This document shows positions 1-64,000 of a stretch of 64,000 nucleotides of DNA, piece by piece (within the stretch, counting starts at the first letter, position 1; every line of letters begins with the position of its first letter). The position numbers were made by a program, and so were the translations under genes. The notes beneath the pieces were generated by a model. The model saw nothing but the letters and a program-made list of their open reading frames with translations. It searched no databases and had not been told where the DNA came from. Source of the DNA: a virus; IMG/VR virus record IMGVR_UViG_3300027798_000017, positions 1-64,000 of that record. One strand, given 5' to 3'.

Positions 1-3000
1 TTAAAACAAGAATTTATCTTTCTCAATTGGTCAAGGACTGTATCTTCAGATACTTGTTCCTCACTAACAAATTTACTATTTTTTTGTGACATAGCCTGAG
101 CAACTCTTACTGATGATTCATTAATTGCAGCTAATCTGGCAGCAGATAGTTCTTCTTTAGCTTTAGTAATCTTAGCATCAATTTCTGTTGTGTCTACTTT
201 ACCGGTAGATGTTGCAGTTGTAGCTCCTACTTTATTATTTATTGTATTTGAATTAGCATAAAATACCTCTGCTTTTTTTTCAACTACAAATCCATTACCT
301 TCTTTTCTTAAAATTCCAGGTTGTATAGTAACTATTGTATCTCCATTAGGCTGATTTAACTCCTCAGTTACTACTTTAACATATCTATCAGGATAAGGAA
401 TTGCTCTAGTAAAAGAATTTTTATTATTTATAAATTTATATTCAAATTTACCATTACCAACAGGTCTTATTTCATACAAATGTTTTCCTTCAATAAATTT
501 ACTTTCTGCATTATTAAATAGATTATCACCTAATGGTGTTGATAAATAACCACTAGTATCTGGCCACTTCTCATTAAGTAATTCTTGATATGTTTTTCCA
601 GTAGTTGATTGAGTAGGTTGAGTTTTTAATAAGTCTTGTTTTTGTTTTTCTAAAGATTCTATCTCAGCTTGTTTTCTTTCTATATCAGCTGTAGTATCTG
701 CAGTAGTTGTAGCAGCTAGTTTTGCTATCTTTTCATCTATTTTTTTTACTAATTCTTTGTAAAGAAGTTCTATTTTATAAGACTCGTTTACTTCAGCTTG
801 TTGTATGTCAGGACGTAACATGCTTTTTAAAGCGCTCATTTTATATTTTGCATTATGAGCTGCCATATCCTTTTCAAATTTCTCTTTCAAGAATTTTTTT
901 TCATTTTCCAAATCAGCTTTCTGAGCTTCTATATCAGAAATAGGTTGTTGTTTTAAAGCATCTATTTCTGCATTGTATTTAGCATTAAGAACATCTAATA
1001 ATTCTTTTTCTGAATTAGCTAAAATTTGTTCTTTTTCTCCATTTTTATTTATATAAGTGCCATACCACTCTCCATTTTTAACCCATTCATTTGAACCAGC
1101 AGGAGATATGCTATTTTCTGAATAACCATCATAATTATTTTCATCAGCAACTTCATCAGAAACAGTAGTTAAACGTCTTCTATTTTCTATATCAGCTTTC
1201 TGAGCTTTTGTAGTAGCATCACCCTCACTAGCAGATTCAAGTCTATCAAAAAGATCTTGTACAGACTGTAATGGTAATGCAGGACTTCCAACAACACCTG
1301 ATGTTGTATTTTCAAATAAATCAATCTGTTCTTCTGCTTGACGTATTGCTTTCTTACGTCTAGCTTCTACGTCTTTTAATGGAACGTTAGTTAAAACTGC
1401 TTCTTTTATGTCTTCAAGTTTTCTTTTACCTTCAGGTATTTTAGAGTATTCTTCAAGTGTCTGTAAAGTAGTTTCGTTTGCTTTGTTGTATGCTGATAGA
1501 GAACGCTTAGAACTCTGAACAAACTTAGAAGTTTTAACTTTGGCATCTTCATCTTCTGACAAATTTCCTAAGAATATTGTAGCCCAGTCAATGTCACTAC
1601 GTGTAGCATTCAAGTTAGCAGCTAATTCTAATGCTCTTTCTTCTGTTTCAATTGGCTCAGTGTTAACAACAAGACCATCGCGTGATACAATATTAAATCC
1701 AATAGTTGCATCGCCTGTGACAATGAAAGGATCTTTTGTCATGTCTACTGCATCATCTGGTGTTAGTCCTTGCAAAAGATTTTGAAGCTGCTCTTCGTCT
1801 TTTGTCATTAGGTTAGAACCTTCAAGTGGATCAGTAGTTTTTTCTTCTACATCATCTTCTTGTTTTAAAACTTGTGGAATTTCTTCTTCTAATGGATCTA
1901 CATTAGGTGCGTTTTCTTCTTCATTTCTCAAACGCTCATCTTCCATAATGTTTTGAATATCAGTTATTTCAGCTGCGTATTCTTGCATTATTTCTTTTTC
2001 TCTTTCAGTAATTTCAATACCCTCCAAGTCTCTTGTTGCAATTGCCTCAAGTACAATGCTATCTACATTACCAGTAGATTGAAACTCATTGTAAACTTCA
2101 TCTGAAATTACCTCAACTATTTTACCTGTATAATCTTCAGCAACTTCCTCAGCAGTAATTAGATTTCTGTCAAGTGCAAGTTTCAAAACATCGTCTTCTG
2201 ACATTGCATCAAGTGTAGTCATGTCAAACTCACCTGATTCTACAAGAGCATCTTTAGCTTGACTAACTTTGGAACCAGGTTCAACACCTTCAGATGTACT
2301 TGCAAGTCTTTCAACTATTGCATCTATCTCAGTTTTAAATGCTTCATGTATCTCTGCTTGTTTATCAGTAAGATTTTCTTTTGATGCTAGTTTTCTTGCA
2401 ATGATTGTTTTTAATATTCCAGATGCTTTTTTAGTTTTTTGAAATTCTGCATAGTCTTCATCAGACACTTCATTAGACATAACACTTGGAGCATACTTAT
2501 CTAGTATCTCTGCAATCTTGTCTTGTATAAGTGTGTTTAGTTTTTCTACATTTTCTTGTGCAAACGTTGCGTTATCCAAACCTAAATTTTCATCAATAGT
2601 AATAAGAATTAAATTTTTATAATACTCACTATCTGTAATTGCCTTGTTTACTTCTGTATGTAGTTTTATAAGTAATTGCAACTTTTCAACGTCATCATCT
2701 AAATCAGAATTTGATACAACATATCCTATTGCATTTATAACTCTTTCATTAACGCTGTCAACAAACTCAAGTAATTCATATTTGAATCTACCATCTTGGA
2801 TGTTTGTTAATACTGCGCGATAGTATTCTGGATTATACATCATGTCCATTGCACGCATATAATCTTTTGCGTCATTGTCAAGTCTGATAAAGTCAACAAT
2901 TTTGTCAAAAGCATTTCTAAGATCTTCTTCTGAAACTACTGTGGCATTACCCATTTCTTTATTCTTCAGATTGATAAATTCTCTAAAAACTTTAACTATT

Positions 3001-6000
3001 TCTTCATCATCTAATGAATATATAGTAGCATCTTTCTTAATAAGAACTTTGTTGTCGTCATACTCATCTACTTTTTTAGAAACACCAACAAAAGTATCTT
3101 TCACCTTTTCACGCACTTCACCTTCAGAAGTTTCATCTTCTCTTTTAAGTATCTGCTCGCGATCTTCCCAGAACCCTAACCACTTGTCATATACCTCAAC
3201 AAGTTTTTTCTTATCCTTAATTTTTTCTTGTACTGCAACTTTTTGGTCTCCTTCTAATACATTAAGACTTTCTTCAAGTAATTTTATATCAGCAAGCATG
3301 TTTCCTGTTTCACCTTTGAACATATCAGGATTGGTAAGAACACGTAATGCATACTCTGATGAGCCAGCAAATGAAGGTATCTGTAAAAGTTCTTGTGATA
3401 TTTTTTCTGCACGCTCAGATGCACGTGATGCTTTAATAGTATTAAGTGCAATGATTCTTATTGCTTCTTCTTGAGCATTATGCATTATTGTAGCAACAAG
3501 TCTATTCTTTGAACCCTTCTCATACATCAGTGGATCAGGAAGATTGCTAACCTTTTTACGTATCCCATCAATAGTGTCAGAATATTTTTTAACATCTTTA
3601 GCCATTGCTGAAGTAAAATCTGCAACAGTCTCATATTTAGTGTCTTCTAACTTAACACCAAATGCTGCTTCAAATTCTTCATTACTCATTACCTTGCCCA
3701 TCTCACGAATAGCTTGTTGGTATACAGCAATACTACCAGTACGATTTGCAGCCAATGCTCCTGATAATACAGAATTGTCTTGTCCATTTTGCCATTCATA
3801 CTGAAGTCCTTTTGCAGCTGCTTCTGTTTGACGTAAAGATGAATCAACCTGATTTCTAAAGTTAACAATAGTATCTTCTAATTTTCCATTTGACATTTGT
3901 TGCATTACATCATTTTGAAGATTGATGTCTCGCTTTAACTGCTCACGCATTTTAACATATGGATTTTCAGATGGATTGTCCTTATAAGAACGCTCCACAC
4001 TTTTTTCCTGCATGTAATTTGTAAACTTACTTACACTAGCTGTAACAGGACGTATCATTGAACCTGTTAATGCTCCTTGTAAAAATGTTCTTAAACCTTG
4101 CTTAGTAAACTGTTCGTCAAGTCCTTTTTCAAAAGCTTCACCCAATGTATACTTGATTCCATTATACTGTCCAGCATAGTAATTCTTCCAAGCTGAACCT
4201 GTCATTTCTTGCAAGTTTTCCTGAAGACCTTCAGTTACTTCAAAACGTAAAACATCTTTTGAGAATTGTTTTCCAAATTCATATAGTGCTTGTTTTCTTC
4301 CAAAGTCTTTTGATATTTTACCAAGTAAACCATACGTACCAAAAAATCCTTTTTCATATGTTTTACCTAAAAGTTTACTTGACTTCCACATTCTATTAGT
4401 ACCAAGAACATTCTCAGCTCCTTCTTGTAATAATTCTTTTGTCCATTTATTTGCACCAGCAAAGCGATTAAATAAAGAACCAAATTGTAATCTATTGGTT
4501 GCTAAAAGAATTCCAAGATTTGTATTGTAACTTGCTGAAGATGACTTCATTGATAGTTCTCTCATTTTGGCAAACTCTGTAGCTGGTGGATTTTCTCCAT
4601 CATGATCAGCGCGATACTGTTCTACCATCATATCAAGTGTAGAACCATATGCTGTTATTGCTTCAAAGTTTGCTTCAGTAGAAGACATGTTAAATTCTTG
4701 AACCATACGTCTTGCACCTTGCAATCCAATACCTACAAGTTTACCTGTGCTCAATCCACCTTTTGCACCTGCTGCAATTTTTTCACCATAACGAATACCT
4801 GTACCAAGTAAAGGTGTTCCTTTTGCAATATTGCCAGCAAGTTGAGTAAAAGATTTTGATTTTATTATATTACGCATGTTAAGCGTGTAGATATCAAATA
4901 CCTCTTTCATTGATTGTCTGAGAGCATCTGATCCAACTTTACCTGCAGTTGCAACTTTACGTGCTTGATTGGCTTGATTAGTAACCTTGCCTGCAGCAGA
5001 TAATGCATCTGTTGATTGGTTTGCAAGATGAAATGCACCTTTACCCATATCAGCAACAAAATCTGTAAATCTAAATGCAGCACCTTTTGCACTTTGTTTT
5101 ATACCAGCTTTTGTACCAGCAACTACAGCTTCTTTTGCTCCAAATCTAGCAGCGGTTGCTCCAAATGAACCTATTCCACCACCACCTGTTACAGCAGTAA
5201 GAACAGCATCACCAACCAGTTCAAGTCCTAACGCTGCAAATGTACCTAATGCAAATCCTGCATTACCCACAAATTCAGATACAGAACGTTTGCTCCATAT
5301 ATCATCTTCTTCTTCTGGTGGTACAAACACAAAGTTTTTCATTGACTCTTTGTACTCATCAAAGTTTGCGTCAATCATCTCACCTTCTGAGTACTTTAAC
5401 TTAGACCAGTCAGCACCTACAACTGCATCAAACATTCTTCCATAAGATGCAAAACTGTCTGTAAATGTGTTACCAAATCTTGTAGCAAAACTGTCAAAAC
5501 CTTTACCTAATGCTGAACCCCATGTTTCCTGTTCAATGTATCCTTTTTGTTTGTCAGGATTAAAATAGTTAAAACCTTGAGGATCAAAGTCATCTTGATA
5601 CCTAAACATATCAAGATCTTTACCTGCATAACGTGTCTTTGGACCAACAACAGGATTTACTTTGTCATAAATTGATTTAGGTTCATATCTTTCAACAAAG
5701 ATTTCATTAGCATTTGAATCAATAACCTGAGTCATTGCACTCATGAAATCACTTGGCATATTATTGTTACCAGAAATATTTGGTTTTGGAGGTGCAGATG
5801 GTGTACCAAAGCCATCGCCTGGGCCACCAGGAACAATGCTATTAATATCAAAAGATGCTGGTGTATCATTTTGAGCTTGTAGTGCAGCAGAGTCCATCTC
5901 AAGTGCTGATTCAACATTTAAGTCTTGAGCTATGTCAGCTGCTGAAGCATTAGAAAGCATTTCAGCTGATTGCTCCATTCCCATTTCTAATTCTTCTGCC

Positions 6001-6002
6001 AT
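1..6002 (-). CDS. Giant virion/cargo protein (>=2000 aa, runs off the left edge), crAss-like ejected-protein/vRNAP-cluster type
   Basis: ATG at 6002-6000 overlaps the upstream stop (TAATG) and translates MAEELEMGMEQSAEMLS... I spot-checked the same frame as open at ~3000, 1260-660 and 60-1 (...EDTVLDQLRKINSCF). It has a hydrophobic Gly/Ala segment (FVGNAGFALGTFAALGLELV). It is absent from the ORF track, presumably because no stop lies in the window. No RNAP DxDxD motif was recognised in the parts read. Confidence 0.8.
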   Translation of the reverse strand, partial: MAEELEMGMEQSAEMLSNASAADIAQDLNVESALEMDSAALQAQNDTPASFDINSIVPGGPGDGFGTPSAPPKPNISGNNNMPSDFMSAMTQVIDSNANEIFVERYEPKSIYDKVNPVVGPKTRYAGKDLDMFRYQDDFDPQGFNYFNPDKQKGYIEQETWGSALGKGFDSFATRFGNTFTDSFASYGRMFDAVVGADWSKLKYSEGEMIDANFDEYKESMKNFVFVPPEEEDDIWSKRSVSEFVGNAGFALGTFAALGLELVGDAVLTAVTGGGGIGSFGATAARFGAKEAVVAGTKAGIKQSAKGAAFRFTDFVADMGKGAFHLANQSTDALSAAGKVTNQANQARKVATAGKVGSDALRQSMKEVFDIYTLNMRNIIKSKSFTQLAGNIAKGTPLLGTGIRYGEKIAAGAKGGLSTGKLVGIGLQGARRMVQEFNMSSTEANFEAITAYGSTLDMMVEQYRADHDGENPPATEFAKMRELSMKSSSASYNTNLGILLATNRLQFGSLFNRFAGANKWTKELLQEGAENVLGTNRMWKSSKLLGKTYEKGFFGTYGLLGKISKDFGRKQALYEFGKQFSKDVLRFEVTEGLQENLQEMTGSAWKNYYAGQYNGIKYTLGEAFEKGLDEQFTKQGLRTFLQGALTGSMIRPVTASVSKFTNYMQEKSVERSYKDNPSENPYVKMREQLKRDINLQNDVMQQMSNGKLEDTIVNFRNQVDSSLRQTEAAAKGLQYEWQNGQDNSVLSGALAANRTGSIAVYQQAIREMGKVMSNEEFEAAFGVKLEDTKYETVADFTSAMAKDVKKYSDTIDGIRKKVSNLPDPLMYEKGSKNRLVATIMHNAQEEAIRIIALNTIKASRASERAEKISQELLQIPSFAGSSEYALRVLTNPDMFKGETGNMLADIKLLEESLNVLEGDQKVAVQEKIKDKKKLVEVYDKWLGFWEDREQILKREDETSEGEVREKVKDTFVGVSKKVDEYDDNKVLIKKDATIYSLDDEEIVKVFREFINLKNKEMGNATVVSEEDLRNAFDKIVDFIRLDNDAKDYMRAMDMMYNPEYYRAVLTNIQDGRFKYELLEFVDSVNERVINAIGYVVSNSDLDDDVEKLQLLIKLHTEVNKAITDSEYYKNLILITIDENLGLDNATFAQENVEKLNTLIQDKIAEILDKYAPSVMSNEVSDEDYAEFQKTKKASGILKTIIARKLASKENLTDKQAEIHEAFKTEIDAIVERLASTSEGVEPGSKVSQAKDALVESGEFDMTTLDAMSEDDVLKLALDRNLITAEEVAEDYTGKIVEVISDEVYNEFQSTGNVDSIVLEAIATRDLEGIEITEREKEIMQEYAAEITDIQNIMEDERLRNEEENAPNVDPLEEEIPQVLKQEDDVEEKTTDPLEGSNLMTKDEEQLQNLLQGLTPDDAVDMTKDPFIVTGDATIGFNIVSRDGLVVNTEPIETEERALELAANLNATRSDIDWATIFLGNLSEDEDAKVKTSKFVQSSKRSLSAYNKANETTLQTLEEYSKIPEGKRKLEDIKEAVLTNVPLKDVEARRKKAIRQAEEQIDLFENTTSGVVGSPALPLQSVQDLFDRLESASEGDATTKAQKADIENRRRLTTVSDEVADENNYDGYSENSISPAGSNEWVKNGEWYGTYINKNGEKEQILANSEKELLDVLNAKYNAEIDALKQQPISDIEAQKADLENEKKFLKEKFEKDMAAHNAKYKMSALKSMLRPDIQQAEVNESYKIELLYKELVKKIDEKIAKLAATTTADTTADIERKQAEIESLEKQKQDLLKTQPTQSTTGKTYQELLNEKWPDTSGYLSTPLGDNLFNNAESKFIEGKHLYEIRPVGNGKFEYKFINNKNSFTRAIPYPDRYVKVVTEELNQPNGDTIVTIQPGILRKEGNGFVVEKKAEVFYANSNTINNKVGATTATSTGKVDTTEIDAKITKAKEELSAARLAAINESSVRVAQAMSQKNSKFVSEEQVSEDTVLDQLRKINSCF

Positions 6003-8689
6003 TAGTTATCTATTTCTGGATATTGAATTAAATCTTGTTCATCAAATTGCGATTCATAAATACCTGTGGCATTTTGATAGTTTGTCCATGTAGAGTTTAT
6101 TAACTCTGATATTTGCATAAACTGCTGAGGATCATTTGGATCAATTTGATAAAATCTACTTGTATTTTCTCTTACACCTTTTTGTGGATTCAATAAAGTA
6201 AATCCTAAATTAATACCATATTGACCTTTTGAATTTCTTACACCAGCAGCTGTCCAGTCAAAACCTGTAGATGTCATATTAGATGGAGCTTCTACTCTAG
6301 CATTTGGATTTCTAGAAAAGTTTTCCATTATACCATAAGAGTCTTCAATTATAGAATTATTACTTATGTATTTCTTCAAACGTCCTAGCGCAGGTGTGTT
6401 TGATACATATGAATATGGCAATTTTACTCTAATAGTTTCTCCTGCTGGAAGTTTCATTGTTTTTGCTTCACCACTATCTGGAGCTACTTTCAAATCTACA
6501 TAAACATTTTGACCACTAGGATCAAAACTTGCTGTATAAGATTCACCAAATAATTTTATTTGACTTGCGTATGGTAAATTCTTAATTAAAGCTGGATCAA
6601 TCTTCTCACCATTTGATTTTGTTATTGAGATGTTTTTATCAGCACTGTTAAAGAATTGGTAAAGTTCATCAGAAGATGGCTTAGTCATACTGTACGTTGA
6701 ACCAATTGGTCTTGTTCTTGCCTCAAATTCTGAACCTACAACTTTAGATAACTGAGTTCTTTTAGCTTCTGGTAATGATGATAAGTCAAAGATGGGAGTG
6801 CCATCAGCCATACGCGATACAATTTTTGCACCTTGATATGTTGACTTTACTTTACCAGTTCTATAATCATAAACCTCAGTTGCAACTTGTTTGTAGCTTT
6901 TATCAATTTCTTTTTGCTCTTGCAAAATACCCTTCATGGATGTAATTGTTCCACTAAATGAAGTTGCATACTTTCTACCTTCAGAAGATTTACCATTGTC
7001 AGTATATAACTGCAACACTTTGTTTGCTGTTGTGTATGTATTAGCTGCTAGTGTTTGAAGTAAAGCATCAGCTCCAGCTGCACTATTTGCACCCTCAAGA
7101 GATTTGTTATAACCAATTAATCGTCCATACTGTTTAAGAGTACCAAGTTCCTCACCTGTAAGTGCTTGACCTGATCCTTGCGCAACTTTTTGCAGTTTTG
7201 CCAATACACCATAGTACTTTGAATGATCTTGATTTTTTGGTATAACCATATTCATTAAACCATCCTGTGCACCAAACGCATTGTTAAATAATTCTGTTCT
7301 GTTTTTGCTATTGGCAGACTTTAAAATATCTACACCAGTAGTTCCAGGAGCACCAACATAATCACCAACATATGTCTCAGAAGGAAGTTTACCATCAGCT
7401 TTTAACTTCATGATTTCAATCTCTTCTGTTTTTTGCAATTTGTACAACTCCATTTGTTGATTATCTTGGTGTATCTTTGCACGTAATGCTCTATCAGCAG
7501 CAGCTCTTGCATTTGCAGCAGCCCTGTCCATATCAGATATTACTTTCTGATCTGGTTTAATGTCTAGCTCAGCAGTTGCTTGTGCTGTGCTTACTCCCCA
7601 AATAGTTGCTGCATTCTTCTTTGCTTGTGAAGCAAGTATGCTATGAAGATTTGAAGCTGTGTAATTCTCAGGATCTTCTTCTACTTTTTTTACTTCAGAC
7701 TCAGACTGTGTTTTAGATGCGCTTAACTGATAGCGTGTATCTAAAAGTTTATCATACTTTTGAAGTATGTCTTGTCTACCAGAAGGAATACCTTGTGGGT
7801 ATAAATCTTTAATTACTTGAATCTGAGTTTCTACATCTTGAAGACTTGTTGATGTTTCTTGAAGATCTTCTTTTTGTGATTTGACATATTCAGTTGAAAG
7901 ACTTTTAGCTACTTGATTTGTTGCATCTTGACGTGTATAGCCTTGTGCTACCAAATCACGTATTTGACTTTCTGCTGTCACACGTCCAATAACTCCTAAC
8001 TGTCTATCAAAGCGATTACCCATAGTCATTGCAGCCCAATTACTAAAAGGAACTTCAGCATATTTACCATTGGTATATGTCATTATGTATCCTTTACCAT
8101 CAGGTCTAGCAAATTTAACTTGTAATTTTGCATCTTTTGCAGCACCAGATAAGTATTCATTTACATCATCAAATGGTGTAAAGTCTCGTTGCTGTACTGA
8201 CATAATTGAACCATCACCACGTTTTGCTTTACGCAAATCTTCTTCAGCAAACATTAAATCCAACTTAGAATAATCACTATACTGAGCACGTACTTTTGCA
8301 TCAGTATTGTTCATATAACTATTCATAATCTGCTTTTGACCATCATGATGTTTTGTTACATACATGTCGTATGCTAACTCCTTATCATCAGTAATTGGAT
8401 CAAGTAAGTTTTGAGCACGTGTTACATTTGTTGGATCAGATAAGTCTAAAGCAGATACATTACGTAAACTGCCTTGTATCTTTTCAAACATTTGCTGTCT
8501 AAACTGTTGATTTTGACTATTTGTCAAAGGATTGTTTAATGCAGAGTTATAAAGATTTTTAACTTGATTAAAACCTTTATCATAACGTGCTTGTGTTACA
8601 CCATATACTTGTGCTAGAAATGACCAGTCAGGAGACCATGGTTTTATTTCTGCTATTGCACTTGCATCTCCTGGAATAATATTTGCCAT
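6002..8689 (-). CDS. Putative internal virion (cargo) protein, 895 aa
   Basis: Long ORF with coiled-coil-like middle, translationally coupled to the giant gene; position matches crAss-like cargo genes. Confidence 0.7.
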   Translation of the reverse strand: MANIIPGDASAIAEIKPWSPDWSFLAQVYGVTQARYDKGFNQVKNLYNSALNNPLTNSQNQQFRQQMFEKIQGSLRNVSALDLSDPTNVTRAQNLLDPITDDKELAYDMYVTKHHDGQKQIMNSYMNNTDAKVRAQYSDYSKLDLMFAEEDLRKAKRGDGSIMSVQQRDFTPFDDVNEYLSGAAKDAKLQVKFARPDGKGYIMTYTNGKYAEVPFSNWAAMTMGNRFDRQLGVIGRVTAESQIRDLVAQGYTRQDATNQVAKSLSTEYVKSQKEDLQETSTSLQDVETQIQVIKDLYPQGIPSGRQDILQKYDKLLDTRYQLSASKTQSESEVKKVEEDPENYTASNLHSILASQAKKNAATIWGVSTAQATAELDIKPDQKVISDMDRAAANARAAADRALRAKIHQDNQQMELYKLQKTEEIEIMKLKADGKLPSETYVGDYVGAPGTTGVDILKSANSKNRTELFNNAFGAQDGLMNMVIPKNQDHSKYYGVLAKLQKVAQGSGQALTGEELGTLKQYGRLIGYNKSLEGANSAAGADALLQTLAANTYTTANKVLQLYTDNGKSSEGRKYATSFSGTITSMKGILQEQKEIDKSYKQVATEVYDYRTGKVKSTYQGAKIVSRMADGTPIFDLSSLPEAKRTQLSKVVGSEFEARTRPIGSTYSMTKPSSDELYQFFNSADKNISITKSNGEKIDPALIKNLPYASQIKLFGESYTASFDPSGQNVYVDLKVAPDSGEAKTMKLPAGETIRVKLPYSYVSNTPALGRLKKYISNNSIIEDSYGIMENFSRNPNARVEAPSNMTSTGFDWTAAGVRNSKGQYGINLGFTLLNPQKGVRENTSRFYQIDPNDPQQFMQISELINSTWTNYQNATGIYESQFDEQDLIQYPEIDN

Positions 8690-8699
8690 AAGTTTCTAA

Positions 8700-11600
8700 T
8701 TAATAATCATCAAAGTAACTTCCACCAAATTCAAATGAACCAGGTGCTGTATAAAATACTCCACCAAACTCAGCACCAAACAATGAATTTGTATTTGCCA
8801 CGTATTGTTGTTGTTGTGTTTTATTTGCACGAGAATTATTCTGTTGAAGACATGAGGCTTCCATTCTTGAAGCATATTCTTTTTTAGCAGCTTCATCTCT
8901 TGAAGCATCATTTTTTACTGAGTTATATGCTTCTGCGTAAACACCAGAACAATCAGATTGCCCAGATAAATTACCTCCAGGTGATACACTTGTATCAGGA
9001 CCAAGTGGATTTTTTCCATTTCCTGACCAAGAATAATCTGGTGTAATTCTATTTGCCCATTGTGCTTGTGGATATGCTAGTCTAAATCCATTGTCTTTAA
9101 ACACATTACCCCAACCAGTATTATAAAGCATTGCATTTTGTGCATCTTTTTTATTCAACTGTGCAGCAAATTCCTCTTTACCAACTTCAGAATCAACATC
9201 AAATTGACGTCTACCTTGCATGTTTGCAGCATCGTAGTTGTATTGAAGCTGACCAATTCTACCAAGATAATTATTAACAGTGTCAACATTTTTTTCTTCA
9301 ACACCAGCAATACCTTTGGCAAGTGCATCATAACCTTCACCAGCACCCATTGCATTTGCAACAGTTGGATCTAGTGTGTTCATTGCAAGATCTGCCTTTT
9401 GTTTTGATAATCCTGTTATACCAGCAATTTGTGTAATTGGATTGTTTAAGTCATAACCTGAATAGATTTGTGGCATCTGACGTAAAACAGCATTTGGATG
9501 TGGTACACGTTGTCTTTCACCTGTTGCAAGATTAATTACATCAGGAGTAAACCATGTATCTGGTTGGCGTTTTTTTGGTGGTATAAGTTCATCTTTAGGT
9601 TTTTCTTTAGGAACCTCACAATTTGTATTAGCCAATTCAAGAGTGTCATATTGAGTAGCTTTAACCACCTTATCTCCTGTTGGAGCTGTTGGTGTTTCAC
9701 CTTCTTTATATGAAACAGTTTGAACTGATTTAGTGCCATCTGAATTTTCAACACAATAAAACGCTTGTTTCTCACCAGGTTTTACTTGTGGCTGTGGTGG
9801 TTTTGCTTTGTAACCTAAACGTTCAAATAAAGTAGTATCTGTATTGTAATTATCAATACCAGAAACTTTTCCTTTAATACCAAAAATAGATTCATCGTTT
9901 TGTCCTGATGCATCCCAACTAGCAAAATCTGCATACTTTGGATTATTTTGCAATGTTCTTCTATAAGATATATACGTGCCTTGACCCATATAGTTTTTAG
10001 AAAAATCTAAATCACCTAATCCATTTGGATTTGCCTTTATCAAATCTGCAGCAGTTTTATTTACATATGCTCCTTGTCCAGAAGTACCAGCTATATTTTG
10101 ATCTGCTGAACGTCCTAAGTTAAAAGCTGCAAGTCTTGCATTGTTCTGTTCAAACTGCATCATGTTATTGATGATAGCTTCTTCATCATCTTGAATTTTT
10201 TCTACATCTTTACCATAACTTGCATGATATCCAGCACGTTTTGTTGCATCTCCACTGTACATACCTTTGCCAGCATCATTAACATCTAGTTTATATTGTG
10301 CTGCAATATCTTTTCTTAGCTCTTTGTTAAGACGTATTTGGTTGTTAGAGTTTTGGAAATCTACATATGCTTGTTTATTACCATTCCATTTAAGATCAAC
10401 ATAATCTTGTTCTTCTTTGGTAAGTATGTCAGGTGTAATCCAAGTAGAACTTGCACGTGTAACAGGTGGTTCATGACTTTTGTAAGATTCCCCAGTTTCA
10501 TTATTTCTTCTACCAACAATTTTGGTTTCATCAGTTGCATCACGTATGATTACAATTGTAGTTGGTGGACCTCCATTTGGATCTGTAAAAATCTGTTTGT
10601 ATCTTTTTGTTTTTTGTCCTGTTGATGGAATTGTATAGTCATCTAGATATTCTTCTTTTGGAGGATCACCAGGACCTGTAACAGTACCTGCACCTGCATA
10701 CTTAGGAAGAACAGAGCCACCTCTATTGTATCTTAATTTTCCTTCTTCATCAATAAGTCCACCATATCTAAATTGTTGATTATTAATTCTCATTGTCTGA
10801 CCAACAACTCCACCTGTTTTAAATTTAAAGTCATCATCAGTAAGACCATTTTCAAACTTAGGTTTTTCTTTTGCAGGTGATTTCACTGGTGCAATAACAG
10901 ATTTTTTCTGAGTTTGATTTGAAGTACCAGAACCTGATTGATTTGTAGTTGACCCTGGATTTAGTTTCATTTCTTCATTCAAAATATCAATTATACTTCC
11001 TGTTCCAACATCTTCAGCAGGTTTGATTGCATAAACAACTGGTTTACCAGGTTTAGATTCAGCAGCTGTTGCTTTAGCATTAAGTTCTTTTACTAAATTT
11101 GCATCTGATACAGCCATCTCTGCACCATCTTCTGTGTATTCTGTCCATACAGCTTTACCATTTGCATCTGTGTCTACTCTAAATGTAGAATTAGGTAATG
11201 CATTAACTTTATACTCAGCTTTAAATGTTGTTGCACTAGAAGGTTTATTATCATTTTTATAAAGACTAGTATAAACTTCTTTGACTTTACCTTCTGTATC
11301 AAAACGCTCAAAAGAATCAGACTCACTCATGCCAATTAACCCTTCTGTATTACCACTTCCTCCTGAAGATGTTTGACCTTTAAATGCCAATGGATTTGTT
11401 GCTGACACATTTGTACTTTTTATTCTGTCATGTTGTTGTGTAACATCTTCAACAAATGATATTAAAGTCTCATCATCACCAAAACCAAATTTTTTATCTT
11501 GTATTGGATTACCTAAATCATAATCTAAAAATCCAAGCCATCCTGAAGAATTTGGTGTTACATTAGATTTTTGTACATCATTGTACCATCCAAGATATTG

Positions 11601-13490
11601 CTTGTCATCAAATAATTGTTTTTTTCTTTTGTTATATCTTTCTAGTACTTTTGATAACTGTAATTTTGTAGATATATCAGTTGCAGCATCTCTTGCTTTT
11701 TCAAAATGTGCTATTACATCATTTAATTTTGTTTCTACTGTTTTGACATCATAACTTTTTGTTATAATTTCTTTCTGTTTAGTATTAAGTTTTTTAAGTG
11801 CTTCTTCATATAAAATTGTGTGCATGTCATCAATCTTATCCTGATCTGAAAAAGGCAACCATCCAACATTCCAAGGCACATCAATTTGTTTAATGTCATC
11901 TGCTGCAGCAATCATCATTGCTGGATCTCCTGAAAGTAATGCATTATAATAAGCCTCTCCTGCAGTATACTGTTCAGCATTCTCAGACATGTAAGCATCT
12001 AAGTCAGACTTAGTACCAAATCCAGGTATGTTATCCTTATAAGGATTTTTAAGTTTTGCATCTGCTTCAGCTTTGACTCTTACAGCATCATCCTCTCTTT
12101 TCTTCTTAGCTATTTGCTCTTGAGAAAGTGTACCATATTGTTTATCAATATTATAAATAGCTGTTTCCTCTGCTTGACGATCTTTGGTATAAGTGCCATC
12201 TGAAGTAATACCCATCAATGCTTCATTGATTTCTTTTACTCTTGCTTCTTCTTCTGCTGTAGCATTTCCACTCATTACCTTAGCCATGAGAGGTTCAAGT
12301 TCTTTTGCTTTAGTATAATAACCAGATTTCTGACGCTGCTCTTCAAGTGATTTTAATTGTACTACTTTAGATTTCTCATAATTAGTAGGTGTATTAGTAA
12401 CCTTAAAGTTTTTGTCAAAATTATTTTGAGCTTTTACTTGTGTAGCAGTAGGCTTTTTCTTAGGTTGTGCTGCTGGAGCAGAAGACCATTCTTGTGCATT
12501 GCTTTGAAAACCATGTTCAGGTATTCTAAATATGTCTTTTGTACTTGCATACTGAGATGTAACACATTCTTTTACGTATGGATTCCAAACAAATCCAGAT
12601 TTACATCCTGTCTTTGGAGCACTATTAGGATATTGAAATGCATTTTGCATCATTTCAAACCATCCACCTTCTTCAAATCTAGGTAACATTGATCCACCAT
12701 ATCTACCCATCATCTGAGATGCAACATCATCTGGTGCAACTGCAGGGCCTTCTGGCATCATACCAGCCATAGCATCTTCATCTTCAGACATAGGAATTCC
12801 TTGACCTTGTTGTGGTGGCATCATACCTTCTTGCATTCCCATACCTTGTTCAGGTTGTTGTGGTGCAAACTGTTGAGCCATTTGGTTTGGATCAATACCC
12901 ATGGTTGCTAAAACCTCTTCAGCTATTGCAGGAATTCCATCAGGAAATCCTTTCATGGATTCTTGTATGAATGCTAGTATGCCAAGCTTTTGCTTATTCT
13001 TTTTAAGCATTTCACCAGCAGAACGTTTTGACAATGGATCAGCATTATCATCTTTGAGAATTTCTATGTATGTATTTATTTCATATTTTTTAGAAATCTC
13101 TCCAGGTGTGTATCCTTGTTTTCTAAAAGGTAAATTGAATATTTTTTCTATTACCTCTTTGTCTTTAATAGTAAGTGATTTGGTATCTGAGAAAATAAAT
13201 GAACCTTCAGGAATATTTACAGGTATTCCTCCTTCAGAGTGACGCTTGCCTTGAAAGTGCATAAGCTCCATTGTACCATCATTGTTGACATCACCAATAA
13301 CTGACTCGCCACCTTCAACTTCAATGTTTGCTTGGTCACGTGGAATACCTCCCATTTTGTTATTTACACTAACAGATTGTGGAGCATTTTGCATTACCCT
13401 GTTATTTCTAACAAGACCATAGCCATCTTGCTGACCTGTTTCTTGGTGTGTCCCACCATTTGGAGCTGTTTTTATACGTACTCTATACAT
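8700..13490 (-). CDS. Large cargo protein, 1596 aa, with crAss-type N-terminal EVEGGE...HSEGG...FIFSD domain and xxxGG motifs
   Basis: NIEVEGGESV, GKRHSEGGIPV and SFIFSD are motifs typical of crAss-like cargo proteins; Q/M/P-rich linkers; many xxxGG motifs. Confidence 0.75.
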   Translation of the reverse strand: MYRVRIKTAPNGGTHQETGQQDGYGLVRNNRVMQNAPQSVSVNNKMGGIPRDQANIEVEGGESVIGDVNNDGTMELMHFQGKRHSEGGIPVNIPEGSFIFSDTKSLTIKDKEVIEKIFNLPFRKQGYTPGEISKKYEINTYIEILKDDNADPLSKRSAGEMLKKNKQKLGILAFIQESMKGFPDGIPAIAEEVLATMGIDPNQMAQQFAPQQPEQGMGMQEGMMPPQQGQGIPMSEDEDAMAGMMPEGPAVAPDDVASQMMGRYGGSMLPRFEEGGWFEMMQNAFQYPNSAPKTGCKSGFVWNPYVKECVTSQYASTKDIFRIPEHGFQSNAQEWSSAPAAQPKKKPTATQVKAQNNFDKNFKVTNTPTNYEKSKVVQLKSLEEQRQKSGYYTKAKELEPLMAKVMSGNATAEEEARVKEINEALMGITSDGTYTKDRQAEETAIYNIDKQYGTLSQEQIAKKKREDDAVRVKAEADAKLKNPYKDNIPGFGTKSDLDAYMSENAEQYTAGEAYYNALLSGDPAMMIAAADDIKQIDVPWNVGWLPFSDQDKIDDMHTILYEEALKKLNTKQKEIITKSYDVKTVETKLNDVIAHFEKARDAATDISTKLQLSKVLERYNKRKKQLFDDKQYLGWYNDVQKSNVTPNSSGWLGFLDYDLGNPIQDKKFGFGDDETLISFVEDVTQQHDRIKSTNVSATNPLAFKGQTSSGGSGNTEGLIGMSESDSFERFDTEGKVKEVYTSLYKNDNKPSSATTFKAEYKVNALPNSTFRVDTDANGKAVWTEYTEDGAEMAVSDANLVKELNAKATAAESKPGKPVVYAIKPAEDVGTGSIIDILNEEMKLNPGSTTNQSGSGTSNQTQKKSVIAPVKSPAKEKPKFENGLTDDDFKFKTGGVVGQTMRINNQQFRYGGLIDEEGKLRYNRGGSVLPKYAGAGTVTGPGDPPKEEYLDDYTIPSTGQKTKRYKQIFTDPNGGPPTTIVIIRDATDETKIVGRRNNETGESYKSHEPPVTRASSTWITPDILTKEEQDYVDLKWNGNKQAYVDFQNSNNQIRLNKELRKDIAAQYKLDVNDAGKGMYSGDATKRAGYHASYGKDVEKIQDDEEAIINNMMQFEQNNARLAAFNLGRSADQNIAGTSGQGAYVNKTAADLIKANPNGLGDLDFSKNYMGQGTYISYRRTLQNNPKYADFASWDASGQNDESIFGIKGKVSGIDNYNTDTTLFERLGYKAKPPQPQVKPGEKQAFYCVENSDGTKSVQTVSYKEGETPTAPTGDKVVKATQYDTLELANTNCEVPKEKPKDELIPPKKRQPDTWFTPDVINLATGERQRVPHPNAVLRQMPQIYSGYDLNNPITQIAGITGLSKQKADLAMNTLDPTVANAMGAGEGYDALAKGIAGVEEKNVDTVNNYLGRIGQLQYNYDAANMQGRRQFDVDSEVGKEEFAAQLNKKDAQNAMLYNTGWGNVFKDNGFRLAYPQAQWANRITPDYSWSGNGKNPLGPDTSVSPGGNLSGQSDCSGVYAEAYNSVKNDASRDEAAKKEYASRMEASCLQQNNSRANKTQQQQYVANTNSLFGAEFGGVFYTAPGSFEFGGSYFDDY

Positions 13491-13529
13491 ATTCTAAAAT
13501 TTTAAAAAGGGACATGTACTACCACATCC

Positions 13530-13549
13530 CTCATTAGAAGTTACAAAAA
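13530..13549 (-). promoter_or_regulatory. Putative late-promoter motif TTTTTGTAACTTCTAATGAG
   Basis: One of five similar intergenic motifs upstream of minus-strand late genes. Confidence 0.5.
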
Positions 13550-13578
13550 TATTCTGATTAATCCAATCCTCCATACCA

Positions 13579-13586
13579 CAAATATA
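13579..13586 (-). promoter_or_regulatory. Bacteroidota sigma-A -7 element TATATTTG
   Basis: Matches TAnnTTTG in the intergenic gap upstream of the 1596-aa gene. Confidence 0.4.
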
Positions 13587-13592
13587 GTAAAT

Positions 13593-16370
13593 CTAATCTA
13601 AAAACTCTACTTCACCACCCATTGCTATAATAGCCTGCAGTGCTTGTGGAGATAAATTATATGTTCCACCTTTTCTGTATATGCTTCCACCAAACTTTGC
13701 ATTAAGAGTTGTTTGCCAATCTTGAGTTGCACCTTGATTTGCTAAGTCATAGTTAGAACCTTGATTTGCATTTGTTTGCCAAGAACCATACATATTAATT
13801 GGATTGACAGCAGCGTACTCCATTGAGTTACCAACCTGTTGTCTTTTCTTTCCAATTTCATTTATTCGTTTTCTACCATTTATTTCATCTAAACCAGCAT
13901 TCCATCCAGATAAACCTGAATACATGTTTTGTGCCACACGCGCACCTAATGCATCTCCACGATTAACAGTTACTTCTTTTGTGTCAACCATGTTTGCATT
14001 TGGATTTGCACTTAATGCGTTGTTAGCATTGTTGGTCATGTTTAATGGTTGAGTTGTTGCATTTGTCTGATTTCCAGTTGTGTTGTTAAAACTTGCAACA
14101 TAGTCATTGTATGGTTGTATGTCTTCTGGTTTTAATGGAAAAGTTTTTGATTGTACCTGCGCCCATTCTTGTTGTGTGTATGGAGATGTCTCATTATTTA
14201 TTGCTCCACCTGGTCCATACATTGGCATAGATATTCTTAACTTACGTCTGTTGTCAGTAAATGGATCCCATTCACCACCATCTCTTTTTACTACTGCAGG
14301 ATCTTCATCAGAAGGATTAACTCTATTCATAAAAGCATTTGACTCATCTGAATCACTAAGATTTGGATCCCATGCAGCATCACGCTTAAATTGATTTCGT
14401 TGTCTCATTTTACCAAAGAATCCAGCATCATCATAATCTTGTTGTAAATCTTCTTTTGTGCCATACTTATTTTCTCCAAACAATGCAGGACCTTGTGCTC
14501 TAAAATCTTTCTTTGTTTTTCCAGTAATGTCAAGCATGTCATTCATTCTATCAGTATCACCATACTTATCCATGATTGGATTACCATCTGCGTCTGTTCC
14601 CATTTGTCTTTCATGGTTACGTAATGGATTATCATATGAAGCAAGTTGTCCTTGTCTATTAACACCTACAGGCTGACCATACTTGTCAGTAACACCTTTT
14701 CCATCTTTAGTACTTTGCATCATCATACCTTTTGGTATGTCTTCATTTACTCCACTATCAGCTATATTACCTGAAGCATTCTGAGATCCATTGTTACCTT
14801 GGTTCTGAGAATCATCTCTACCAGCATTTCTAAATGAACGTTTGTTATCATACTCAAACCTGTTCCCTTTATCATCATAGACTGTACGCTTGTTACCAGA
14901 AAATATTTTCTTAGCCCCAAGTGCTGCACTTGATACAGCACCTGTTGCACCTAGCAACATTTGAAGATATGGACCAAAGGCTCCAGTAGCACCAAGTGTT
15001 TGTGCACTACCTAAATTACTTCCTACTGCCAATGCTTTGTTTACCCAGTTGTTATCAAGATTTGCAATTTTATTTTTATCAGTTCTTACAATGTATGGAC
15101 TGTTTGTCAATCTTGGATCTATTGGTGCATCATTATTATTGTTATTATTATTCGCAGCATTATCTTTCTCAGGCATAGCCATTGTCATTTTATCCTGCAT
15201 CCCTGTGACATAGTTATTTAACTGTAATAAATTTGGACCATGACCACCTGCTATACCAGGACCATAACCACTTGGTGTACCTATATTATTTGGATCATCA
15301 ACAGACATTGTTGCTTTACTTTGTAAATCCTTTACATATTGATTAACATCCATTGCATTAAATTTACCTGTAAATCCACCTCCACCAAGAAATCTAGTAA
15401 GACCACCAAAACGTGCGTTTCCTGTAGTATTAAGATTTGGTACAGGTGTTACATTAGGTACTGTTGGTGTTACTGGTTTTTGTTGCCATGGCATTTGTCC
15501 ATCCATCATATTCTGGTGTACAACACCCATAGCAGCCATTGAGTTATCAAAACCTTGTTGTCTTTTTGTTTGATTTGCATTCAGTAAATTGTCATAATAA
15601 GAACCTTCTGCATTACGATTTTTATCTTGCAAGTTTGCAGTTCGCATTATGTTATCATTATAATTATCAGTTCCTTGTTTAACTGCATTTTGTGTTTGAA
15701 CAGGATTTCCTGTACCAAGGTTTACTGGACCTGCACCTGCTTGCATCATAGTAGCAGTGGTTGCTGTTGGAATACAAGTACCTGTAGCATCACTCCATAT
15801 AAGACCATCAGGACAAGTACCACCCATATTCATTCTGCGCAATCTTCTCATTGAACCACCAAAACGTCCTTCTTGCATTTCTGCATCAGCCATATTTGAC
15901 TGATCTCCTTGTTGATTCATTGCCATCATTGATGGATCCATTCCAGCACCAGGACCAGCTTGATTCATCGTTCCCATTTGTTGCTGCTGCGCCATTTGTT
16001 GTTGTCGCGCTTGCATTTCCATTTGACGCTCTTGTTCTGAAGTGGAGTAATCACCTTCAGATATTGTTTTATCAAACTCTTGCTTGGCAACTAAAATCAA
16101 CTCATCAGCTTGGTCTGCCTTTACTCCTGAGTCAACAAGAGTTTTCCTCAAGATTCTTTCACTTGTACCTTTGCTTAACTGATCTAACAGAAACGTCATA
16201 AGTTGTTTTGCACTTGCATCAAGTGTTGTAGGTTGGCGCTTTTGACCTACTTCTGCAATAGGTCCCATTGGAGATTGACCCTCCATGTTTTCTCCACCAT
16301 CTGCGTATCTAACTTTGCCACCACACTTGTAGCAAGGTCCACCTGTCATATATTCTAACATGTTATTCAT
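13593..16370 (-). CDS. Low-complexity cargo protein, 925 aa, ~11 xxxGG motifs
   Basis: N/Q/M/G-rich with a hydrophobic Gly/Ala segment; C-terminal YRKGGTYNLS...AMGGEVEFLD module; ends in TAG. Confidence 0.7.
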   Translation of the reverse strand: MNNMLEYMTGGPCYKCGGKVRYADGGENMEGQSPMGPIAEVGQKRQPTTLDASAKQLMTFLLDQLSKGTSERILRKTLVDSGVKADQADELILVAKQEFDKTISEGDYSTSEQERQMEMQARQQQMAQQQQMGTMNQAGPGAGMDPSMMAMNQQGDQSNMADAEMQEGRFGGSMRRLRRMNMGGTCPDGLIWSDATGTCIPTATTATMMQAGAGPVNLGTGNPVQTQNAVKQGTDNYNDNIMRTANLQDKNRNAEGSYYDNLLNANQTKRQQGFDNSMAAMGVVHQNMMDGQMPWQQKPVTPTVPNVTPVPNLNTTGNARFGGLTRFLGGGGFTGKFNAMDVNQYVKDLQSKATMSVDDPNNIGTPSGYGPGIAGGHGPNLLQLNNYVTGMQDKMTMAMPEKDNAANNNNNNNDAPIDPRLTNSPYIVRTDKNKIANLDNNWVNKALAVGSNLGSAQTLGATGAFGPYLQMLLGATGAVSSAALGAKKIFSGNKRTVYDDKGNRFEYDNKRSFRNAGRDDSQNQGNNGSQNASGNIADSGVNEDIPKGMMMQSTKDGKGVTDKYGQPVGVNRQGQLASYDNPLRNHERQMGTDADGNPIMDKYGDTDRMNDMLDITGKTKKDFRAQGPALFGENKYGTKEDLQQDYDDAGFFGKMRQRNQFKRDAAWDPNLSDSDESNAFMNRVNPSDEDPAVVKRDGGEWDPFTDNRRKLRISMPMYGPGGAINNETSPYTQQEWAQVQSKTFPLKPEDIQPYNDYVASFNNTTGNQTNATTQPLNMTNNANNALSANPNANMVDTKEVTVNRGDALGARVAQNMYSGLSGWNAGLDEINGRKRINEIGKKRQQVGNSMEYAAVNPINMYGSWQTNANQGSNYDLANQGATQDWQTTLNAKFGGSIYRKGGTYNLSPQALQAIIAMGGEVEFLD

Positions 16371-19300
16371 TTTCTGATAAATTTACTTAAAGTTTTTATA
16401 TTACCACCATACTTGTTTTCTGGTGTTTGTTCTTGTTCAGAATTTTGCATCAACATCATACCAGCACCACCAATTCCAATTGGCACAACTCCTGGCATTT
16501 TATTTAAAACGTCTGACATTATTTTAAAGTTTCCTGATTTATTTTGCATTATCTCATATATACGCAATGGATATTTATTACCAACCTCTGCCATATATTT
16601 TGTATAATGATTTGTTAATATTTCAGGTGTTATAGTTTGATACAAATCATCTATCATACCACGCTGTAACATGTCTGCGCGAACCTCTTCCATAAATGCA
16701 GTTTTTTCTTGACCCTTACTACCTGTTCTCCAGTACTTACTCATTCTTTTAAAAGGATCAATCCCAGTCATAATTTTATTATAGAAGTTTGAAGCACCTT
16801 TTTCATTTGAAAACAAATTGGAATTTAATGATGGACTATTTGGTTTTAAACTTATCTCAGAAAGCATCTCATCTAAATTTGTTTTTGCACCTTGTTGAAA
16901 ATAATGACCAAATTCATGTTCTACTATTCTTGCTAAATCATCTGCTGTTAACTCTGGACTAGCTAAAATTGAATATATATCTGATGGTGATGCATCTTGA
17001 TATTTTGAAGTATTTTGTTTTGTCAAGTTAATTGCTTCTGCATCACTTCCCATATTTCCTGTAAGATCTCTTAATCTCATCATGTGAGCATTGAGTGTTT
17101 TTCCTTCAATTGCTTCTTCACCAAACAGTAATTCACCTTCTAATTTACTTGCTTGTTTTTTTAATCTATCAAGTTGCAATGGATTAGCATTAGGGTTTGA
17201 CTCTAAATTTTTAATTCTTTGAGTTATTAACGCAAACTCTTCTTCCATTGAACTTTGCATTGCATTTTCGTTTACCATGTTTGCAAATCCATTTTTAAAA
17301 TCATCATATGTCATATTTTTCATATGAGGATTACTTGCAATAAGTTCTTCAATTCTTTTTTGACCTTCAGGTGAATTAATTTTTAGAAATCTGTCATGTC
17401 TAAGTTCTTCAATAATTGAAGCAGTAGCTTTATTTTTTTCTGCATCATAAGGCATTATCATTTGATCAGATGTTCCTGACAAATCAGTAGCACCAGAAGT
17501 TCCTGCTTCTAATTCAGTTGCAGTTGTATTAGAATTATTAAAAGATTTTATATTTCTTGGTTGTACAACATAATCAGTTCCCCCTCTTTCATTAGAAAAC
17601 TTTCCTACAACTTTCATATCAAAACCAGAACCCGTCACTTCTAATTCATTAACTGGTCCTTGAGCTTGTGAAAAGGATTGTTCTGCTTCTCCAATTAATT
17701 TTTGTATTGCTTCTTCTTTATTAGCAGGATCTGCATACAGTCTAAGTCTTTCCGCTCTTGCTGCATTATGACCTTTTGCAAATTCTGTTGCTTGATCTAG
17801 TGTAAATACATCTTCTGGTCCAGTTCTCTGTTTACCTACAAGTTCTTCTGGTGTTAAATCTTTATCCCATTCACTTGGTTTTAAATATGATTCTGCTTTT
17901 TTATTATATATTGCTTCAGCTTGTGCTCGTACTTCTTCAGGAGATAGTCGCTGTGTTCCATAGTAATTATCACCAACTTTTGAAGATTGATCAATTTCTG
18001 TTTGCTTACTAAAATCTTTTACAGTCAGTTCTTCTTCAGCTATATTACCATAATATCCTTCTTCAATTGGCTCATATCTGTTTTTAATAAAATTACCTTC
18101 AACCTTTTTAGCATTTTTTCCACTTAACACAATTCTATCTTTACCCCAATTTGGTGCATCCTTATATCCAGTATTACCAGTTGAAAAAGATAATGGTCTA
18201 TTTTGATTTGTTATACCTGTAACTTGACCTGCTTCATTTGTTGTTACGCCCTCAAATGCTGATGGACTAGAAAATGTTCTTGTCAAAACAGCATCTTGTG
18301 GAAATGCTAATTCTGCTTTACTGATTAATTTATTAAATGCATCTTGTTGTGGACCAGGTTTTAAAAATGGAAAAGAACTATATTGATACTCTTTCAACAT
18401 TGCCTTTTCTACAGAAGTAAAATTATCAGATTGCATAATCTTATCAAACATTGCTGTTGATTTTTCAGCATCCATTCCAGCAGCTGGATTTTTCCATGCA
18501 TTAACATAATTATTCATAAATGAATCTCCTGTTGCAACATCGTTGTATGCTCCTTTCACACCTTGTATTGTTCTAGGTATAATCTTACTGCCACGCATTT
18601 CTAATGCCAAAGGTGTACCCATTGCTGCACCCATGAATAAATTTTTATTACCCTCTTTCCAATTACCTTCACTGTATGCCTTATATGCTTCAGGAAAATA
18701 ATGGGTAGCTGCCTGATATCCACCAACCCCAGTTAACAAGTTTCCTATAGTTGCTTTTTTAGCAAGATTTTGAACAAGTAGTGGAGAATTTTGTAACGCT
18801 GTTGATCCAGCTTTATTTAATAATGTTGCTGGACTAACTTTCATCAAATTATTCATTCCTTTCCATCCTACTTTTGCACCTTTTATCATTGGGATAATTG
18901 TAGCAAAATCAAGTATAGCATCACCATAATCACCTTGTTGTAAATTCTGTCCAGCACTTGAAGCTGCGCGAAAAGGATTGATATAATTCAAAGTGTTATT
19001 TAAAACATTCTCATCTCTATTTAACATCTTATCATAAAATCTTGCATCTTCTCCAAAGTTTTCTGGATCAGTAGACTCAAGTCCTTGAAATGCTAAAGGT
19101 CTTTCAAATTCTAAAAGTCCTCTTTCCAATGTGGTTATTGGATCAGATGCTAGTGCATTAACAGTGTTTATACCTTTCATGTACCAAGGCATTTCATCCC
19201 ATGTTTTCTGTTCTCTTTTTTGAAAGTCTTTATACTTTCTTTCTTCAAGTGTTTTAAAAAAGTCTGGGTTTGTTCTAATTTGTTCAAGAGCTAGTTCTTC

Positions 19301-19960
19301 CATTGTCAAAGGTCCACCAGATCTATGTGAATTTTCTTCTGATAAATATTGATCTCTTAACTTAGGAAAATGTTTAGCAAGATCTCCACTATTTACAACT
19401 TGGCTTGCTGCAGCTTTTTGTCTTTTTGTTATATTGTTCCAATCTTGAAAATTTTCATCAACTGTGCGAATCTTTGGAAACGCATCTGAATTAATGTTCA
19501 CACGCGTGTTGTCAGAACCAACATTTCTTAGATGTAGACCTCTTTCTATTTCTTGTTGTTCTAATTCGTTTTCTTTACGAGCTTGCTCATCTTCTTTTTG
19601 TTTTTGTACTTGAAGTTGTTTTAATAAACTAGCATTTTCAACTGTTGGTGCATTGTTGGATACGTGGTTAATCTTATTTTGTGTAGGAATCAAACGATGA
19701 CTCAAGATGCTTGAATACTCTTGAGCTTTCTTTGCAGTTGCTGCATCTTGCTCTACTTTATATGTTGTGGTTTCTTTTAAATAAGAATTTTTTTCCTTAT
19801 ACATTTTCTCAAGAACATCAGAATCATATACTGCATTTCCATTAATAGATGGATGATTGTATTGAGTATACACCCACTTATTGTAAGTAGGATTAAAGAA
19901 CTGCCATCCGCCATTTCCATCACGTTTGTATCTTACACCACTATAATTATACTCTTTCAT
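16367..19960 (-). CDS. Multidomain cargo/effector protein, 1197 aa: pre-toxin-like region + ADP-ribosyltransferase-like + zincin (HEFGH)
   Basis: Motifs GDYGDAILDFATIIP; VLTR...SFSTG...ELEV; HEFGH...EKTAFMEE; C-terminal KYGG. Confidence 0.65.
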   Translation of the reverse strand: MKEYNYSGVRYKRDGNGGWQFFNPTYNKWVYTQYNHPSINGNAVYDSDVLEKMYKEKNSYLKETTTYKVEQDAATAKKAQEYSSILSHRLIPTQNKINHVSNNAPTVENASLLKQLQVQKQKEDEQARKENELEQQEIERGLHLRNVGSDNTRVNINSDAFPKIRTVDENFQDWNNITKRQKAAASQVVNSGDLAKHFPKLRDQYLSEENSHRSGGPLTMEELALEQIRTNPDFFKTLEERKYKDFQKREQKTWDEMPWYMKGINTVNALASDPITTLERGLLEFERPLAFQGLESTDPENFGEDARFYDKMLNRDENVLNNTLNYINPFRAASSAGQNLQQGDYGDAILDFATIIPMIKGAKVGWKGMNNLMKVSPATLLNKAGSTALQNSPLLVQNLAKKATIGNLLTGVGGYQAATHYFPEAYKAYSEGNWKEGNKNLFMGAAMGTPLALEMRGSKIIPRTIQGVKGAYNDVATGDSFMNNYVNAWKNPAAGMDAEKSTAMFDKIMQSDNFTSVEKAMLKEYQYSSFPFLKPGPQQDAFNKLISKAELAFPQDAVLTRTFSSPSAFEGVTTNEAGQVTGITNQNRPLSFSTGNTGYKDAPNWGKDRIVLSGKNAKKVEGNFIKNRYEPIEEGYYGNIAEEELTVKDFSKQTEIDQSSKVGDNYYGTQRLSPEEVRAQAEAIYNKKAESYLKPSEWDKDLTPEELVGKQRTGPEDVFTLDQATEFAKGHNAARAERLRLYADPANKEEAIQKLIGEAEQSFSQAQGPVNELEVTGSGFDMKVVGKFSNERGGTDYVVQPRNIKSFNNSNTTATELEAGTSGATDLSGTSDQMIMPYDAEKNKATASIIEELRHDRFLKINSPEGQKRIEELIASNPHMKNMTYDDFKNGFANMVNENAMQSSMEEEFALITQRIKNLESNPNANPLQLDRLKKQASKLEGELLFGEEAIEGKTLNAHMMRLRDLTGNMGSDAEAINLTKQNTSKYQDASPSDIYSILASPELTADDLARIVEHEFGHYFQQGAKTNLDEMLSEISLKPNSPSLNSNLFSNEKGASNFYNKIMTGIDPFKRMSKYWRTGSKGQEKTAFMEEVRADMLQRGMIDDLYQTITPEILTNHYTKYMAEVGNKYPLRIYEIMQNKSGNFKIMSDVLNKMPGVVPIGIGGAGMMLMQNSEQEQTPENKYGGNIKTLSKFIRK

Positions 19961-22869
19961 TGTCTGAAAAATTTGTTTAGCAAAGTTACCTTTTCAAAAT
20001 TTGATTGTCCTCCAAATCTTGCAGTTTGTGTTTGAAACTCTGTGTTAGTGTTTGAATCTTTTTGAACTATATCATTAAACATTCTAATAGTATCTTCTTT
20101 AGTAAAAGGAGTTACTATATCACGAATTTGCATTCTAGTATTCTCATCCAAATCTGGATTCTTCATTAAATCTACAAGCTTTTTATAATGATCTTGTGTA
20201 AAGTTTTCATTTACAGGATCATAAAGACCAAGCTCTTGTAATTTTTTAGCAGCTATATCTTTTCTTGCTTTTAATTCTGTTAATTGAGTGTAGTATTCTT
20301 CACCCCCAGTTTCTGGATTTTCTTTTGGATAATGTGAAGACCAAATAGTATGCTCTAAATTATCAGAAAAAGAATCTGATCTTGGTTTAGACATATCTCT
20401 ATAATTATAGTCATATGCTCCTGTTATACCAGCTCTCCCTTTTGTAGATGCATGTGATCTTTCATGTAAATCAAAATCTTTATTCCAATCTTTAAAATAC
20501 AATTTATGACCAACACTACTTAATTCATCAGCTTGACTTTTATAATCATCAAGTAAAGACTGGTATTTACCTCTTATCTCTTTATTATATTTTCCTTTAT
20601 CAGGAACTGAGTTTAGCATATTTTGAACTTCATTCATATTGCTATTATGATCCCCTAGGTCATAAGGAGGTTTATAATATGCGCCAGCATTCAATGACTC
20701 AAATGACTCAGGTGGGTTACTTGAATCACCCATTCCTACAGTTTGTAGATTTTGAATCATTTGTTCTTTATATAACTCTGCTTCTTCCTGTACTTCTTCA
20801 AGAGGCTTGCCAACCATTCTTGCATATCTTTCTGCAAACAATGGACTATTTACCATTGATTTTAAAAAGTCTGTGTTTTCTTTTGCAACATTAGGTTCAT
20901 AATTTGCAGGAATACACTGTCCATTTTCATTTCTTATGTAACCATCAGGACAAGGTTCTCCACCTTCTGCATATTGAATTAAACCACCATCTCTTAACCA
21001 TCTTGGGTGTTTATGTTTTTCTATTGGCTCACAAGGACAATTCTCACAATATCTTCTTTCTCCTTCAGGACATTCTTTTTTAAGTTTTTCCTTTTTTTCT
21101 ACAACTTCTTCTTCTTGACTTTTACGTTCTGCATATTTTTCCTCATCTTCTATGTCTTGAATTTTTTTACTTCTTTTATTATTTTTAAACTTAATGTCAT
21201 CAATATCTTTTTTAATACCAACATTTGCATACACTGTAGACCCCCATTTTATACCAGGATCTTTTTCTGGTGTTACCATTTGTTGATATTGACCTGACAC
21301 TTGATCTTGACCACCTGTCCATTCTTGATCAGTTTGTTTTTGAACATTTTTACCTTTTACAGGATCAAATTGAATTCCTGCTTCTCCATACAAATATGAA
21401 CCTCTTGATAATCTATCTAACCATCTTGGCTGATATTTTCCTTGTATTCTTGCACCATAGTTTAATCCTGCTCCACCTCCCTCAGCACCACCGCCTCCAC
21501 CAAATCCACCATAAAGATCTACATGACCAACACCATATCCTGGTTTTACTAATTTATTACCCCATGGAGTAATTGCATATCTAGCACCTCCTGAAAGAGA
21601 AACCAATGGTCCAGTATGCATATTATAATCAAGAGCCGCTTCTATATGTGGTATGAATTTTTTGTCTTGTAGTGCATTTTCAAAATCAAACTTTATTCCT
21701 GCAGATGGTTTATATTGAGCATTATCTCCAATTACTTGACTATAAGGCATTCCTACATAAGCATTGTATAACCATCCTCTTCCTGCTTCTTTTTTAGCAT
21801 TTCTATTTTTACTAAGAGACCCTTCTATACCAAATACAGCAGCTGGATCTTGTTTAAATACAGGTATATTATTAAAATAACTTTGATTTGTATTTACAGC
21901 TCCTGTAAAATTATTTTGATAAGCAGGGTTAAAATAAACATTGGCTCCTTTTTTTGTCAACCAATCAGGTGGATCTGCAGAAACACCACCTGGTGCATAC
22001 TGAGTTAAACCACCTTGTTTGTAAAATGTAGGATTCTCACGTGATTGTTTTTCTAATTGTTCTATTTCATCACCATATTCTTCTCTTATGTAACGTTCTT
22101 TGTCAAATCTATTTACATAAGCATAATCACGACCTTTGCCTGATGCATTTGGCTGAAAATCTTCCCAAAGTCTATGAACACCAACATGTGCTGGCATACC
22201 ATTACTGTCAAACCATCTTGATTTTTTATTATCATCATAACCCATAAAGGTCATTGCATGCGAATTATCAGCACCTTTAAAATTAACAACATCACCAACT
22301 TTCAAATTACCTTTTTCAATGTTGTCAAATGTTGGATCACTAAATTTTCCAACTCTTGTAAAAGGCACGTCTCCTCTATCAACAGCATTTATAAATCCAA
22401 TGTTTGAATTAAAATGTACAGGATTAAAATTTGACATGTAATCTTTTGTTTCAGGTGTGCATCGCCAGCCTAAGCCTGCTACATACATGCAACTAGGATC
22501 AACAAAATTTGTCACGCCATGTTTTTTCCAAAGTTCACGTGCGTCTGATCCTGGTTTACCTGGTATAATATACTCTTTGTAATTACCAGTTTTTGGGTCT
22601 ACCCATAGTTCATCAGAAAGTGCATGTTCAAATTTAGCAACTTTGTTAGGAATGCTATCTGCCTTATCATATATTGCTTGAATCTCATCAGTCTCACGAC
22701 ATTGACCATCTTCACAATCTGGATCTGGAACACATTTGCCATTTACAAGACTATAACCAAAAGGACAATCTGCTTCTTTTAAGCCTCCTGTTTTATAAAT
22801 AGGTTTTTGTTTCTTGGAAATCTCTCCAAGCATTTCATACATTCTATCTTGAGTAAATCTTGCCATCAC
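19957..22869 (-). CDS. Multidomain cargo protein, 970 aa: NlpC/P60-like + beta-barrel-like + zincin (HERSH)
   Basis: SCMYV...VGDVV...SHAM; Gly/aromatic alternating strands; LHERSH...TELKAR; domains separated by xxxGG pairs. Confidence 0.65.
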   Translation of the reverse strand: MMARFTQDRMYEMLGEISKKQKPIYKTGGLKEADCPFGYSLVNGKCVPDPDCEDGQCRETDEIQAIYDKADSIPNKVAKFEHALSDELWVDPKTGNYKEYIIPGKPGSDARELWKKHGVTNFVDPSCMYVAGLGWRCTPETKDYMSNFNPVHFNSNIGFINAVDRGDVPFTRVGKFSDPTFDNIEKGNLKVGDVVNFKGADNSHAMTFMGYDDNKKSRWFDSNGMPAHVGVHRLWEDFQPNASGKGRDYAYVNRFDKERYIREEYGDEIEQLEKQSRENPTFYKQGGLTQYAPGGVSADPPDWLTKKGANVYFNPAYQNNFTGAVNTNQSYFNNIPVFKQDPAAVFGIEGSLSKNRNAKKEAGRGWLYNAYVGMPYSQVIGDNAQYKPSAGIKFDFENALQDKKFIPHIEAALDYNMHTGPLVSLSGGARYAITPWGNKLVKPGYGVGHVDLYGGFGGGGGAEGGGAGLNYGARIQGKYQPRWLDRLSRGSYLYGEAGIQFDPVKGKNVQKQTDQEWTGGQDQVSGQYQQMVTPEKDPGIKWGSTVYANVGIKKDIDDIKFKNNKRSKKIQDIEDEEKYAERKSQEEEVVEKKEKLKKECPEGERRYCENCPCEPIEKHKHPRWLRDGGLIQYAEGGEPCPDGYIRNENGQCIPANYEPNVAKENTDFLKSMVNSPLFAERYARMVGKPLEEVQEEAELYKEQMIQNLQTVGMGDSSNPPESFESLNAGAYYKPPYDLGDHNSNMNEVQNMLNSVPDKGKYNKEIRGKYQSLLDDYKSQADELSSVGHKLYFKDWNKDFDLHERSHASTKGRAGITGAYDYNYRDMSKPRSDSFSDNLEHTIWSSHYPKENPETGGEEYYTQLTELKARKDIAAKKLQELGLYDPVNENFTQDHYKKLVDLMKNPDLDENTRMQIRDIVTPFTKEDTIRMFNDIVQKDSNTNTEFQTQTARFGGQSNFEKVTLLNKFFRQ

Positions 22870-22875
22870 TTAAAG

Positions 22876-25125
22876 TTAAAAAAAATCAGGCATATATCCA
22901 AAACTACCACCATGCTTTGCATACTGTATGTCATCATTTAGTCTATCTGGCTTTACTGGTGTAGATCTATTTGCCATAAGATTAAACATGTTTGTCAGAC
23001 CTTTTGTATCTTTTGAAAGTCTGTATAACTTATACAAGTCATCACTAAAATTTGGACTACCTTTTGTAAACATTCCAGATTGTTGTGCTTGTGATATCAT
23101 GCTTTCAACATCATCTTCTGTATACACTTTTGTAGGATCCATTTGAAATGCATTACGCCAATTCATTACATATGAATGCATATTCCCTTTGCCTTCTGGT
23201 GTTTGACCACTTGAATACATATAATCATTATATAGTTCTTCTTCCAAGTCTTTATCATTTTTTACAGCATCAGCCATTGGACTTGTTTCAAGAAAATCTT
23301 CATATGATTTCATATTTTCATTAGCAATTCTTTGATGTACTGGCTCAACAAATTTTTCAGCATCTCCTGCTGTTGACTCATTAGTATACTCATGCAATTG
23401 AGTTTGAGCATTTTCAAATGGATTTTGTCTTATTCTTTCTGCAATCTCAATTATTGGATTACTTTTTTTTGTAGCTTCTCTATATGCCCCTAATGCATCA
23501 GGATTATTATCAATCATTTCAGTATATTGAATTGGAACATTAGATGTTTCCATTCTCTGATTGATCATTGGTAATACTTTGTTTAACCACTTACCATGTG
23601 CTTCACTTTCATCCAATGTTCCAAAATTTGGATCATTTACAAGTTCAGGTCTACGTTGATACCAGTCAGTTAAATAGTCCTTTCCATAAGTATCTGGAAC
23701 TGTTGGTACACATGTTTGTAGTTCATCACTCCATTCATGATTTTCTGGACAATCTGATTCACCACCTTCTAAATACTTGCGTTTAATTTTGCGTTCTTGT
23801 TGCAACATTTCCTTTGTAGGTTCTTTACCACTACCACGATTTGCTCTAATGTTATCCCATAGACCACGTTGTGAGTAACTTCCATCTGCACGCTTAATCA
23901 TCCCACCACGCTTCATTTCAACTTCATTATTAGTTGAACCACATTTGTGACATGTTGTTGGATCTGAACCAGCATCTGACATTTTCCAAGACCATCCACA
24001 TTTACCACATTTTATAGTTGGATCAGTTTCACCACCATCGCGCTGCTTTTCAGTACCACTTTTTAAATTATCAAAATTAGTTCCATTGCGTATCATCATT
24101 TCAAGATTATGTTTTCTCATTGAATCAGATGATTGCTGCATCAAGTTGTTTATTAAATTCCCACTAGAAACATTACTTCCTTCTGGTGGAACAGTTAAGT
24201 ATTTACTACCTACTGCATAATAACCTTTTGCACGCTCATTATCAGAACCATCATAAATAGAACTACCATCAGAACCTACAACTGAATATGTAGCAGGATT
24301 TGTAAAATTAACATTCATGTTTCTATCAGAAATTTGTTTTGGCATTTCAACACATTGTCTTCCATCCCAATATTGACCATCTGGACATGCCATCATTTCA
24401 CCACCTTCTTCCCACGTTGATCTTGCATATGCTCTGAAGTATGGATTGTTTTTAAGATTAGTAGCATGTCTGGCATAAAAAGCATCTTTCCCATTTTTTG
24501 AATTACCACGTTCACCCATGTTTGGATCACCAAAATATTTTTTAGTTCCATCAGGTCCAGTTACAACATGTGTTTTACCTTTACGATCATTTGATCTTCT
24601 TACAGTATACCCACCTTTTCCATATTCAGGAACTTCAAAATCACCTCCATACTCCATGTTATTAAGAATTTGATTTTGAACATATTCTGGTAATGCATTA
24701 AAACCTGGATTGTCAATTGTACCACCTTCTTCTTTTGCAAAGTTTCTAGCAAAGTTTGCTTTCTTAACCATTGCTGGAGAATACTCTTCTTTGTTACTAA
24801 GTATATGAGCAGCAGCTTGTTGTATAGACATACCCATGCGCGTAGCCTGAGCTTTAAATGTACCTTTCTTGCGTGGATCTAAATGTAGCCCACCATGTTT
24901 TGCTTGTTGATAGTAATCATCAAATGACGCATCTTCAGGATTCATAGGAGGCATCTGTTGTTCCATTCCTGGTATAAACTGACCAAGTGCACTAGCTTGA
25001 TTTTGCATTAGTGCATCTTTAAGTTGCTGCTTAATCATTTTCTCTTGCTGAACTTGAGATTGTCTTTGACCAAAGTTTGTCAGAACTTCAGCTATTGTCC
25101 ATTTTTTATCATTTGATTCTTTCAT
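22876..25125 (-). CDS. Modular cargo protein, 749 aa, nine xxxGG motifs and a degenerate zincin (HEYTN)
   Basis: Small basic modules, a CxxC...CxxC ribbon and Cys-hairpins, each bounded by GG motifs. Confidence 0.7.
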   Translation of the reverse strand: MKESNDKKWTIAEVLTNFGQRQSQVQQEKMIKQQLKDALMQNQASALGQFIPGMEQQMPPMNPEDASFDDYYQQAKHGGLHLDPRKKGTFKAQATRMGMSIQQAAAHILSNKEEYSPAMVKKANFARNFAKEEGGTIDNPGFNALPEYVQNQILNNMEYGGDFEVPEYGKGGYTVRRSNDRKGKTHVVTGPDGTKKYFGDPNMGERGNSKNGKDAFYARHATNLKNNPYFRAYARSTWEEGGEMMACPDGQYWDGRQCVEMPKQISDRNMNVNFTNPATYSVVGSDGSSIYDGSDNERAKGYYAVGSKYLTVPPEGSNVSSGNLINNLMQQSSDSMRKHNLEMMIRNGTNFDNLKSGTEKQRDGGETDPTIKCGKCGWSWKMSDAGSDPTTCHKCGSTNNEVEMKRGGMIKRADGSYSQRGLWDNIRANRGSGKEPTKEMLQQERKIKRKYLEGGESDCPENHEWSDELQTCVPTVPDTYGKDYLTDWYQRRPELVNDPNFGTLDESEAHGKWLNKVLPMINQRMETSNVPIQYTEMIDNNPDALGAYREATKKSNPIIEIAERIRQNPFENAQTQLHEYTNESTAGDAEKFVEPVHQRIANENMKSYEDFLETSPMADAVKNDKDLEEELYNDYMYSSGQTPEGKGNMHSYVMNWRNAFQMDPTKVYTEDDVESMISQAQQSGMFTKGSPNFSDDLYKLYRLSKDTKGLTNMFNLMANRSTPVKPDRLNDDIQYAKHGGSFGYMPDFF

Positions 25126-28100
25126 TATCTTGGGCTATTAAGATTTTTTACATTGGTAATTTTAAGTATCATCTTGTTATCACCACTTATATTTTTTCTC
25201 AAAATTATTCTATTACCATAGTGTCTAAACTTTTTATGTTCTAATGGTGATTTATCATAATTTACATAATCAGGATTAATATCTTTCTTGTATCCAGAAC
25301 ACTTTGTTTTCCACATAGGTAATTGAACTCCTGAGAATTCACCTCTATCATTAGTAATGTCCCAGAAGGTATTAAATCTATATTTGTTTTCTTCTTTGGA
25401 AAAAAGTATCTGGATATAATCAGGACCTATTACAGGATTAGCAAGAATGTCCATTGGATTATTTTTCTGCTTGATTCTCATTCTAAGAATACCTGAAATT
25501 TGCTCTGAGTTATATATGATTGCTCTATCAAAATTCTGATCAAGCACATGGAAAAAATCTTTACCATCATTGTAGAATTTATAAACATCTAAATAGTATT
25601 CAAAACTTCTTAAAGTTGTAATTTGATTTGGAGTTACAATTGGATACTCAATTTCCCATGGATAATTAATATCATAGTAATTGCAAAAACTATCCCAGCG
25701 ATTGTTATGTTTCCAAATTTTATTATTCTTGATTGTATAAAAATTCTGATATGATGGCATCATCAATGTTGGATGCCAGTCATGAAACGAAACCCAAATT
25801 TTTGCTTTTGGATCATAACTTACTGTCCAATCACAAGGTTCAAAACAAAGTGGATCGTTAAAAGCACAAGGACATTTTATAGGTATTGGATTTGTTCTGA
25901 CTGATATTGAACACTCTTTTGTTTTGCCTCCTAAATCTGTCAATGTAATTATGTATGTTGTAGAGTTTACTGGATAAACAACAATAGAACCATTTAATGG
26001 AACTGGACCAATGCCATTATTCATACTAACAGAAACAGCTCCTGTAGTTGTCCATTCAAGTGTTATTGGAGAACCTGCATTGGCATTTTCAGCAGTTGCT
26101 GTAAGTTCACATCGCATGGTCTCAACATTAACACTTGGTATAAGTTCTGGTTCTACAAGTCCAGGTCCAGTATCCTCACCACATATGTAATAAGGAACAC
26201 CTGATGGATCATCAAATAATAAATCATCACGTAAAGGAATGTAATCTCTTTTTGAGAAATACACTAACTCATATGTAGAATCATAAATTGCTTGCACACC
26301 AATACCTGCTACTGGATTATCATAAAGTGGAAACTCAGGATATACTTCAAGCATTTTTGAAGGAAGATTTTCTGCAAACCAAAACTTTAAACCATTACGT
26401 GATATCTCATCAAGATTGCTACCTGTTGTTACAAATATCTTACCTATGTCTTGTGATACAAAAAACATTCCATATGGTGTGTTTATTGCAGCACGCGAAG
26501 ATATAGATGATCCATATGAAAGTGCATCATCTGCGTTAACCAAACTCTGAAAGTTTTGTTGAAATAAACCACTATCACCAATTGTTACTTTAACACCTGC
26601 TGTAGTTTGCAATTGATCAACTCCAGTAAATGTGGTTGGTTCTGCATTTTCAAAAAGCATTATAGCACCAGTTGCGTTTAATGATTTAATTATATTTACT
26701 CTTCCATTAAAGTCTTTAAAATTGAGAGGTAGATAATTTCTCCAGTTATCTCTTTTAAGTCCTGACTGTTGACGTAATGAATAGACACTCCTTTTTGGGA
26801 AGTACTCAAAACATGTTGAGTAGAGCTGTGGGTCATAGTCGCGTGGTAATATATTCCCCCAGTTTGCGAGATTGTTAAATAATTTGGAACTGCTAAGTGA
26901 TAAGTCATATTTGTAAAATGCTGGTTTTGTTATTTCATCTGTTCTAAACATTGTAGACAGGTCATTAAAAGACAAGCCATACACGTCATAAAATTTCTGA
27001 GAATCCTCAACACCATAATCTCTATATGCCATGTTAAGTTCAGACTCTGTAAAGTAATCGCGTACACCATTATAAAAAAGATAAAACCATGAGTTCCTGC
27101 GTACAAGTCGTAGTGTTGCTCCTCCTGCTACAGCATCTAATCTATAATTATCTGAAGGTGTTGCCAAATCTAAATCTGGTAAAAGCTGTGATGGAAAATT
27201 CCAACTAAAGTTTATTTGAAAATCAGAAGCATCATAGTTTGCTAAATTTGCCCAATATCTTGGAGCAGGTCCATTTACATGATTTCTGTAATCCCACTCA
27301 GTACCATCTAATTCTCCAAGCATCCATGTGTTAAAGAAATAATGTGCATTTTTTTCTGTGTATCTATTTATATAAACATCACCACCAAAAATACCTGTGG
27401 TTGAATATGTAGTACCAATAACAGGTTTTGTTGCATATACACAAGAACCAGTTGGTACTTGCACTACACCATAAAGTTGACCATACTGATTTTGATAATC
27501 TACTTTTATAGCACCATAATACTGAGCTATGCTTGATGTAAATTCACCAAATGGATCTTTGTATGAAATTCCAGGAACATCCTTTACACGTTTTTTAGAA
27601 TTATCTATAGATACTGGAAATGGTAAATCCTTAGTAAGTTTTAAACCTACAAACTTTGTTCTGTAAAGATTGTTTATTCTATAAGTATTATCAAAATCTT
27701 GAATATGCATACCAACATACTTAATCATATTGTCTTGAATCCTACGTCTAAATGCTTTGTTATAAGCTGGAGGAACAGACATGTTATTTACATTGGTATA
27801 ATTTGAATAAAACCCATGACTATTATACTGCAAGACATAGTCTCTATAATTTGACATGTTTCTAATTAAGTCAAGAACAACACTCATTCCACGTGGTATC
27901 CAGAATCCAAGACTAACAGCAAACTGTATAATACCTGCAACAGTCCCTAGCAGTTGAGCTTGACCACCTGTTGAGAATGATGCTAAAATACCACCACTAA
28001 TTAAATCTGCAACAGTTGTAGCTGGTGCTGAATCACGCGTAGAATCTGCGTATGGTGCACCAGTTCCTGCTGCTAGTGGAAAGTTACCACCTTTAACTGT

Positions 28101-30080
28101 TGTTTTACCTAATGCTTCAATTAATGCAATACCTAAACCAACAGCAACTGCCAGTGTAAAGGCGTTGTCAGTAAGGAGTTTAAATCTTGGGTGTTTGTAT
28201 GGTAGTTCAAACTGACCTGTTGCTGTACCTTTTTCCTCTGTATATATTTTAATGTAGTTTGTACCAAATGCTGGTCTTTCAAAATTTGTCTCTACAGAGT
28301 GAAATGATAGATAGTTCTTTTTATACTTGTCAAGTTTTGAAGCATTTTCCCAAGGATCTTCATTTACATTATTGTCAAGTATTGTATAGTCATCAGATAA
28401 GAAAGAATCAGGACGTACATCATTGTATGGATAATTCTGCATCAAACCTTTTTTACTTGTCTGACCATTGATATTAAACTCAAGCATGTTTGCAAAAACA
28501 CCTTTTGCAACAATTGATTTATTACCTTCTCTAGATCCTCTTAATATTTCATAACCAACAATCTCAGCAATTGGATTACCATCAGCATCTACTGGTGCTT
28601 CAATATTACTAAACACTGCACCAATAATAACAATTTTATTTCCACCTTGATTATGTATATGAATAGTTTCATTTGATGGCATCTTGTGATGACGTATTGG
28701 TTTATAACACAAGTCACCCCATACTTCAGGATTAGTTGGATATCTCTCAATGGATTCCCAATAACCCATGTTACCTTTTGCTATTACAATACCACCATCT
28801 TTTTCTGTACCAGATGCTGGAACTCGTGTTGATGTATCATATACCTGCCATGCATATTGTTCTGATGGATCTACGATATCATCTCCTGAAACAGGAGCCA
28901 AGTCTGTTGGTATTGCAATACGTCCTGGTATATGATATGACGCAGTACGATTTCCTGTATTGTATATCCATCTGATAAAAAATGCATAGACTTCATCACG
29001 CATGTAACCTACTACATTGCCACCATTCCAATAATAATTTACATCATATTCAGCAGCAACCCAACTTGTTACAATTTTATTTGCTTGTAATTGGTAATTG
29101 ATAAATGGTTGTGTACTTACTCCACTTCTGATAAGATAACCATTAACAACAGCCATCTTTTCACTTTTGTCATAAACAACACTTCTTAATGGAATATATG
29201 ATAATGGAACAGTTTCTAATGCTCCTTGTATTACGTCAATAACAACTGTTTTTTGATTGATGTTATAGTATCCAATTTTTTTAGCAATTGCATTTTGTGT
29301 GTTTACTGAAATAATTACAAGCTCATACTCTTCAAAGTCTTGGTCAAGATTTTCAATGTTTATCTCAAGACTACCACCAAAACCACTATCACGCCATAAT
29401 CCTTGAGCAACACTTGGCATTGAATATTCTGTTAAGCGTATACCATTTTCTGAATATGCTATGCTTGCCATATAACTACCATTAATTATTTGACCTGAAC
29501 CAATTGCTTTTTTTATCTCAACGCATGGTTGCTGAATAAGTGGATGTAAACGAATTTTGTCACAATCCAGTCTATCTGTACAAATCTCTCCATCACATGG
29601 ATCTTCACTAACTGGATCACATATATATGGAACATTGTTTAAGTTCATTGTTCTGTCAGGATTTAGATTATCCTGCCAATATCCTGAAAAAGTACAATCA
29701 TAATTCTCTTTTACAAAAGCTGTAATTAGATTAGTTGTTTTAAAATTCAAACATTGATCATTTATAACTTTTGTGTAGGAACACTTTGACTCATCAAATA
29801 TTCCAATTTCTGAATCAATGTTGTTTGTTGAGAATATCAACCATTCAGTTTCTCTTATAAATGCATGACCAATTATTGTGTAAGGTGCTTGTGTACAGTA
29901 TTTGTTTGATGGCTCATTTCCAATTGATCCAGTTTCACCATAATGTGAGTTGTTTATTGCATTAACCGCGTTATACCAAAGACCATCTGACATGTAAATA
30001 TCAGTGGTATCTTTATTCATTCCTTTAGTAAAGGATTGAGTTAATGCACCAGTTGTATCTTGTGTATTAGTTTTAGCCAT
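25125..30080 (-). CDS. Tail stabilisation/muzzle protein (P22 gp10-like, crAss-type), 1651 aa
   Basis: N-terminal FTKGMNKD...YNAVN; GYMRDEVYAF; GGDVYINRYT; C-terminal WVSFHDW; follows the ring-protein genes. Confidence 0.8.
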   Translation of the reverse strand: MAKTNTQDTTGALTQSFTKGMNKDTTDIYMSDGLWYNAVNAINNSHYGETGSIGNEPSNKYCTQAPYTIIGHAFIRETEWLIFSTNNIDSEIGIFDESKCSYTKVINDQCLNFKTTNLITAFVKENYDCTFSGYWQDNLNPDRTMNLNNVPYICDPVSEDPCDGEICTDRLDCDKIRLHPLIQQPCVEIKKAIGSGQIINGSYMASIAYSENGIRLTEYSMPSVAQGLWRDSGFGGSLEINIENLDQDFEEYELVIISVNTQNAIAKKIGYYNINQKTVVIDVIQGALETVPLSYIPLRSVVYDKSEKMAVVNGYLIRSGVSTQPFINYQLQANKIVTSWVAAEYDVNYYWNGGNVVGYMRDEVYAFFIRWIYNTGNRTASYHIPGRIAIPTDLAPVSGDDIVDPSEQYAWQVYDTSTRVPASGTEKDGGIVIAKGNMGYWESIERYPTNPEVWGDLCYKPIRHHKMPSNETIHIHNQGGNKIVIIGAVFSNIEAPVDADGNPIAEIVGYEILRGSREGNKSIVAKGVFANMLEFNINGQTSKKGLMQNYPYNDVRPDSFLSDDYTILDNNVNEDPWENASKLDKYKKNYLSFHSVETNFERPAFGTNYIKIYTEEKGTATGQFELPYKHPRFKLLTDNAFTLAVAVGLGIALIEALGKTTVKGGNFPLAAGTGAPYADSTRDSAPATTVADLISGGILASFSTGGQAQLLGTVAGIIQFAVSLGFWIPRGMSVVLDLIRNMSNYRDYVLQYNSHGFYSNYTNVNNMSVPPAYNKAFRRRIQDNMIKYVGMHIQDFDNTYRINNLYRTKFVGLKLTKDLPFPVSIDNSKKRVKDVPGISYKDPFGEFTSSIAQYYGAIKVDYQNQYGQLYGVVQVPTGSCVYATKPVIGTTYSTTGIFGGDVYINRYTEKNAHYFFNTWMLGELDGTEWDYRNHVNGPAPRYWANLANYDASDFQINFSWNFPSQLLPDLDLATPSDNYRLDAVAGGATLRLVRRNSWFYLFYNGVRDYFTESELNMAYRDYGVEDSQKFYDVYGLSFNDLSTMFRTDEITKPAFYKYDLSLSSSKLFNNLANWGNILPRDYDPQLYSTCFEYFPKRSVYSLRQQSGLKRDNWRNYLPLNFKDFNGRVNIIKSLNATGAIMLFENAEPTTFTGVDQLQTTAGVKVTIGDSGLFQQNFQSLVNADDALSYGSSISSRAAINTPYGMFFVSQDIGKIFVTTGSNLDEISRNGLKFWFAENLPSKMLEVYPEFPLYDNPVAGIGVQAIYDSTYELVYFSKRDYIPLRDDLLFDDPSGVPYYICGEDTGPGLVEPELIPSVNVETMRCELTATAENANAGSPITLEWTTTGAVSVSMNNGIGPVPLNGSIVVYPVNSTTYIITLTDLGGKTKECSISVRTNPIPIKCPCAFNDPLCFEPCDWTVSYDPKAKIWVSFHDWHPTLMMPSYQNFYTIKNNKIWKHNNRWDSFCNYYDINYPWEIEYPIVTPNQITTLRSFEYYLDVYKFYNDGKDFFHVLDQNFDRAIIYNSEQISGILRMRIKQKNNPMDILANPVIGPDYIQILFSKEENKYRFNTFWDITNDRGEFSGVQLPMWKTKCSGYKKDINPDYVNYDKSPLEHKKFRHYGNRIILRKNISGDNKMILKITNVKNLNSPR

Positions 30081-30082
30081 AA

Positions 30083-31252
30083 TTATGAGTAGTATGGATT
30101 ATTTGGCATATGATTTTTAAACATATCATAGAATCGTGAGTACTGTGCTTTTCTATTTGTTTCCCAAACTTGTTTCATTTCACCAAAGTCAGGAGTATTA
30201 ATAAATCCAAGTGCTTTGTTTCTTGCTTCACGTAATTTTCCTGACATCAACTGCATCAACTGCACTGTGTTCTCACCTGCCTGAGCAAGGTTCTCATAAA
30301 TACGTTCTTTCAATGCATACTCATAATATTCATCAGCATATGGATGTCTAAGAACCATAAGTTCTCCTGAATCAGTTTCCATTACACTTTCATACATTAT
30401 TGCAACTTCTCCTTCTTTAAAGTTTGTTTCTAAGAAACCATTTTTTAAATATACTGAGTAATAGTTGCGTGAGTTTACATCAAGACAGTCTGCAGATACA
30501 GATTGATTTTTTACAATTTGTAATCTAAATAGATTTTTAAACTTACGCGTTCTACCATTACATCTATTAACCACAACTGGTTGACCATTTTCATGTGTAA
30601 AGGATGTCACATTGCAAGGTTTAGTATCTTGTACACATGGGTTTGGTGGAATAGGACAAGGATCTGGTGGACAATGTTCACCATTGCTTGACTTAGAACC
30701 CATAATTATTACTCTTACACTAGGCTGTATACCTACATACTCTGAAACAAGTTGTATTGTGTCTTCGTCTATCACTACAACGTCAAAGTTTAGTAAACTA
30801 TGATCCTGTGCCAATGCTTGAACAATAACATAATTGGTTCCTAAGTTATGTGTTATTGTATTTATACCTGGAACAATTGATATTATCTGAGTGTACTGCT
30901 CTACCATATTCTTATAAATTTCAAATTGTGCTTCATAAATTCCATCTGCTACACCTTGCTGATATGTTTTATAAGACCATAAAGGTGGATTGTGTGCTTC
31001 AATTGAGCCAGTGCAAAGTAACGCATGATTTAATACATAAAAGTCTGATGGAAGTTTTGCGCGATGATTTGTAACTTCAAGCATTCTTACGCGATTAGGA
31101 TTTATTTTTAATCCTAAATCATAGTTTACACGTTGAACTACTTTGATTAGTGTTTGGTCATCAATCATTCCTTCAAGGTCAAACGTTCTTAAGTCTATCT
31201 TAACACTGTCAAGAAGTTCCTCAAATGTTCTATATTGTAATTCTGCTTTCAT
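30083..31252 (-). CDS. Tail tubular/ring protein with inserted THNLG beta-domain, 389 aa
   Basis: AKLPSDF, NGFLETNFKEG and YYEYALK motifs of crAss ring proteins; adjacent to the muzzle gene. Confidence 0.7.
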   Translation of the reverse strand: MKAELQYRTFEELLDSVKIDLRTFDLEGMIDDQTLIKVVQRVNYDLGLKINPNRVRMLEVTNHRAKLPSDFYVLNHALLCTGSIEAHNPPLWSYKTYQQGVADGIYEAQFEIYKNMVEQYTQIISIVPGINTITHNLGTNYVIVQALAQDHSLLNFDVVVIDEDTIQLVSEYVGIQPSVRVIIMGSKSSNGEHCPPDPCPIPPNPCVQDTKPCNVTSFTHENGQPVVVNRCNGRTRKFKNLFRLQIVKNQSVSADCLDVNSRNYYSVYLKNGFLETNFKEGEVAIMYESVMETDSGELMVLRHPYADEYYEYALKERIYENLAQAGENTVQLMQLMSGKLREARNKALGFINTPDFGEMKQVWETNRKAQYSRFYDMFKNHMPNNPYYS

Positions 31253-31254
31253 TT

Positions 31255-31935
31255 TTATGAGGTTACACTTGATGCATTTTGACCAGGATCAGAAGGGATT
31301 TGTATCATCACTCCTAAATCACGCATTACAAGTTGTTCAATTTCTGAGAATAAAAATTCTGGTACATTTATTTTTTGTGCAGTGATTGCTCTACAATCGT
31401 CTGTTGTATCACAATTCAAACTTGAAACATCATCTTCAAATACTCCTTCAAGTCTAATAGCATCCCATTGAAGATTAGGAAAATATAAATGACCATTCAA
31501 GTACCAGTAATATCTCTTATTATTATACTTGAATGTGCTTTGTTTTGATATTTGCTGAAATGTTATTGGGAATGTTGGAAGTGCTTGTTGAGAAAGATCC
31601 ATTGATGTAACAGAACGTAACAAAGGACCATAGTAACCTTCAATCATTCTAGGAAGTTTTGTCTTTGTTCTCTTGAAGTAACAACCTGTGTCTACACCAT
31701 AACATTGTGCTTCTGCAACATCAACGTCAATAAGTTCTACAAAATTTAAAGTTTGAAACACACTGTTGTATTTCATTATGCGATTAAGATTATCCTGACG
31801 ATGCATAAAGAATCGCGCATGTTTCATAATCACTGAGTACAAAAATCTATCTGTAATATTGGCATCTTGCTTAACAGCTTTTACCATATTACGTACTCTT
31901 GATATTGCTTCTCCAACAGTCATATTAAAATTCAA
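31255..31935 (-). CDS. Tail ring (tubular) protein, 226 aa
   Basis: FKRTKTKLP, YYWYLNGHLYF and IRLEGVFED resemble crAss ring proteins. Confidence 0.7.
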   Translation of the reverse strand: MNFNMTVGEAISRVRNMVKAVKQDANITDRFLYSVIMKHARFFMHRQDNLNRIMKYNSVFQTLNFVELIDVDVAEAQCYGVDTGCYFKRTKTKLPRMIEGYYGPLLRSVTSMDLSQQALPTFPITFQQISKQSTFKYNNKRYYWYLNGHLYFPNLQWDAIRLEGVFEDDVSSLNCDTTDDCRAITAQKINVPEFLFSEIEQLVMRDLGVMIQIPSDPGQNASSVTS

Positions 31936-32506
31936 ATTCGTTATACATTTTCAAATTTTCTGCATCATTCTCAGCACGTTCAATGCTATATAACCTGCTT
32001 CTGAAAAGACTGGTTATTTTTACATTAGGATCTACTTGTAGATACATGTTCCAATTTTTAGGATACTCTGCTGCAATTTTTCTTTTAAATTGGCGAACAG
32101 CAGAAAATCCCCATAATTCATTATTTTTAAACTTATACCTGCTAGCGTATGTTGTAAAAAATATTTTTGCTAATTTGTTATCAGTCTCCCAGTTCATATG
32201 TTGAACAGCTTTGCCAAGTTCTGCAGTTTTCTTATAATCAATATTTTTATATTTTTGACTACGTGGACAAGTGCCAATAAAAACATGCCCTATTTGGCTT
32301 GGAATTTCAACACCATCTCTTTTATTTATCACAGTTTCAATTAACTCATTATTAAACTCACGCACTATAGTCTTTATTTGCTCTTCAGTTAAATATTTTG
32401 CAGCAAACACTTTTGACTGTATCTCATCAAGAAGTGCAGAAGTCATTGTCTTTATAAATGGCTTTTTGTACCTTGGTGCTTTTACGTCTGATGCAAAATT
32501 TTTCAT
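31925..32506 (-). CDS. IHF/HU-like DNA-binding protein, 193 aa
   Basis: Helices followed by GVEIPSQIGHVFI and FSAVRQFKRKIA; crAss late modules carry IHF-like genes at this position. Confidence 0.6.
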   Translation of the reverse strand: MKNFASDVKAPRYKKPFIKTMTSALLDEIQSKVFAAKYLTEEQIKTIVREFNNELIETVINKRDGVEIPSQIGHVFIGTCPRSQKYKNIDYKKTAELGKAVQHMNWETDNKLAKIFFTTYASRYKFKNNELWGFSAVRQFKRKIAAEYPKNWNMYLQVDPNVKITSLFRSRLYSIERAENDAENLKMYNEFEF

Positions 32507-32514
32507 AACTGTTC

Positions 32515-32535
32515 CTCAATAAAATATAGACAAAA
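32515..32535 (-). promoter_or_regulatory. Putative late-promoter motif TTTTGTCTATATTTTATTGAG
   Basis: Copy of the five-member intergenic motif, just after a terminator. Confidence 0.45.
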
Positions 32536-32561
32536 TAAATGATTTAAACAAATATAAGAAT

Positions 32562-32592
32562 AAAAACAAAACCCTCAATGAATGAGGGTTGT
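32562..32592 (-). terminator. Rho-independent terminator
   Basis: AACCCTCA/TGAGGGTT stem followed by a T-rich tract on the minus strand. Confidence 0.7.
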
Positions 32593-32613
32593 TCTGAGTG
32601 AATCACTAAATTA

Positions 32614-34212
32614 CTATGAACATGATACAACTGTAAGTAACATTGTGTCAGAAACTTTGCAACCAGCAGTATCTGTTACTATGACTTTGGCTAAGCCTAC
32701 TCTACCTGCATTTGCACTAGCACAAGCATCAAAAACATTTGTTACTGCAGGATCGTTTAAAGGAATTCTTCTTGCGTCATTGGTAGGATCAGCTGGGTCA
32801 GCATCAAGTTGAAACATTGTCCCACCACTAAATGCAAAATCTGCCATACTCCATGTATATGTATATGGAGCAATACCACCTGTTACCACAGCTTCAATTG
32901 CTCTACCTGCTGCCTCTACTATTTCAACAAACATTGGACATGGTATAATTGCATTGACAATGTAATTGGTAACACCTGTTTCAAGAGGTACTACTTGAAT
33001 ATCAATATTATCACCAGCAATTACATTAACACAACAGTTGTTAATTACTTGAAATGTAGTTTGTGTTGGTGTGTCTATTGTTTTTACAATTGTTATTCCT
33101 TGTCCTGCTGTAACATCATATGCTTTCCCACCAGGTCCTGATGGTAGATTTTCAACAAAGTTCTCAAAAGAAATTTTAACTTGTTGACAACCAATAACAT
33201 ACTCAATGTCATATGTAGTATCATTTAATGGGTAACATAACGCTCCTGTAACTAACCCTGCCCATGTTGCATCAACTGTTTCTACTGGTATAACATTTCC
33301 ATTATTATATTCTAAGTCTTTAAGATCTGTAGTTAACCATACAAGATTTCCAATAACAACACCATTATACAAGTTGCCAGAGTTGTCTTTATATGCATTT
33401 GGAATTGCATCTCCTGGATCTTCATTACATTCAGCAGGTCTTACAAGTCTCAAACGTAGACCTTGGTTTTTGTCTACAACTGTTCTAAATAATGTATCAT
33501 CATCAAACTCAAGTGAATACATGTATCCTGTTGCAGTAGCTACACTATCCCATCCCCAGTAAGTACCAATTTGACCATTGTTTGGTGTAAATACACCAGT
33601 GTCAAGACGGTACACAGATGGCATTACTGACAAAGTTGTTAAGTTAGTAGCTGCACTATTTGGTATACTCCAACATGTTAATGATTTCATTGGACCTGCT
33701 GCAGTATTATTCCATGGTGTAAATGTTGCACTTGGATTAATTGCTGTAACTAATGCTTGCCAGTCATTGTTGTTTGGAACTCTCCACGTATTGATAGGAT
33801 TATCAAGAGCTGTTGTATTAACAATACCTCCAACTACGCGACCATCACCTGCAATTGCAGTATTAATTGCAAACCAGTTATAGAGTAATCCATCATAAGG
33901 ACAAAATGCTGTGTCATCTACACATAACATTATATAGTCAGGATCATCTATACTTGTAACTGCTGGTATAGTACAGCATGCGTCTTCACATGTCAAATCA
34001 ACAAGTGCTGCAAGAGCATCTGCCAATGAGGTATTAGTTGGTATTATTGGAACGTCATTGCACAAAAGCGCTGGTCCTGTATACTTAACACATTCAGCAT
34101 TAACTATTTCAACGCATGGTTGTGGATCAGGACATACTGGTGGTGGAGTAATGCATGGTTCTGGTATTGATGGACCACATCCACATCCCTCACAGTTATT
34201 ATTTATTGCCAT
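32614..34212 (-). CDS. Cys-rich fibre/receptor-binding protein with circularly permuted FISUMP (Fib_succ_major)-like domain, 532 aa
   Basis: GLLYNW, WRVP..DW, ATN and GLRLRLVR come before DNSGNLYNGVVIGNLVW; C-terminal GGIAPYTYTWS...VTDTAGC is SprB-like. Confidence 0.65.
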   Translation of the reverse strand: MAINNNCEGCGCGPSIPEPCITPPPVCPDPQPCVEIVNAECVKYTGPALLCNDVPIIPTNTSLADALAALVDLTCEDACCTIPAVTSIDDPDYIMLCVDDTAFCPYDGLLYNWFAINTAIAGDGRVVGGIVNTTALDNPINTWRVPNNNDWQALVTAINPSATFTPWNNTAAGPMKSLTCWSIPNSAATNLTTLSVMPSVYRLDTGVFTPNNGQIGTYWGWDSVATATGYMYSLEFDDDTLFRTVVDKNQGLRLRLVRPAECNEDPGDAIPNAYKDNSGNLYNGVVIGNLVWLTTDLKDLEYNNGNVIPVETVDATWAGLVTGALCYPLNDTTYDIEYVIGCQQVKISFENFVENLPSGPGGKAYDVTAGQGITIVKTIDTPTQTTFQVINNCCVNVIAGDNIDIQVVPLETGVTNYIVNAIIPCPMFVEIVEAAGRAIEAVVTGGIAPYTYTWSMADFAFSGGTMFQLDADPADPTNDARRIPLNDPAVTNVFDACASANAGRVGLAKVIVTDTAGCKVSDTMLLTVVSCS

Positions 34213-34229
34213 TTTTATTTATTTTAAGT

Positions 34230-35882
34230 TTATATACAATCTGTTGTTTCAGTAATAATACATGATGGTGCACCATAACAGTCACTAAATGTAGTTGTAA
34301 CATCAGGACATGTCCAAGTAATCGTTTGACCTGGTCCACCAACTAGTAATGGTGGCACTGTAACTAGTTGTCTAGTAGAAAATAATAAAAAATCTTCTAT
34401 ATCCGCAGCACCAGTCATAATATCATTTGCCATAAATGTTTCATCAACTGAATAAATTTCTGCACCAAATCCAAACGCACTAGCAATGTTATATCCATCT
34501 AAAATTAGCCTATGTATTCCAGCTGGTAATGTGATTGGAAATGCATGCCAATATCTAAAAGTTTCAGTAACGCTAGTACTAGGACTTGAACCATTTGCTG
34601 ATAGAGAACACCAAATATTTACAATATTTGTTAAGCCTCCACCATTAAATGTAGTTGAATTTATTTTTGCTCTTATTTGATTATCACCAGCAAGCGCAAA
34701 AATAAATTGACGTTCTTCATCAATTTCAATACAATACTCAACGCTAAACCATTGACCACCAGGCCATGCACCAGTATATGAATTTCCAGGTGCTGGATTA
34801 CTTCCAGGAAGTTTTGCCCATAATCCAGACACATTTTGTCTTGATGCAGGTCCTAATGTTGCACTTGAACATGTTGCCTGTATGCCTATGTCAGCACCAA
34901 GTCCTGCACTTTCACAAGCTTTGTATCGTGTTCCAAATCCAGTATCAGGTATGGCAGCATTACGCCAAGCATTTATTGGATAAGGTCTTCCAGAAATATC
35001 ATTGTAAAGTCTAACACCAAAGTCACCATAGTCACCATTATTAGCTGGTTTAAATAATTCATAAACAGTACCAGCACTTGGTGTAGCTGGTTCTTGTGTA
35101 ACTCTTGTACAAAGATTTGTTGTTGGATCTAAAAAGTAACTTTCAGGACACTCACATGGTGCAGGATCTATTAAACATTCTAGTTTAAATATTTTCCAAC
35201 CTGTTCCTGGATTAGTTCCTGATATAGATTGTATTAAAATATCTTCTGATACAGCTGGATTTGATTTAATGTAAGTCATTGCATAACAACTTGGCTCAGC
35301 TCCAGGATCAGGTGAGCATAAATTTGGTATAGGTAAACTAGGAGGGTTAAGTGGAAAACCTGGATTGTACATGCTTAAACCAGATGTGTTTGACATAGGG
35401 GTTCCTCCAGGAGGATCACCTGAACCTTCACCATAAACAGTTATAACTTCAGAACCAGTTGGTAAAAAAGCTGTACCATTATATAAATATGAAGTGCGTG
35501 TCAAACTAGTAGTTGTAGGCCATCCACCAGACACACTTCCTGCAAATCCTATACTTGCTAATTTGGTAACTTTGTCTGAGGTAACTATTGAAAAACTATC
35601 TGGATTACCATAAGGTGATGCAGTAACTTTAATTCCAAGAACTCCAGCAGGAATTGTAAATGGAACATAATATGCGCCAGCAAAACCACTCGCTGCTAAG
35701 TCCCCATTACATTGTATACCAGGTACATTACAATCTATTTCACACCAAGCAGTACCATCCCAATATTTTACAGGACAATTATTTGGATCAATTACTTGCC
35801 AATTTGCAAGAGTTTTTACATGAACATTACAGTCACATATATCAACCCAATTTATACCATCAAATACTTTATATACTCCCAT
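34230..35882 (-). CDS. Putative fibre/adhesin with PA14-like C-terminal domain, 550 aa
   Basis: KVFDGINW/KYWDGTAW repeats, CPxxY..C hairpin and ALAGDN...ITLPAGIHRL. Confidence 0.55.
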   Translation of the reverse strand: MGVYKVFDGINWVDICDCNVHVKTLANWQVIDPNNCPVKYWDGTAWCEIDCNVPGIQCNGDLAASGFAGAYYVPFTIPAGVLGIKVTASPYGNPDSFSIVTSDKVTKLASIGFAGSVSGGWPTTTSLTRTSYLYNGTAFLPTGSEVITVYGEGSGDPPGGTPMSNTSGLSMYNPGFPLNPPSLPIPNLCSPDPGAEPSCYAMTYIKSNPAVSEDILIQSISGTNPGTGWKIFKLECLIDPAPCECPESYFLDPTTNLCTRVTQEPATPSAGTVYELFKPANNGDYGDFGVRLYNDISGRPYPINAWRNAAIPDTGFGTRYKACESAGLGADIGIQATCSSATLGPASRQNVSGLWAKLPGSNPAPGNSYTGAWPGGQWFSVEYCIEIDEERQFIFALAGDNQIRAKINSTTFNGGGLTNIVNIWCSLSANGSSPSTSVTETFRYWHAFPITLPAGIHRLILDGYNIASAFGFGAEIYSVDETFMANDIMTGAADIEDFLLFSTRQLVTVPPLLVGGPGQTITWTCPDVTTTFSDCYGAPSCIITETTDCI

Positions 35883-35886
35883 CTTA

Positions 35887-36582
35887 TTATGGATTACAAG
35901 GTTCTATCCACAAATCACCAGGTCTAATTTGATTGTTGCCTGGTAAGTTATTTACACCAAAGCCATCAACAGAACCATAAAGACTATTAAAGTCTGTTGA
36001 TGTAGGTTGTGTTGTTTGTACAAATACTGCAACACCTCTACCTGATTTACCATTTGTACCAGCATTTCCAGGATCTCCTTTTACACCTTGAGTACCACTA
36101 GATCCTTCAGGACCTTGAGGCCCAATTGCTCCTGTACCATCACAACCACTACATACATAGTATTGGTTTATTACTGTATTTGTAATTCCACTAAATAGTT
36201 GTATCTCTATTCCACCACAAGGGCAAAAAGGACTTCCTATCATAACTTCATTTACTACTACGTAATTACCATTTAGACCATCATCGCCATCAGCTCCAGC
36301 TGGCCCTGTTGGACCAGGTGTAAGTTGGATGTTACAAATTTGGTCTATTACTATTTGAAATAATTCTGCAAAATCTTCTGGTGCACATCCTAAGTAATTA
36401 AAGCATGAAATATCATACGTACTTGGATCAAGCATGACAAGAGTATCACAAAACTTAGTTGCAAGTTTAAATAATACTTCTGTTATTGTATCTCCCTTAC
36501 ATAATTTCAAACATGGAATATCTGGACCTTCCCAGATCACACAGTTTGAAGAAGTTTTTATGCACCCATCTTTACTATACAT
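35887..36582 (-). CDS. Collagen-like fibre protein, 231 aa
   Basis: Two Gly-X-Y runs; N-terminal CVIWEGPDIPCLKLCKGD domain shared with neighbouring genes. Confidence 0.7.
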   Translation of the reverse strand: MYSKDGCIKTSSNCVIWEGPDIPCLKLCKGDTITEVLFKLATKFCDTLVMLDPSTYDISCFNYLGCAPEDFAELFQIVIDQICNIQLTPGPTGPAGADGDDGLNGNYVVVNEVMIGSPFCPCGGIEIQLFSGITNTVINQYYVCSGCDGTGAIGPQGPEGSSGTQGVKGDPGNAGTNGKSGRGVAVFVQTTQPTSTDFNSLYGSVDGFGVNNLPGNNQIRPGDLWIEPCNP

Positions 36583-36592
36583 AATTAATATT

Positions 36593-38188
36593 TTAACATG
36601 TTCCTAAACTTGATAATGACACATCAATACCTATTGTTGCTGGCAATGGTCCTCCACCAGATAATTCAGATCCACCCCAACAATCAACATTTGTATTTAA
36701 TGTAATACATCCAGTAGTTGGTGCTCCTGGACAATATACACGTGTACTGCTTATGTAAGTTATTACACCAAACGTACTTCCTGTAGGAATTGTTATAAGT
36801 AAATCTGTTATTGTATTTGGATCACCAGGACAACCATCTTGTGAAATTCTAATTGTTGTTTCAATTGGTCCACCACTATTTATAACAGGAACGCCAACGC
36901 TATCTTTTAATGATATTGTTATTTCACGATTAGTTTCTGTAAATGGTGTTACTATTCCTGAAACTGGATTTGAACATGTTTCTAGTGTACTAGCATCAAT
37001 ACCATTATTGTAAAACAATTTAGCTACGTATGGTATGTCAGATAAAATACCCTGCACTTGTACAGAAGAAGATGTTCCACAATCATAAACAGCATAAACT
37101 TTTACAATATATTCAGTTCCTGCAACAATTGAAGGACTAACAATTGTGTAATATGAAGGTGTTGGACCAACTGTAGTTGTCACAAGTGGTGTTATGCCTA
37201 TTAAAGTATATACTTCAATTTTGTATGCAAGTGGTGCTTCTGATGTTGGTGTTGTAGGTGCTACCCAGTTTACTCTACAACCAGTAGTTGTAAGATTTGA
37301 AAGCGTTGCTGATACAGGTGGCACTAATACACATGGTAATACAGATGTGCCTGATATACAGTCATTTATCTTGCAAACAATTAACCATAAATTATTCATT
37401 GATCCAGCTACAGAAATAGGATTATCAATCCATCCTGCAATATCACCATAAGTTCCAGTTCCACATGGCAGTATGGTTGTATTATCAATACATATATTGT
37501 TAAACATTGCTTGCCATTCAGTCAATGTTCCAAGTAATTCTAGATACTCACAAAGTTTTTGTTCTAAATTAAAAAATGCAGTTGCAATTGGCAACGTTAA
37601 ACCTGGAACACTACCACTTAAACATTGTGTGATTATGTTAGTTATAGCACCACCACCGCCTCCTCCTCCACCACCAATAGCAGCTTCAAGAATAGTTACT
37701 CTGGTATTGAGAGATGCAATAACAGCGTTAATGCTAAAAACATCCGCAATGATATGACAAATTTGAGAAGCCAAATATTCAACGTATTCATCAAGAGGTA
37801 AAGCTGTTATAGTATCACCTGCGCCATCAACATACCAAAGACATTCTGGTAAGTTAACATTGGGTAAAGGATCTGGTCCTGGGGGATCTGGTGGTGTTGG
37901 TGGAGTACATGCATTTGATATTAATAGTTGCAATGTTTCAAGTAATGTTTCAGGTGGGCATTGTCCATTAACTAACAAACACTCAAAATCAAGTGTTGTT
38001 ACATCTAAAACATTTTCAGTAATATCGCATAATATCGTTGCCAACTGATAAACAACATCTTCAATTGTATCTCCTTTGCATAAATTAATGCAAGGAATAT
38101 CAGGTCCATTCCATATGACACAAGATGCAGAAACAGGCATGCAGCCATCTTTTCTATATTTATCTAAATTTTGTGATAATGGCTTCAT
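36593..38188 (-). CDS. Cys-rich structural protein with fibronectin type III domain, 531 aa
   Basis: CVIWNGPDIPCINLCKGD N-terminus; FN3 pattern VNWVAP...YKIEV...GTEYIVKVYA. Confidence 0.65.
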   Translation of the reverse strand: MKPLSQNLDKYRKDGCMPVSASCVIWNGPDIPCINLCKGDTIEDVVYQLATILCDITENVLDVTTLDFECLLVNGQCPPETLLETLQLLISNACTPPTPPDPPGPDPLPNVNLPECLWYVDGAGDTITALPLDEYVEYLASQICHIIADVFSINAVIASLNTRVTILEAAIGGGGGGGGGAITNIITQCLSGSVPGLTLPIATAFFNLEQKLCEYLELLGTLTEWQAMFNNICIDNTTILPCGTGTYGDIAGWIDNPISVAGSMNNLWLIVCKINDCISGTSVLPCVLVPPVSATLSNLTTTGCRVNWVAPTTPTSEAPLAYKIEVYTLIGITPLVTTTVGPTPSYYTIVSPSIVAGTEYIVKVYAVYDCGTSSSVQVQGILSDIPYVAKLFYNNGIDASTLETCSNPVSGIVTPFTETNREITISLKDSVGVPVINSGGPIETTIRISQDGCPGDPNTITDLLITIPTGSTFGVITYISSTRVYCPGAPTTGCITLNTNVDCWGGSELSGGGPLPATIGIDVSLSSLGTC

Positions 38189-38413
38189 TTACAATGTGTT
38201 AATTTGTTCTTCAATACTTTCAAAACTACAACAACAATCAAAATTCAAGTTACAGTTTTTACGTTCTAAGCTTCTTTCATAAAGAGCTTTCATTTCATAT
38301 GCATAGTCAGGCTCCAAACGTTTCTTGCAACCTTTTAATCCATAACGATCACTGTTAAACTCCTGATATAATGAGTCAGCGAAAAGTTCATTTATGTGTG
38401 TTTGTGCGTCCAT
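38189..38413 (-). CDS. Small structural-module protein, 74 aa
   Basis: Tightly packed in the operon; RYGLKGC motif. Confidence 0.6.
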   Translation of the reverse strand: MDAQTHINELFADSLYQEFNSDRYGLKGCKKRLEPDYAYEMKALYERSLERKNCNLNFDCCCSFESIEEQINTL

Positions 38414-38595
38414 TATGTTTTTGGATAATAATTTTTAGGTATTTCCCAAATATGCTGCACATTATCAGCTGTTGCATTTGGTCTTAATGACCTTTCATAA
38501 GTAGCATTGCAACTATTACATACAGATTTACCATCGCTTGCAATCTTTTGTTGACAACCACAGGTAAGTTTAGTTCCACAATTTGAGCATTTCAT
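38413..38595 (-). CDS. Small Cys-rich (CxxC-CGC-CxxC) protein, 60 aa
   Basis: Coupled to neighbours; metal-binding-type Cys pattern. Confidence 0.6.
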   Translation of the reverse strand: MKCSNCGTKLTCGCQQKIASDGKSVCNSCNATYERSLRPNATADNVQHIWEIPKNYYPKT

Positions 38596-38605
38596 ATCTT
38601 TTATT

Positions 38606-39163
38606 TTATCTACATGTTATACAACAACCCATAATATACTTATCAAGAAGTCTATTAGCGTATGCAAGCATATCAACTCCTTGTGCTGTTGCATGGCAGT
38701 ATTCTACTTTTGCCTTTGCTGCATCAATTAGCATTTTTATATATCTAAGGTCATTAAGGTTTTGTATTTCTTCTGAGGCAGGCTCACATTCTTGTAAATG
38801 TAATTTGCAAATTTCTCCATAATATCTATTCAAAGTAGATGTTGTTCTTAAATGATAGTATGTTATGTAAGAAACTTCATTAGGTGATATACTATACTTA
38901 ATAATATATAAACCATCTGCTAAGGGAGATCCTGCTGGACAAGTTATACCTAAATCAGTTGCATCAAATACTTCGCAAAAATTTGGTGTTAACCCAAGTG
39001 TTATATAAACTGGCTGATTTGTACCAGGTATAGTAATGTCAAGTTGTTGACACTCTATTGGTAGTAAATTTGGATCAGCATAGATTGATGTATCAACAAC
39101 TCTGAGAATGTTCTCACAAGCTGTTTCAGGTACATCTAATTGTAAAATGTGTTTTATTGCCAT
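38606..39163 (-). CDS. Virion structural protein (tail hub-like), 185 aa
   Basis: LADGLYIIKYS motif and Cys-containing C-terminal helices, typical of crAss-like tail-region genes. Confidence 0.55.
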   Translation of the reverse strand: MAIKHILQLDVPETACENILRVVDTSIYADPNLLPIECQQLDITIPGTNQPVYITLGLTPNFCEVFDATDLGITCPAGSPLADGLYIIKYSISPNEVSYITYYHLRTTSTLNRYYGEICKLHLQECEPASEEIQNLNDLRYIKMLIDAAKAKVEYCHATAQGVDMLAYANRLLDKYIMGCCITCR

Positions 39164-39187
39164 AATTACAGGTTTTGTTTATATCCC

Positions 39188-39208
39188 CTCACTAAAATTT
39201 AAGAAAAA
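39188..39208 (-). promoter_or_regulatory. Putative late-promoter motif TTTTTCTTAAATTTTAGTGAG
   Basis: Copy of the five-member intergenic motif. Confidence 0.45.
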
Positions 39209-39224
39209 TTTCTTAAATATACAA

Positions 39225-39268
39225 CAAAAAAGAAAAAGAAGAGCGTTATACCCTTCTTTTCCTTTTTG
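39225..39268 (-). terminator. Rho-independent terminator
   Basis: AAAAGAAGGG...CTCTTCTTTT hairpin plus T-tract on the minus strand after the 505-aa gene. Confidence 0.6.
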
Positions 39269-39290
39269 TCTATAGTAGTCAGCTGTGCTA

Positions 39291-40808
39291 TTACGCAACA
39301 ACCTGTAGGGTAACACCTGCTTGAGCAGAAGCTAACCATGCATTCCACCAGTTTTGGAAGTTGTTTAAACTTGCCAAAGTAGCACCAGCAGCACTTGTGT
39401 ACGCAGGAACTACAACCTTAACTAGGTACTGATCGTTGTCAAACGTACCACTAGGGTTGTTTTTACGAGGAATACTATGTAGTAAATAGTATGCACTATA
39501 TTTGTTGCCACGAATGATCTCTGGTCCACCACCATTGCTGGTTCCTAGAGTAGTATCATTCATAACCTCACGCATACGTGGATCATCATACCAAGGTTCT
39601 TGTTGGTAACGTTTAGCCAGAATTAATTCACGAACTAAAGTTTCACCAAATCCTTTACCTTGTTTAGCTTCTTGAATCTCTGTAACTGTAAAACAAGAAA
39701 CAACACATGGATCACCGTTTCCAGGATTGATGTCATTTGAATTGTTTGAGTAAGCAGACATAGAAGCGTACAATAAGATAGGCTCAGTCTCAAAATGATC
39801 TTTAGGATTGAATGAACAATCACCAAATATAGTATCAACATAAGCACCAACAATATCCATACAAGAATCTACTAAAGCAGCACCAGCGCCTGTAGCAGGT
39901 ACATAAGTAGCAGTTGTAGTAGTTCTGTAGAATTTAATTGGAGTAAGAGCAGCAATAGTTGCAGGTATAATGAATGGAGTACCATTAGCATTAACCAAAG
40001 GAACAGTTGTTGAAGCAGCAACATAAGTAGAACCTACATATGCAGTGTATCCATTAACTTTAACTTTGTTACCAACTTGAATTGCAGTTAAACCAGCACC
40101 AGCAGAAACAACAGTAACTGTTGAAGCTAAAGCAACACCAGAAGCAGTTGTGCTCAACGCAGTTCTAACATAAACTACAGCTTGTACAAATTGGTTCAAG
40201 AATGGAGTAGAGTTATTACCAGAAGCAACACCATTGATTTGGTCAGCCCATTGTAGTAAAACTACAGTTGGATCAACTTTATCAGGAGTTGTTGCAGCTC
40301 CAGAATATGTACAACATCCAGTGTATGCACTAAGGATTTGGTACAAGTTGTGAGTTAAGAAACGCAATGCAGGAGAACCTTTGATGTCCAAACGTAAGTC
40401 ATACATTGTTTCACAATCAAGTCCACAATTTACTTGACAAACCTCAAGAACATCATTCACTGGATTTGCAGGATCTGTTCTGTAGAACGAACTTACAAGT
40501 TTAGGATTGATACCTTTAGATTTTACAGTTTCTTTATAACCGCCATGGAAAGGACCAAGCTTGTCATTTGTGTGGAAACTACCTTGTGCTAAGTATACTT
40601 GTGTATACTGGCCTGCACCTGTACCAAAGGTAGGAGCTACAGCAGGGTCAATAGGAACATTTGTCAAAGCATTGACAATTCCAATTTGACCTGCAATAAG
40701 CGCTATCGTAGTAGCTGGTGCTGGACTTGGAAATGGAACAGGTGTTGCTGCTCCTGCTGGGTGTGTCCCAACTAACATTTTTTGAAACGCGTGTGGAAAA
40801 TAAGACAT
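39291..40808 (-). CDS. Abundant virion structural protein (auxiliary capsid/portal-vertex type), 505 aa
   Basis: Ala/Thr/Val-rich; codon usage looks similar to the MCP; own terminator; downstream of the capsid block. Confidence 0.6.
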   Translation of the reverse strand: MSYFPHAFQKMLVGTHPAGAATPVPFPSPAPATTIALIAGQIGIVNALTNVPIDPAVAPTFGTGAGQYTQVYLAQGSFHTNDKLGPFHGGYKETVKSKGINPKLVSSFYRTDPANPVNDVLEVCQVNCGLDCETMYDLRLDIKGSPALRFLTHNLYQILSAYTGCCTYSGAATTPDKVDPTVVLLQWADQINGVASGNNSTPFLNQFVQAVVYVRTALSTTASGVALASTVTVVSAGAGLTAIQVGNKVKVNGYTAYVGSTYVAASTTVPLVNANGTPFIIPATIAALTPIKFYRTTTTATYVPATGAGAALVDSCMDIVGAYVDTIFGDCSFNPKDHFETEPILLYASMSAYSNNSNDINPGNGDPCVVSCFTVTEIQEAKQGKGFGETLVRELILAKRYQQEPWYDDPRMREVMNDTTLGTSNGGGPEIIRGNKYSAYYLLHSIPRKNNPSGTFDNDQYLVKVVVPAYTSAAGATLASLNNFQNWWNAWLASAQAGVTLQVVA

Positions 40809-40852
40809 AATAATTAAGATTTAAAAATTAAACAAAAAAAACAATTAACAAT

Positions 40853-41329
40853 TTATTTTAAAAATTTGAGTTTATACTTTGCAGAGTTTAATGTTGTCTT
40901 GACAGTGTCAAGGTCATTCACTATTTCGCTGTAAGGCATCATAGCTTGTAACTCATTAATCTCGCTCGTAAGCTCTCGTATATAAGTTAGCGCTTCTTCA
41001 GGAGAATTGCAAACTTTTTTTGAATATTCTTTTTCATGAGAACATTCTACTATTCTTTCAACAGCACCTTGGTATCCTTCAATCAATGCATCAGCATGTT
41101 CTGGAAGAGCTTCATACAACTCTTTTAAAGCTAAATGAGCTGCAAAAGATCCAAGGTCTTTTACTTTTAGATGTAACTTATGAAAGCATGTTGCTGCTGA
41201 CATTAGTTCATATCCTAATTCTGCTACCTCCTCATCAAGAGGATACTCAGAAGTATGATAACTTTCTATATCACCTGATAAACTTTCTAGTGATCTTTTT
41301 TTTAATGCGTATTTTCCTGAAAAATCCAT
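40853..41329 (-). CDS. Ferritin/Dps-like four-helix protein (DUF5856-like), 158 aa
   Basis: HKLHL...SFAAHLAL.ELYE...DALIEGYQG...YKLKFLK pattern. Confidence 0.65.
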   Translation of the reverse strand: MDFSGKYALKKRSLESLSGDIESYHTSEYPLDEEVAELGYELMSAATCFHKLHLKVKDLGSFAAHLALKELYEALPEHADALIEGYQGAVERIVECSHEKEYSKKVCNSPEEALTYIRELTSEINELQAMMPYSEIVNDLDTVKTTLNSAKYKLKFLK

Positions 41330-41340
41330 ATTATAAAATT

Positions 41341-42042
41341 TTAATCATTTATCATTTGATTTTGTTGATTGCGAGACATTTGATTAAATGACTCAATGTC
41401 ACCAGCAATCAAAGAAACTGCACCATCAATCATAAGTTCAACAACATCATCTTTAAATTCAGAAGTTATATCTGCCACAGCTGGTAATCCTGTAGTAGGA
41501 TTAATGCATCCTGCAAACTCTACTAATCTAGGTTTTCTGTAATATGTTAAGGTAGGACTAACAATATCAAACTCATTGTTTGTATATATGCGAATCTTAT
41601 TACTTTGCATAGTGCAGAATGTTTCTCCCCATTCCCAACTTGGCTTTTTAAAGTCATCAGATAATAGATTGTCAACATCAGCTGCCTCATCAAGATATAC
41701 TATAATAGATCTTGGTGGACAACAGTCTTTTTCACCTTTTACTGCAACACGTTTGAAATAAAGATAGTCTTCTGGTATAAGCTCTGTTTCATAAAACAAA
41801 TCCTTTCTACTTGCAGTAATATTAGCTGTCAAAAGAATAGGTTGAACGTCATCAATTTGCATCTTAGAAGACTCATCAAAATCAGGATGAGATGCACTTA
41901 CATGAATTTGTCTTCTAATCCACTCAAGTTGAGATTTATTAAATGCTTCAGCTATTTGCCAACATTCAATATTGTCATAGTCAAATGAAGCGATTTTATT
42001 CAAACGCTCATTAAACTTAATTCTGAGTAGATTATTGTCCAT
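41341..42042 (-). CDS. Head-tail connector/ring protein, 233 aa
   Basis: PEDYLY, DDFKKPS and LTYYRKP motifs. Confidence 0.65.
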   Translation of the reverse strand: MDNNLLRIKFNERLNKIASFDYDNIECWQIAEAFNKSQLEWIRRQIHVSASHPDFDESSKMQIDDVQPILLTANITASRKDLFYETELIPEDYLYFKRVAVKGEKDCCPPRSIIVYLDEAADVDNLLSDDFKKPSWEWGETFCTMQSNKIRIYTNNEFDIVSPTLTYYRKPRLVEFAGCINPTTGLPAVADITSEFKDDVVELMIDGAVSLIAGDIESFNQMSRNQQNQMIND

Positions 42043-43058
42043 TAGTTATTCCAGTGTTGTTCAACATTTCTTGTCAAGTTCATAAGAATCTCTTCGTTTA
42101 GAGGATTCTTCAAATACTCAGATACTTCAGCTGGTGTTTTTCCAAGCATTGCACCACTATCCATGTGATAAATGTTACCATCACCACGTGTAGCAATAAT
42201 TTTATAATAGTTAGCATCTTTCACCATAGCACGTAGTTTCAATGTTTCCATATCATACGCACTTACTTCTAAGAATCTTGATGCTGTTTTCTTTTTGTCT
42301 TTGTCAACAGTCTCACCATTAATGTATTTATCCATGTTGTCATATAAAACATCATTTGGTGTAGACTTTCTATACTCAGTAGAATTAGAGTCAATCACTT
42401 TACACACTAAGAATAACTTGTTAGCATTCTTGTCATAAAGTTTTTGAAGTTCTGCTAATGCTTTATTACGTAGTTTTTTGACTTCAGTTTTAATGCTGAT
42501 AGTTTCTTCATATCTATCCAAATAAAACTTATGCGTTACACTTGTCCTAGCTTGTTCAAGTGATTTTGCAACTAGTGAAAATCCACCTGCTTCAATAGCT
42601 TTCAACTTGATAAGATCATATGAATCAATTTTTGGATCTAAGAACACAGGATCATTACCCATTCTTAAAACAATCTTTTCCCAAAACTCAGAATTATCAG
42701 GTTTAAGTAGTTTTACTTTATTCCAAAACTCTGTGTCTTTTGGATCAATTACATTGGATGCTAATTCTCTTTCCAATTGTGCTACAATAGTTCTAATTTC
42801 TTTTACTGCTGCTTCACGTTCATCAATTGGTAACATTTTGATTTCTGGTGCAAATTCATTAAGACCTGTTACATATCTTTTAATTCCATTGAACTCAAGG
42901 CATGCTATAACTTCTTCATGTACAACTCCTTCAAATACTGCCATTTCAAATTTCTCCAATCCCATGTTAGAGATTGAAGCATTTACATAAGGTTTGATAG
43001 ACACAGTGCTTGCGCGTTTTAATGCTCTATCCTTTTCAACTAAGGTCATGTTTTCCAT
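42042..43058 (-). CDS. Conserved crAss-like capsid-block protein, 338 aa
   Basis: RYVTGL, FWNKV and LGKT...YLKNP motifs; lies in the capsid gene block. Confidence 0.6.
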   Translation of the reverse strand: MENMTLVEKDRALKRASTVSIKPYVNASISNMGLEKFEMAVFEGVVHEEVIACLEFNGIKRYVTGLNEFAPEIKMLPIDEREAAVKEIRTIVAQLERELASNVIDPKDTEFWNKVKLLKPDNSEFWEKIVLRMGNDPVFLDPKIDSYDLIKLKAIEAGGFSLVAKSLEQARTSVTHKFYLDRYEETISIKTEVKKLRNKALAELQKLYDKNANKLFLVCKVIDSNSTEYRKSTPNDVLYDNMDKYINGETVDKDKKKTASRFLEVSAYDMETLKLRAMVKDANYYKIIATRGDGNIYHMDSGAMLGKTPAEVSEYLKNPLNEEILMNLTRNVEQHWNN

Positions 43059-43098
43059 TTTGTTTTGTTTTTAGGGTTTTTCTTCTTTCTTTGTAATA

Positions 43099-43106
43099 CA
43101 AATGTA
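43099..43106 (-). promoter_or_regulatory. Bacteroidota -7 element TACATTTG
   Basis: TAnnTTTG match in the intergenic gap before the 338-aa gene. Confidence 0.4.
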
Positions 43107-43107
43107 C

Positions 43108-43983
43108 TTATTTTTTCTTAGCTTCTAATGCTTCAACTTTAGCAGAAAGATCTTGTATAGCTTTCACAAGAATAGGAATAAGTTTACCATAGCTAGCCTC
43201 AAGTTTCTCTGGATTAGATTCATAAACTAATTTTAATGTATCAGCTAACTCTGCATCCTCTTGAGATTTCTTCAAGTCTTGAGCAATAAATCCAAAGTCT
43301 TTAATGTCATGTCTTCCTTCTTCATCACGATCATCCCATACAAACTTAACAGGCTTTAATCCTTTTATAAATTCAAGACCTACAGGCAATTCTTCAATTT
43401 CTTTTTTATCTCTAGCATCAGAAAGAGATGTGATGGAAGTTTGAGCACAACGTAAAGTATTTATAGAGTTAATACCAAGAGTTATTTCATTACTTACAGC
43501 AGAAGCACTAGGACTTGCGCCATTTCCAATGCATATATTTCCTTGACCTGTTAAGCTTGGTGTATTGTTTCCAGCCTGATTACCAATAAAAGTATTAGAA
43601 AATACATTTGCTGTAAGACTAGATCCAGCTTGTTGCCCTATACAAGTATTATTGCCTCCCGTAGTAATATTATTACCACTCGTAGAGCCTATAAAAGTAT
43701 TTGCACTACCAGTAGTCAATGACTGTCCAGCTCCAGCTCCTACCGCAACTGTGGTTATACATGTTGTTGCGCTAAGCATTGTTAATCTACCAATAGCAAC
43801 ATTACTTTGACCTGTTAAAGAAGTAGCTGCTCCTGCTCCAATAATTACAGAATCAGAAGAAGAAGGAATATTACTTGAATTACCTGCGTAAACAGTATTA
43901 TTTGCTCCTTCTATATTAACTCCATTTACATTAACTATATTTGTCCCTTGAGGCAATACGTTATCTACATTAAGTGTACTCAT
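43108..43983 (-). CDS. Short fibre/spike with C-terminal Peptidase_S74 intramolecular chaperone (paralog 4)
   Basis: NTxIG repeats; TSLSDARDKK...LKPVKF.W...GFIAQDL...LVKAIQ. Confidence 0.85.
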   Translation of the reverse strand: MSTLNVDNVLPQGTNIVNVNGVNIEGANNTVYAGNSSNIPSSSDSVIIGAGAATSLTGQSNVAIGRLTMLSATTCITTVAVGAGAGQSLTTGSANTFIGSTSGNNITTGGNNTCIGQQAGSSLTANVFSNTFIGNQAGNNTPSLTGQGNICIGNGASPSASAVSNEITLGINSINTLRCAQTSITSLSDARDKKEIEELPVGLEFIKGLKPVKFVWDDRDEEGRHDIKDFGFIAQDLKKSQEDAELADTLKLVYESNPEKLEASYGKLIPILVKAIQDLSAKVEALEAKKK

Positions 43984-43984
43984 T

Positions 43985-44836
43985 TTATTTATTTTTTAGC
44001 GTTAATATTTCTTCTTTTAGAGATTTGATCTCTGTATTCATTTCTTGAATTGCTTTAACTAAGATAGGGATTAATCTACCGTAAGATGCTTCTAATTTTT
44101 CAGGATTAGACTCATAAACTAATTTCAAACTATCTGCTATACCACTTTCATCTTGACACTTTTTTAAATCTTGAGCAATAAAACCAATATCATTAATATC
44201 TCTTTTTTCTTCAATGTCTCTGTCATTCCATACAAATTTAACAGGTTTTAATGCATTAATAAATTCTAAACCAACTGGTAATTCTTTTATTTCTTTTTTG
44301 TCTCTACCATCAGATACTGCTGTAATAGTAGTTGCAGCACATCTAAGAGTTGCTACAAATGGATTTCCAAGTGTAAATTCAGAATAGGGATTACTAACAC
44401 TTGGTTGTGAATTAGCTCCTATGCAAGTAGAATTAACACCTGACACAGAATTACTCCCAGCATTCCATCCAATAAATGTATTCCCATCTTGTTGATTTTG
44501 TTGACCAGCACCAACTCCAATATAAGTATTCAAAGAACCATTAATATTTTGACTACCTGATCCAGTACCAATATAAGTATTTGCATACCCATTAATATTA
44601 CTTGTTCCTGCTGAATGACCAATAAAAGTATTACCTCCTGTTGATAAATCAGCTGCTCCTGCAAGGTTTCCAATAAACACGCATTCCTGACTTGGTCTTA
44701 ATATATTACTAGAAGTTAATTGAATAGTGTTATTTGCATTTTTTGCAATGTTAACCCCATTTACATCTACCATAGTTCCATTCAATGGATTTATTACGTC
44801 TGTGTCTATGTCTAAAACTGACAATCCTACTGGCAT
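43985..44836 (-). CDS. Short fibre/spike with Peptidase_S74 chaperone (paralog 3)
   Basis: Same architecture; VSDGRDKK...GFIAQDL. Confidence 0.85.
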   Translation of the reverse strand: MPVGLSVLDIDTDVINPLNGTMVDVNGVNIAKNANNTIQLTSSNILRPSQECVFIGNLAGAADLSTGGNTFIGHSAGTSNINGYANTYIGTGSGSQNINGSLNTYIGVGAGQQNQQDGNTFIGWNAGSNSVSGVNSTCIGANSQPSVSNPYSEFTLGNPFVATLRCAATTITAVSDGRDKKEIKELPVGLEFINALKPVKFVWNDRDIEEKRDINDIGFIAQDLKKCQDESGIADSLKLVYESNPEKLEASYGRLIPILVKAIQEMNTEIKSLKEEILTLKNK

Positions 44837-44837
44837 C

Positions 44838-45599
44838 TTATTTATTTTTTAATTGTTTAACTTCTTCTGATAGCTCTTGGATTGCTTTTACTAATACAGG
44901 TATCAATCTACCATAACTAGCTTCAAGTTTCTCTGGATTCTCTTCGTAGACAAGTTTAAGAACTTCTGCTTTTTCAGCATCTTCTTGTGCTTTCTTTAAA
45001 TCTTGTGCTATGAATCCAAAATCAGCTATATCATGTCTACCATTTTCATCTCTATCGTTCCATGTGAACTCAACTGGTCTAAGGGCTTCTACAAACTCTA
45101 AACCTGTACTTAAATCCTTAACATCTTTTTTGTCTCTAGCATCTGACAATGATGTAATAGTGGTTACAGCAGCTCTAATAACTGTATTTGCAGAATTTCC
45201 TAATGTTATTTCATTAATAGCTGTAGGTGTAGAACCTGTGCTTCCTCGACCAATAAAAATGCAGTTTTGAGATCCTGTCATTCCATATCCTGCATTTTGT
45301 CCTATAGCAGTATTATTACCAGATCCAAATCCAGTAATTGTCTGTAATGCCGCATTACCAACAGCTGTGTTATCATCTCCGCTACAATTTAATAAAGCCC
45401 TAAATCCAAAAGCTGTATTATTTAATTCAGTATTTAATGTAGAGGCAGCTAAAGCTCCATTACCAATACCTATACTAACATTATCACCTAAATTATTAGG
45501 TATTACTTTTACATTTGCTCCATTGATATTAACAGGAAAAATTGTATTTGTTGGTGATGAAACTCCATTCAAAACCTGATCTACATAAATTGTACTCAT
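44838..45599 (-). CDS. Short fibre/spike with Peptidase_S74 chaperone (paralog 2)
   Basis: Same architecture; LSDARDKK...GFIAQDL. Confidence 0.85.
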   Translation of the reverse strand: MSTIYVDQVLNGVSSPTNTIFPVNINGANVKVIPNNLGDNVSIGIGNGALAASTLNTELNNTAFGFRALLNCSGDDNTAVGNAALQTITGFGSGNNTAIGQNAGYGMTGSQNCIFIGRGSTGSTPTAINEITLGNSANTVIRAAVTTITSLSDARDKKDVKDLSTGLEFVEALRPVEFTWNDRDENGRHDIADFGFIAQDLKKAQEDAEKAEVLKLVYEENPEKLEASYGRLIPVLVKAIQELSEEVKQLKNK

Positions 45600-45600
45600 T

Positions 45601-46455
45601 TTATTTATTTTTTAATTCTTTAACTTCTGCTGATAACTCTTGAATAGCTTTAACTAAGACAGGAATCAATTTACCATAAGATGCCTCTAATTTCTCAGGA
45701 TTTTCATCATACACTAATCCTAAATAATCATCATCTAATTCTTTTAAATCTTGTGCTATAAAACCTAAGTCTTTAATATCTTTCTTAGCACCATCTCTAG
45801 TGTCCCATTCAAATGTAACAGGTTTAAGAGACTCAATTAAATCAAGGCCATAAGTAGATTCTTCAATATTTTTCTTATCTCTAGAATCAGACAAGGATGT
45901 AATGCTTGTTACAGCACAACGTAATACATTATTAGCTGCATTACCTAATGTAATAGAGTTAGCTGAATTTAATGCTGGTATAGCAGATGCAGCACCTATA
46001 CATATATTGTTACTTCCAGTAGTATCTAAATATTGATTAGCATTAGATCCAATGTATGTATTATTTTGACCTGTTGAATTAGTAGCTCCAGAATTAGTAC
46101 CAATAAAAACATTTCCCCCACCAGTACTAAGTTGATTGCCAGCTAAAGCTCCAACACAAACATTTAATGTACCTGTTGTTAATTGTTGACCTGGAAGCCT
46201 TCCTATCAAAATGTTATCAGCTCCTGTTGGTTGTCCAGTATTACCGATAGCTACTGTACCACCACCCAGAGAACCTAATACATTGTAATTAGAAATCTGA
46301 ATTATTCCATTGCTAGCTCCTCCAACTTTTATTCCTCCTACTGAAGGTAAACCTCCTGGTGAACTCATTATATCACCTGTTACATTTAACCCACTACTTA
46401 CTGTTACGTTTGCAACAGACTGAGGAGAAACTATGTCTACGTTTATTGTACTCAT
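45601..46455 (-). CDS. Short fibre/spike with Peptidase_S74 chaperone (paralog 1)
   Basis: Same architecture; LSDSRDKK...GFIAQDL. Confidence 0.85.
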   Translation of the reverse strand: MSTINVDIVSPQSVANVTVSSGLNVTGDIMSSPGGLPSVGGIKVGGASNGIIQISNYNVLGSLGGGTVAIGNTGQPTGADNILIGRLPGQQLTTGTLNVCVGALAGNQLSTGGGNVFIGTNSGATNSTGQNNTYIGSNANQYLDTTGSNNICIGAASAIPALNSANSITLGNAANNVLRCAVTSITSLSDSRDKKNIEESTYGLDLIESLKPVTFEWDTRDGAKKDIKDLGFIAQDLKELDDDYLGLVYDENPEKLEASYGKLIPVLVKAIQELSAEVKELKNK

Positions 46456-46473
46456 CTTATTTATTTTTTAAGT

Positions 46474-46839
46474 TTATACGATTGTTAAAGTTGTTCCTAC
46501 AGGGATAGTTAATGTGTATCCACTTGCTATTGCTAATGGTCCAGTATATTGGACATTTGCTCCAACAGGTAATGTAATATTTTCAGCCAATGGTCCAATT
46601 ATTCTAAATCCATTTGTGTAAATACTACCACCACTGTTTGTTCCTACAGCATAACTTAAAAAATCCTCAGTATTTATAATAGCATCTTCAAATGATATTG
46701 CATTACCATTTATTAAAGCTGTTGTTACAATGATATATGTTTCTTGTGTATTATTGATGACAGATGCAACAGCACCATTTGCTACCAATGATTCAAAATA
46801 AGTTGAATTTTCAAAATTTAATTGAGGTGTTCTTGCCAT
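46474..46839 (-). CDS. Small fibre-adaptor-like virion protein, 121 aa
   Basis: C-terminal GPLAIASGYTLTIPVGTTLTIV motif, commonly seen upstream of phage fibre genes beginning MSTxxVD. Confidence 0.55.
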   Translation of the reverse strand: MARTPQLNFENSTYFESLVANGAVASVINNTQETYIIVTTALINGNAISFEDAIINTEDFLSYAVGTNSGGSIYTNGFRIIGPLAENITLPVGANVQYTGPLAIASGYTLTIPVGTTLTIV

Positions 46840-46861
46840 GATTTTTTTTTTAAGTTATTAG

Positions 46862-46999
46862 TTTGCAACGTTAGTCAGCATTTCTGCCTAAGCTCCTGAA
46901 CCACGCCAAGGTGTTGCTTTCAAGAGAACCAAGAGATTTTACTCTCTTGGCGTTTGCTTCCATCAGATTCACATCTGATATTGAGGAGGTGGAGCGTCC
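46862..46999 (-). ncRNA. Candidate structured RNA immediately 3' of the MCP stop
   Basis: GC-richer than flanks. Stems: ATCAGAT-GTGA-ATCTGAT; CCAAGAGA/TCTCTTGG; TTAGGCA-GAAA-TGC(TGA)CTAA; long-range CTCCT/AGGAG. Confidence 0.55.
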
Positions 47000-48628
47000 T
47001 TAGAATGATCCTCCAGTCACTGGATTTCTCATAACTATCTTCAACACTTTAGTTGGATCTTTAACCCAAATAGATGGCATTGTCTGAGACATCATAACGC
47101 GATATCCATTAAAGTTTCCAGAAGACTGGAATCCTTGTGAACGTCCCATGTAGTCCATAGTACCATTTTGGTAGAACCATTTTAACTCACTGTCCCATTT
47201 CAATTTCAACAAGAAGATGTTGTCATTTGTGTTGTCAGTGATGTCAAAGATAATAAAGTTGTAAGAAGATAATGGGAAACCATCAATGATTGGGTTTTCA
47301 ATATCGTTAGTGTGAACATTGTCAAATGCTGGATTCAATACAAATTTCACATTTGCCAAGAAAGGAATTGTGTAGCTTGTAAATGCAAATCCAAAGTTCA
47401 AGTCCATTGCACTGTTACCAGAGATAGCACCAACACCTGATTGATCCATGTTGACAGTAAGACCTGTACCAAACGCTTCTCTCTTGATTTGTTGGTTGAT
47501 CATTTTCATACCTGCCATACCTGTTTGTACAATCAAGTTACGTTGTGGATCTGGTCCTTTGAACTCAACTTTACCATTGTAGAAGTTAAAGATCTCAGAG
47601 CGGAACAAGTCAAGAGTAAATCCTGATTTGTTGTAGATTCTTTTGTAAGAGTTGTCTAACTGTGCCCAAAGTCCAACAGATAATCTCATGTCATCTGGAC
47701 CATCTTGTTTAATCTTACCACCTTGACCCCACATTAAGTAAGTTTCAATATCTGTAGCAATCTTAGTCAAGTGAGCAGCTTCCATTTTTGTCAAGAAAGA
47801 ACGTGTCAATGATCCATTGTCATATGCTTTTTTGATATACTCTTTACCCATAACTGCTAACATTTGGTCAATGTTTGCGATAGATGGATCAAGATTTTTG
47901 TCAAATGTTCTCCAGATTTCAGTTACAGGAACTGAACCATCTGCATTTAAACCACCTTTCATCATCATCTCTGCACGAGAAGATACTGAATAGTGTACGT
48001 GAGCTTCAGCACCACCAACAAAGTTGTAGTACTCACGGTATCCATTTGTCAATTCACCAATGTCAGAGAATCTTTCTCCATACTCACCACGCGCAGAACC
48101 TTTTCTAAAGAATTTAGTTCCTGGTTTTAAGTACTTATGATCCAAAGATGCACTGTTGTTATTGTTAACAAGTTGAACAGTGTAGATAAATCCATCAGCA
48201 GAAGGAAGAATGTCATCAGCAACGATGTACATCTCCAAACCTTTATACTTGTCATAAGTGATTATATCACCATGACCAAATACACGTCTGTTTAGTTTGA
48301 TCTTGAAGGTAGTACCATCTTGACCAAGAATAGCAGAAGCTGATTCAATATCCTCAGTAATATAAGGAAGGTCTTGCACAATTGGAGTTTGCCACTTGTA
48401 CTCGCCACGTGGTGTGTCTACCAAAATTGTGTTCTTACCTCCAAATGAAGACATTTGGTAAAGAGGCATTTCTACTTTTTGAGACATTGCCCAAAGATCA
48501 ACAGGACCCAAATCCATAGGTTCTGCAGACTTCAGCATGTTTACTAGGTGGTATGAATCTAGGTGAGACGAAACTTTGTAGCTTGTGTCTCTCAGAAACA
48601 GACCGTTGTTTAAAACTGGTGTTGCCAT
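47000..48628 (-). CDS. Major capsid protein (crAss-like), 542 aa
   Basis: Gene order TerL-portal-scaffold-MCP; VGLWAQL, IVQTG and WVKDPTK motifs; high-expression-like codon usage. Confidence 0.85.
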   Translation of the reverse strand: MATPVLNNGLFLRDTSYKVSSHLDSYHLVNMLKSAEPMDLGPVDLWAMSQKVEMPLYQMSSFGGKNTILVDTPRGEYKWQTPIVQDLPYITEDIESASAILGQDGTTFKIKLNRRVFGHGDIITYDKYKGLEMYIVADDILPSADGFIYTVQLVNNNNSASLDHKYLKPGTKFFRKGSARGEYGERFSDIGELTNGYREYYNFVGGAEAHVHYSVSSRAEMMMKGGLNADGSVPVTEIWRTFDKNLDPSIANIDQMLAVMGKEYIKKAYDNGSLTRSFLTKMEAAHLTKIATDIETYLMWGQGGKIKQDGPDDMRLSVGLWAQLDNSYKRIYNKSGFTLDLFRSEIFNFYNGKVEFKGPDPQRNLIVQTGMAGMKMINQQIKREAFGTGLTVNMDQSGVGAISGNSAMDLNFGFAFTSYTIPFLANVKFVLNPAFDNVHTNDIENPIIDGFPLSSYNFIIFDITDNTNDNIFLLKLKWDSELKWFYQNGTMDYMGRSQGFQSSGNFNGYRVMMSQTMPSIWVKDPTKVLKIVMRNPVTGGSF

Positions 48629-48657
48629 TTTTTGTTGTATTTAGAGTTAATAAATTT

Positions 48658-49878
48658 TTATCTTGCAAAAATATTGCGTGGTTTCTTTAATGAAGGTCTT
48701 GAACTTTGAACTTCTTTTTCTTCTGTTACTGTTGAAGATAATTTTCTTGCTTCTTCAGTTTTTAATTTTTTTACAGTTTCTTGTGTTGCTTCACTACGTC
48801 CTTGTTTTCTTATCTGTTCCTTGTAATCATTTGGATCTGACAATAACCATAACGTTTCAGCGATGAGGTCATATCTAGGACTATTGCTAAATTGATACTC
48901 TTCAAGTAATCTACCCAAAAGATTTGTTGGTTTTCCTTGTAGACTTTCATATTTCAAAGTGGTCAATTCTTCCCATAAGAACTTTTGACGCTTGTTGTCT
49001 ACCTTTACACCATTCAAATCACCTGGCTTTAAAGTATTATATATGTTATCCATATACATTTCCTTTTGCTGTTGTTGTTGCAATTTAAACTGCTCTTGTT
49101 GTGCAAGTTTAGACTGTAACACTTCTGATTGCATGTCATCTAATTTTGGTTTAAATTGATTTGCGCGTTTGGCTATTGTGCCACTATTAACCCACTCTTC
49201 AATCTGATCTTCAATTAATGCTTGATCACCACTTCCAAAATTAGTAGCGTGTAAGTATTGACGTACAATCATTTCTTGATGTTCGTCATTTCCAGGATCT
49301 AATGAACGTTGTTCTTCTACTTGTGACAGTGCTCTAAACAATCCTTTCATATCCTTTCCACCTTTTGCTACATACTGAGCTGCATATTGCAACTCTTCAG
49401 GTAATGCTTCAAAGAACTCTTTTGGAGTTTGCTCACGTAAGGCTCTCTCCTTTTCATCTATATTTGCTTGGATTAATTCTCTCCAATCTTTTATAGAGTA
49501 TTCATCCATGGACTTGTCATCTTCAAAACCCATTAAGACGCCTTCTTCAATAAGTTTTGAGAATGTTTCAACCATTCCACTTTTGTCAATCTTCTTTCTA
49601 CCTACTTTGCTTGAATCATCATCCTCGCTAAATGCGCCATCTAGTTCTGACAATGCCTCATCAACTTCTTCTTTAGTTACCTTAGTGTTTTCATCATCTT
49701 TGTCAATGAAACTAAAGTCAGTTGGTTTATCATTTTTTGAAAAAACTGTTTTAGTTTCTTCTTCATCTGTTGTAACCACACTGTCTGCACCTGGTAAAGG
49801 TAAAAAGTCATCAATGTTTTCAAGTGTTACTGAATTCACCTCTTGTGGATCAGTCATTGCTTTTGTTATTTCTTCCAT
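48658..49878 (-). CDS. Acidic scaffold-like protein, 406 aa
   Basis: Highly acidic N-terminus, coiled coils, located between portal and MCP. Confidence 0.6.
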   Translation of the reverse strand: MEEITKAMTDPQEVNSVTLENIDDFLPLPGADSVVTTDEEETKTVFSKNDKPTDFSFIDKDDENTKVTKEEVDEALSELDGAFSEDDDSSKVGRKKIDKSGMVETFSKLIEEGVLMGFEDDKSMDEYSIKDWRELIQANIDEKERALREQTPKEFFEALPEELQYAAQYVAKGGKDMKGLFRALSQVEEQRSLDPGNDEHQEMIVRQYLHATNFGSGDQALIEDQIEEWVNSGTIAKRANQFKPKLDDMQSEVLQSKLAQQEQFKLQQQQQKEMYMDNIYNTLKPGDLNGVKVDNKRQKFLWEELTTLKYESLQGKPTNLLGRLLEEYQFSNSPRYDLIAETLWLLSDPNDYKEQIRKQGRSEATQETVKKLKTEEARKLSSTVTEEKEVQSSRPSLKKPRNIFAR

Positions 49879-49911
49879 ACAATTTGTTTTTTGGTTTTTT
49901 CTTCTTCTTCC

Positions 49912-49931
49912 TTCAATAATAAGTTAGCAAA
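49912..49931 (-). promoter_or_regulatory. Putative late-promoter motif TTTGCTAACTTATTATTGAA
   Basis: Upstream of scaffold/MCP; one of five similar motifs. Confidence 0.5.
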
Positions 49932-49981
49932 TAAACTTCAAAAATTTAAACTAGCAATGATGCTTAGTAAAGATTTTTGAC

Positions 49982-49996
49982 ACTATATAGCTATTA
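49982..49996. repeat. 15-bp operator-like repeat ACTATATAGCTATTA (copy 1)
   Basis: Exact second copy at 63023-63037; core palindrome ATAGCTAT. Confidence 0.55.
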
Positions 49997-49998
49997 GA

Positions 49999-52746
49999 CT
50001 ATTTTTTCTTCTTGTTTGTATCTTTAACATCATACTTATTCTTGTTTGCAAGAGCAATTTGTACTTGCTTATCTGCAATATCTCTACGTGATTGTATCTC
50101 TTGACGTTTTATATCAGCATTCATTTGAGTTTCAACCATTCTATTAGTCTCACGACTTTCATCAATTGCTTGACCTCTATCTCTTTCTCTACGTTTGTCA
50201 AGATATTCAAGCGTATCAATGTAGTCAGTTTGCTGATTAAGATTCTGATCTTTCATACCAGTAAATCCTGCTGCACGTATTTCAGCAACTTGAATTTCTG
50301 TATCTCTATCAAGTTGTGCTTGTTCTGCTTTGTACTGAAGTTCAGCATCTTGACGTTTGTTTTCACCATCTTGACGCATTTGTTCAGATTGTTGTTGAGA
50401 CTGCATTTGTTGTTGTTGTTGACCTTGAACTTTCTCTTCAACCGCTTTAAGAGTATGTGTTATTTCTGCAAGTGAATCAGCTTTAATCAAATTACCTAAA
50501 TCATAAATAGATGCTCCAGATGTATTATTCTGTATAGCCAACTGACGTATCTGCTCCATTATCTGACGTTGATTGACTTTGGTAGAGATAAAGATATTTA
50601 ACTCTCTTGCCAAAAGTTCTGTACCATTCATCTCAAAATTTACTTTCTCATCCATAGTTGTCATATACTGAAGTCTAAGACTTGGTCTGGTTGAGTGGTA
50701 ATACTGAGCTAAGTCAGTACGCATTTGATGTACACGTGGCATTAAGTATTCTGAATGTTGTACAAAATACATCTCAGTCTGAGAATAACTTTGATTAATA
50801 GCTTGTTCTATACCTTGCGCTGTTTCTTGTGCATTTACAGCACCCATACGCTGAGGTGATAAACCAATAGTTTCAAAACACTGTTGTTTAAAATGATTAG
50901 CAAGTTGTATCCTTGACATTAATCTATTTGTTTGCTCTAGGTTAAGTACTTGATAATGATTAAAGTTCAATGCATTTTCAGTATTTGTAATTGATGTATC
51001 AAGAGGTAATATACCAAAGTTCTTCATAGCAACATACGCTTTACCAAAATTACCATGTCCCCAATCTTCACCAGCAGAGTGACGTGGCAATGCGTTTTGA
51101 TCCAACATAATAACAGTACCTAATTCATCAATTAAGATATCAGCTATTTGGTTATTTACAAGATTATATCCAACTTGATATGGTTTCATTTTGTCAACCA
51201 TAGAACGTGACTTAGTGTTTCTATCTGAGAATATAGCACCTTCTACTGGTAACTTACAACCATACAATGTAAAATCTCCTTTGAATTGGAATTTTACTGG
51301 TGCTACGTTTAAGTAGATAGGAGAAAAGTTAAGGTTGTCTGTGTTACCATAGAACGTTGGTCTATTAGGACCAATCTTTACACCACCCCATGTTTGGTTA
51401 ATCCATATCCAATCTATATGCTCGCCAAAGACAAGTGTGTCACGTGACTTTTGCTTAATAACCTTTGTGTCATAAACTGGCTTCTCAGTAACTTTATAAT
51501 TCTCATCAATAATTAAATCCACAAGCATACCTGTTTCATCAATTCTAGTCATATGACCAACCATTCTCTGAGACTTCCAATAACATGTTGTAACACGTAG
51601 TAGACCAGTATTATCAAAATCCATTAAGTCTTCAGACTCTGCAAGAATTCTAAGAATTATATCATCACCAGTACTATTAACAGTATCGCGATAAGAAGTA
51701 AACTGACGCATTCCCAATGATGGACCATCAACATTCCACTCATGTGAGCGCGTGGCATCGTAGAATGAACCATCATTTTGTACACCTGGTAAAATGTAAC
51801 CTGCAGATTTTACAGGATAAATAGCCTCAAGGCTCTTTAACTGTTCTCCTGACATAGCATATCCATATTTATCAATTACGTCTGCTGGTGTCATTAAATC
51901 AACCTTACCTGCAAAATTAGATTGTGATATGTATCTAGCTCCTGGAGATTTATGATAGAATGTTATAACTGGATTCCATACTTCAAGTTCATAGTCATCT
52001 TCAAGCATATTAAAATGCCAAAATTCTCTATCTGCAACAAGACTATCTCTAAATCCAACAGTTTCAAGCTCTTTAAGATTAAAGCGTTCTGTATCAACAT
52101 TATGCTGATGTCCTGCCCATTCTTCTATTAATGATTTATAGTTCTTCTTAAAAAATTCTTCTATTTCTGGTAATGTTTTTATAGCTTCTGGTGACATCAT
52201 TTGCTGAGCTTGTTGTGCTTGCTCTTCATTGTTCATGTCAAGTCCCATTTCCTGAACTTTTGCTTGCATCTTTCCCTCTGCTGCAGACAATAAAGTTTGT
52301 TCAAGCATTGCACGTTTTTCCTCAAGCATCTCATTGTATGATGCATCGTCTACAGATTTGTACATGATTTTATCATTGCGCTTTGCAAACTCACCAACCA
52401 TTACATTTATAACGTTTGGTATAATTGGAAAAAACTTTAACTCAAATGCAGACACATCTTCTTTTGTCAGAACATCAATAAGTTCTGCCATGTCATTATC
52501 TTCTTCAACAATATAGTCTGTCTTGTCAATAATACCATTGGCCAATTTGTAGTTCTTTAGCAAACGTCTAGCATTTCTGCGTATTTGCTTTAGACCTTGC
52601 ATCTCAAACCAATCCATATTCCAAGCACCCCATGCTTCGTCTTTTTCTGATGTTCTTAAAAATTGTACAGGTTGAGTAAATGTACCCATTCTGTTACTTT
52701 CAACTTTGGCGCCATTCTTAAGTTGCAGTGCGTTAAATACTTGCAT
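49999..52746 (-). CDS. Portal protein (crAss-like), 915 aa
   Basis: Directly follows TerL; FFPIIPNVINVMVGE, WIWINQTWGGVKIG, SMVDKMKPYQ and GLSPQRMG motifs. Confidence 0.85.
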   Translation of the reverse strand: MQVFNALQLKNGAKVESNRMGTFTQPVQFLRTSEKDEAWGAWNMDWFEMQGLKQIRRNARRLLKNYKLANGIIDKTDYIVEEDNDMAELIDVLTKEDVSAFELKFFPIIPNVINVMVGEFAKRNDKIMYKSVDDASYNEMLEEKRAMLEQTLLSAAEGKMQAKVQEMGLDMNNEEQAQQAQQMMSPEAIKTLPEIEEFFKKNYKSLIEEWAGHQHNVDTERFNLKELETVGFRDSLVADREFWHFNMLEDDYELEVWNPVITFYHKSPGARYISQSNFAGKVDLMTPADVIDKYGYAMSGEQLKSLEAIYPVKSAGYILPGVQNDGSFYDATRSHEWNVDGPSLGMRQFTSYRDTVNSTGDDIILRILAESEDLMDFDNTGLLRVTTCYWKSQRMVGHMTRIDETGMLVDLIIDENYKVTEKPVYDTKVIKQKSRDTLVFGEHIDWIWINQTWGGVKIGPNRPTFYGNTDNLNFSPIYLNVAPVKFQFKGDFTLYGCKLPVEGAIFSDRNTKSRSMVDKMKPYQVGYNLVNNQIADILIDELGTVIMLDQNALPRHSAGEDWGHGNFGKAYVAMKNFGILPLDTSITNTENALNFNHYQVLNLEQTNRLMSRIQLANHFKQQCFETIGLSPQRMGAVNAQETAQGIEQAINQSYSQTEMYFVQHSEYLMPRVHQMRTDLAQYYHSTRPSLRLQYMTTMDEKVNFEMNGTELLARELNIFISTKVNQRQIMEQIRQLAIQNNTSGASIYDLGNLIKADSLAEITHTLKAVEEKVQGQQQQQMQSQQQSEQMRQDGENKRQDAELQYKAEQAQLDRDTEIQVAEIRAAGFTGMKDQNLNQQTDYIDTLEYLDKRRERDRGQAIDESRETNRMVETQMNADIKRQEIQSRRDIADKQVQIALANKNKYDVKDTNKKKK

Positions 52747-52747
52747 A

Positions 52748-54952
52748 TTATCTCATGTTTTTAAATGGATTCCTAGGTTTCCTCATAAGTGCTGATTCTG
52801 CAGTATTTGTAGAATTGCCAATATGACGAAATGGACTCACTAATAAGTTACTATTTTTATTTGGGTTTTGCAAATGATCAGTGTTTTCATGCTCTGTGCG
52901 TTTTCCAAATCCTTTATTTGATTCTTGTACTTGTGCAAATGCGACTAACGCACAGAATGCTACCAAACGGTCAACGTTAAGTCCATCTCTGTATGCTTGC
53001 ATTTCTTTTAACAACATTAAATCAGGTATCCTTTCTACACCATATGTAACCTTTGTTATTGTTCCATCTGGTTTTGTTTCTGTATCAATCTCTTCTTCAA
53101 GAAATTGTATTGCATAAGATACAAGATTTGACTTAAACATTGTACCTGTATTTTTCCAACCATACTCTTGAAACACATTGTTATTACTACCCAGTTCTTT
53201 CAAGAACATGATTTGATTTTTAGGCACAAGGTATTTCTGTTTGCGTTTTGAAATCATGTATTGTATAAACAAATGAACGTTATTTTCAACAATGGTCCAC
53301 GCATTATAATACTGTATGATTAACTCAAGACGTTCATGTGTCTTCTTTAAGTCATCAAACCTACCACACCATGCAGCTACAATTTTATCACGTTCCATTC
53401 TTATCTCTACTGTTCCATCTTTTTTATGCACTTTTACTTCTTGTGAAGTTTTGTAAACAAAGATAGAACATAAAGATTCAGATGTAGTTGTTTTACCCTC
53501 TGACACAGGGTCAATAGATGCATAGTATGTTCCAAACTTAGGATTCTCAATTGGCTTCTCATAGATTATTATTGCACCTTCTTTATTCTCTGTTTTTGGA
53601 GAGATTGGAAATTCCATGATTGGAAGCTTACGCGTGAACTGTTGTATAATCTTATCATCTTCCCATATCAAATCAACATATTCTGTAGGATATTGTTTTT
53701 CCTCTATGCGTCTAATTTGCTGTGCTACAAGATGTTCTGGAAACCTTGCATCTTTTCTATAATCAAAAGCCTCTTTAATGTTAATAGGTTTCTGAGAAAT
53801 ACGCAATCTATAATCTTCAGGTTTAACTTTTTTCTTCCAGTCTTCACGCTCAAGCAGAATCATCTCTAATGCTTTCTCTACTTGTGAATTTCCATACTCA
53901 TCTATACATGGAAGCATTGACCATTGTTCTGGTATAAACAATCCACAAAATCCTCTAGTGCCTTTATCATCAAGCAGATCTGTTGCTACTGCAAGAACAT
54001 CTTTTGAGTCAGGGTTAAGTATTAATTCTTTTAAAGGTTCACATTGATCTAAATCACCTACAGAACCTGCCACTACAAACATACCTGTATACATCATACC
54101 AGATTTCATGGCTGGTAAAAGGTACTCTAAAGTAATGTTCATCTTTGGGGCAATTCCTGCTTCCTCATGAAAGAATAAAGTACATGGACCACCTACACCA
54201 TTTGTAGGATCTTTTTCAAGAACCAATCCAAATATAACTGACTTCAAACCAATATCCACCTTTCTACCTCCCTGTGTGGTTTCAGCTTTCTGTTCCCAGT
54301 TAAGAACCTTGTCTGGATTACATGGACGATACCATGCAGTATGTTTATTTAAAAAGTTACGATACTCTTCAAGAAAACGCCATGTACCTTTTTCATTGAT
54401 GTAATCTTTTAATGATCCTGCCATTTTGGATACAGAACCCTCTTCAAAATAAAACAGATTTGCAATCTTTCCTGAATGAAAATAAGAAGAAGCAATTTGA
54501 CGTTTCTTAAGAATAGCAGCATGTTTATTTTTTAACTTTGCTAACTCTTCATATAATGCCATGTGATACTGTGCATCACGCACATCAGCAAAAGTAAACT
54601 TATTTACTTCTTTATTATAGATTGGTAAAAAGTTTAACCACATATAGTAATCACGTGGTAAATACCAAGTCTTACTATTGTGTTTATATATTACTCCATT
54701 TCTGCATTTATTCTTTTCTGTATTCCAATATTCTACAAAGTCTTTTGAACGTTCTGGTGCAATACAATAAACTCTATCTTTATTAAACTTTCTACCTTCT
54801 GCATTAAAATTTACAGAGCATTCATCAAATTCATATTTGCCAGGTTCTTTAAATATGCTTTCAACATAATCAGCAAGATCTTCTTGTGTCTCAAAAGAAG
54901 TGTAACTCCACTCTTTAAGATTGCAATCGTATGTGGGTATCTCTCTATACAT
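52748..54952 (-). CDS. terL: Terminase large subunit
   Basis: LKKRQIASSY (Walker A region), FFHEEAG (Walker B), SIDPV...NVDRLVA nuclease. Likely start is MYREIP at 54952; the track start is 54973. Confidence 0.9.
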   Translation of the reverse strand: MYREIPTYDCNLKEWSYTSFETQEDLADYVESIFKEPGKYEFDECSVNFNAEGRKFNKDRVYCIAPERSKDFVEYWNTEKNKCRNGVIYKHNSKTWYLPRDYYMWLNFLPIYNKEVNKFTFADVRDAQYHMALYEELAKLKNKHAAILKKRQIASSYFHSGKIANLFYFEEGSVSKMAGSLKDYINEKGTWRFLEEYRNFLNKHTAWYRPCNPDKVLNWEQKAETTQGGRKVDIGLKSVIFGLVLEKDPTNGVGGPCTLFFHEEAGIAPKMNITLEYLLPAMKSGMMYTGMFVVAGSVGDLDQCEPLKELILNPDSKDVLAVATDLLDDKGTRGFCGLFIPEQWSMLPCIDEYGNSQVEKALEMILLEREDWKKKVKPEDYRLRISQKPINIKEAFDYRKDARFPEHLVAQQIRRIEEKQYPTEYVDLIWEDDKIIQQFTRKLPIMEFPISPKTENKEGAIIIYEKPIENPKFGTYYASIDPVSEGKTTTSESLCSIFVYKTSQEVKVHKKDGTVEIRMERDKIVAAWCGRFDDLKKTHERLELIIQYYNAWTIVENNVHLFIQYMISKRKQKYLVPKNQIMFLKELGSNNNVFQEYGWKNTGTMFKSNLVSYAIQFLEEEIDTETKPDGTITKVTYGVERIPDLMLLKEMQAYRDGLNVDRLVAFCALVAFAQVQESNKGFGKRTEHENTDHLQNPNKNSNLLVSPFRHIGNSTNTAESALMRKPRNPFKNMR

Positions 54953-54953
54953 C

Positions 54954-55148
54954 TTAAAATTTTGGTCTATCAACCAATAAAGTTACTGTTCTTCTGTCAG
55001 AAAAGTTCCAAGAAACATTTTTAACTACATAATTTTCTTTTCCAAGTTCTATCCAGTCGCCTTTTGAGGGCACACATGGTAAGTCTCTTTGTATTAACAG
55101 TCCTTCTGTTATGTGTTCTACTTTTACAAAAAACATAAATTGTTCCAT
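54954..55148 (-). CDS. Small hypothetical protein, 64 aa
   Basis: MEQFMFF...VPSKGDWIEL fills the gap without overlap; the longer track ORF overlaps the 171-aa gene. Confidence 0.55.
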   Translation of the reverse strand: MEQFMFFVKVEHITEGLLIQRDLPCVPSKGDWIELGKENYVVKNVSWNFSDRRTVTLLVDRPKF

Positions 55149-55152
55149 GGTT

Positions 55153-55668
55153 TTAGAATTGATCGTATGCAAGATTTTGTCCTCCTCTGACTGTGCTTTT
55201 TTGCTCTTCCATGAGGTCTTTATATGCTCCTTTATACGAGCCACGTATCTGTTCAAACTTTGCAGCTGCATTGACCAGCGGTGTGATATTACCATCACGA
55301 CCATGGTGTATTGGGGTATGTTCCATGTATGTAGCAAGGCGATCCAACATAGATTTGATACCCATGTAAGCCCTGTACGAAGGTGTTTCATACAACTTTT
55401 TGCAGAATTCCAAAGCAATAAAAATATCCTCATCTTCAGTAGAAAATTCTGCTTGAAGTTGTGTAAGTATAAGTTCTTCTTTTTCATGTGTACGTACATC
55501 AAAAAATGGATTGACATCAGGATTAGGACAAGTCATGTAGAACAAATACTGATAGATTTTTAAAAAATCATCAGGATACTTATCCATTATGTCTTTTAAA
55601 GCCTTGAGTGAATAACAGTGTTCTGTTGGTACTATTACACTATTTTGTATATCAAATAATTTAATCAT
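55153..55668 (-). CDS. Conserved pre-terminase protein, putative terminase small subunit, 171 aa
   Basis: Helical, ends VRGGQNLAYDQF, lies just upstream of TerL. Confidence 0.55.
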   Translation of the reverse strand: MIKLFDIQNSVIVPTEHCYSLKALKDIMDKYPDDFLKIYQYLFYMTCPNPDVNPFFDVRTHEKEELILTQLQAEFSTEDEDIFIALEFCKKLYETPSYRAYMGIKSMLDRLATYMEHTPIHHGRDGNITPLVNAAAKFEQIRGSYKGAYKDLMEEQKSTVRGGQNLAYDQF

Positions 55669-56513
55669 TATTTTTTATTTTTTGAGAAATTTAATATCTC
55701 ATTTTTGTTATTTTTCAGCCATTCAAATAATGCAACAATTTCTTCTTTTAAATAGGGAAGTTCATAGGGTATTACTTCTTTGACAATTGGATCTCCTTGT
55801 GCAGTGCGACTGACAATTGGATAACCATATTCATCTTCTCCTTCTACTTCAAACACAACATGATGCAAGATCAAACTGCCTGGTTGTAGTTTTGGATTAT
55901 GTTTTTGAATCATATACATATATGCAGAAAGTTGTAATGCATAGTGAAAGTAGTTACAATCATCTAGATGTGAAAGAGGTTGATTTAATTTTTGAGAAAT
56001 TCCTTCCCAATTTACAAATGATTTTAGCTTAATCTCTTTGTTTGTCTTGTAATCAGTGATGTGTATTTTACCATGTGCAATTTCAACTAAGTCTGATTGA
56101 CCACAAACACCAACAGATCTAACATACACAAGATGCTCAGGATAAATACCAACAAGTAGCTTTTGCGAAGATGCTATTTTATATCCTTTATCATTTAGCA
56201 TTGGTCTAATAACTTGAAGATTAGAATTATGGCGATTGATAGTATCACATGATACTATGTCATGTTCACGTTGATCATGATACCATGTTCCTAAATCTGT
56301 TGCACGCTTGGCTTCAGCTTTCCATATTTCTTGTATTTTATCTGGTGGGATACCTTGCCACTTCTTGCTACTTTTAGAACTTTTTTTTGATATTGATTTT
56401 GCGTCAAAAGGTTGCTTGAAAAAACTTATTAAGGTTGTGACACTTATCCAGTTTGTTTTATCATTAGGATCAAGTGAAGTATATTTATGATGCTCTGGTT
56501 CAAATGTTAACAT
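55668..56513 (-). CDS. PD-(D/E)XK (RecB/Cas4-like) nuclease, 281 aa
   Basis: GTWYH...E...CGQSDLV...ITDYKT...YALQLSAY. Confidence 0.85.
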   Translation of the reverse strand: MLTFEPEHHKYTSLDPNDKTNWISVTTLISFFKQPFDAKSISKKSSKSSKKWQGIPPDKIQEIWKAEAKRATDLGTWYHDQREHDIVSCDTINRHNSNLQVIRPMLNDKGYKIASSQKLLVGIYPEHLVYVRSVGVCGQSDLVEIAHGKIHITDYKTNKEIKLKSFVNWEGISQKLNQPLSHLDDCNYFHYALQLSAYMYMIQKHNPKLQPGSLILHHVVFEVEGEDEYGYPIVSRTAQGDPIVKEVIPYELPYLKEEIVALFEWLKNNKNEILNFSKNKK

Positions 56514-56515
56514 AC

Positions 56516-56821
56516 TTAATCTTTTATACTGTTAATAATAGCTTCTTCTTCTTCTTCTGAAGTGACAGCATCCCATTTTCCTTTTGGACATTCTGATGAT
56601 AAAGATCGTGTTTTAAATGATAATTTGCAACCACAATCCCCACAGCATGGCTGCGTGCCAGGCATGTAGCATTTAGAACCTTCCTTATCAATAAAAAAAC
56701 AATCCTCACATATAAGCATTCTTGATCTAGCAATTTCTTCAATATGCTCTTGCTTGAAGATGCTGTTTTTCACGCCTTCAAATATCTTTCCTTTTTGTTT
56801 CCACAGGTTTATTAGACTCAT
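56516..56821 (-). CDS. Small Cys-rich metal-binding protein, ~101 aa
   Basis: RxxICxxC...CxxCGC...KTR...CPKGKW; likely start MSLINL. Confidence 0.65.
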   Translation of the reverse strand: MSLINLWKQKGKIFEGVKNSIFKQEHIEEIARSRMLICEDCFFIDKEGSKCYMPGTQPCCGDCGCKLSFKTRSLSSECPKGKWDAVTSEEEEEAIINSIKD

Positions 56822-57206
56822 AATTTTTAAGTTTATAAATTTGTTTTTCGTTGTTCTTTGTAATCTTTTTATCATCCATTTCATCAAGCATTTCAATCAT
56901 ACTTTTAAATTTCAAGATGTCTTCTTTTAGTTCTTTGATTGATTTGAATTGTGATAGATTTGGTTCAATAATATCTTCCAATTTTGCAAGTGCTTTTTCA
57001 TATATCATTAACTTGTTTTCTAACTTGTTACGTTTAATAAAAAAAGTACCCAGAAATCCTACAGAAATTTGTGGATAAGCTAAATTACTAAGTTGTCTTT
57101 GAATAGAATTATAATAACATGATATTATTTCATCAACTGTCTCAACAGATAAATTTAACTTTTCTGCAACTTTTTCAGAAATCTGTTTACGTTTAACTGG
57201 TCGCAA
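56778..57206 (-). CDS. IHF/HU-like protein, 142 aa
   Basis: ISEKVAEKLNLS...V..II...ISVGFLGTF is the HU/IHF N-terminal signature. Confidence 0.65.
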   Translation of the reverse strand: MRPVKRKQISEKVAEKLNLSVETVDEIISCYYNSIQRQLSNLAYPQISVGFLGTFFIKRNKLENKLMIYEKALAKLEDIIEPNLSQFKSIKELKEDILKFKSMIEMLDEMDDKKITKNNEKQIYKLKNYESNKPVETKRKDI

Positions 57207-57582
57207 GTGCTAGAAATTTGTAGTCCAACATTACATTACCAGACTTTAAAACAGGAACTGACATAGCAATTTCTATTGTCTTTTTATATGCCTCAGATTT
57301 GCGTATCATACCACGTTTCTCAAGTTTAGTTAACTTATTACGTATGTTCTGCGCCCTTACTCCAAATTCTTCTGGGTTTATTTCAGGATATGTTTTCTTA
57401 ACCACAGTGTTACAAAACTTAGTTAAATCAATAGGTCCTTCAAGTGCCAAAAGCGTAAGTAGTTCCAGATCAGTGTCAATAAGATTCTCTTTCTTAAAGA
57501 ACACAAACTCAGTTATGACCTGATATTTAACCAGGTCATAATGAGTCAATCTGTACTTTTTTTCAACTTTACTTACTTCCAT
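57193..57582 (-). CDS. Winged-helix DNA-binding protein, ~129 aa
   Basis: DLELLTLL...QNIRNKLTKLEKRGMI wHTH pattern; likely start MEVSK. Confidence 0.55.
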   Translation of the reverse strand: MEVSKVEKKYRLTHYDLVKYQVITEFVFFKKENLIDTDLELLTLLALEGPIDLTKFCNTVVKKTYPEINPEEFGVRAQNIRNKLTKLEKRGMIRKSEAYKKTIEIAMSVPVLKSGNVMLDYKFLALATS

Positions 57583-57919
57583 CTTCTGTAAAAGTAAGCA
57601 CCTTAACAACATTCATCTGCGCATTGATAATCTCACCAAGAGCATGGTTCATCAAAAATTCTTTGTTTGTGGTCAAGCTTCCATCATGCATGCAATTCTC
57701 GCGATGCTTTTCAATTACATCAATCAAGTACGCACACGCGCGTTTTACTGTGTCAACATCATTATCTCTAGATGGATTAAAATTAATGCCAACCAACTTC
57801 TCTCCACGACTCTCTGTGGAAACTTTTGACATGTCTATTAGTTGTTCATCAACAATTGTTGGTTGTTCTAATGTTGGTTTTTCATTAATTGTTTCTAGGT
57901 TTTTTTCTTCTGTATTCAT
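57569..57919 (-). CDS. Acb2/Tad1-like helical-hairpin protein (candidate immune-signal sponge), 116 aa
   Basis: GEKLVGINFNPS...VKRACAYLID...ALGEIINAQMNVVK pattern. Confidence 0.5.
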   Translation of the reverse strand: MNTEEKNLETINEKPTLEQPTIVDEQLIDMSKVSTESRGEKLVGINFNPSRDNDVDTVKRACAYLIDVIEKHRENCMHDGSLTTNKEFLMNHALGEIINAQMNVVKVLTFTEDGSK

Positions 57920-57937
57920 CTTATTTGATTTTTAAGT

Positions 57938-58213
57938 TTACCATACAATTGCAATGTCAAATTCTGCAATCATCATTTTTGTATCACCATCCACAGGTAT
58001 ACGTTCTGCATTCTGTAAAGCAGAAGAAGGTACATAAACCTTGTCACCTGATTTTACAGTTTCCACATCTTCTCCTGTTTCAAAGACTTCAAGTGCTATC
58101 CACTTATCTATCATCTTCATTTCTAACTCACGCTCTGTCTCTGGAGTCAACTCAATAATTGACTCTGGTCTTTTTGGTACGTTTAATAAAACGCGTCTTC
58201 CTACTAACTTCAT
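57938..58213 (-). CDS. groES: GroES-like co-chaperonin, 91 aa
   Basis: LVGRRVLL...V..TGEDVETVKSGDKVYV...MIAEFDIAIV. Confidence 0.75.
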   Translation of the reverse strand: MKLVGRRVLLNVPKRPESIIELTPETERELEMKMIDKWIALEVFETGEDVETVKSGDKVYVPSSALQNAERIPVDGDTKMMIAEFDIAIVW

Positions 58214-58224
58214 ACTTTAAACTT

Positions 58225-58452
58225 TTAAGATTTAATATTTTCTGGTGATTCATCTTCTTCTTCAGCAATGTTCTCACTAGCTGTTTTAATGTTAGCAATC
58301 ATCACCATGTGTTGCAAACGTTGTGACTCATAACCTGTCGCACGTGCTTGTTGCTCTGCAAGATCAGCACGCAACGTTGCCAATTCAAGTTGGTCTTTGT
58401 ACCAAGCTACTACATCTTCGCGTGATACATCTTTTGTTTCTTCTTCTACCAT
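58225..58452 (-). CDS. Small coiled-coil hypothetical protein, 75 aa
   Basis: First ORF of the minus-strand operon, downstream of a TAnnTTTG element. Confidence 0.6.
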   Translation of the reverse strand: MVEEETKDVSREDVVAWYKDQLELATLRADLAEQQARATGYESQRLQHMVMIANIKTASENIAEEEDESPENIKS

Positions 58453-58474
58453 AAAAATTTTATTAAAGTTTTGA

Positions 58475-58520
58475 CAAATATACTTAAAAGTTTAAACTAA
58501 ACAAATTTATATTATCTTTA
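58475..58520. promoter_or_regulatory. Divergent promoter region: TATATTTG (minus, 58475-58482), palindrome AGTTTAAACT (58489-58498), TATCTTTA (plus)
   Basis: Bacteroidota -7-like elements on both strands flanking a perfect 10-bp palindrome. Confidence 0.5.
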
Positions 58521-58534
58521 TCAAAACTATTAAT

Positions 58535-59029
58535 ATGTATGTATCACGTGATTTAGAATGGACAGTACTCAAATCTTTTTGTAGAGGTTTAGAAAAACTT
58601 GACACCCACCCAAGTAATACACTTGTAGTCATAGTAAGTCCAGATTACAGCGCAACAGTAGGAATGCATGCAGCACATCATTTGAGTAAAGATGGTGAAA
58701 TGCTAGATATAACCTTCATTGACGTACCATACCCAGATGAGGACAAAAACATTTACATAAAGCAAATGCTAGATCAAACAAGCTCTATGGGTATTCGTAA
58801 ATTTCAAAAATACAAAAACGTAATCCTCATAGAAGCAGGTGTGATTACTGGTAAGAACTATACATGGATCACAGAATGCTTAGAAGTGGCTGGTATAGAT
58901 TACTACACAGCGGCATTGTTTGAAAACATAGATAGTATCTATAAATCAGATGTAGTAGGAAGATACTACAAACACTCAGATCGCGAACTAGAATTCTATT
59001 GGGAAAAACCTAATAACCACTGGTCATAA
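58535..59029 (+). CDS. Divergent type I phosphoribosyltransferase-fold protein, 164 aa
   Basis: VILIEAGVITGKN resembles the PRPP loop VLIVDDxxxTGxT; C-terminal FYWE resembles the Gpt/Hpt FPWE. Confidence 0.55.
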   Translation: MYVSRDLEWTVLKSFCRGLEKLDTHPSNTLVVIVSPDYSATVGMHAAHHLSKDGEMLDITFIDVPYPDEDKNIYIKQMLDQTSSMGIRKFQKYKNVILIEAGVITGKNYTWITECLEVAGIDYYTAALFENIDSIYKSDVVGRYYKHSDRELEFYWEKPNNHWS

Positions 59030-59063
59030 AAAAAAGGGGTAGCATCAGCAACTACCCCCTTTC
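59029..59063. terminator. Bidirectional terminator between convergent genes
   Basis: GGGGTAG/CTACCCC stem flanked by an A-run and a T-run. Confidence 0.75.
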
Positions 59064-59079
59064 CTCTTTCTAGAGTAAA

Positions 59080-59985
59080 TTACCTATCAACATCAACTAC
59101 AGGAACTGGCGCCACATAGTCATACAAGCGAATCTCAAAGTCAAATCTCAATCCTATCTTTGTATCAACTACAGGAATGTAAATTTTACCATCTTCTGAA
59201 TTAACAAATTCTGACAAGTATGCTGAACCTGCATCAAGGCTACGATAAACCCCTGCCAATGGAGATGACCATACTGTGTAATTTCTAAAATCAACACCTT
59301 CTAATACAAGAAATGATTGATCCATCTCAAGATCTGTATACGTACTAAAATTAAGTACTGGAAATGTAGAATCATAAATTCTAGTATCCATGTTAAGTAG
59401 AGTTATATTTCCATAGTAATATTCTACATTTTCAGTAACAAGCTCAGGATCAACAGAAATATAATCAAACATGTCATCACCTGTAAGCACAGATGGTCCA
59501 CCAATATATTCAAATCCTTTATTAAAACTTGCAAGTGCACTATCTGCAAGAAATACCCATTTGTAAAATTCTGCATCACTATACTTCCTAACAATATCAC
59601 TAATATCTTTGGATAAGTTTTCATGTAAAACGCTTCCATTCCAAACGTCAGGAGTTTCACCAGTAGCAGTGAACACTACCCCAACAGCATTCTCAGCAGC
59701 ACCTACATTAGTAAAATCATCACCTTCTTCTAAATAGTCAATAATATACTTCTGACCAATAACAAGAGAACTACCACTATTAATACCATCGTTATTAGAA
59801 GCTTGTCCTAAGATGTTAAATAATACTCTACCACGAGCATTATAATCTGTGTCAATACCAGTAGCTAAATCAATTTGTGACAACGCATAGTTTACGTGGC
59901 CAACTGCACCATCTCTACGATCTGCTTCAGTAGCAGAAAACCCAGAGAAGTCTACATTAATTAAGTTAATTTTTTGTGTTTTCAT
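59080..59985 (-). CDS. Putative virion protein, 301 aa
   Basis: LVIGQKYII...DFTNVGAAENAVGVVFTATG module seen in phage structural proteins; preceded by the late motif. Confidence 0.6.
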   Translation of the reverse strand: MKTQKINLINVDFSGFSATEADRRDGAVGHVNYALSQIDLATGIDTDYNARGRVLFNILGQASNNDGINSGSSLVIGQKYIIDYLEEGDDFTNVGAAENAVGVVFTATGETPDVWNGSVLHENLSKDISDIVRKYSDAEFYKWVFLADSALASFNKGFEYIGGPSVLTGDDMFDYISVDPELVTENVEYYYGNITLLNMDTRIYDSTFPVLNFSTYTDLEMDQSFLVLEGVDFRNYTVWSSPLAGVYRSLDAGSAYLSEFVNSEDGKIYIPVVDTKIGLRFDFEIRLYDYVAPVPVVDVDR

Positions 59986-60004
59986 TGCGCAATGTGTTTA
60001 TGTT

Positions 60005-60025
60005 TACACTATAAGTTACAAAAAA
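60005..60025 (-). promoter_or_regulatory. Putative late-promoter motif TTTTTTGTAACTTATAGTGTA
   Basis: Copy of the five-member motif, ~20 bp upstream of the 301-aa gene. Confidence 0.5.
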
Positions 60026-60121
60026 AAATTTCTATATAAAAATTTTTCAAGTACTGAAATTTCTCTGAGGAAGAGATTATGGGTACTGTCTATGCTACAG
60101 CTCCCCCAGTCCACGCCAGAA

Positions 60122-60146
60122 CACAGCACCCCCCATGATATCCAGG
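60122..60146 (+). promoter_or_regulatory. Early-promoter-like repeat CACAGCACCCCCCATGATATCCAGG
   Basis: Near copies at 60722 and 62375, and a weaker one at 60096. Confidence 0.55.
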
Positions 60147-60162
60147 ACAAAAAACCTATACA

Positions 60163-60252
60163 ATGTACAAAACATACTACATTGCAGGAGTACAAATCAT
60201 TGCATTGTCTCTGTCAGAAGCATACGCTTACTACAGAAACAACTGCATGTGA
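60163..60252 (+). CDS. Very small early protein, 29 aa (MYKTYYIAGVQIIALSLSEAYAYYRNNCM)
   Basis: Read directly from sequence; follows the promoter-like repeat and an A-rich leader; below the ORF-track cutoff. Confidence 0.45.
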   Translation: MYKTYYIAGVQIIALSLSEAYAYYRNNCM

Positions 60253-60459
60253 TTTCAAAGACTTGGTGGGATGCCAAGTGCCTGCGCAGGACGAGCCACA
60301 GGGAGACTAATCATCTCTCTGTGATACTCTATTAACTGTTGTCCTACTCTCTTACGTACATGATTACTCATGATAGGCATTAGCATTGTGGCCATTAGAA
60401 TTACAATGCACATTTTAATTTAGAACCTTGTGGTACTTCAGGTCAACCACACCTATGTT

Positions 60460-60717
60460 ATGCGAGTTATAATCACAAACCCAACAGTAGTCCTTGATCA
60501 CATCACTGATGATAAGGCCTATGGCATTCTAGAGTTACATGACTTAAGTAACTCACTTACGATGCAGATCAAAGGTTCAATAGACATCCTTGAAAGACTC
60601 ATCAGTTCTACTCCAACATTCAAGAGCAGAATTGATGGCAAGGAGTTTCACTACCTGCGCAATGCTGAATTGCAGTATGACAAGCATGGTGATGTAGAGT
60701 GGATACAAGTTATCTAA
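60460..60717 (+). CDS. Early hypothetical protein, ~85 aa
   Basis: Likely start MRVIIT after the structured leader. Confidence 0.6.
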   Translation: MRVIITNPTVVLDHITDDKAYGILELHDLSNSLTMQIKGSIDILERLISSTPTFKSRIDGKEFHYLRNAELQYDKHGDVEWIQVI

Positions 60718-60721
60718 CAAA

Positions 60722-60746
60722 TACAGCAACCCCCAAGATATTCAGG
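60722..60746 (+). promoter_or_regulatory. Early-promoter-like repeat TACAGCAACCCCCAAGATATTCAGG
   Basis: Repeat copy upstream of SSB-like paralog 1. Confidence 0.6.
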
Positions 60747-60825
60747 CATACGTACTATGGCCTTTAGAATTATAGTACACAATTTTAATTTAACCTTTTG
60801 GTGCAGGTCAACCATTCCCACGATT

Positions 60826-61317
60826 ATGGCAACAAACGCTGTAACTATCAAAGCTAATACTAAGGGAGTATTAGTTAACGTCTATGCTACTAACAAGGAG
60901 TATGGATACATTGTTCTGGAAACCGTAGCTACTGTCTTTGATGGCGGTTGGATACGTGATTCTAAACGCACCTGCCTCATGAGAGGTACAGTTGAGCGTT
61001 TGGAGAAATTGGTCGCTGCAACCAAGTCTCTTCCAGGACGCATTGCAGTGCGCGAGTATTTGGAGGATGAAATTCCTGCAGATGTGGCTAAAGCCAACTT
61101 GCGTGATGACGTGACGTTTGACGAGGCTATTGAGCCATATGTTAAACGCGCAGGTCAGGATGGCGTGCTACTCACTAGAGGTGGCAAACGCATTGTGAGA
61201 TTCTGTGAGTATGATGGCGCTGCTATCATTACTGACATGACCATCTCTCATGACAATGTCGCTGAGGTGACTGCTTCCAAAGCAGGTGGTGTTAAGAAAG
61301 AGGACGCACCATTCTAA
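60826..61317 (+). CDS. SSB-like early protein, paralog 1, ~163 aa
   Basis: Beta-rich with an SSB-like C-terminal EDAPF tail; clear paralog of 62421-62918. Confidence 0.6.
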   Translation: MATNAVTIKANTKGVLVNVYATNKEYGYIVLETVATVFDGGWIRDSKRTCLMRGTVERLEKLVAATKSLPGRIAVREYLEDEIPADVAKANLRDDVTFDEAIEPYVKRAGQDGVLLTRGGKRIVRFCEYDGAAIITDMTISHDNVAEVTASKAGGVKKEDAPF

Positions 61318-61327
61318 ACAGTCCTAT

Positions 61328-61361
61328 GAGAGGCACGTCAAATAGGCGTGCTTCTCTTTTA
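61328..61361 (+). terminator. Rho-independent terminator
   Basis: GAGAGGCACG/CGTGCTTCTC stem followed by TTTT. Confidence 0.7.
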
Positions 61362-61383
61362 TTAATCTTTAAAACAAATTACT

Positions 61384-61716
61384 ATGTGTAAGTACAATTT
61401 TACATTCATGGACTCACAACCTCTTGCAGAGTTCATGAAAGATAAGCAGATACAAAATATGTTTCTGCATGAGGAGTCAGATGGCGTTAGATACGCTATT
61501 GGCAATATGAAGAATGGACGCTATGTTGTCATTCCTCTTGCCTCCACAGTATCAGGTCTACACCTGAATCTGAATGTGTGCTGGGTTACTAATCCAAAAC
61601 ACAAGAGTCATCCACGTGAGTTTGTTCTACTATGTAGAAGCAAGTTCACTGAGGTACATGACTCTGAACTATCTGAGTCTGTTTCTGTCACCCTTAAAAA
61701 CTATGGCAAGGTATGA
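61384..61716 (+). CDS. Early hypothetical protein, 110 aa
   Basis: A-rich leader; coupled by ATGA to the next ORF. Confidence 0.65.
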   Translation: MCKYNFTFMDSQPLAEFMKDKQIQNMFLHEESDGVRYAIGNMKNGRYVVIPLASTVSGLHLNLNVCWVTNPKHKSHPREFVLLCRSKFTEVHDSELSESVSVTLKNYGKV

Positions 61717-61868
61717 CAAAGACAGTAATCTTATACCTCTGGGCAGTGTTATGTCTAGGGGTATTTAGTGGCTTGCTGATGAGCTTTGGCTCTCACATGC
61801 TTCAAGCAGTTGGATTCATGTGCGTCTTCTGGGCGTGTATGCTAATGCCAATGCTTGGCTCAAAATAA
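61713..61868 (+). CDS. Small two-TM membrane protein, 51 aa
   Basis: MTKTVILYLWAVLCLGVFSGLLMSFGSHMLQAVGFMCVFWACMLMPMLGSK; ATGA overlap; not in the ORF track. Confidence 0.55.
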   Translation: MTKTVILYLWAVLCLGVFSGLLMSFGSHMLQAVGFMCVFWACMLMPMLGSK

Positions 61869-61875
61869 ACAGTTA

Positions 61876-61904
61876 ACAGGGTGCTGTATCTCACCCTGTA
61901 TTTT
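61876..61904 (+). terminator. Hairpin/terminator
   Basis: ACAGGGTG/CACCCTGT stem followed by ATTTT. Confidence 0.5.
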
Positions 61905-61917
61905 AAAACTATGTATT

Positions 61918-62157
61918 ATGGACAAAGGAACTTTGATTGATGTTGTAGCTATGATTGATGCAAGAATTGATCAACTTAATAAAGACAAGAAAGCTATTGA
62001 TGCTAGTGGCTATTCAGTACTTAGTAAAAAACTAAGCTTTGAAAGACTAGCAGGTGCAACAGTTGCTCTTGAATTATTAAGCCATCATTTGCAAAAAGCT
62101 ATTGATGCTGATGTAGCTTCAATGGAGAACCAGATGGGGGAACCCATGAGCTACTAA
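61918..62157 (+). CDS. Early helical hypothetical protein, ~79 aa
   Basis: Likely start MDKGTL; amphipathic helices. Confidence 0.6.
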   Translation: MDKGTLIDVVAMIDARIDQLNKDKKAIDASGYSVLSKKLSFERLAGATVALELLSHHLQKAIDADVASMENQMGEPMSY

Positions 62158-62160
62158 TAA

Positions 62161-62347
62161 CCACCCATTGGGGACAAACTGCACACACGATGCATAGATG
62201 ATGGAGTACACTCTGTCACACGTTGCGTCAAGTTGTGCAGTTTTTTGTCCTCTTGGTGGAGATGAATGGTGGAATGTAGGTTGACATACGATACGCATGC
62301 AGTTTTTTCCCCAGGGTGATGAAAGGTAATAAACAACCCATGGGGAA
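62161..62347 (+). ncRNA. Candidate structured ncRNA (long hairpin plus a second hairpin)
   Basis: CCACC/GGTGG, GGGGACAAA/TTTGTCCTC, ACTGCACA/TGTGCAGT, TGATGGAG/CTCTGTCA and TTCCCCA/TGGGGAA pairings. Confidence 0.5.
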
Positions 62348-62374
62348 TGGTGTACAACACGTTGATCTGTCCAA

Positions 62375-62398
62375 TACAGCAACCCCCATTGAACTCAG
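62375..62398 (+). promoter_or_regulatory. Early-promoter-like repeat TACAGCAACCCCCATTGAACTCAG
   Basis: Repeat copy upstream of SSB-like paralog 2. Confidence 0.6.
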
Positions 62399-62420
62399 TA
62401 TAAATTTAAACTCTTGATGT

Positions 62421-62918
62421 ATGAGTAATGTAAGAATTGTCCCTGGAAAGAAGGGATCTGTAGTGACAGCGTATGATTCAAACGCTGATTTTGGTTATGT
62501 GCAATTAGAGCAAAGTGCTATTGTAATGACCGCTGGATGGATTCGCGAAGTTAAGCGCACGTGCTTATTACGCGGTAAGACTGCTACGCTTGAGCAGTTC
62601 GTAAGCTCTTGTAAAGGTTTGCAAGTAGCTGGTAAATTGGTAGCCCTTGAGTTCCTAGAATCTCAAGTACCTGCTGATGTAGCTAAGGAGTTTCTGCGTG
62701 ATGACGTAAGCTATGAGGAGGCTATTGATAGTTATATCAAGCGTGCTGGTGCTGATGGTCCTGCGTTGACAAGCAATGGAGAACGTATTTTACGCTTTGT
62801 TAAGTGGGATACTGCTGATCAATTGCATGATGTGAATGTTTCTCACGATAATCAAGCAGAGGTTAGCGCGTCTAAAGCACTTGAGAGTGGTAAAGGCATG
62901 TTGCCAGGTGGTGAATAA
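62421..62918 (+). CDS. SSB-like early protein, paralog 2, 165 aa
   Basis: Shares GY..LE, GWIR..KRTCL.RG, LRDDV..EAI, YxKRAG.DG and SHDN with 60826-61317. Confidence 0.65.
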   Translation: MSNVRIVPGKKGSVVTAYDSNADFGYVQLEQSAIVMTAGWIREVKRTCLLRGKTATLEQFVSSCKGLQVAGKLVALEFLESQVPADVAKEFLRDDVSYEEAIDSYIKRAGADGPALTSNGERILRFVKWDTADQLHDVNVSHDNQAEVSASKALESGKGMLPGGE

Positions 62919-62940
62919 CAAGTAACTACCTGATTTAGAG

Positions 62941-62983
62941 GAGGTAAGAGTGGGGGATCAGTCCCTCACTATACCTTTCTTTG
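62941..62983 (+). terminator. Rho-independent terminator
   Basis: AGGTA..AGTGGGGGA/TCCCTCACT.TACCT stem followed by a T-rich tract. Confidence 0.65.
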
Positions 62984-63022
62984 CTTTTAGTTTTTTGCCA
63001 CAATAACACAATGAATTTACGT

Positions 63023-63037
63023 ACTATATAGCTATTA
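63023..63037. repeat. 15-bp operator-like repeat ACTATATAGCTATTA (copy 2)
   Basis: Identical to 49982-49996. Confidence 0.55.
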
Positions 63038-63058
63038 ACCACATTAAAACCCACGTCT

Positions 63059-63280
63059 ATGACAAACATTCTATTAGTTACCATTGATAAGTATTACTCC
63101 TATGAAGAAGCTAAACAACATATGTTAGCACAAGGAGTTAATTGGCTTGGTTGGCTTAACTCTGGTATTACTCTTCCTAAGGGTAATTATGAGAAAGCAT
63201 TTAGTAATAGGTCAGGTTCATCCTGTCTATATGTTGATCCTGTTAAAAGGATTGCGTACTCTGTTGATATGGGAGATTAA
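63059..63280 (+). CDS. Early hypothetical protein, 73 aa
   Basis: A-rich leader; ends RSGSSCLYVD...YSVDMGD; terminator-like hairpin GGGAGA/TCTCCC plus T-run over the stop. Confidence 0.6.
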   Translation: MTNILLVTIDKYYSYEEAKQHMLAQGVNWLGWLNSGITLPKGNYEKAFSNRSGSSCLYVDPVKRIAYSVDMGD

Positions 63281-63471
63281 GTTCTCCCTTTTTTCTTATC
63301 ATATTATTCTGATTTGCAAGTCAGTTTTTTATGAGAAAGCCATTCCTATTGACTATGTAGGGATTTGCAGGTAAGAGTCCTGATTTAAGTATACATTGTT
63401 GTTGCCCTCAGAGTTTAGATACTCATGGCGTATGCGTTAAGTTCCCTTGTGGAACTACTGAAACAACCTAT

Positions 63472-63592
63472 TACTCTCATCCAAGCAGGACACCTGAAGA
63501 GGTGTATAAAGAATACAATTTATATTGGCAGTAACTTGCACACCATCAGTGGTATGGAAAATTAAGTCAAGGGTTGCAACCTTGTGAGAGTA
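63472..63592 (+). ncRNA. Candidate multibranch structured RNA
   Basis: Closing stem TACTCTCA/TGAGAGTA; inner ACACCT-GAAG-AGGTGT and CAAGGGTTGCAACCTTG hairpins. Confidence 0.5.
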
Positions 63593-63780
63593 CGAAAAGG
63601 GATTTTAATATAGCTTCTTTTATTCCCTTAAGCTGTCTAACCAACAGTCAAACAAAGAAAAAAACTAGGTTAGGTGATATTACTGTGGTGGTAATAGTGA
63701 ACTAACTGATGTTTTCTCCAAGCTATGGATAACAGCTCAAAAAGCTAACAGCTTATACAGTGCTCATAACAAACTGTGTT

Positions 63781-63813
63781 ATAGACTACTCTCTAGTAGG
63801 GTAGTCTATTTTT
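63781..63813 (+). terminator. Hairpin/terminator
   Basis: ATAGACTAC/GTAGTCTAT stem followed by TTTT. Confidence 0.6.
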
Positions 63814-63816
63814 AAT

Positions 63817-63915
63817 GTACCATTCCTGATTCCCAAGGTCAGGCAGTTGTAATCGAAATTAGATGTATGTATATAACACATACTACCTATAGGTTACAAC
63901 TGAGTACAGAGGGGA
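63817..63915 (+). ncRNA. Candidate three-way-junction RNA with pseudoknot
   Basis: GTAC/GTAC, CCTGA/TCAGG and CAGTTGTAA/TTACAACTG stems; loop TCCC is complementary to downstream GGGA. Confidence 0.5.
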
Positions 63916-63946
63916 TCTACAAAATAGTAACTTATAAATCAAAAAT

Positions 63947-64000
63947 ATGACATTTGAAGACTTGAAATTTGAAAACAATGAGTGGATGGGTGAATATTCT
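63947..64000 (+). CDS. Start of an early gene (MTFEDLKFENNEW..., truncated)
   Basis: ATG after the A-rich leader AAATCAAAAAT; open to the window end. Confidence 0.5.
   Translation, partial: MTFEDLKFENNEWMGEYS

Follow-up and report, generated by a model that had tools for sequence, protein, structure and literature searches.

Within the 64,000-nucleotide window analysed here, part of a 123-kb phage genome, five consecutive genes encode proteins of 749 (22876-25125), 970 (19957-22869), 1197 (16367-19960), 925 (13593-16370) and 1596 amino acids (8700-13490); all lie on the minus strand, as do all features located below, and their coordinates match those of an earlier note on this DNA. Just upstream is the gene of a conserved 1651-aa virion structural protein (25125..30080; PHROG phrog_37948 'virion structural protein', 6.1e-52), which is colinear in four of four related loci and whose product retrieves, by tblastn, structural proteins of Leptolyngbya phage Lbo-JY46, Cellulophaga phi17:2/phi4:1 and csAssE-Sib. 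This gene occupies the position that the muzzle gene gp44 has in crAss001; it serves as context and stands outside the system described here, its product showing no enrichment of the motif (4 versus 2.8, 323/1000 shuffles). Pfam profiles identify Crass_capsid (1.5e-32), CrAss_Ring_2 (1.3e-18) and CrAss_Ring_1 (9.3e-8) in the genome, nearby giant ORFs match crAss001 gp47, gp50 and gp49 (E 2.7e-10, 1.5e-8 and 1e-3), and the five genes adjoin virion-RNA-polymerase homologues. Comparison with the available portion of the crAss001 structural paper (PMC10172136) puts them at the cargo position of a crassvirus, in agreement with the setting of large internal proteins of crAss-like phages that had been invoked before. 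Their products are probably the cargo (ejection) proteins of such a phage, a divergent one, and from synteny we infer that these products reside in the virion.

The five proteins are punctuated by a short motif ending in Gly-Gly, which we call a seam. The pattern [YFMWAK]xxGG occurs 32 times in their 5437 aa and 30 times in the 34,103 aa of the remaining ORFs (Fisher 1.6e-12); composition-preserving shuffles within each protein (2000 for five-gene totals, 1000 per gene) give a mean of 11.4, and none of the 2000 reaches 32. Likewise, aromatic-x(0-2)-GG, with the aromatic residue at -3 to -1, is found 32 times against 31 in the other ORFs (Fisher 2.8e-12; shuffle mean 10.0, 0/2000). Plain GG exceeds its shuffled expectation 1.4-fold (60 versus 42.3; 4/2000 reach 60), and a glycine-rich background therefore accounts for only part of the excess. 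The pattern is non-random, and the proposed enrichment over the rest of the proteome is confirmed. When ORFs of 200 aa or more, 50 in all, were taken one by one (1000 shuffles each), the aromatic-GG motif proved densest in the 925-aa protein (10 versus 2.0 expected, 0/1000), followed by the 970-aa protein (10 versus 2.5, 1/1000); it is marginal in the 1596-aa (7 versus 2.9, 32/1000) and 749-aa (4 versus 1.3, 44/1000) proteins, and no tested ORF outside the five genes did better than 49/1000. The 1197-aa protein, with at most one copy, is not enriched on its own; the previous note had counted about 35 motifs over the five genes, against 32 here, and the enrichment is carried mainly by the 925-, 970- and 1596-aa proteins.

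In gene order, the last GG lies 9, 16, 11, 6 and 6 residues from the C-terminus, as expected from the claim that a motif occurs within about 20 aa of every C-terminus, and the first GG is found at residue 78, 28, 17, 10 and 12. The doubled motifs YKQGG-LTQ-YAPGG and LRDGG-LIQ-YAEGG are present as formerly quoted. Across 444 unique sites, many of them from related, non-independent sequences, GG is invariant and the determinants lie mainly on its N-terminal side (P5 Tyr x4.6, P4 K/A/R, P8 Leu). GG is kept more strictly than the aromatic residue, the position of which varies from -1 to -3.

Where it could be tested, the proposed location of motifs at domain borders was borne out by structure prediction. 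The 970-aa protein (19957..22869) has three modules, A, B and C, between an N-leader and a C-tail; a double seam separates A from B and another separates B from C, and single seams join A to the leader and C to the tail. In its AlphaFold model, the stretches with pLDDT below 50 include 1-28, 279-301, 590-639 and 938-970, precisely where the seams are. Module A (residues 30-281; 22027..22782) is predicted, from the model and VIA-align, to comprise a Cys hairpin and a papain-like Cys/His domain of the CHAP/NlpC-P60 type (pLDDT 68, pTM 0.69, with pLDDT below 50 around the Cys). Foldseek returned no match for it at E <= 0.001; VIA-align paired it with the CHAP endolysin 8tw1 (Z 8.1, rmsd 3.7, 126 aligned), with many NlpC/P60 chains (Z 7.8-6) and with the C39 peptidases 6mpz, 7s5j and 5xe8 (Z 5.2, 5.1 and 4.5). 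Cys and His columns are invariant among 19 sequences, and module A is probably a cell-wall hydrolase; it looks less like a C39 GG-peptidase, CHAP/NlpC-P60 being closer (Z 8.1-6 versus 5.2-4.5). The doubled seam FYKQGG-LTQYAPGG follows (residues 282-295; 21985..22026; pLDDT below 50 over 279-301), with 24 BLAST breakpoints around it at residues 252-304 and with G287 as the sole invariant column in 37 sequences. Module B (residues 296-623; 21001..21984) combines an all-beta domain, rich in Gly and aromatic residues, with a helix and a Cys cluster on its C-terminal side. It is modelled with 11 long strands and is possibly an outer-membrane-type beta-barrel: nearly all of its Foldseek matches are porins or outer-membrane barrels, all of them weak (best 8jto, E 6.1e-3; none <= 0.001). 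Its family is small, with 23 representatives at E <= 1e-3 among 1.84 billion. The second doubled seam, WLRDGG-LIQYAEGG (residues 624-637; 20959..21000; pLDDT below 50 over 590-639), collects 12 breakpoints at 625-637; HPRWL..GG is invariant in 16 sequences, and in the related protein P0016 the GG of the WLRDGG seam runs straight into a C-tail. Module C (residues 638-949; 20023..20958) consists of a Cys hairpin and a putative helical domain with HERSH at 802-806 (20452-20466), which falls in a low-confidence stretch of the model (776-866), its fold being unconfirmed. A terminal ARFGG seam and a 16-residue C-tail ending in LLNKFFRQ (19960..20022) complete the protein; this tail class, C1, ends at least ten homologues of differing module content.

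The remaining proteins vary on this theme. The 749-aa protein, which matches no Pfam or PHROG family, has nine GG sites, one of them 9 residues before the C-terminus, and contains a segment of about 107 residues (roughly 136-242; 24400..24720) that is absent from a 55%-identical relative and has both edges at an EEGG seam (pairwise alignment to L001_8204_9991; BLAST pieces 1-146 and 224-749). In the 925-aa protein, three GG fall within residues 1-26 and another three within 32 residues of the C-terminus, and in the 55%-identical relative 61 additional residues are inserted between the seams at 171 and 183. Both ends of the 1596-aa protein carry seams, and the GKRHSEGGIPVNIPEGSFIFSD region in its N-terminal part is similar to residues 345-454 of phi17:2 gp041, a lead from 14.5 phmmer bits in a database of only 8 sequences. 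Seams are few in the 1197-aa protein (an N-leader GG at residue 17 and KYGG 11 residues before the C-terminus), which features a zincin-like module (residues 838-1166; 16463..17449) with HEFGH at 1015-1019 (16904-16918), followed by a hydrophobic Gly-rich stretch and a C1 tail. The module matches no Pfam family, either here or in 17 homologues; among 16 sequences, H1015 does not vary and conservation of E1016 and H1019 reaches at least 90%, and the HE..H is kept in eight of nine sequences taken from a local alignment, P0026 lacking it. An ART-like pattern in this protein family is a lead.

Among 52 related proteins, 35% of 1701 internal BLAST-HSP ends, which are not mutually independent, are found no more than 3 residues from a GG run and 55% no more than 10, compared with 7% and 17% of random positions. 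Depending on the phage, the module end HPRWLR[DE]GG precedes a second seam, another module or, directly, a C-tail, and insertions and deletions relative to the 55%-identical relative start and stop at seams. Modules are thus gained, lost and re-ordered exactly at GG in related phages, a point that the earlier note had proposed to examine. The same relative keeps 34 of 45 aligned GG sites, whereas about 50% would be expected from glycine identity, so that seam positions and not merely their numbers are conserved; the C-tails and N-leaders are strongly conserved mini-domains. Since the DNA of the seams shares only GGT-GG and their Gly codon usage matches that at other glycines, this retention indicates that selection acts on the protein. 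Given seams at module borders, exchange at GG and the cargo position, the notion of a plug-and-play modular cargo fits the evidence. That the cargo consists of effectors holds for a few modules only, such as the SET domain in 6 of 35 homologues; of the elements that recur, HExxH is the most frequent, occurring in 24 of 52 related cargo proteins, and several modules look like envelope-breaching parts.

The motif recurs in cultured relatives. The aromatic-GG count is 9 in crAss001 gp45 (2.9 expected, 18/5000 shuffles) and 9 in Cellulophaga phi17:2 gp041, annotated 'virion structural protein' (1.6 expected, 0/1000). According to the available text of the structural paper, residues 214-245 (tail barrel) and 425-552 (portal) of gp45 are resolved by cryo-EM (PMC10172136), and these pieces are bracketed by seams at 206-210, 260-265, 425-428 and 559-563. 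The portal-bound piece is modelled from residue 425, and residues 425-428 are A-F-G-G within a continuous modelled segment; therefore, this seam is intact in the crAss001 virion, a statement that concerns one seam of one distant phage, derives from the paper's text rather than coordinates and bears on the virion, not on events after ejection.

What might be the role of a motif that is enriched, lies at linkers and recombination joints, is conserved and is present in two cultured relatives? We favour, with a probability of roughly 45%, the view that the Gly-Gly seam is an uncut hinge or handle. We envision that each cargo protein is a string of independently folding modules exchanged between phages, whereby each module would bring its own short end-peptides, with an aromatic residue or Met one to three positions before the invariant Gly-Gly, and the two ends of the whole protein would be formed by an N-leader and a C-tail drawn from a few conserved types. 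The GG would act as a flexible hinge and the neighbouring aromatic residue as an anchor, and together they might let modules pack, unfold and thread successively through portal and tail; conceivably, the seam may double as a handle on inner virion parts. Counting against a hinge, the conserved aromatic, the strict GG, the fixed 8-residue doubling and the near-terminal copies (6-30 residues from the end, at four of five N-termini and all C-termini) exceed the needs of a plain one and point to recognition by something. The 1197-aa protein, being barely punctuated, was also counted against it.

Alternatively, polyproteins might be loaded by means of their N-leaders and C-tails, and cargo-borne HExxH modules would then release the separate modules by cleavage after GG, in the head or post-ejection; we hold this scenario to be unlikely, although it is the nearest competitor. 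The invariant GG with determinants mainly N-terminal of the site, the predicted disorder and accessibility of the linkers, and seams close to the ends (10-30 residues from the N-terminus in four of the five proteins, 6-16 from the C-terminus in all), which resemble removable targeting peptides, would suit it. The frequency of HExxH, its conservation in the 1197-aa C-module family and a conserved HEAFH region common to a 4019-aa giant ORF and crAss001 gp47 may likewise leave room for processing. However, a search of the whole genome with Pfam Peptidase_C48, C5, C39, S78 and S77 yielded nothing at E <= 1, no HExxH module matched any Pfam peptidase family, and the model has low confidence around the HExxH of the 970-aa protein. 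Moreover, we know of no zincin that requires Gly-Gly at P2-P1, and the leaders and tails are conserved as mini-domains. Autoprocessing by such domains has been predicted, in general terms, for 'polyvalent proteins' in a paper that also cites processing of phage P1 DdrB, but its available part describes N4 vRNAP, ArdC and TraC1, which bear such domains, as delivered uncut (Iyer, Burroughs, Anand, de Souza, Aravind 2017, PMC5512222). With no GG-specific protease family at E <= 1 and the gp45 seam 425-428 uncut in the virion, the idea of a maturation cleavage site is not supported.

A further possibility, which we regard as improbable, is that seams are multivalent packaging or cohesion tags, aromatic-GG 'stickers' that would bind inner capsid, portal, tail rings or each other so that the flanked modules are co-loaded into the procapsid. 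Encapsulin cargo-loading peptides and the repeated shell-binding motifs of carboxysome CsoS2 provide the comparison. Repetition and frequent doubling in disordered segments common to otherwise unrelated modules and different genes agree with a tag, and, from the structural text available, the gp45 pieces adjoining seams are those seen in contact with the portal wing and with the R1/R2 ring proteins, and the piece on the portal opens with the A-F-G-G in ordered form; against it, GG is stricter than the variably placed aromatic, the opposite of what stickers predict, and positions are conserved, not numbers alone. That the seams have no specific function, being glycine-rich linkers inherited by descent and caught by the loose pattern of the earlier note, was already unlikely and is the least probable account: the small excess of plain GG, the unenriched or marginal 1197-, 749- and 1596-aa proteins and the many non-independent counts would allow it, but no shuffle reaches the aromatic-GG count, the motif recurs in gp45 and gp041, both without detectable homology to the five proteins, and seams are kept more often than other glycines.

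How do the seams relate to known systems? ASFV pp220/pp62 (protease pS273R) and adenovirus precursors (adenain) are GG-X-cleaved virion polyproteins with a clan-CE cysteine protease and demonstrated cleavage. They share virion-internal proteins punctuated by x-x-G-G sites, whereas protease and demonstrated cleavage are theirs, no Pfam C48 or C5 being detectable here. In C39 double-glycine leaders, GG follows hydrophobic positions at P4/P7. The three-residue spacing and a papain-fold module recur here, but the positions are shifted by one, to P5/P8, there is no Pfam C39 match, and module A is nearer CHAP/NlpC-P60 (Z 8.1). T4 internal-protein capsid-targeting sequences and phiKZ-like inner-body proteins are cut by the prohead protease at L/I-x-E or S/A/G-x-E. 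The likeness lies in short terminal peptides on packaged proteins and in many cargo proteins per head; unlike there, no prohead protease of the S77 or S78 type was found here.

The closest counterpart in position is crAss001 gp45 (cargo protein 1, C1; Bayfield et al. 2023, PMC10172136; PDB 7QOG, 7QOI, 7QOJ, 7QOL, 8CKB), which likewise follows a large tail-end structural gene and precedes the virion RNA-polymerase genes, and which shares the aromatic-GG motif, its seams bracketing the virion-ordered pieces. It is, however, a single 842-aa protein in place of five genes with 5437 aa, recognisable enzyme-like modules and extensive module shuffling among relatives, and no sequence homology to the five proteins was detected (BLASTP E 4.2; no phmmer or Pfam match, the five proteins belonging to no Pfam family). 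The available text of that paper describes neither such a motif nor proteolysis ('protease', 'cleav' and 'proteoly' occur 0 times each), and we found no published description of a Gly-Gly seam motif. Polyvalent proteins, described from phages and conjugative elements (PMC5512222), are similar in being large, probably injected and assembled from unrelated domains, and HExxH zincin-like modules (24/52), SET (6/35), the ART-like lead and the wall-hydrolase-like module have their likeness there; the LPD Pfam families have no match here, and the accessible part of the paper defines no junction peptide ('linker', 'glycine' and 'crAss' 0 times each). Relative to the polyvalent proteins as described there, what is new is the conserved seam, together with the distinct classes of N-leaders and of C-tails.

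Five consecutive minus-strand genes (8700-25125), encoding proteins of 749 aa (22876-25125), 970 aa (19957-22869), 1197 aa (16367-19960), 925 aa (13593-16370) and 1596 aa (8700-13490), are punctuated by short peptides in which an aromatic residue or methionine stands just before Gly-Gly, and which we call seams. The motif on which the earlier note had focused is real and exceeds a glycine-rich background. Across the five proteins (5437 aa), Gly-Gly preceded by an aromatic residue at one of positions -3 to -1 occurs 32 times against 10.0 in residue shuffles, and [YFMWAK]xxGG likewise 32 times against 11.4, counts that none of 2000 shuffles reaches; plain Gly-Gly is found 60 times against 42.3, and 4 of 2000 shuffles reach 60. 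In the remaining 34,103 aa of the genome's ORFs the counts are 31, 30 and 114, respectively (Fisher 2.8e-12, 1.6e-12 and 3.5e-12). Protein by protein (50 ORFs, each 200 aa or longer; 1000 shuffles per ORF), the signal is uneven: aromatic-GG sites number 10 against 2.0 expected in the 925-aa protein (0 of 1000 shuffles), 10 against 2.5 in the 970-aa protein (1 of 1000), 7 against 2.9 in the 1596-aa protein (32 of 1000) and 4 against 1.3 in the 749-aa protein (44 of 1000); the 1197-aa protein has at most 1 and is not enriched, and the 1651-aa protein encoded upstream has 4 against 2.8 (323 of 1000). The last Gly-Gly lies 6-16 residues from the end in all five proteins, within the ~20 aa that had been claimed, and the first falls at residue 10-28 in four of them. 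Between its seams, the 925-aa protein (13593-16370, minus strand) also contains long low-complexity stretches, Q/M-rich at 110-165 and with an N-run near 405-413.

The module borders of the 970-aa protein lie at seams, as three independent lines of evidence indicate: homology breakpoints, predicted structure and exact junctions. Because related loci are few (IMG/VR scans 1 and 2, JGI metagenome scan 2), the comparative set consists mainly of 36 + 17 + 23 proteins, available as sequences without genomic context. The 36 database homologues mostly have one third of the 970-aa protein in common, at 45-83% identity and within proteins of 575-1636 aa of other content, and BLAST breakpoints cluster at residues 252-304 (24) and 625-637 (12), the sites of FYKQGG-LTQYAPGG and WLRDGG-LIQYAEGG, both doubled seams. 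AlphaFold, run on a 37-row alignment (mean pLDDT 58), places residues 1-28, 279-301, 590-639 and 938-970 among the segments below pLDDT 50; these are the leader, the two doubled seams and the tail. What follows HPRWLR[DE]GG, the sequence with which module B ends, varies: in the source phage it is a second seam and module C, in one database homologue (P0014) the N-module known from the 1197-aa protein, and in another (P0016) a C-tail with nothing in between. The placing of the motifs at domain borders thus held for the protein on which we checked it. In a set of 52 related cargo proteins with 1701 internal HSP ends, 35% of these ends are no more than 3 residues from a GG run, compared with 7% for randomly chosen positions; at up to 10 residues the shares are 55% and 17%. 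These percentages represent a trend and carry no test statistic, because the ends are not independent.

Gain and loss of modules between seams, which the earlier note had proposed looking for in related genomes, is seen in comparison with a 55%-identical relative locus. The 749-aa protein has ~107 extra residues between two ..EEGG seams, and in the 925-aa protein the relative has 61 residues inserted between the seams at 171 and 183. The 1197-aa protein keeps its first 469 and last 48 residues, with the middle replaced. Of 45 aligned GG sites, 34 are kept, against ~50% expected from general glycine identity, and gene splitting differs among related loci (596/958/1046/1047/1205+ aa; 952/1481/1497+; 1547/797+; 2074/731+). 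Seams account in this way for the diversification of the cargo genes, whole modules being exchanged at them. A DNA recombination signal at the seams was considered and ruled out: their DNA has only GGT-GG in common and their glycine codon usage is like that of other Gly codons, which places selection on the peptide rather than on such a signal.

The seam consensus derives from 444 unique, non-independent sites in the 52 related proteins. Around an invariant GG, Tyr is enriched at P5 (x4.6), K/A/R at P4 and Leu at P8; an aromatic residue occupies P5-P3 at 260 of the 444 sites against 28% expected, and [RK]-[FY]-GG forms a second flavour. In a test for protease-like recognition confined to the N-terminal side, information content is higher on that side, with P1' and P2' also carrying some across these non-independent sites; seams are commonly doubled at an 8-residue period, which shows in Leu/Ile at P1'/P2' and in another GG at P7'-P8'. 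N-leaders fall into few classes, for example MA.FTQDRMYEMLGEISKKQKP.YK.GG. Of the C-tails, class C1 reads [FY]GG...L.KF[FI]R[KRQ] at the extreme C-terminus and class C2 GG..Y.LGDEVDE.TM..LKKLGYTFEKI, and leader and tail classes combine freely with differing internal modules. We infer that the leaders and tails label the proteins for loading or for ejection, much like an address. In Leptolyngbya phage Lbo-JY46 (PP438436.1), a 674-aa cargo-position protein (27334-29358, minus strand) ends in a C2-type tail (..QQGGYNLGEEIDLSPEEVAKLIELGYDFEVV), and the N-leader of its 495-aa neighbour resembles those of the window's relatives; since cargo-position proteins of this phage carry both elements, such labels would be older than dense seams.

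The source virus is a divergent crassvirus. Its record of 123,252 bp (CheckV completeness 97%), whose first 64 kb make up the window, matches Crass_capsid (1.5e-32), CrAss_Ring_2 (1.3e-18) and CrAss_Ring_1 (9.3e-8) in Pfam (87 ORFs scanned), and a portal (4.4e-88) and a major head protein in PHROGs; the closest cultured capsid, from Lbo-JY46, is 28% identical. The minus strand carries nearly all genes as far as ~60 kb. After the head and tail genes comes the gene for the 1651-aa 'virion structural protein' (phrog_37948, 6.1e-52), directly followed by the five genes in the order 749, 970, 1197, 925 and 1596 aa, then by an 895-aa gene and an open-ended 2000-aa ORF. ORFs of 4019 and 2028 aa lie across the ends of the record; the former matches gp47 (E 2.7e-10) and gp50 (1.5e-8) of Bacteroides phage crAss001, the latter gp49 (1e-3), all three being virion-RNA-polymerase-associated. 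Two of these crAss001 proteins, gp47 and gp50, thereby appear to be fused in the 4019-aa ORF (genome 110491-122550, minus strand, outside the window), whose gp47-like region has a conserved ..HEAFH.. zincin-like motif beside the gp50-like region. In crAss001, the muzzle gene gp44 is followed by cargo genes gp45 and gp46 and then by gp47-gp50 (PMC10172136), and the order of tail-end structural gene, cargo position and virion RNA-polymerase genes is the same in Lbo-JY46, Cellulophaga phage phi17:2 and crAss001. Because the gene order matches that of crAss001 from the muzzle-position gene to the virion RNA-polymerase genes, the five genes are assigned to the cargo position, and their products are putative virion cargo, placed by synteny rather than by proof of virion presence. 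The phage is uncultured, and indirect support for virion presence is limited to the annotation of the motif-bearing phi17:2 gp041 as a 'virion structural protein'. None of the five proteins matches a Pfam family at E <= 0.01 or a PHROG, and the 970-aa protein had no tblastn match in 50,697 annotated phage records. Elsewhere in the genome (window 30083-46455 and genome 99792-103739, both minus strand), a Peptidase_S74 intramolecular-chaperone domain occurs in four ORFs (best 2.7e-14) and tail-fibre PHROGs match many, which suggests a multi-fibre adsorption apparatus.

The seam is also found in cultured phages. Aromatic-GG sites number 9 against 2.9 in shuffles in crAss001 gp45, cargo protein 1 (18 of 5000 shuffles reach 9), and 9 against 1.6 in gp041 of phi17:2, a 'virion structural protein' (0 of 1000). 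Since both are enriched, the motif is a property common to crass-type cargo protein 1, and the clade of the source phage has expanded it to five genes. In crAss001 gp46, gp47, gp49 and gp50 it is not enriched. Homology of gp45 and gp041 to the window's proteins was undetected, save that gp041 weakly and locally resembles the N-terminal part of the 1596-aa protein (14.5 bits, in a database of 8 sequences); gp45 and gp46 had no phmmer match among 58 related proteins (BLASTP best E 4.2), and a phmmer search with residues 1-200 of the 1596-aa protein against PDB sequences did not recover gp45. A link between the 1596-aa protein and the portal-binding domain of gp45 was dropped, the resemblance being at motif level only. 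Adjoining gp041, the phi17:2 'tail protein' gp042 (35151-37370, minus strand) has two HExxH motifs (HEFTH, HELNH).

What do the seams join? Module A of the 970-aa protein (residues 30-281; window 22027-22782, minus strand) has an invariant Cys and His and a papain-like fold in the model. Its best structural match is a CHAP endolysin (Z 8.1), with many NlpC/P60 wall hydrolases next (down to Z 6); the 42 chains at Z >= 5 are mostly CHAP or NlpC/P60, and C39 double-glycine peptidases score 5.2-4.5. A Z of ~8 is in the range where, by the tool's own warning, a match may reflect a commonly occurring arrangement, and model confidence around the Cys is low (pLDDT < 50); a profile of module A matched nothing in PDB sequences at E <= 10, and the module has no Pfam or PHROGs match. 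The likeliest reading of this model is a virion-borne peptidoglycan hydrolase of CHAP/NlpC-P60 type. Module B (296-623; window 21001-21984, minus strand) is predicted to be all-beta, Gly/aromatic-rich, with ~11 long antiparallel strands and a GGFGGGGGAEGGGAG loop, and belongs to a tiny family (23 representatives at E <= 1e-3 among 1.84 billion). Its Foldseek rows are only outer-membrane porins and barrels, all weak (best E 6.1e-3), and since neither model (970-aa protein, module A) gave a row at E <= 0.001, the porin-like reading is a lead only; such a barrel could form part of a channel through the host outer membrane. HERSH occurs in module C and HEFGH in the C-module of the 1197-aa protein; HExxH is present in 24 of the 52 related proteins and conserved in the 1197-aa family; no peptidase or LPD Pfam model matched these modules, an ESM Atlas hit to LPD23 scored only 0.83, and modelling gave no confident fold. 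A zincin-like domain in the 749-aa protein was rejected, for it has no HExxH. Six of 35 homologues contain a SET domain, and conserved columns of the family alignment at residues ~514-800 of the 1197-aa protein would fit an R / S / E-x-E ADP-ribosyltransferase pattern. Cys hairpins of the form C-P-x-G-Y...G-x-C-[IV]-P stand directly after several seams (970-aa protein, 35-48 and 640-654; 925-aa protein, 186-201), and the 749-aa protein has a CGKC...CHKC pair; many modules seem to begin with disulfide- or metal-stapled mini-modules.

The seams may serve for cutting, for binding or simply as flexible joints. We favour, at a probability of roughly 45%, that the seam is an uncut hinge or handle at the joints of exchangeable cargo modules. 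That it is instead a protease processing site, as the earlier note had offered, strikes us as rather unlikely. Cutting would fit an invariant GG with determinants mostly on its N-terminal side, accessible linkers, seams near both termini, and HExxH modules within the cargo set together with an HEAFH region conserved between the 4019-aa ORF and crAss001 gp47. However, Pfam C48, C5, C39, S78 and S77 are unmatched in the genome at E <= 1, the HExxH modules match no peptidase model, and one ordered piece of gp45 is modelled from residue 425, where A-F-G-G occupies 425-428, so the modelled chain runs through this seam, an argument from one seam of one distant phage, drawn from the text of the crAss001 paper rather than from coordinates, and covering the virion state rather than cutting after ejection. 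The other ordered piece begins four residues past S-A-Y-G-G (206-210), and seams at 260-265 and 559-563 come after the two pieces. The original interpretation is thus supported in part: module borders with exchange at GG have stood, and cutting has not gained support. Co-folding a zincin-like module (838-1150 of the 1197-aa protein, with Zn) and a doubled seam (268-307 of the 970-aa protein) yielded no answer (score 0.00) and counts neither way. An elaborate form, which we deem unlikely, holds that the seams are a processing code: a few addressed polyproteins would be loaded into the head, and zincin modules packaged with them, the HEAFH domain among these, would cut after GG either there or once ejected, so that each phage frees its own mixture of parts that breach the wall and enzymes that modify the host. 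A role as a multivalent packaging tag is quite improbable, and the absence of any specific function very much so.

Crassviruses are among the most abundant human gut phages and occur in marine and freshwater samples too; to our knowledge, little is known of the proteins that they inject alongside DNA. A conserved junction peptide offers a simple rule by which huge unannotated cargo genes can be split into modules for separate folding or assay. Were the seam to prove a handle for loading or a place of cutting, it might also serve, in laboratory strains, for packing proteins of choice into phage heads.

In a small set of literature searches we found no published description of a junction motif in crassvirus cargo proteins: the listed papers on crAss001 gp45, judged by titles and abstract starts, include none about such a motif, no paper was found on proteolytic processing of crAss-like cargo proteins or on Lbo-JY46, and 'protease', 'peptidase' and 'proteoly' have 0 occurrences in a Crassvirales review (PMC10136315). 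The papain-like fold predicted for module A is one that C39 peptidases of double-glycine leader systems also have; Pfam C39 is unmatched here, and C39 structures (Z 5.2-4.5) score below CHAP/NlpC-P60 (8.1-6). The GG-cleaved polyproteins of ASFV and adenovirus come with a clan-CE (Ulp1/adenain-like) protease, whereas a six-frame search of the 123-kb genome with the Pfam models Peptidase_C48 and Peptidase_C5 found nothing at E <= 1; a processing code, if true, would be a phage counterpart of ASFV/adenovirus core maturation with a different protease class. A further parallel may be drawn with polyvalent proteins (Iyer et al., 2017), for which, in the portion of the article available, processing by zincin-like domains is predicted and no junction peptide is named ('linker' and 'glycine' have 0 occurrences). 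The 970-aa protein likewise joins unrelated domains (papain-fold, beta-rich and helical HExxH), to which homologues add SET, and the mix of a wall hydrolase, a possible barrel, zincin-like modules and protein-modifying enzymes fits the polyvalent-protein theme (PMC5512222).
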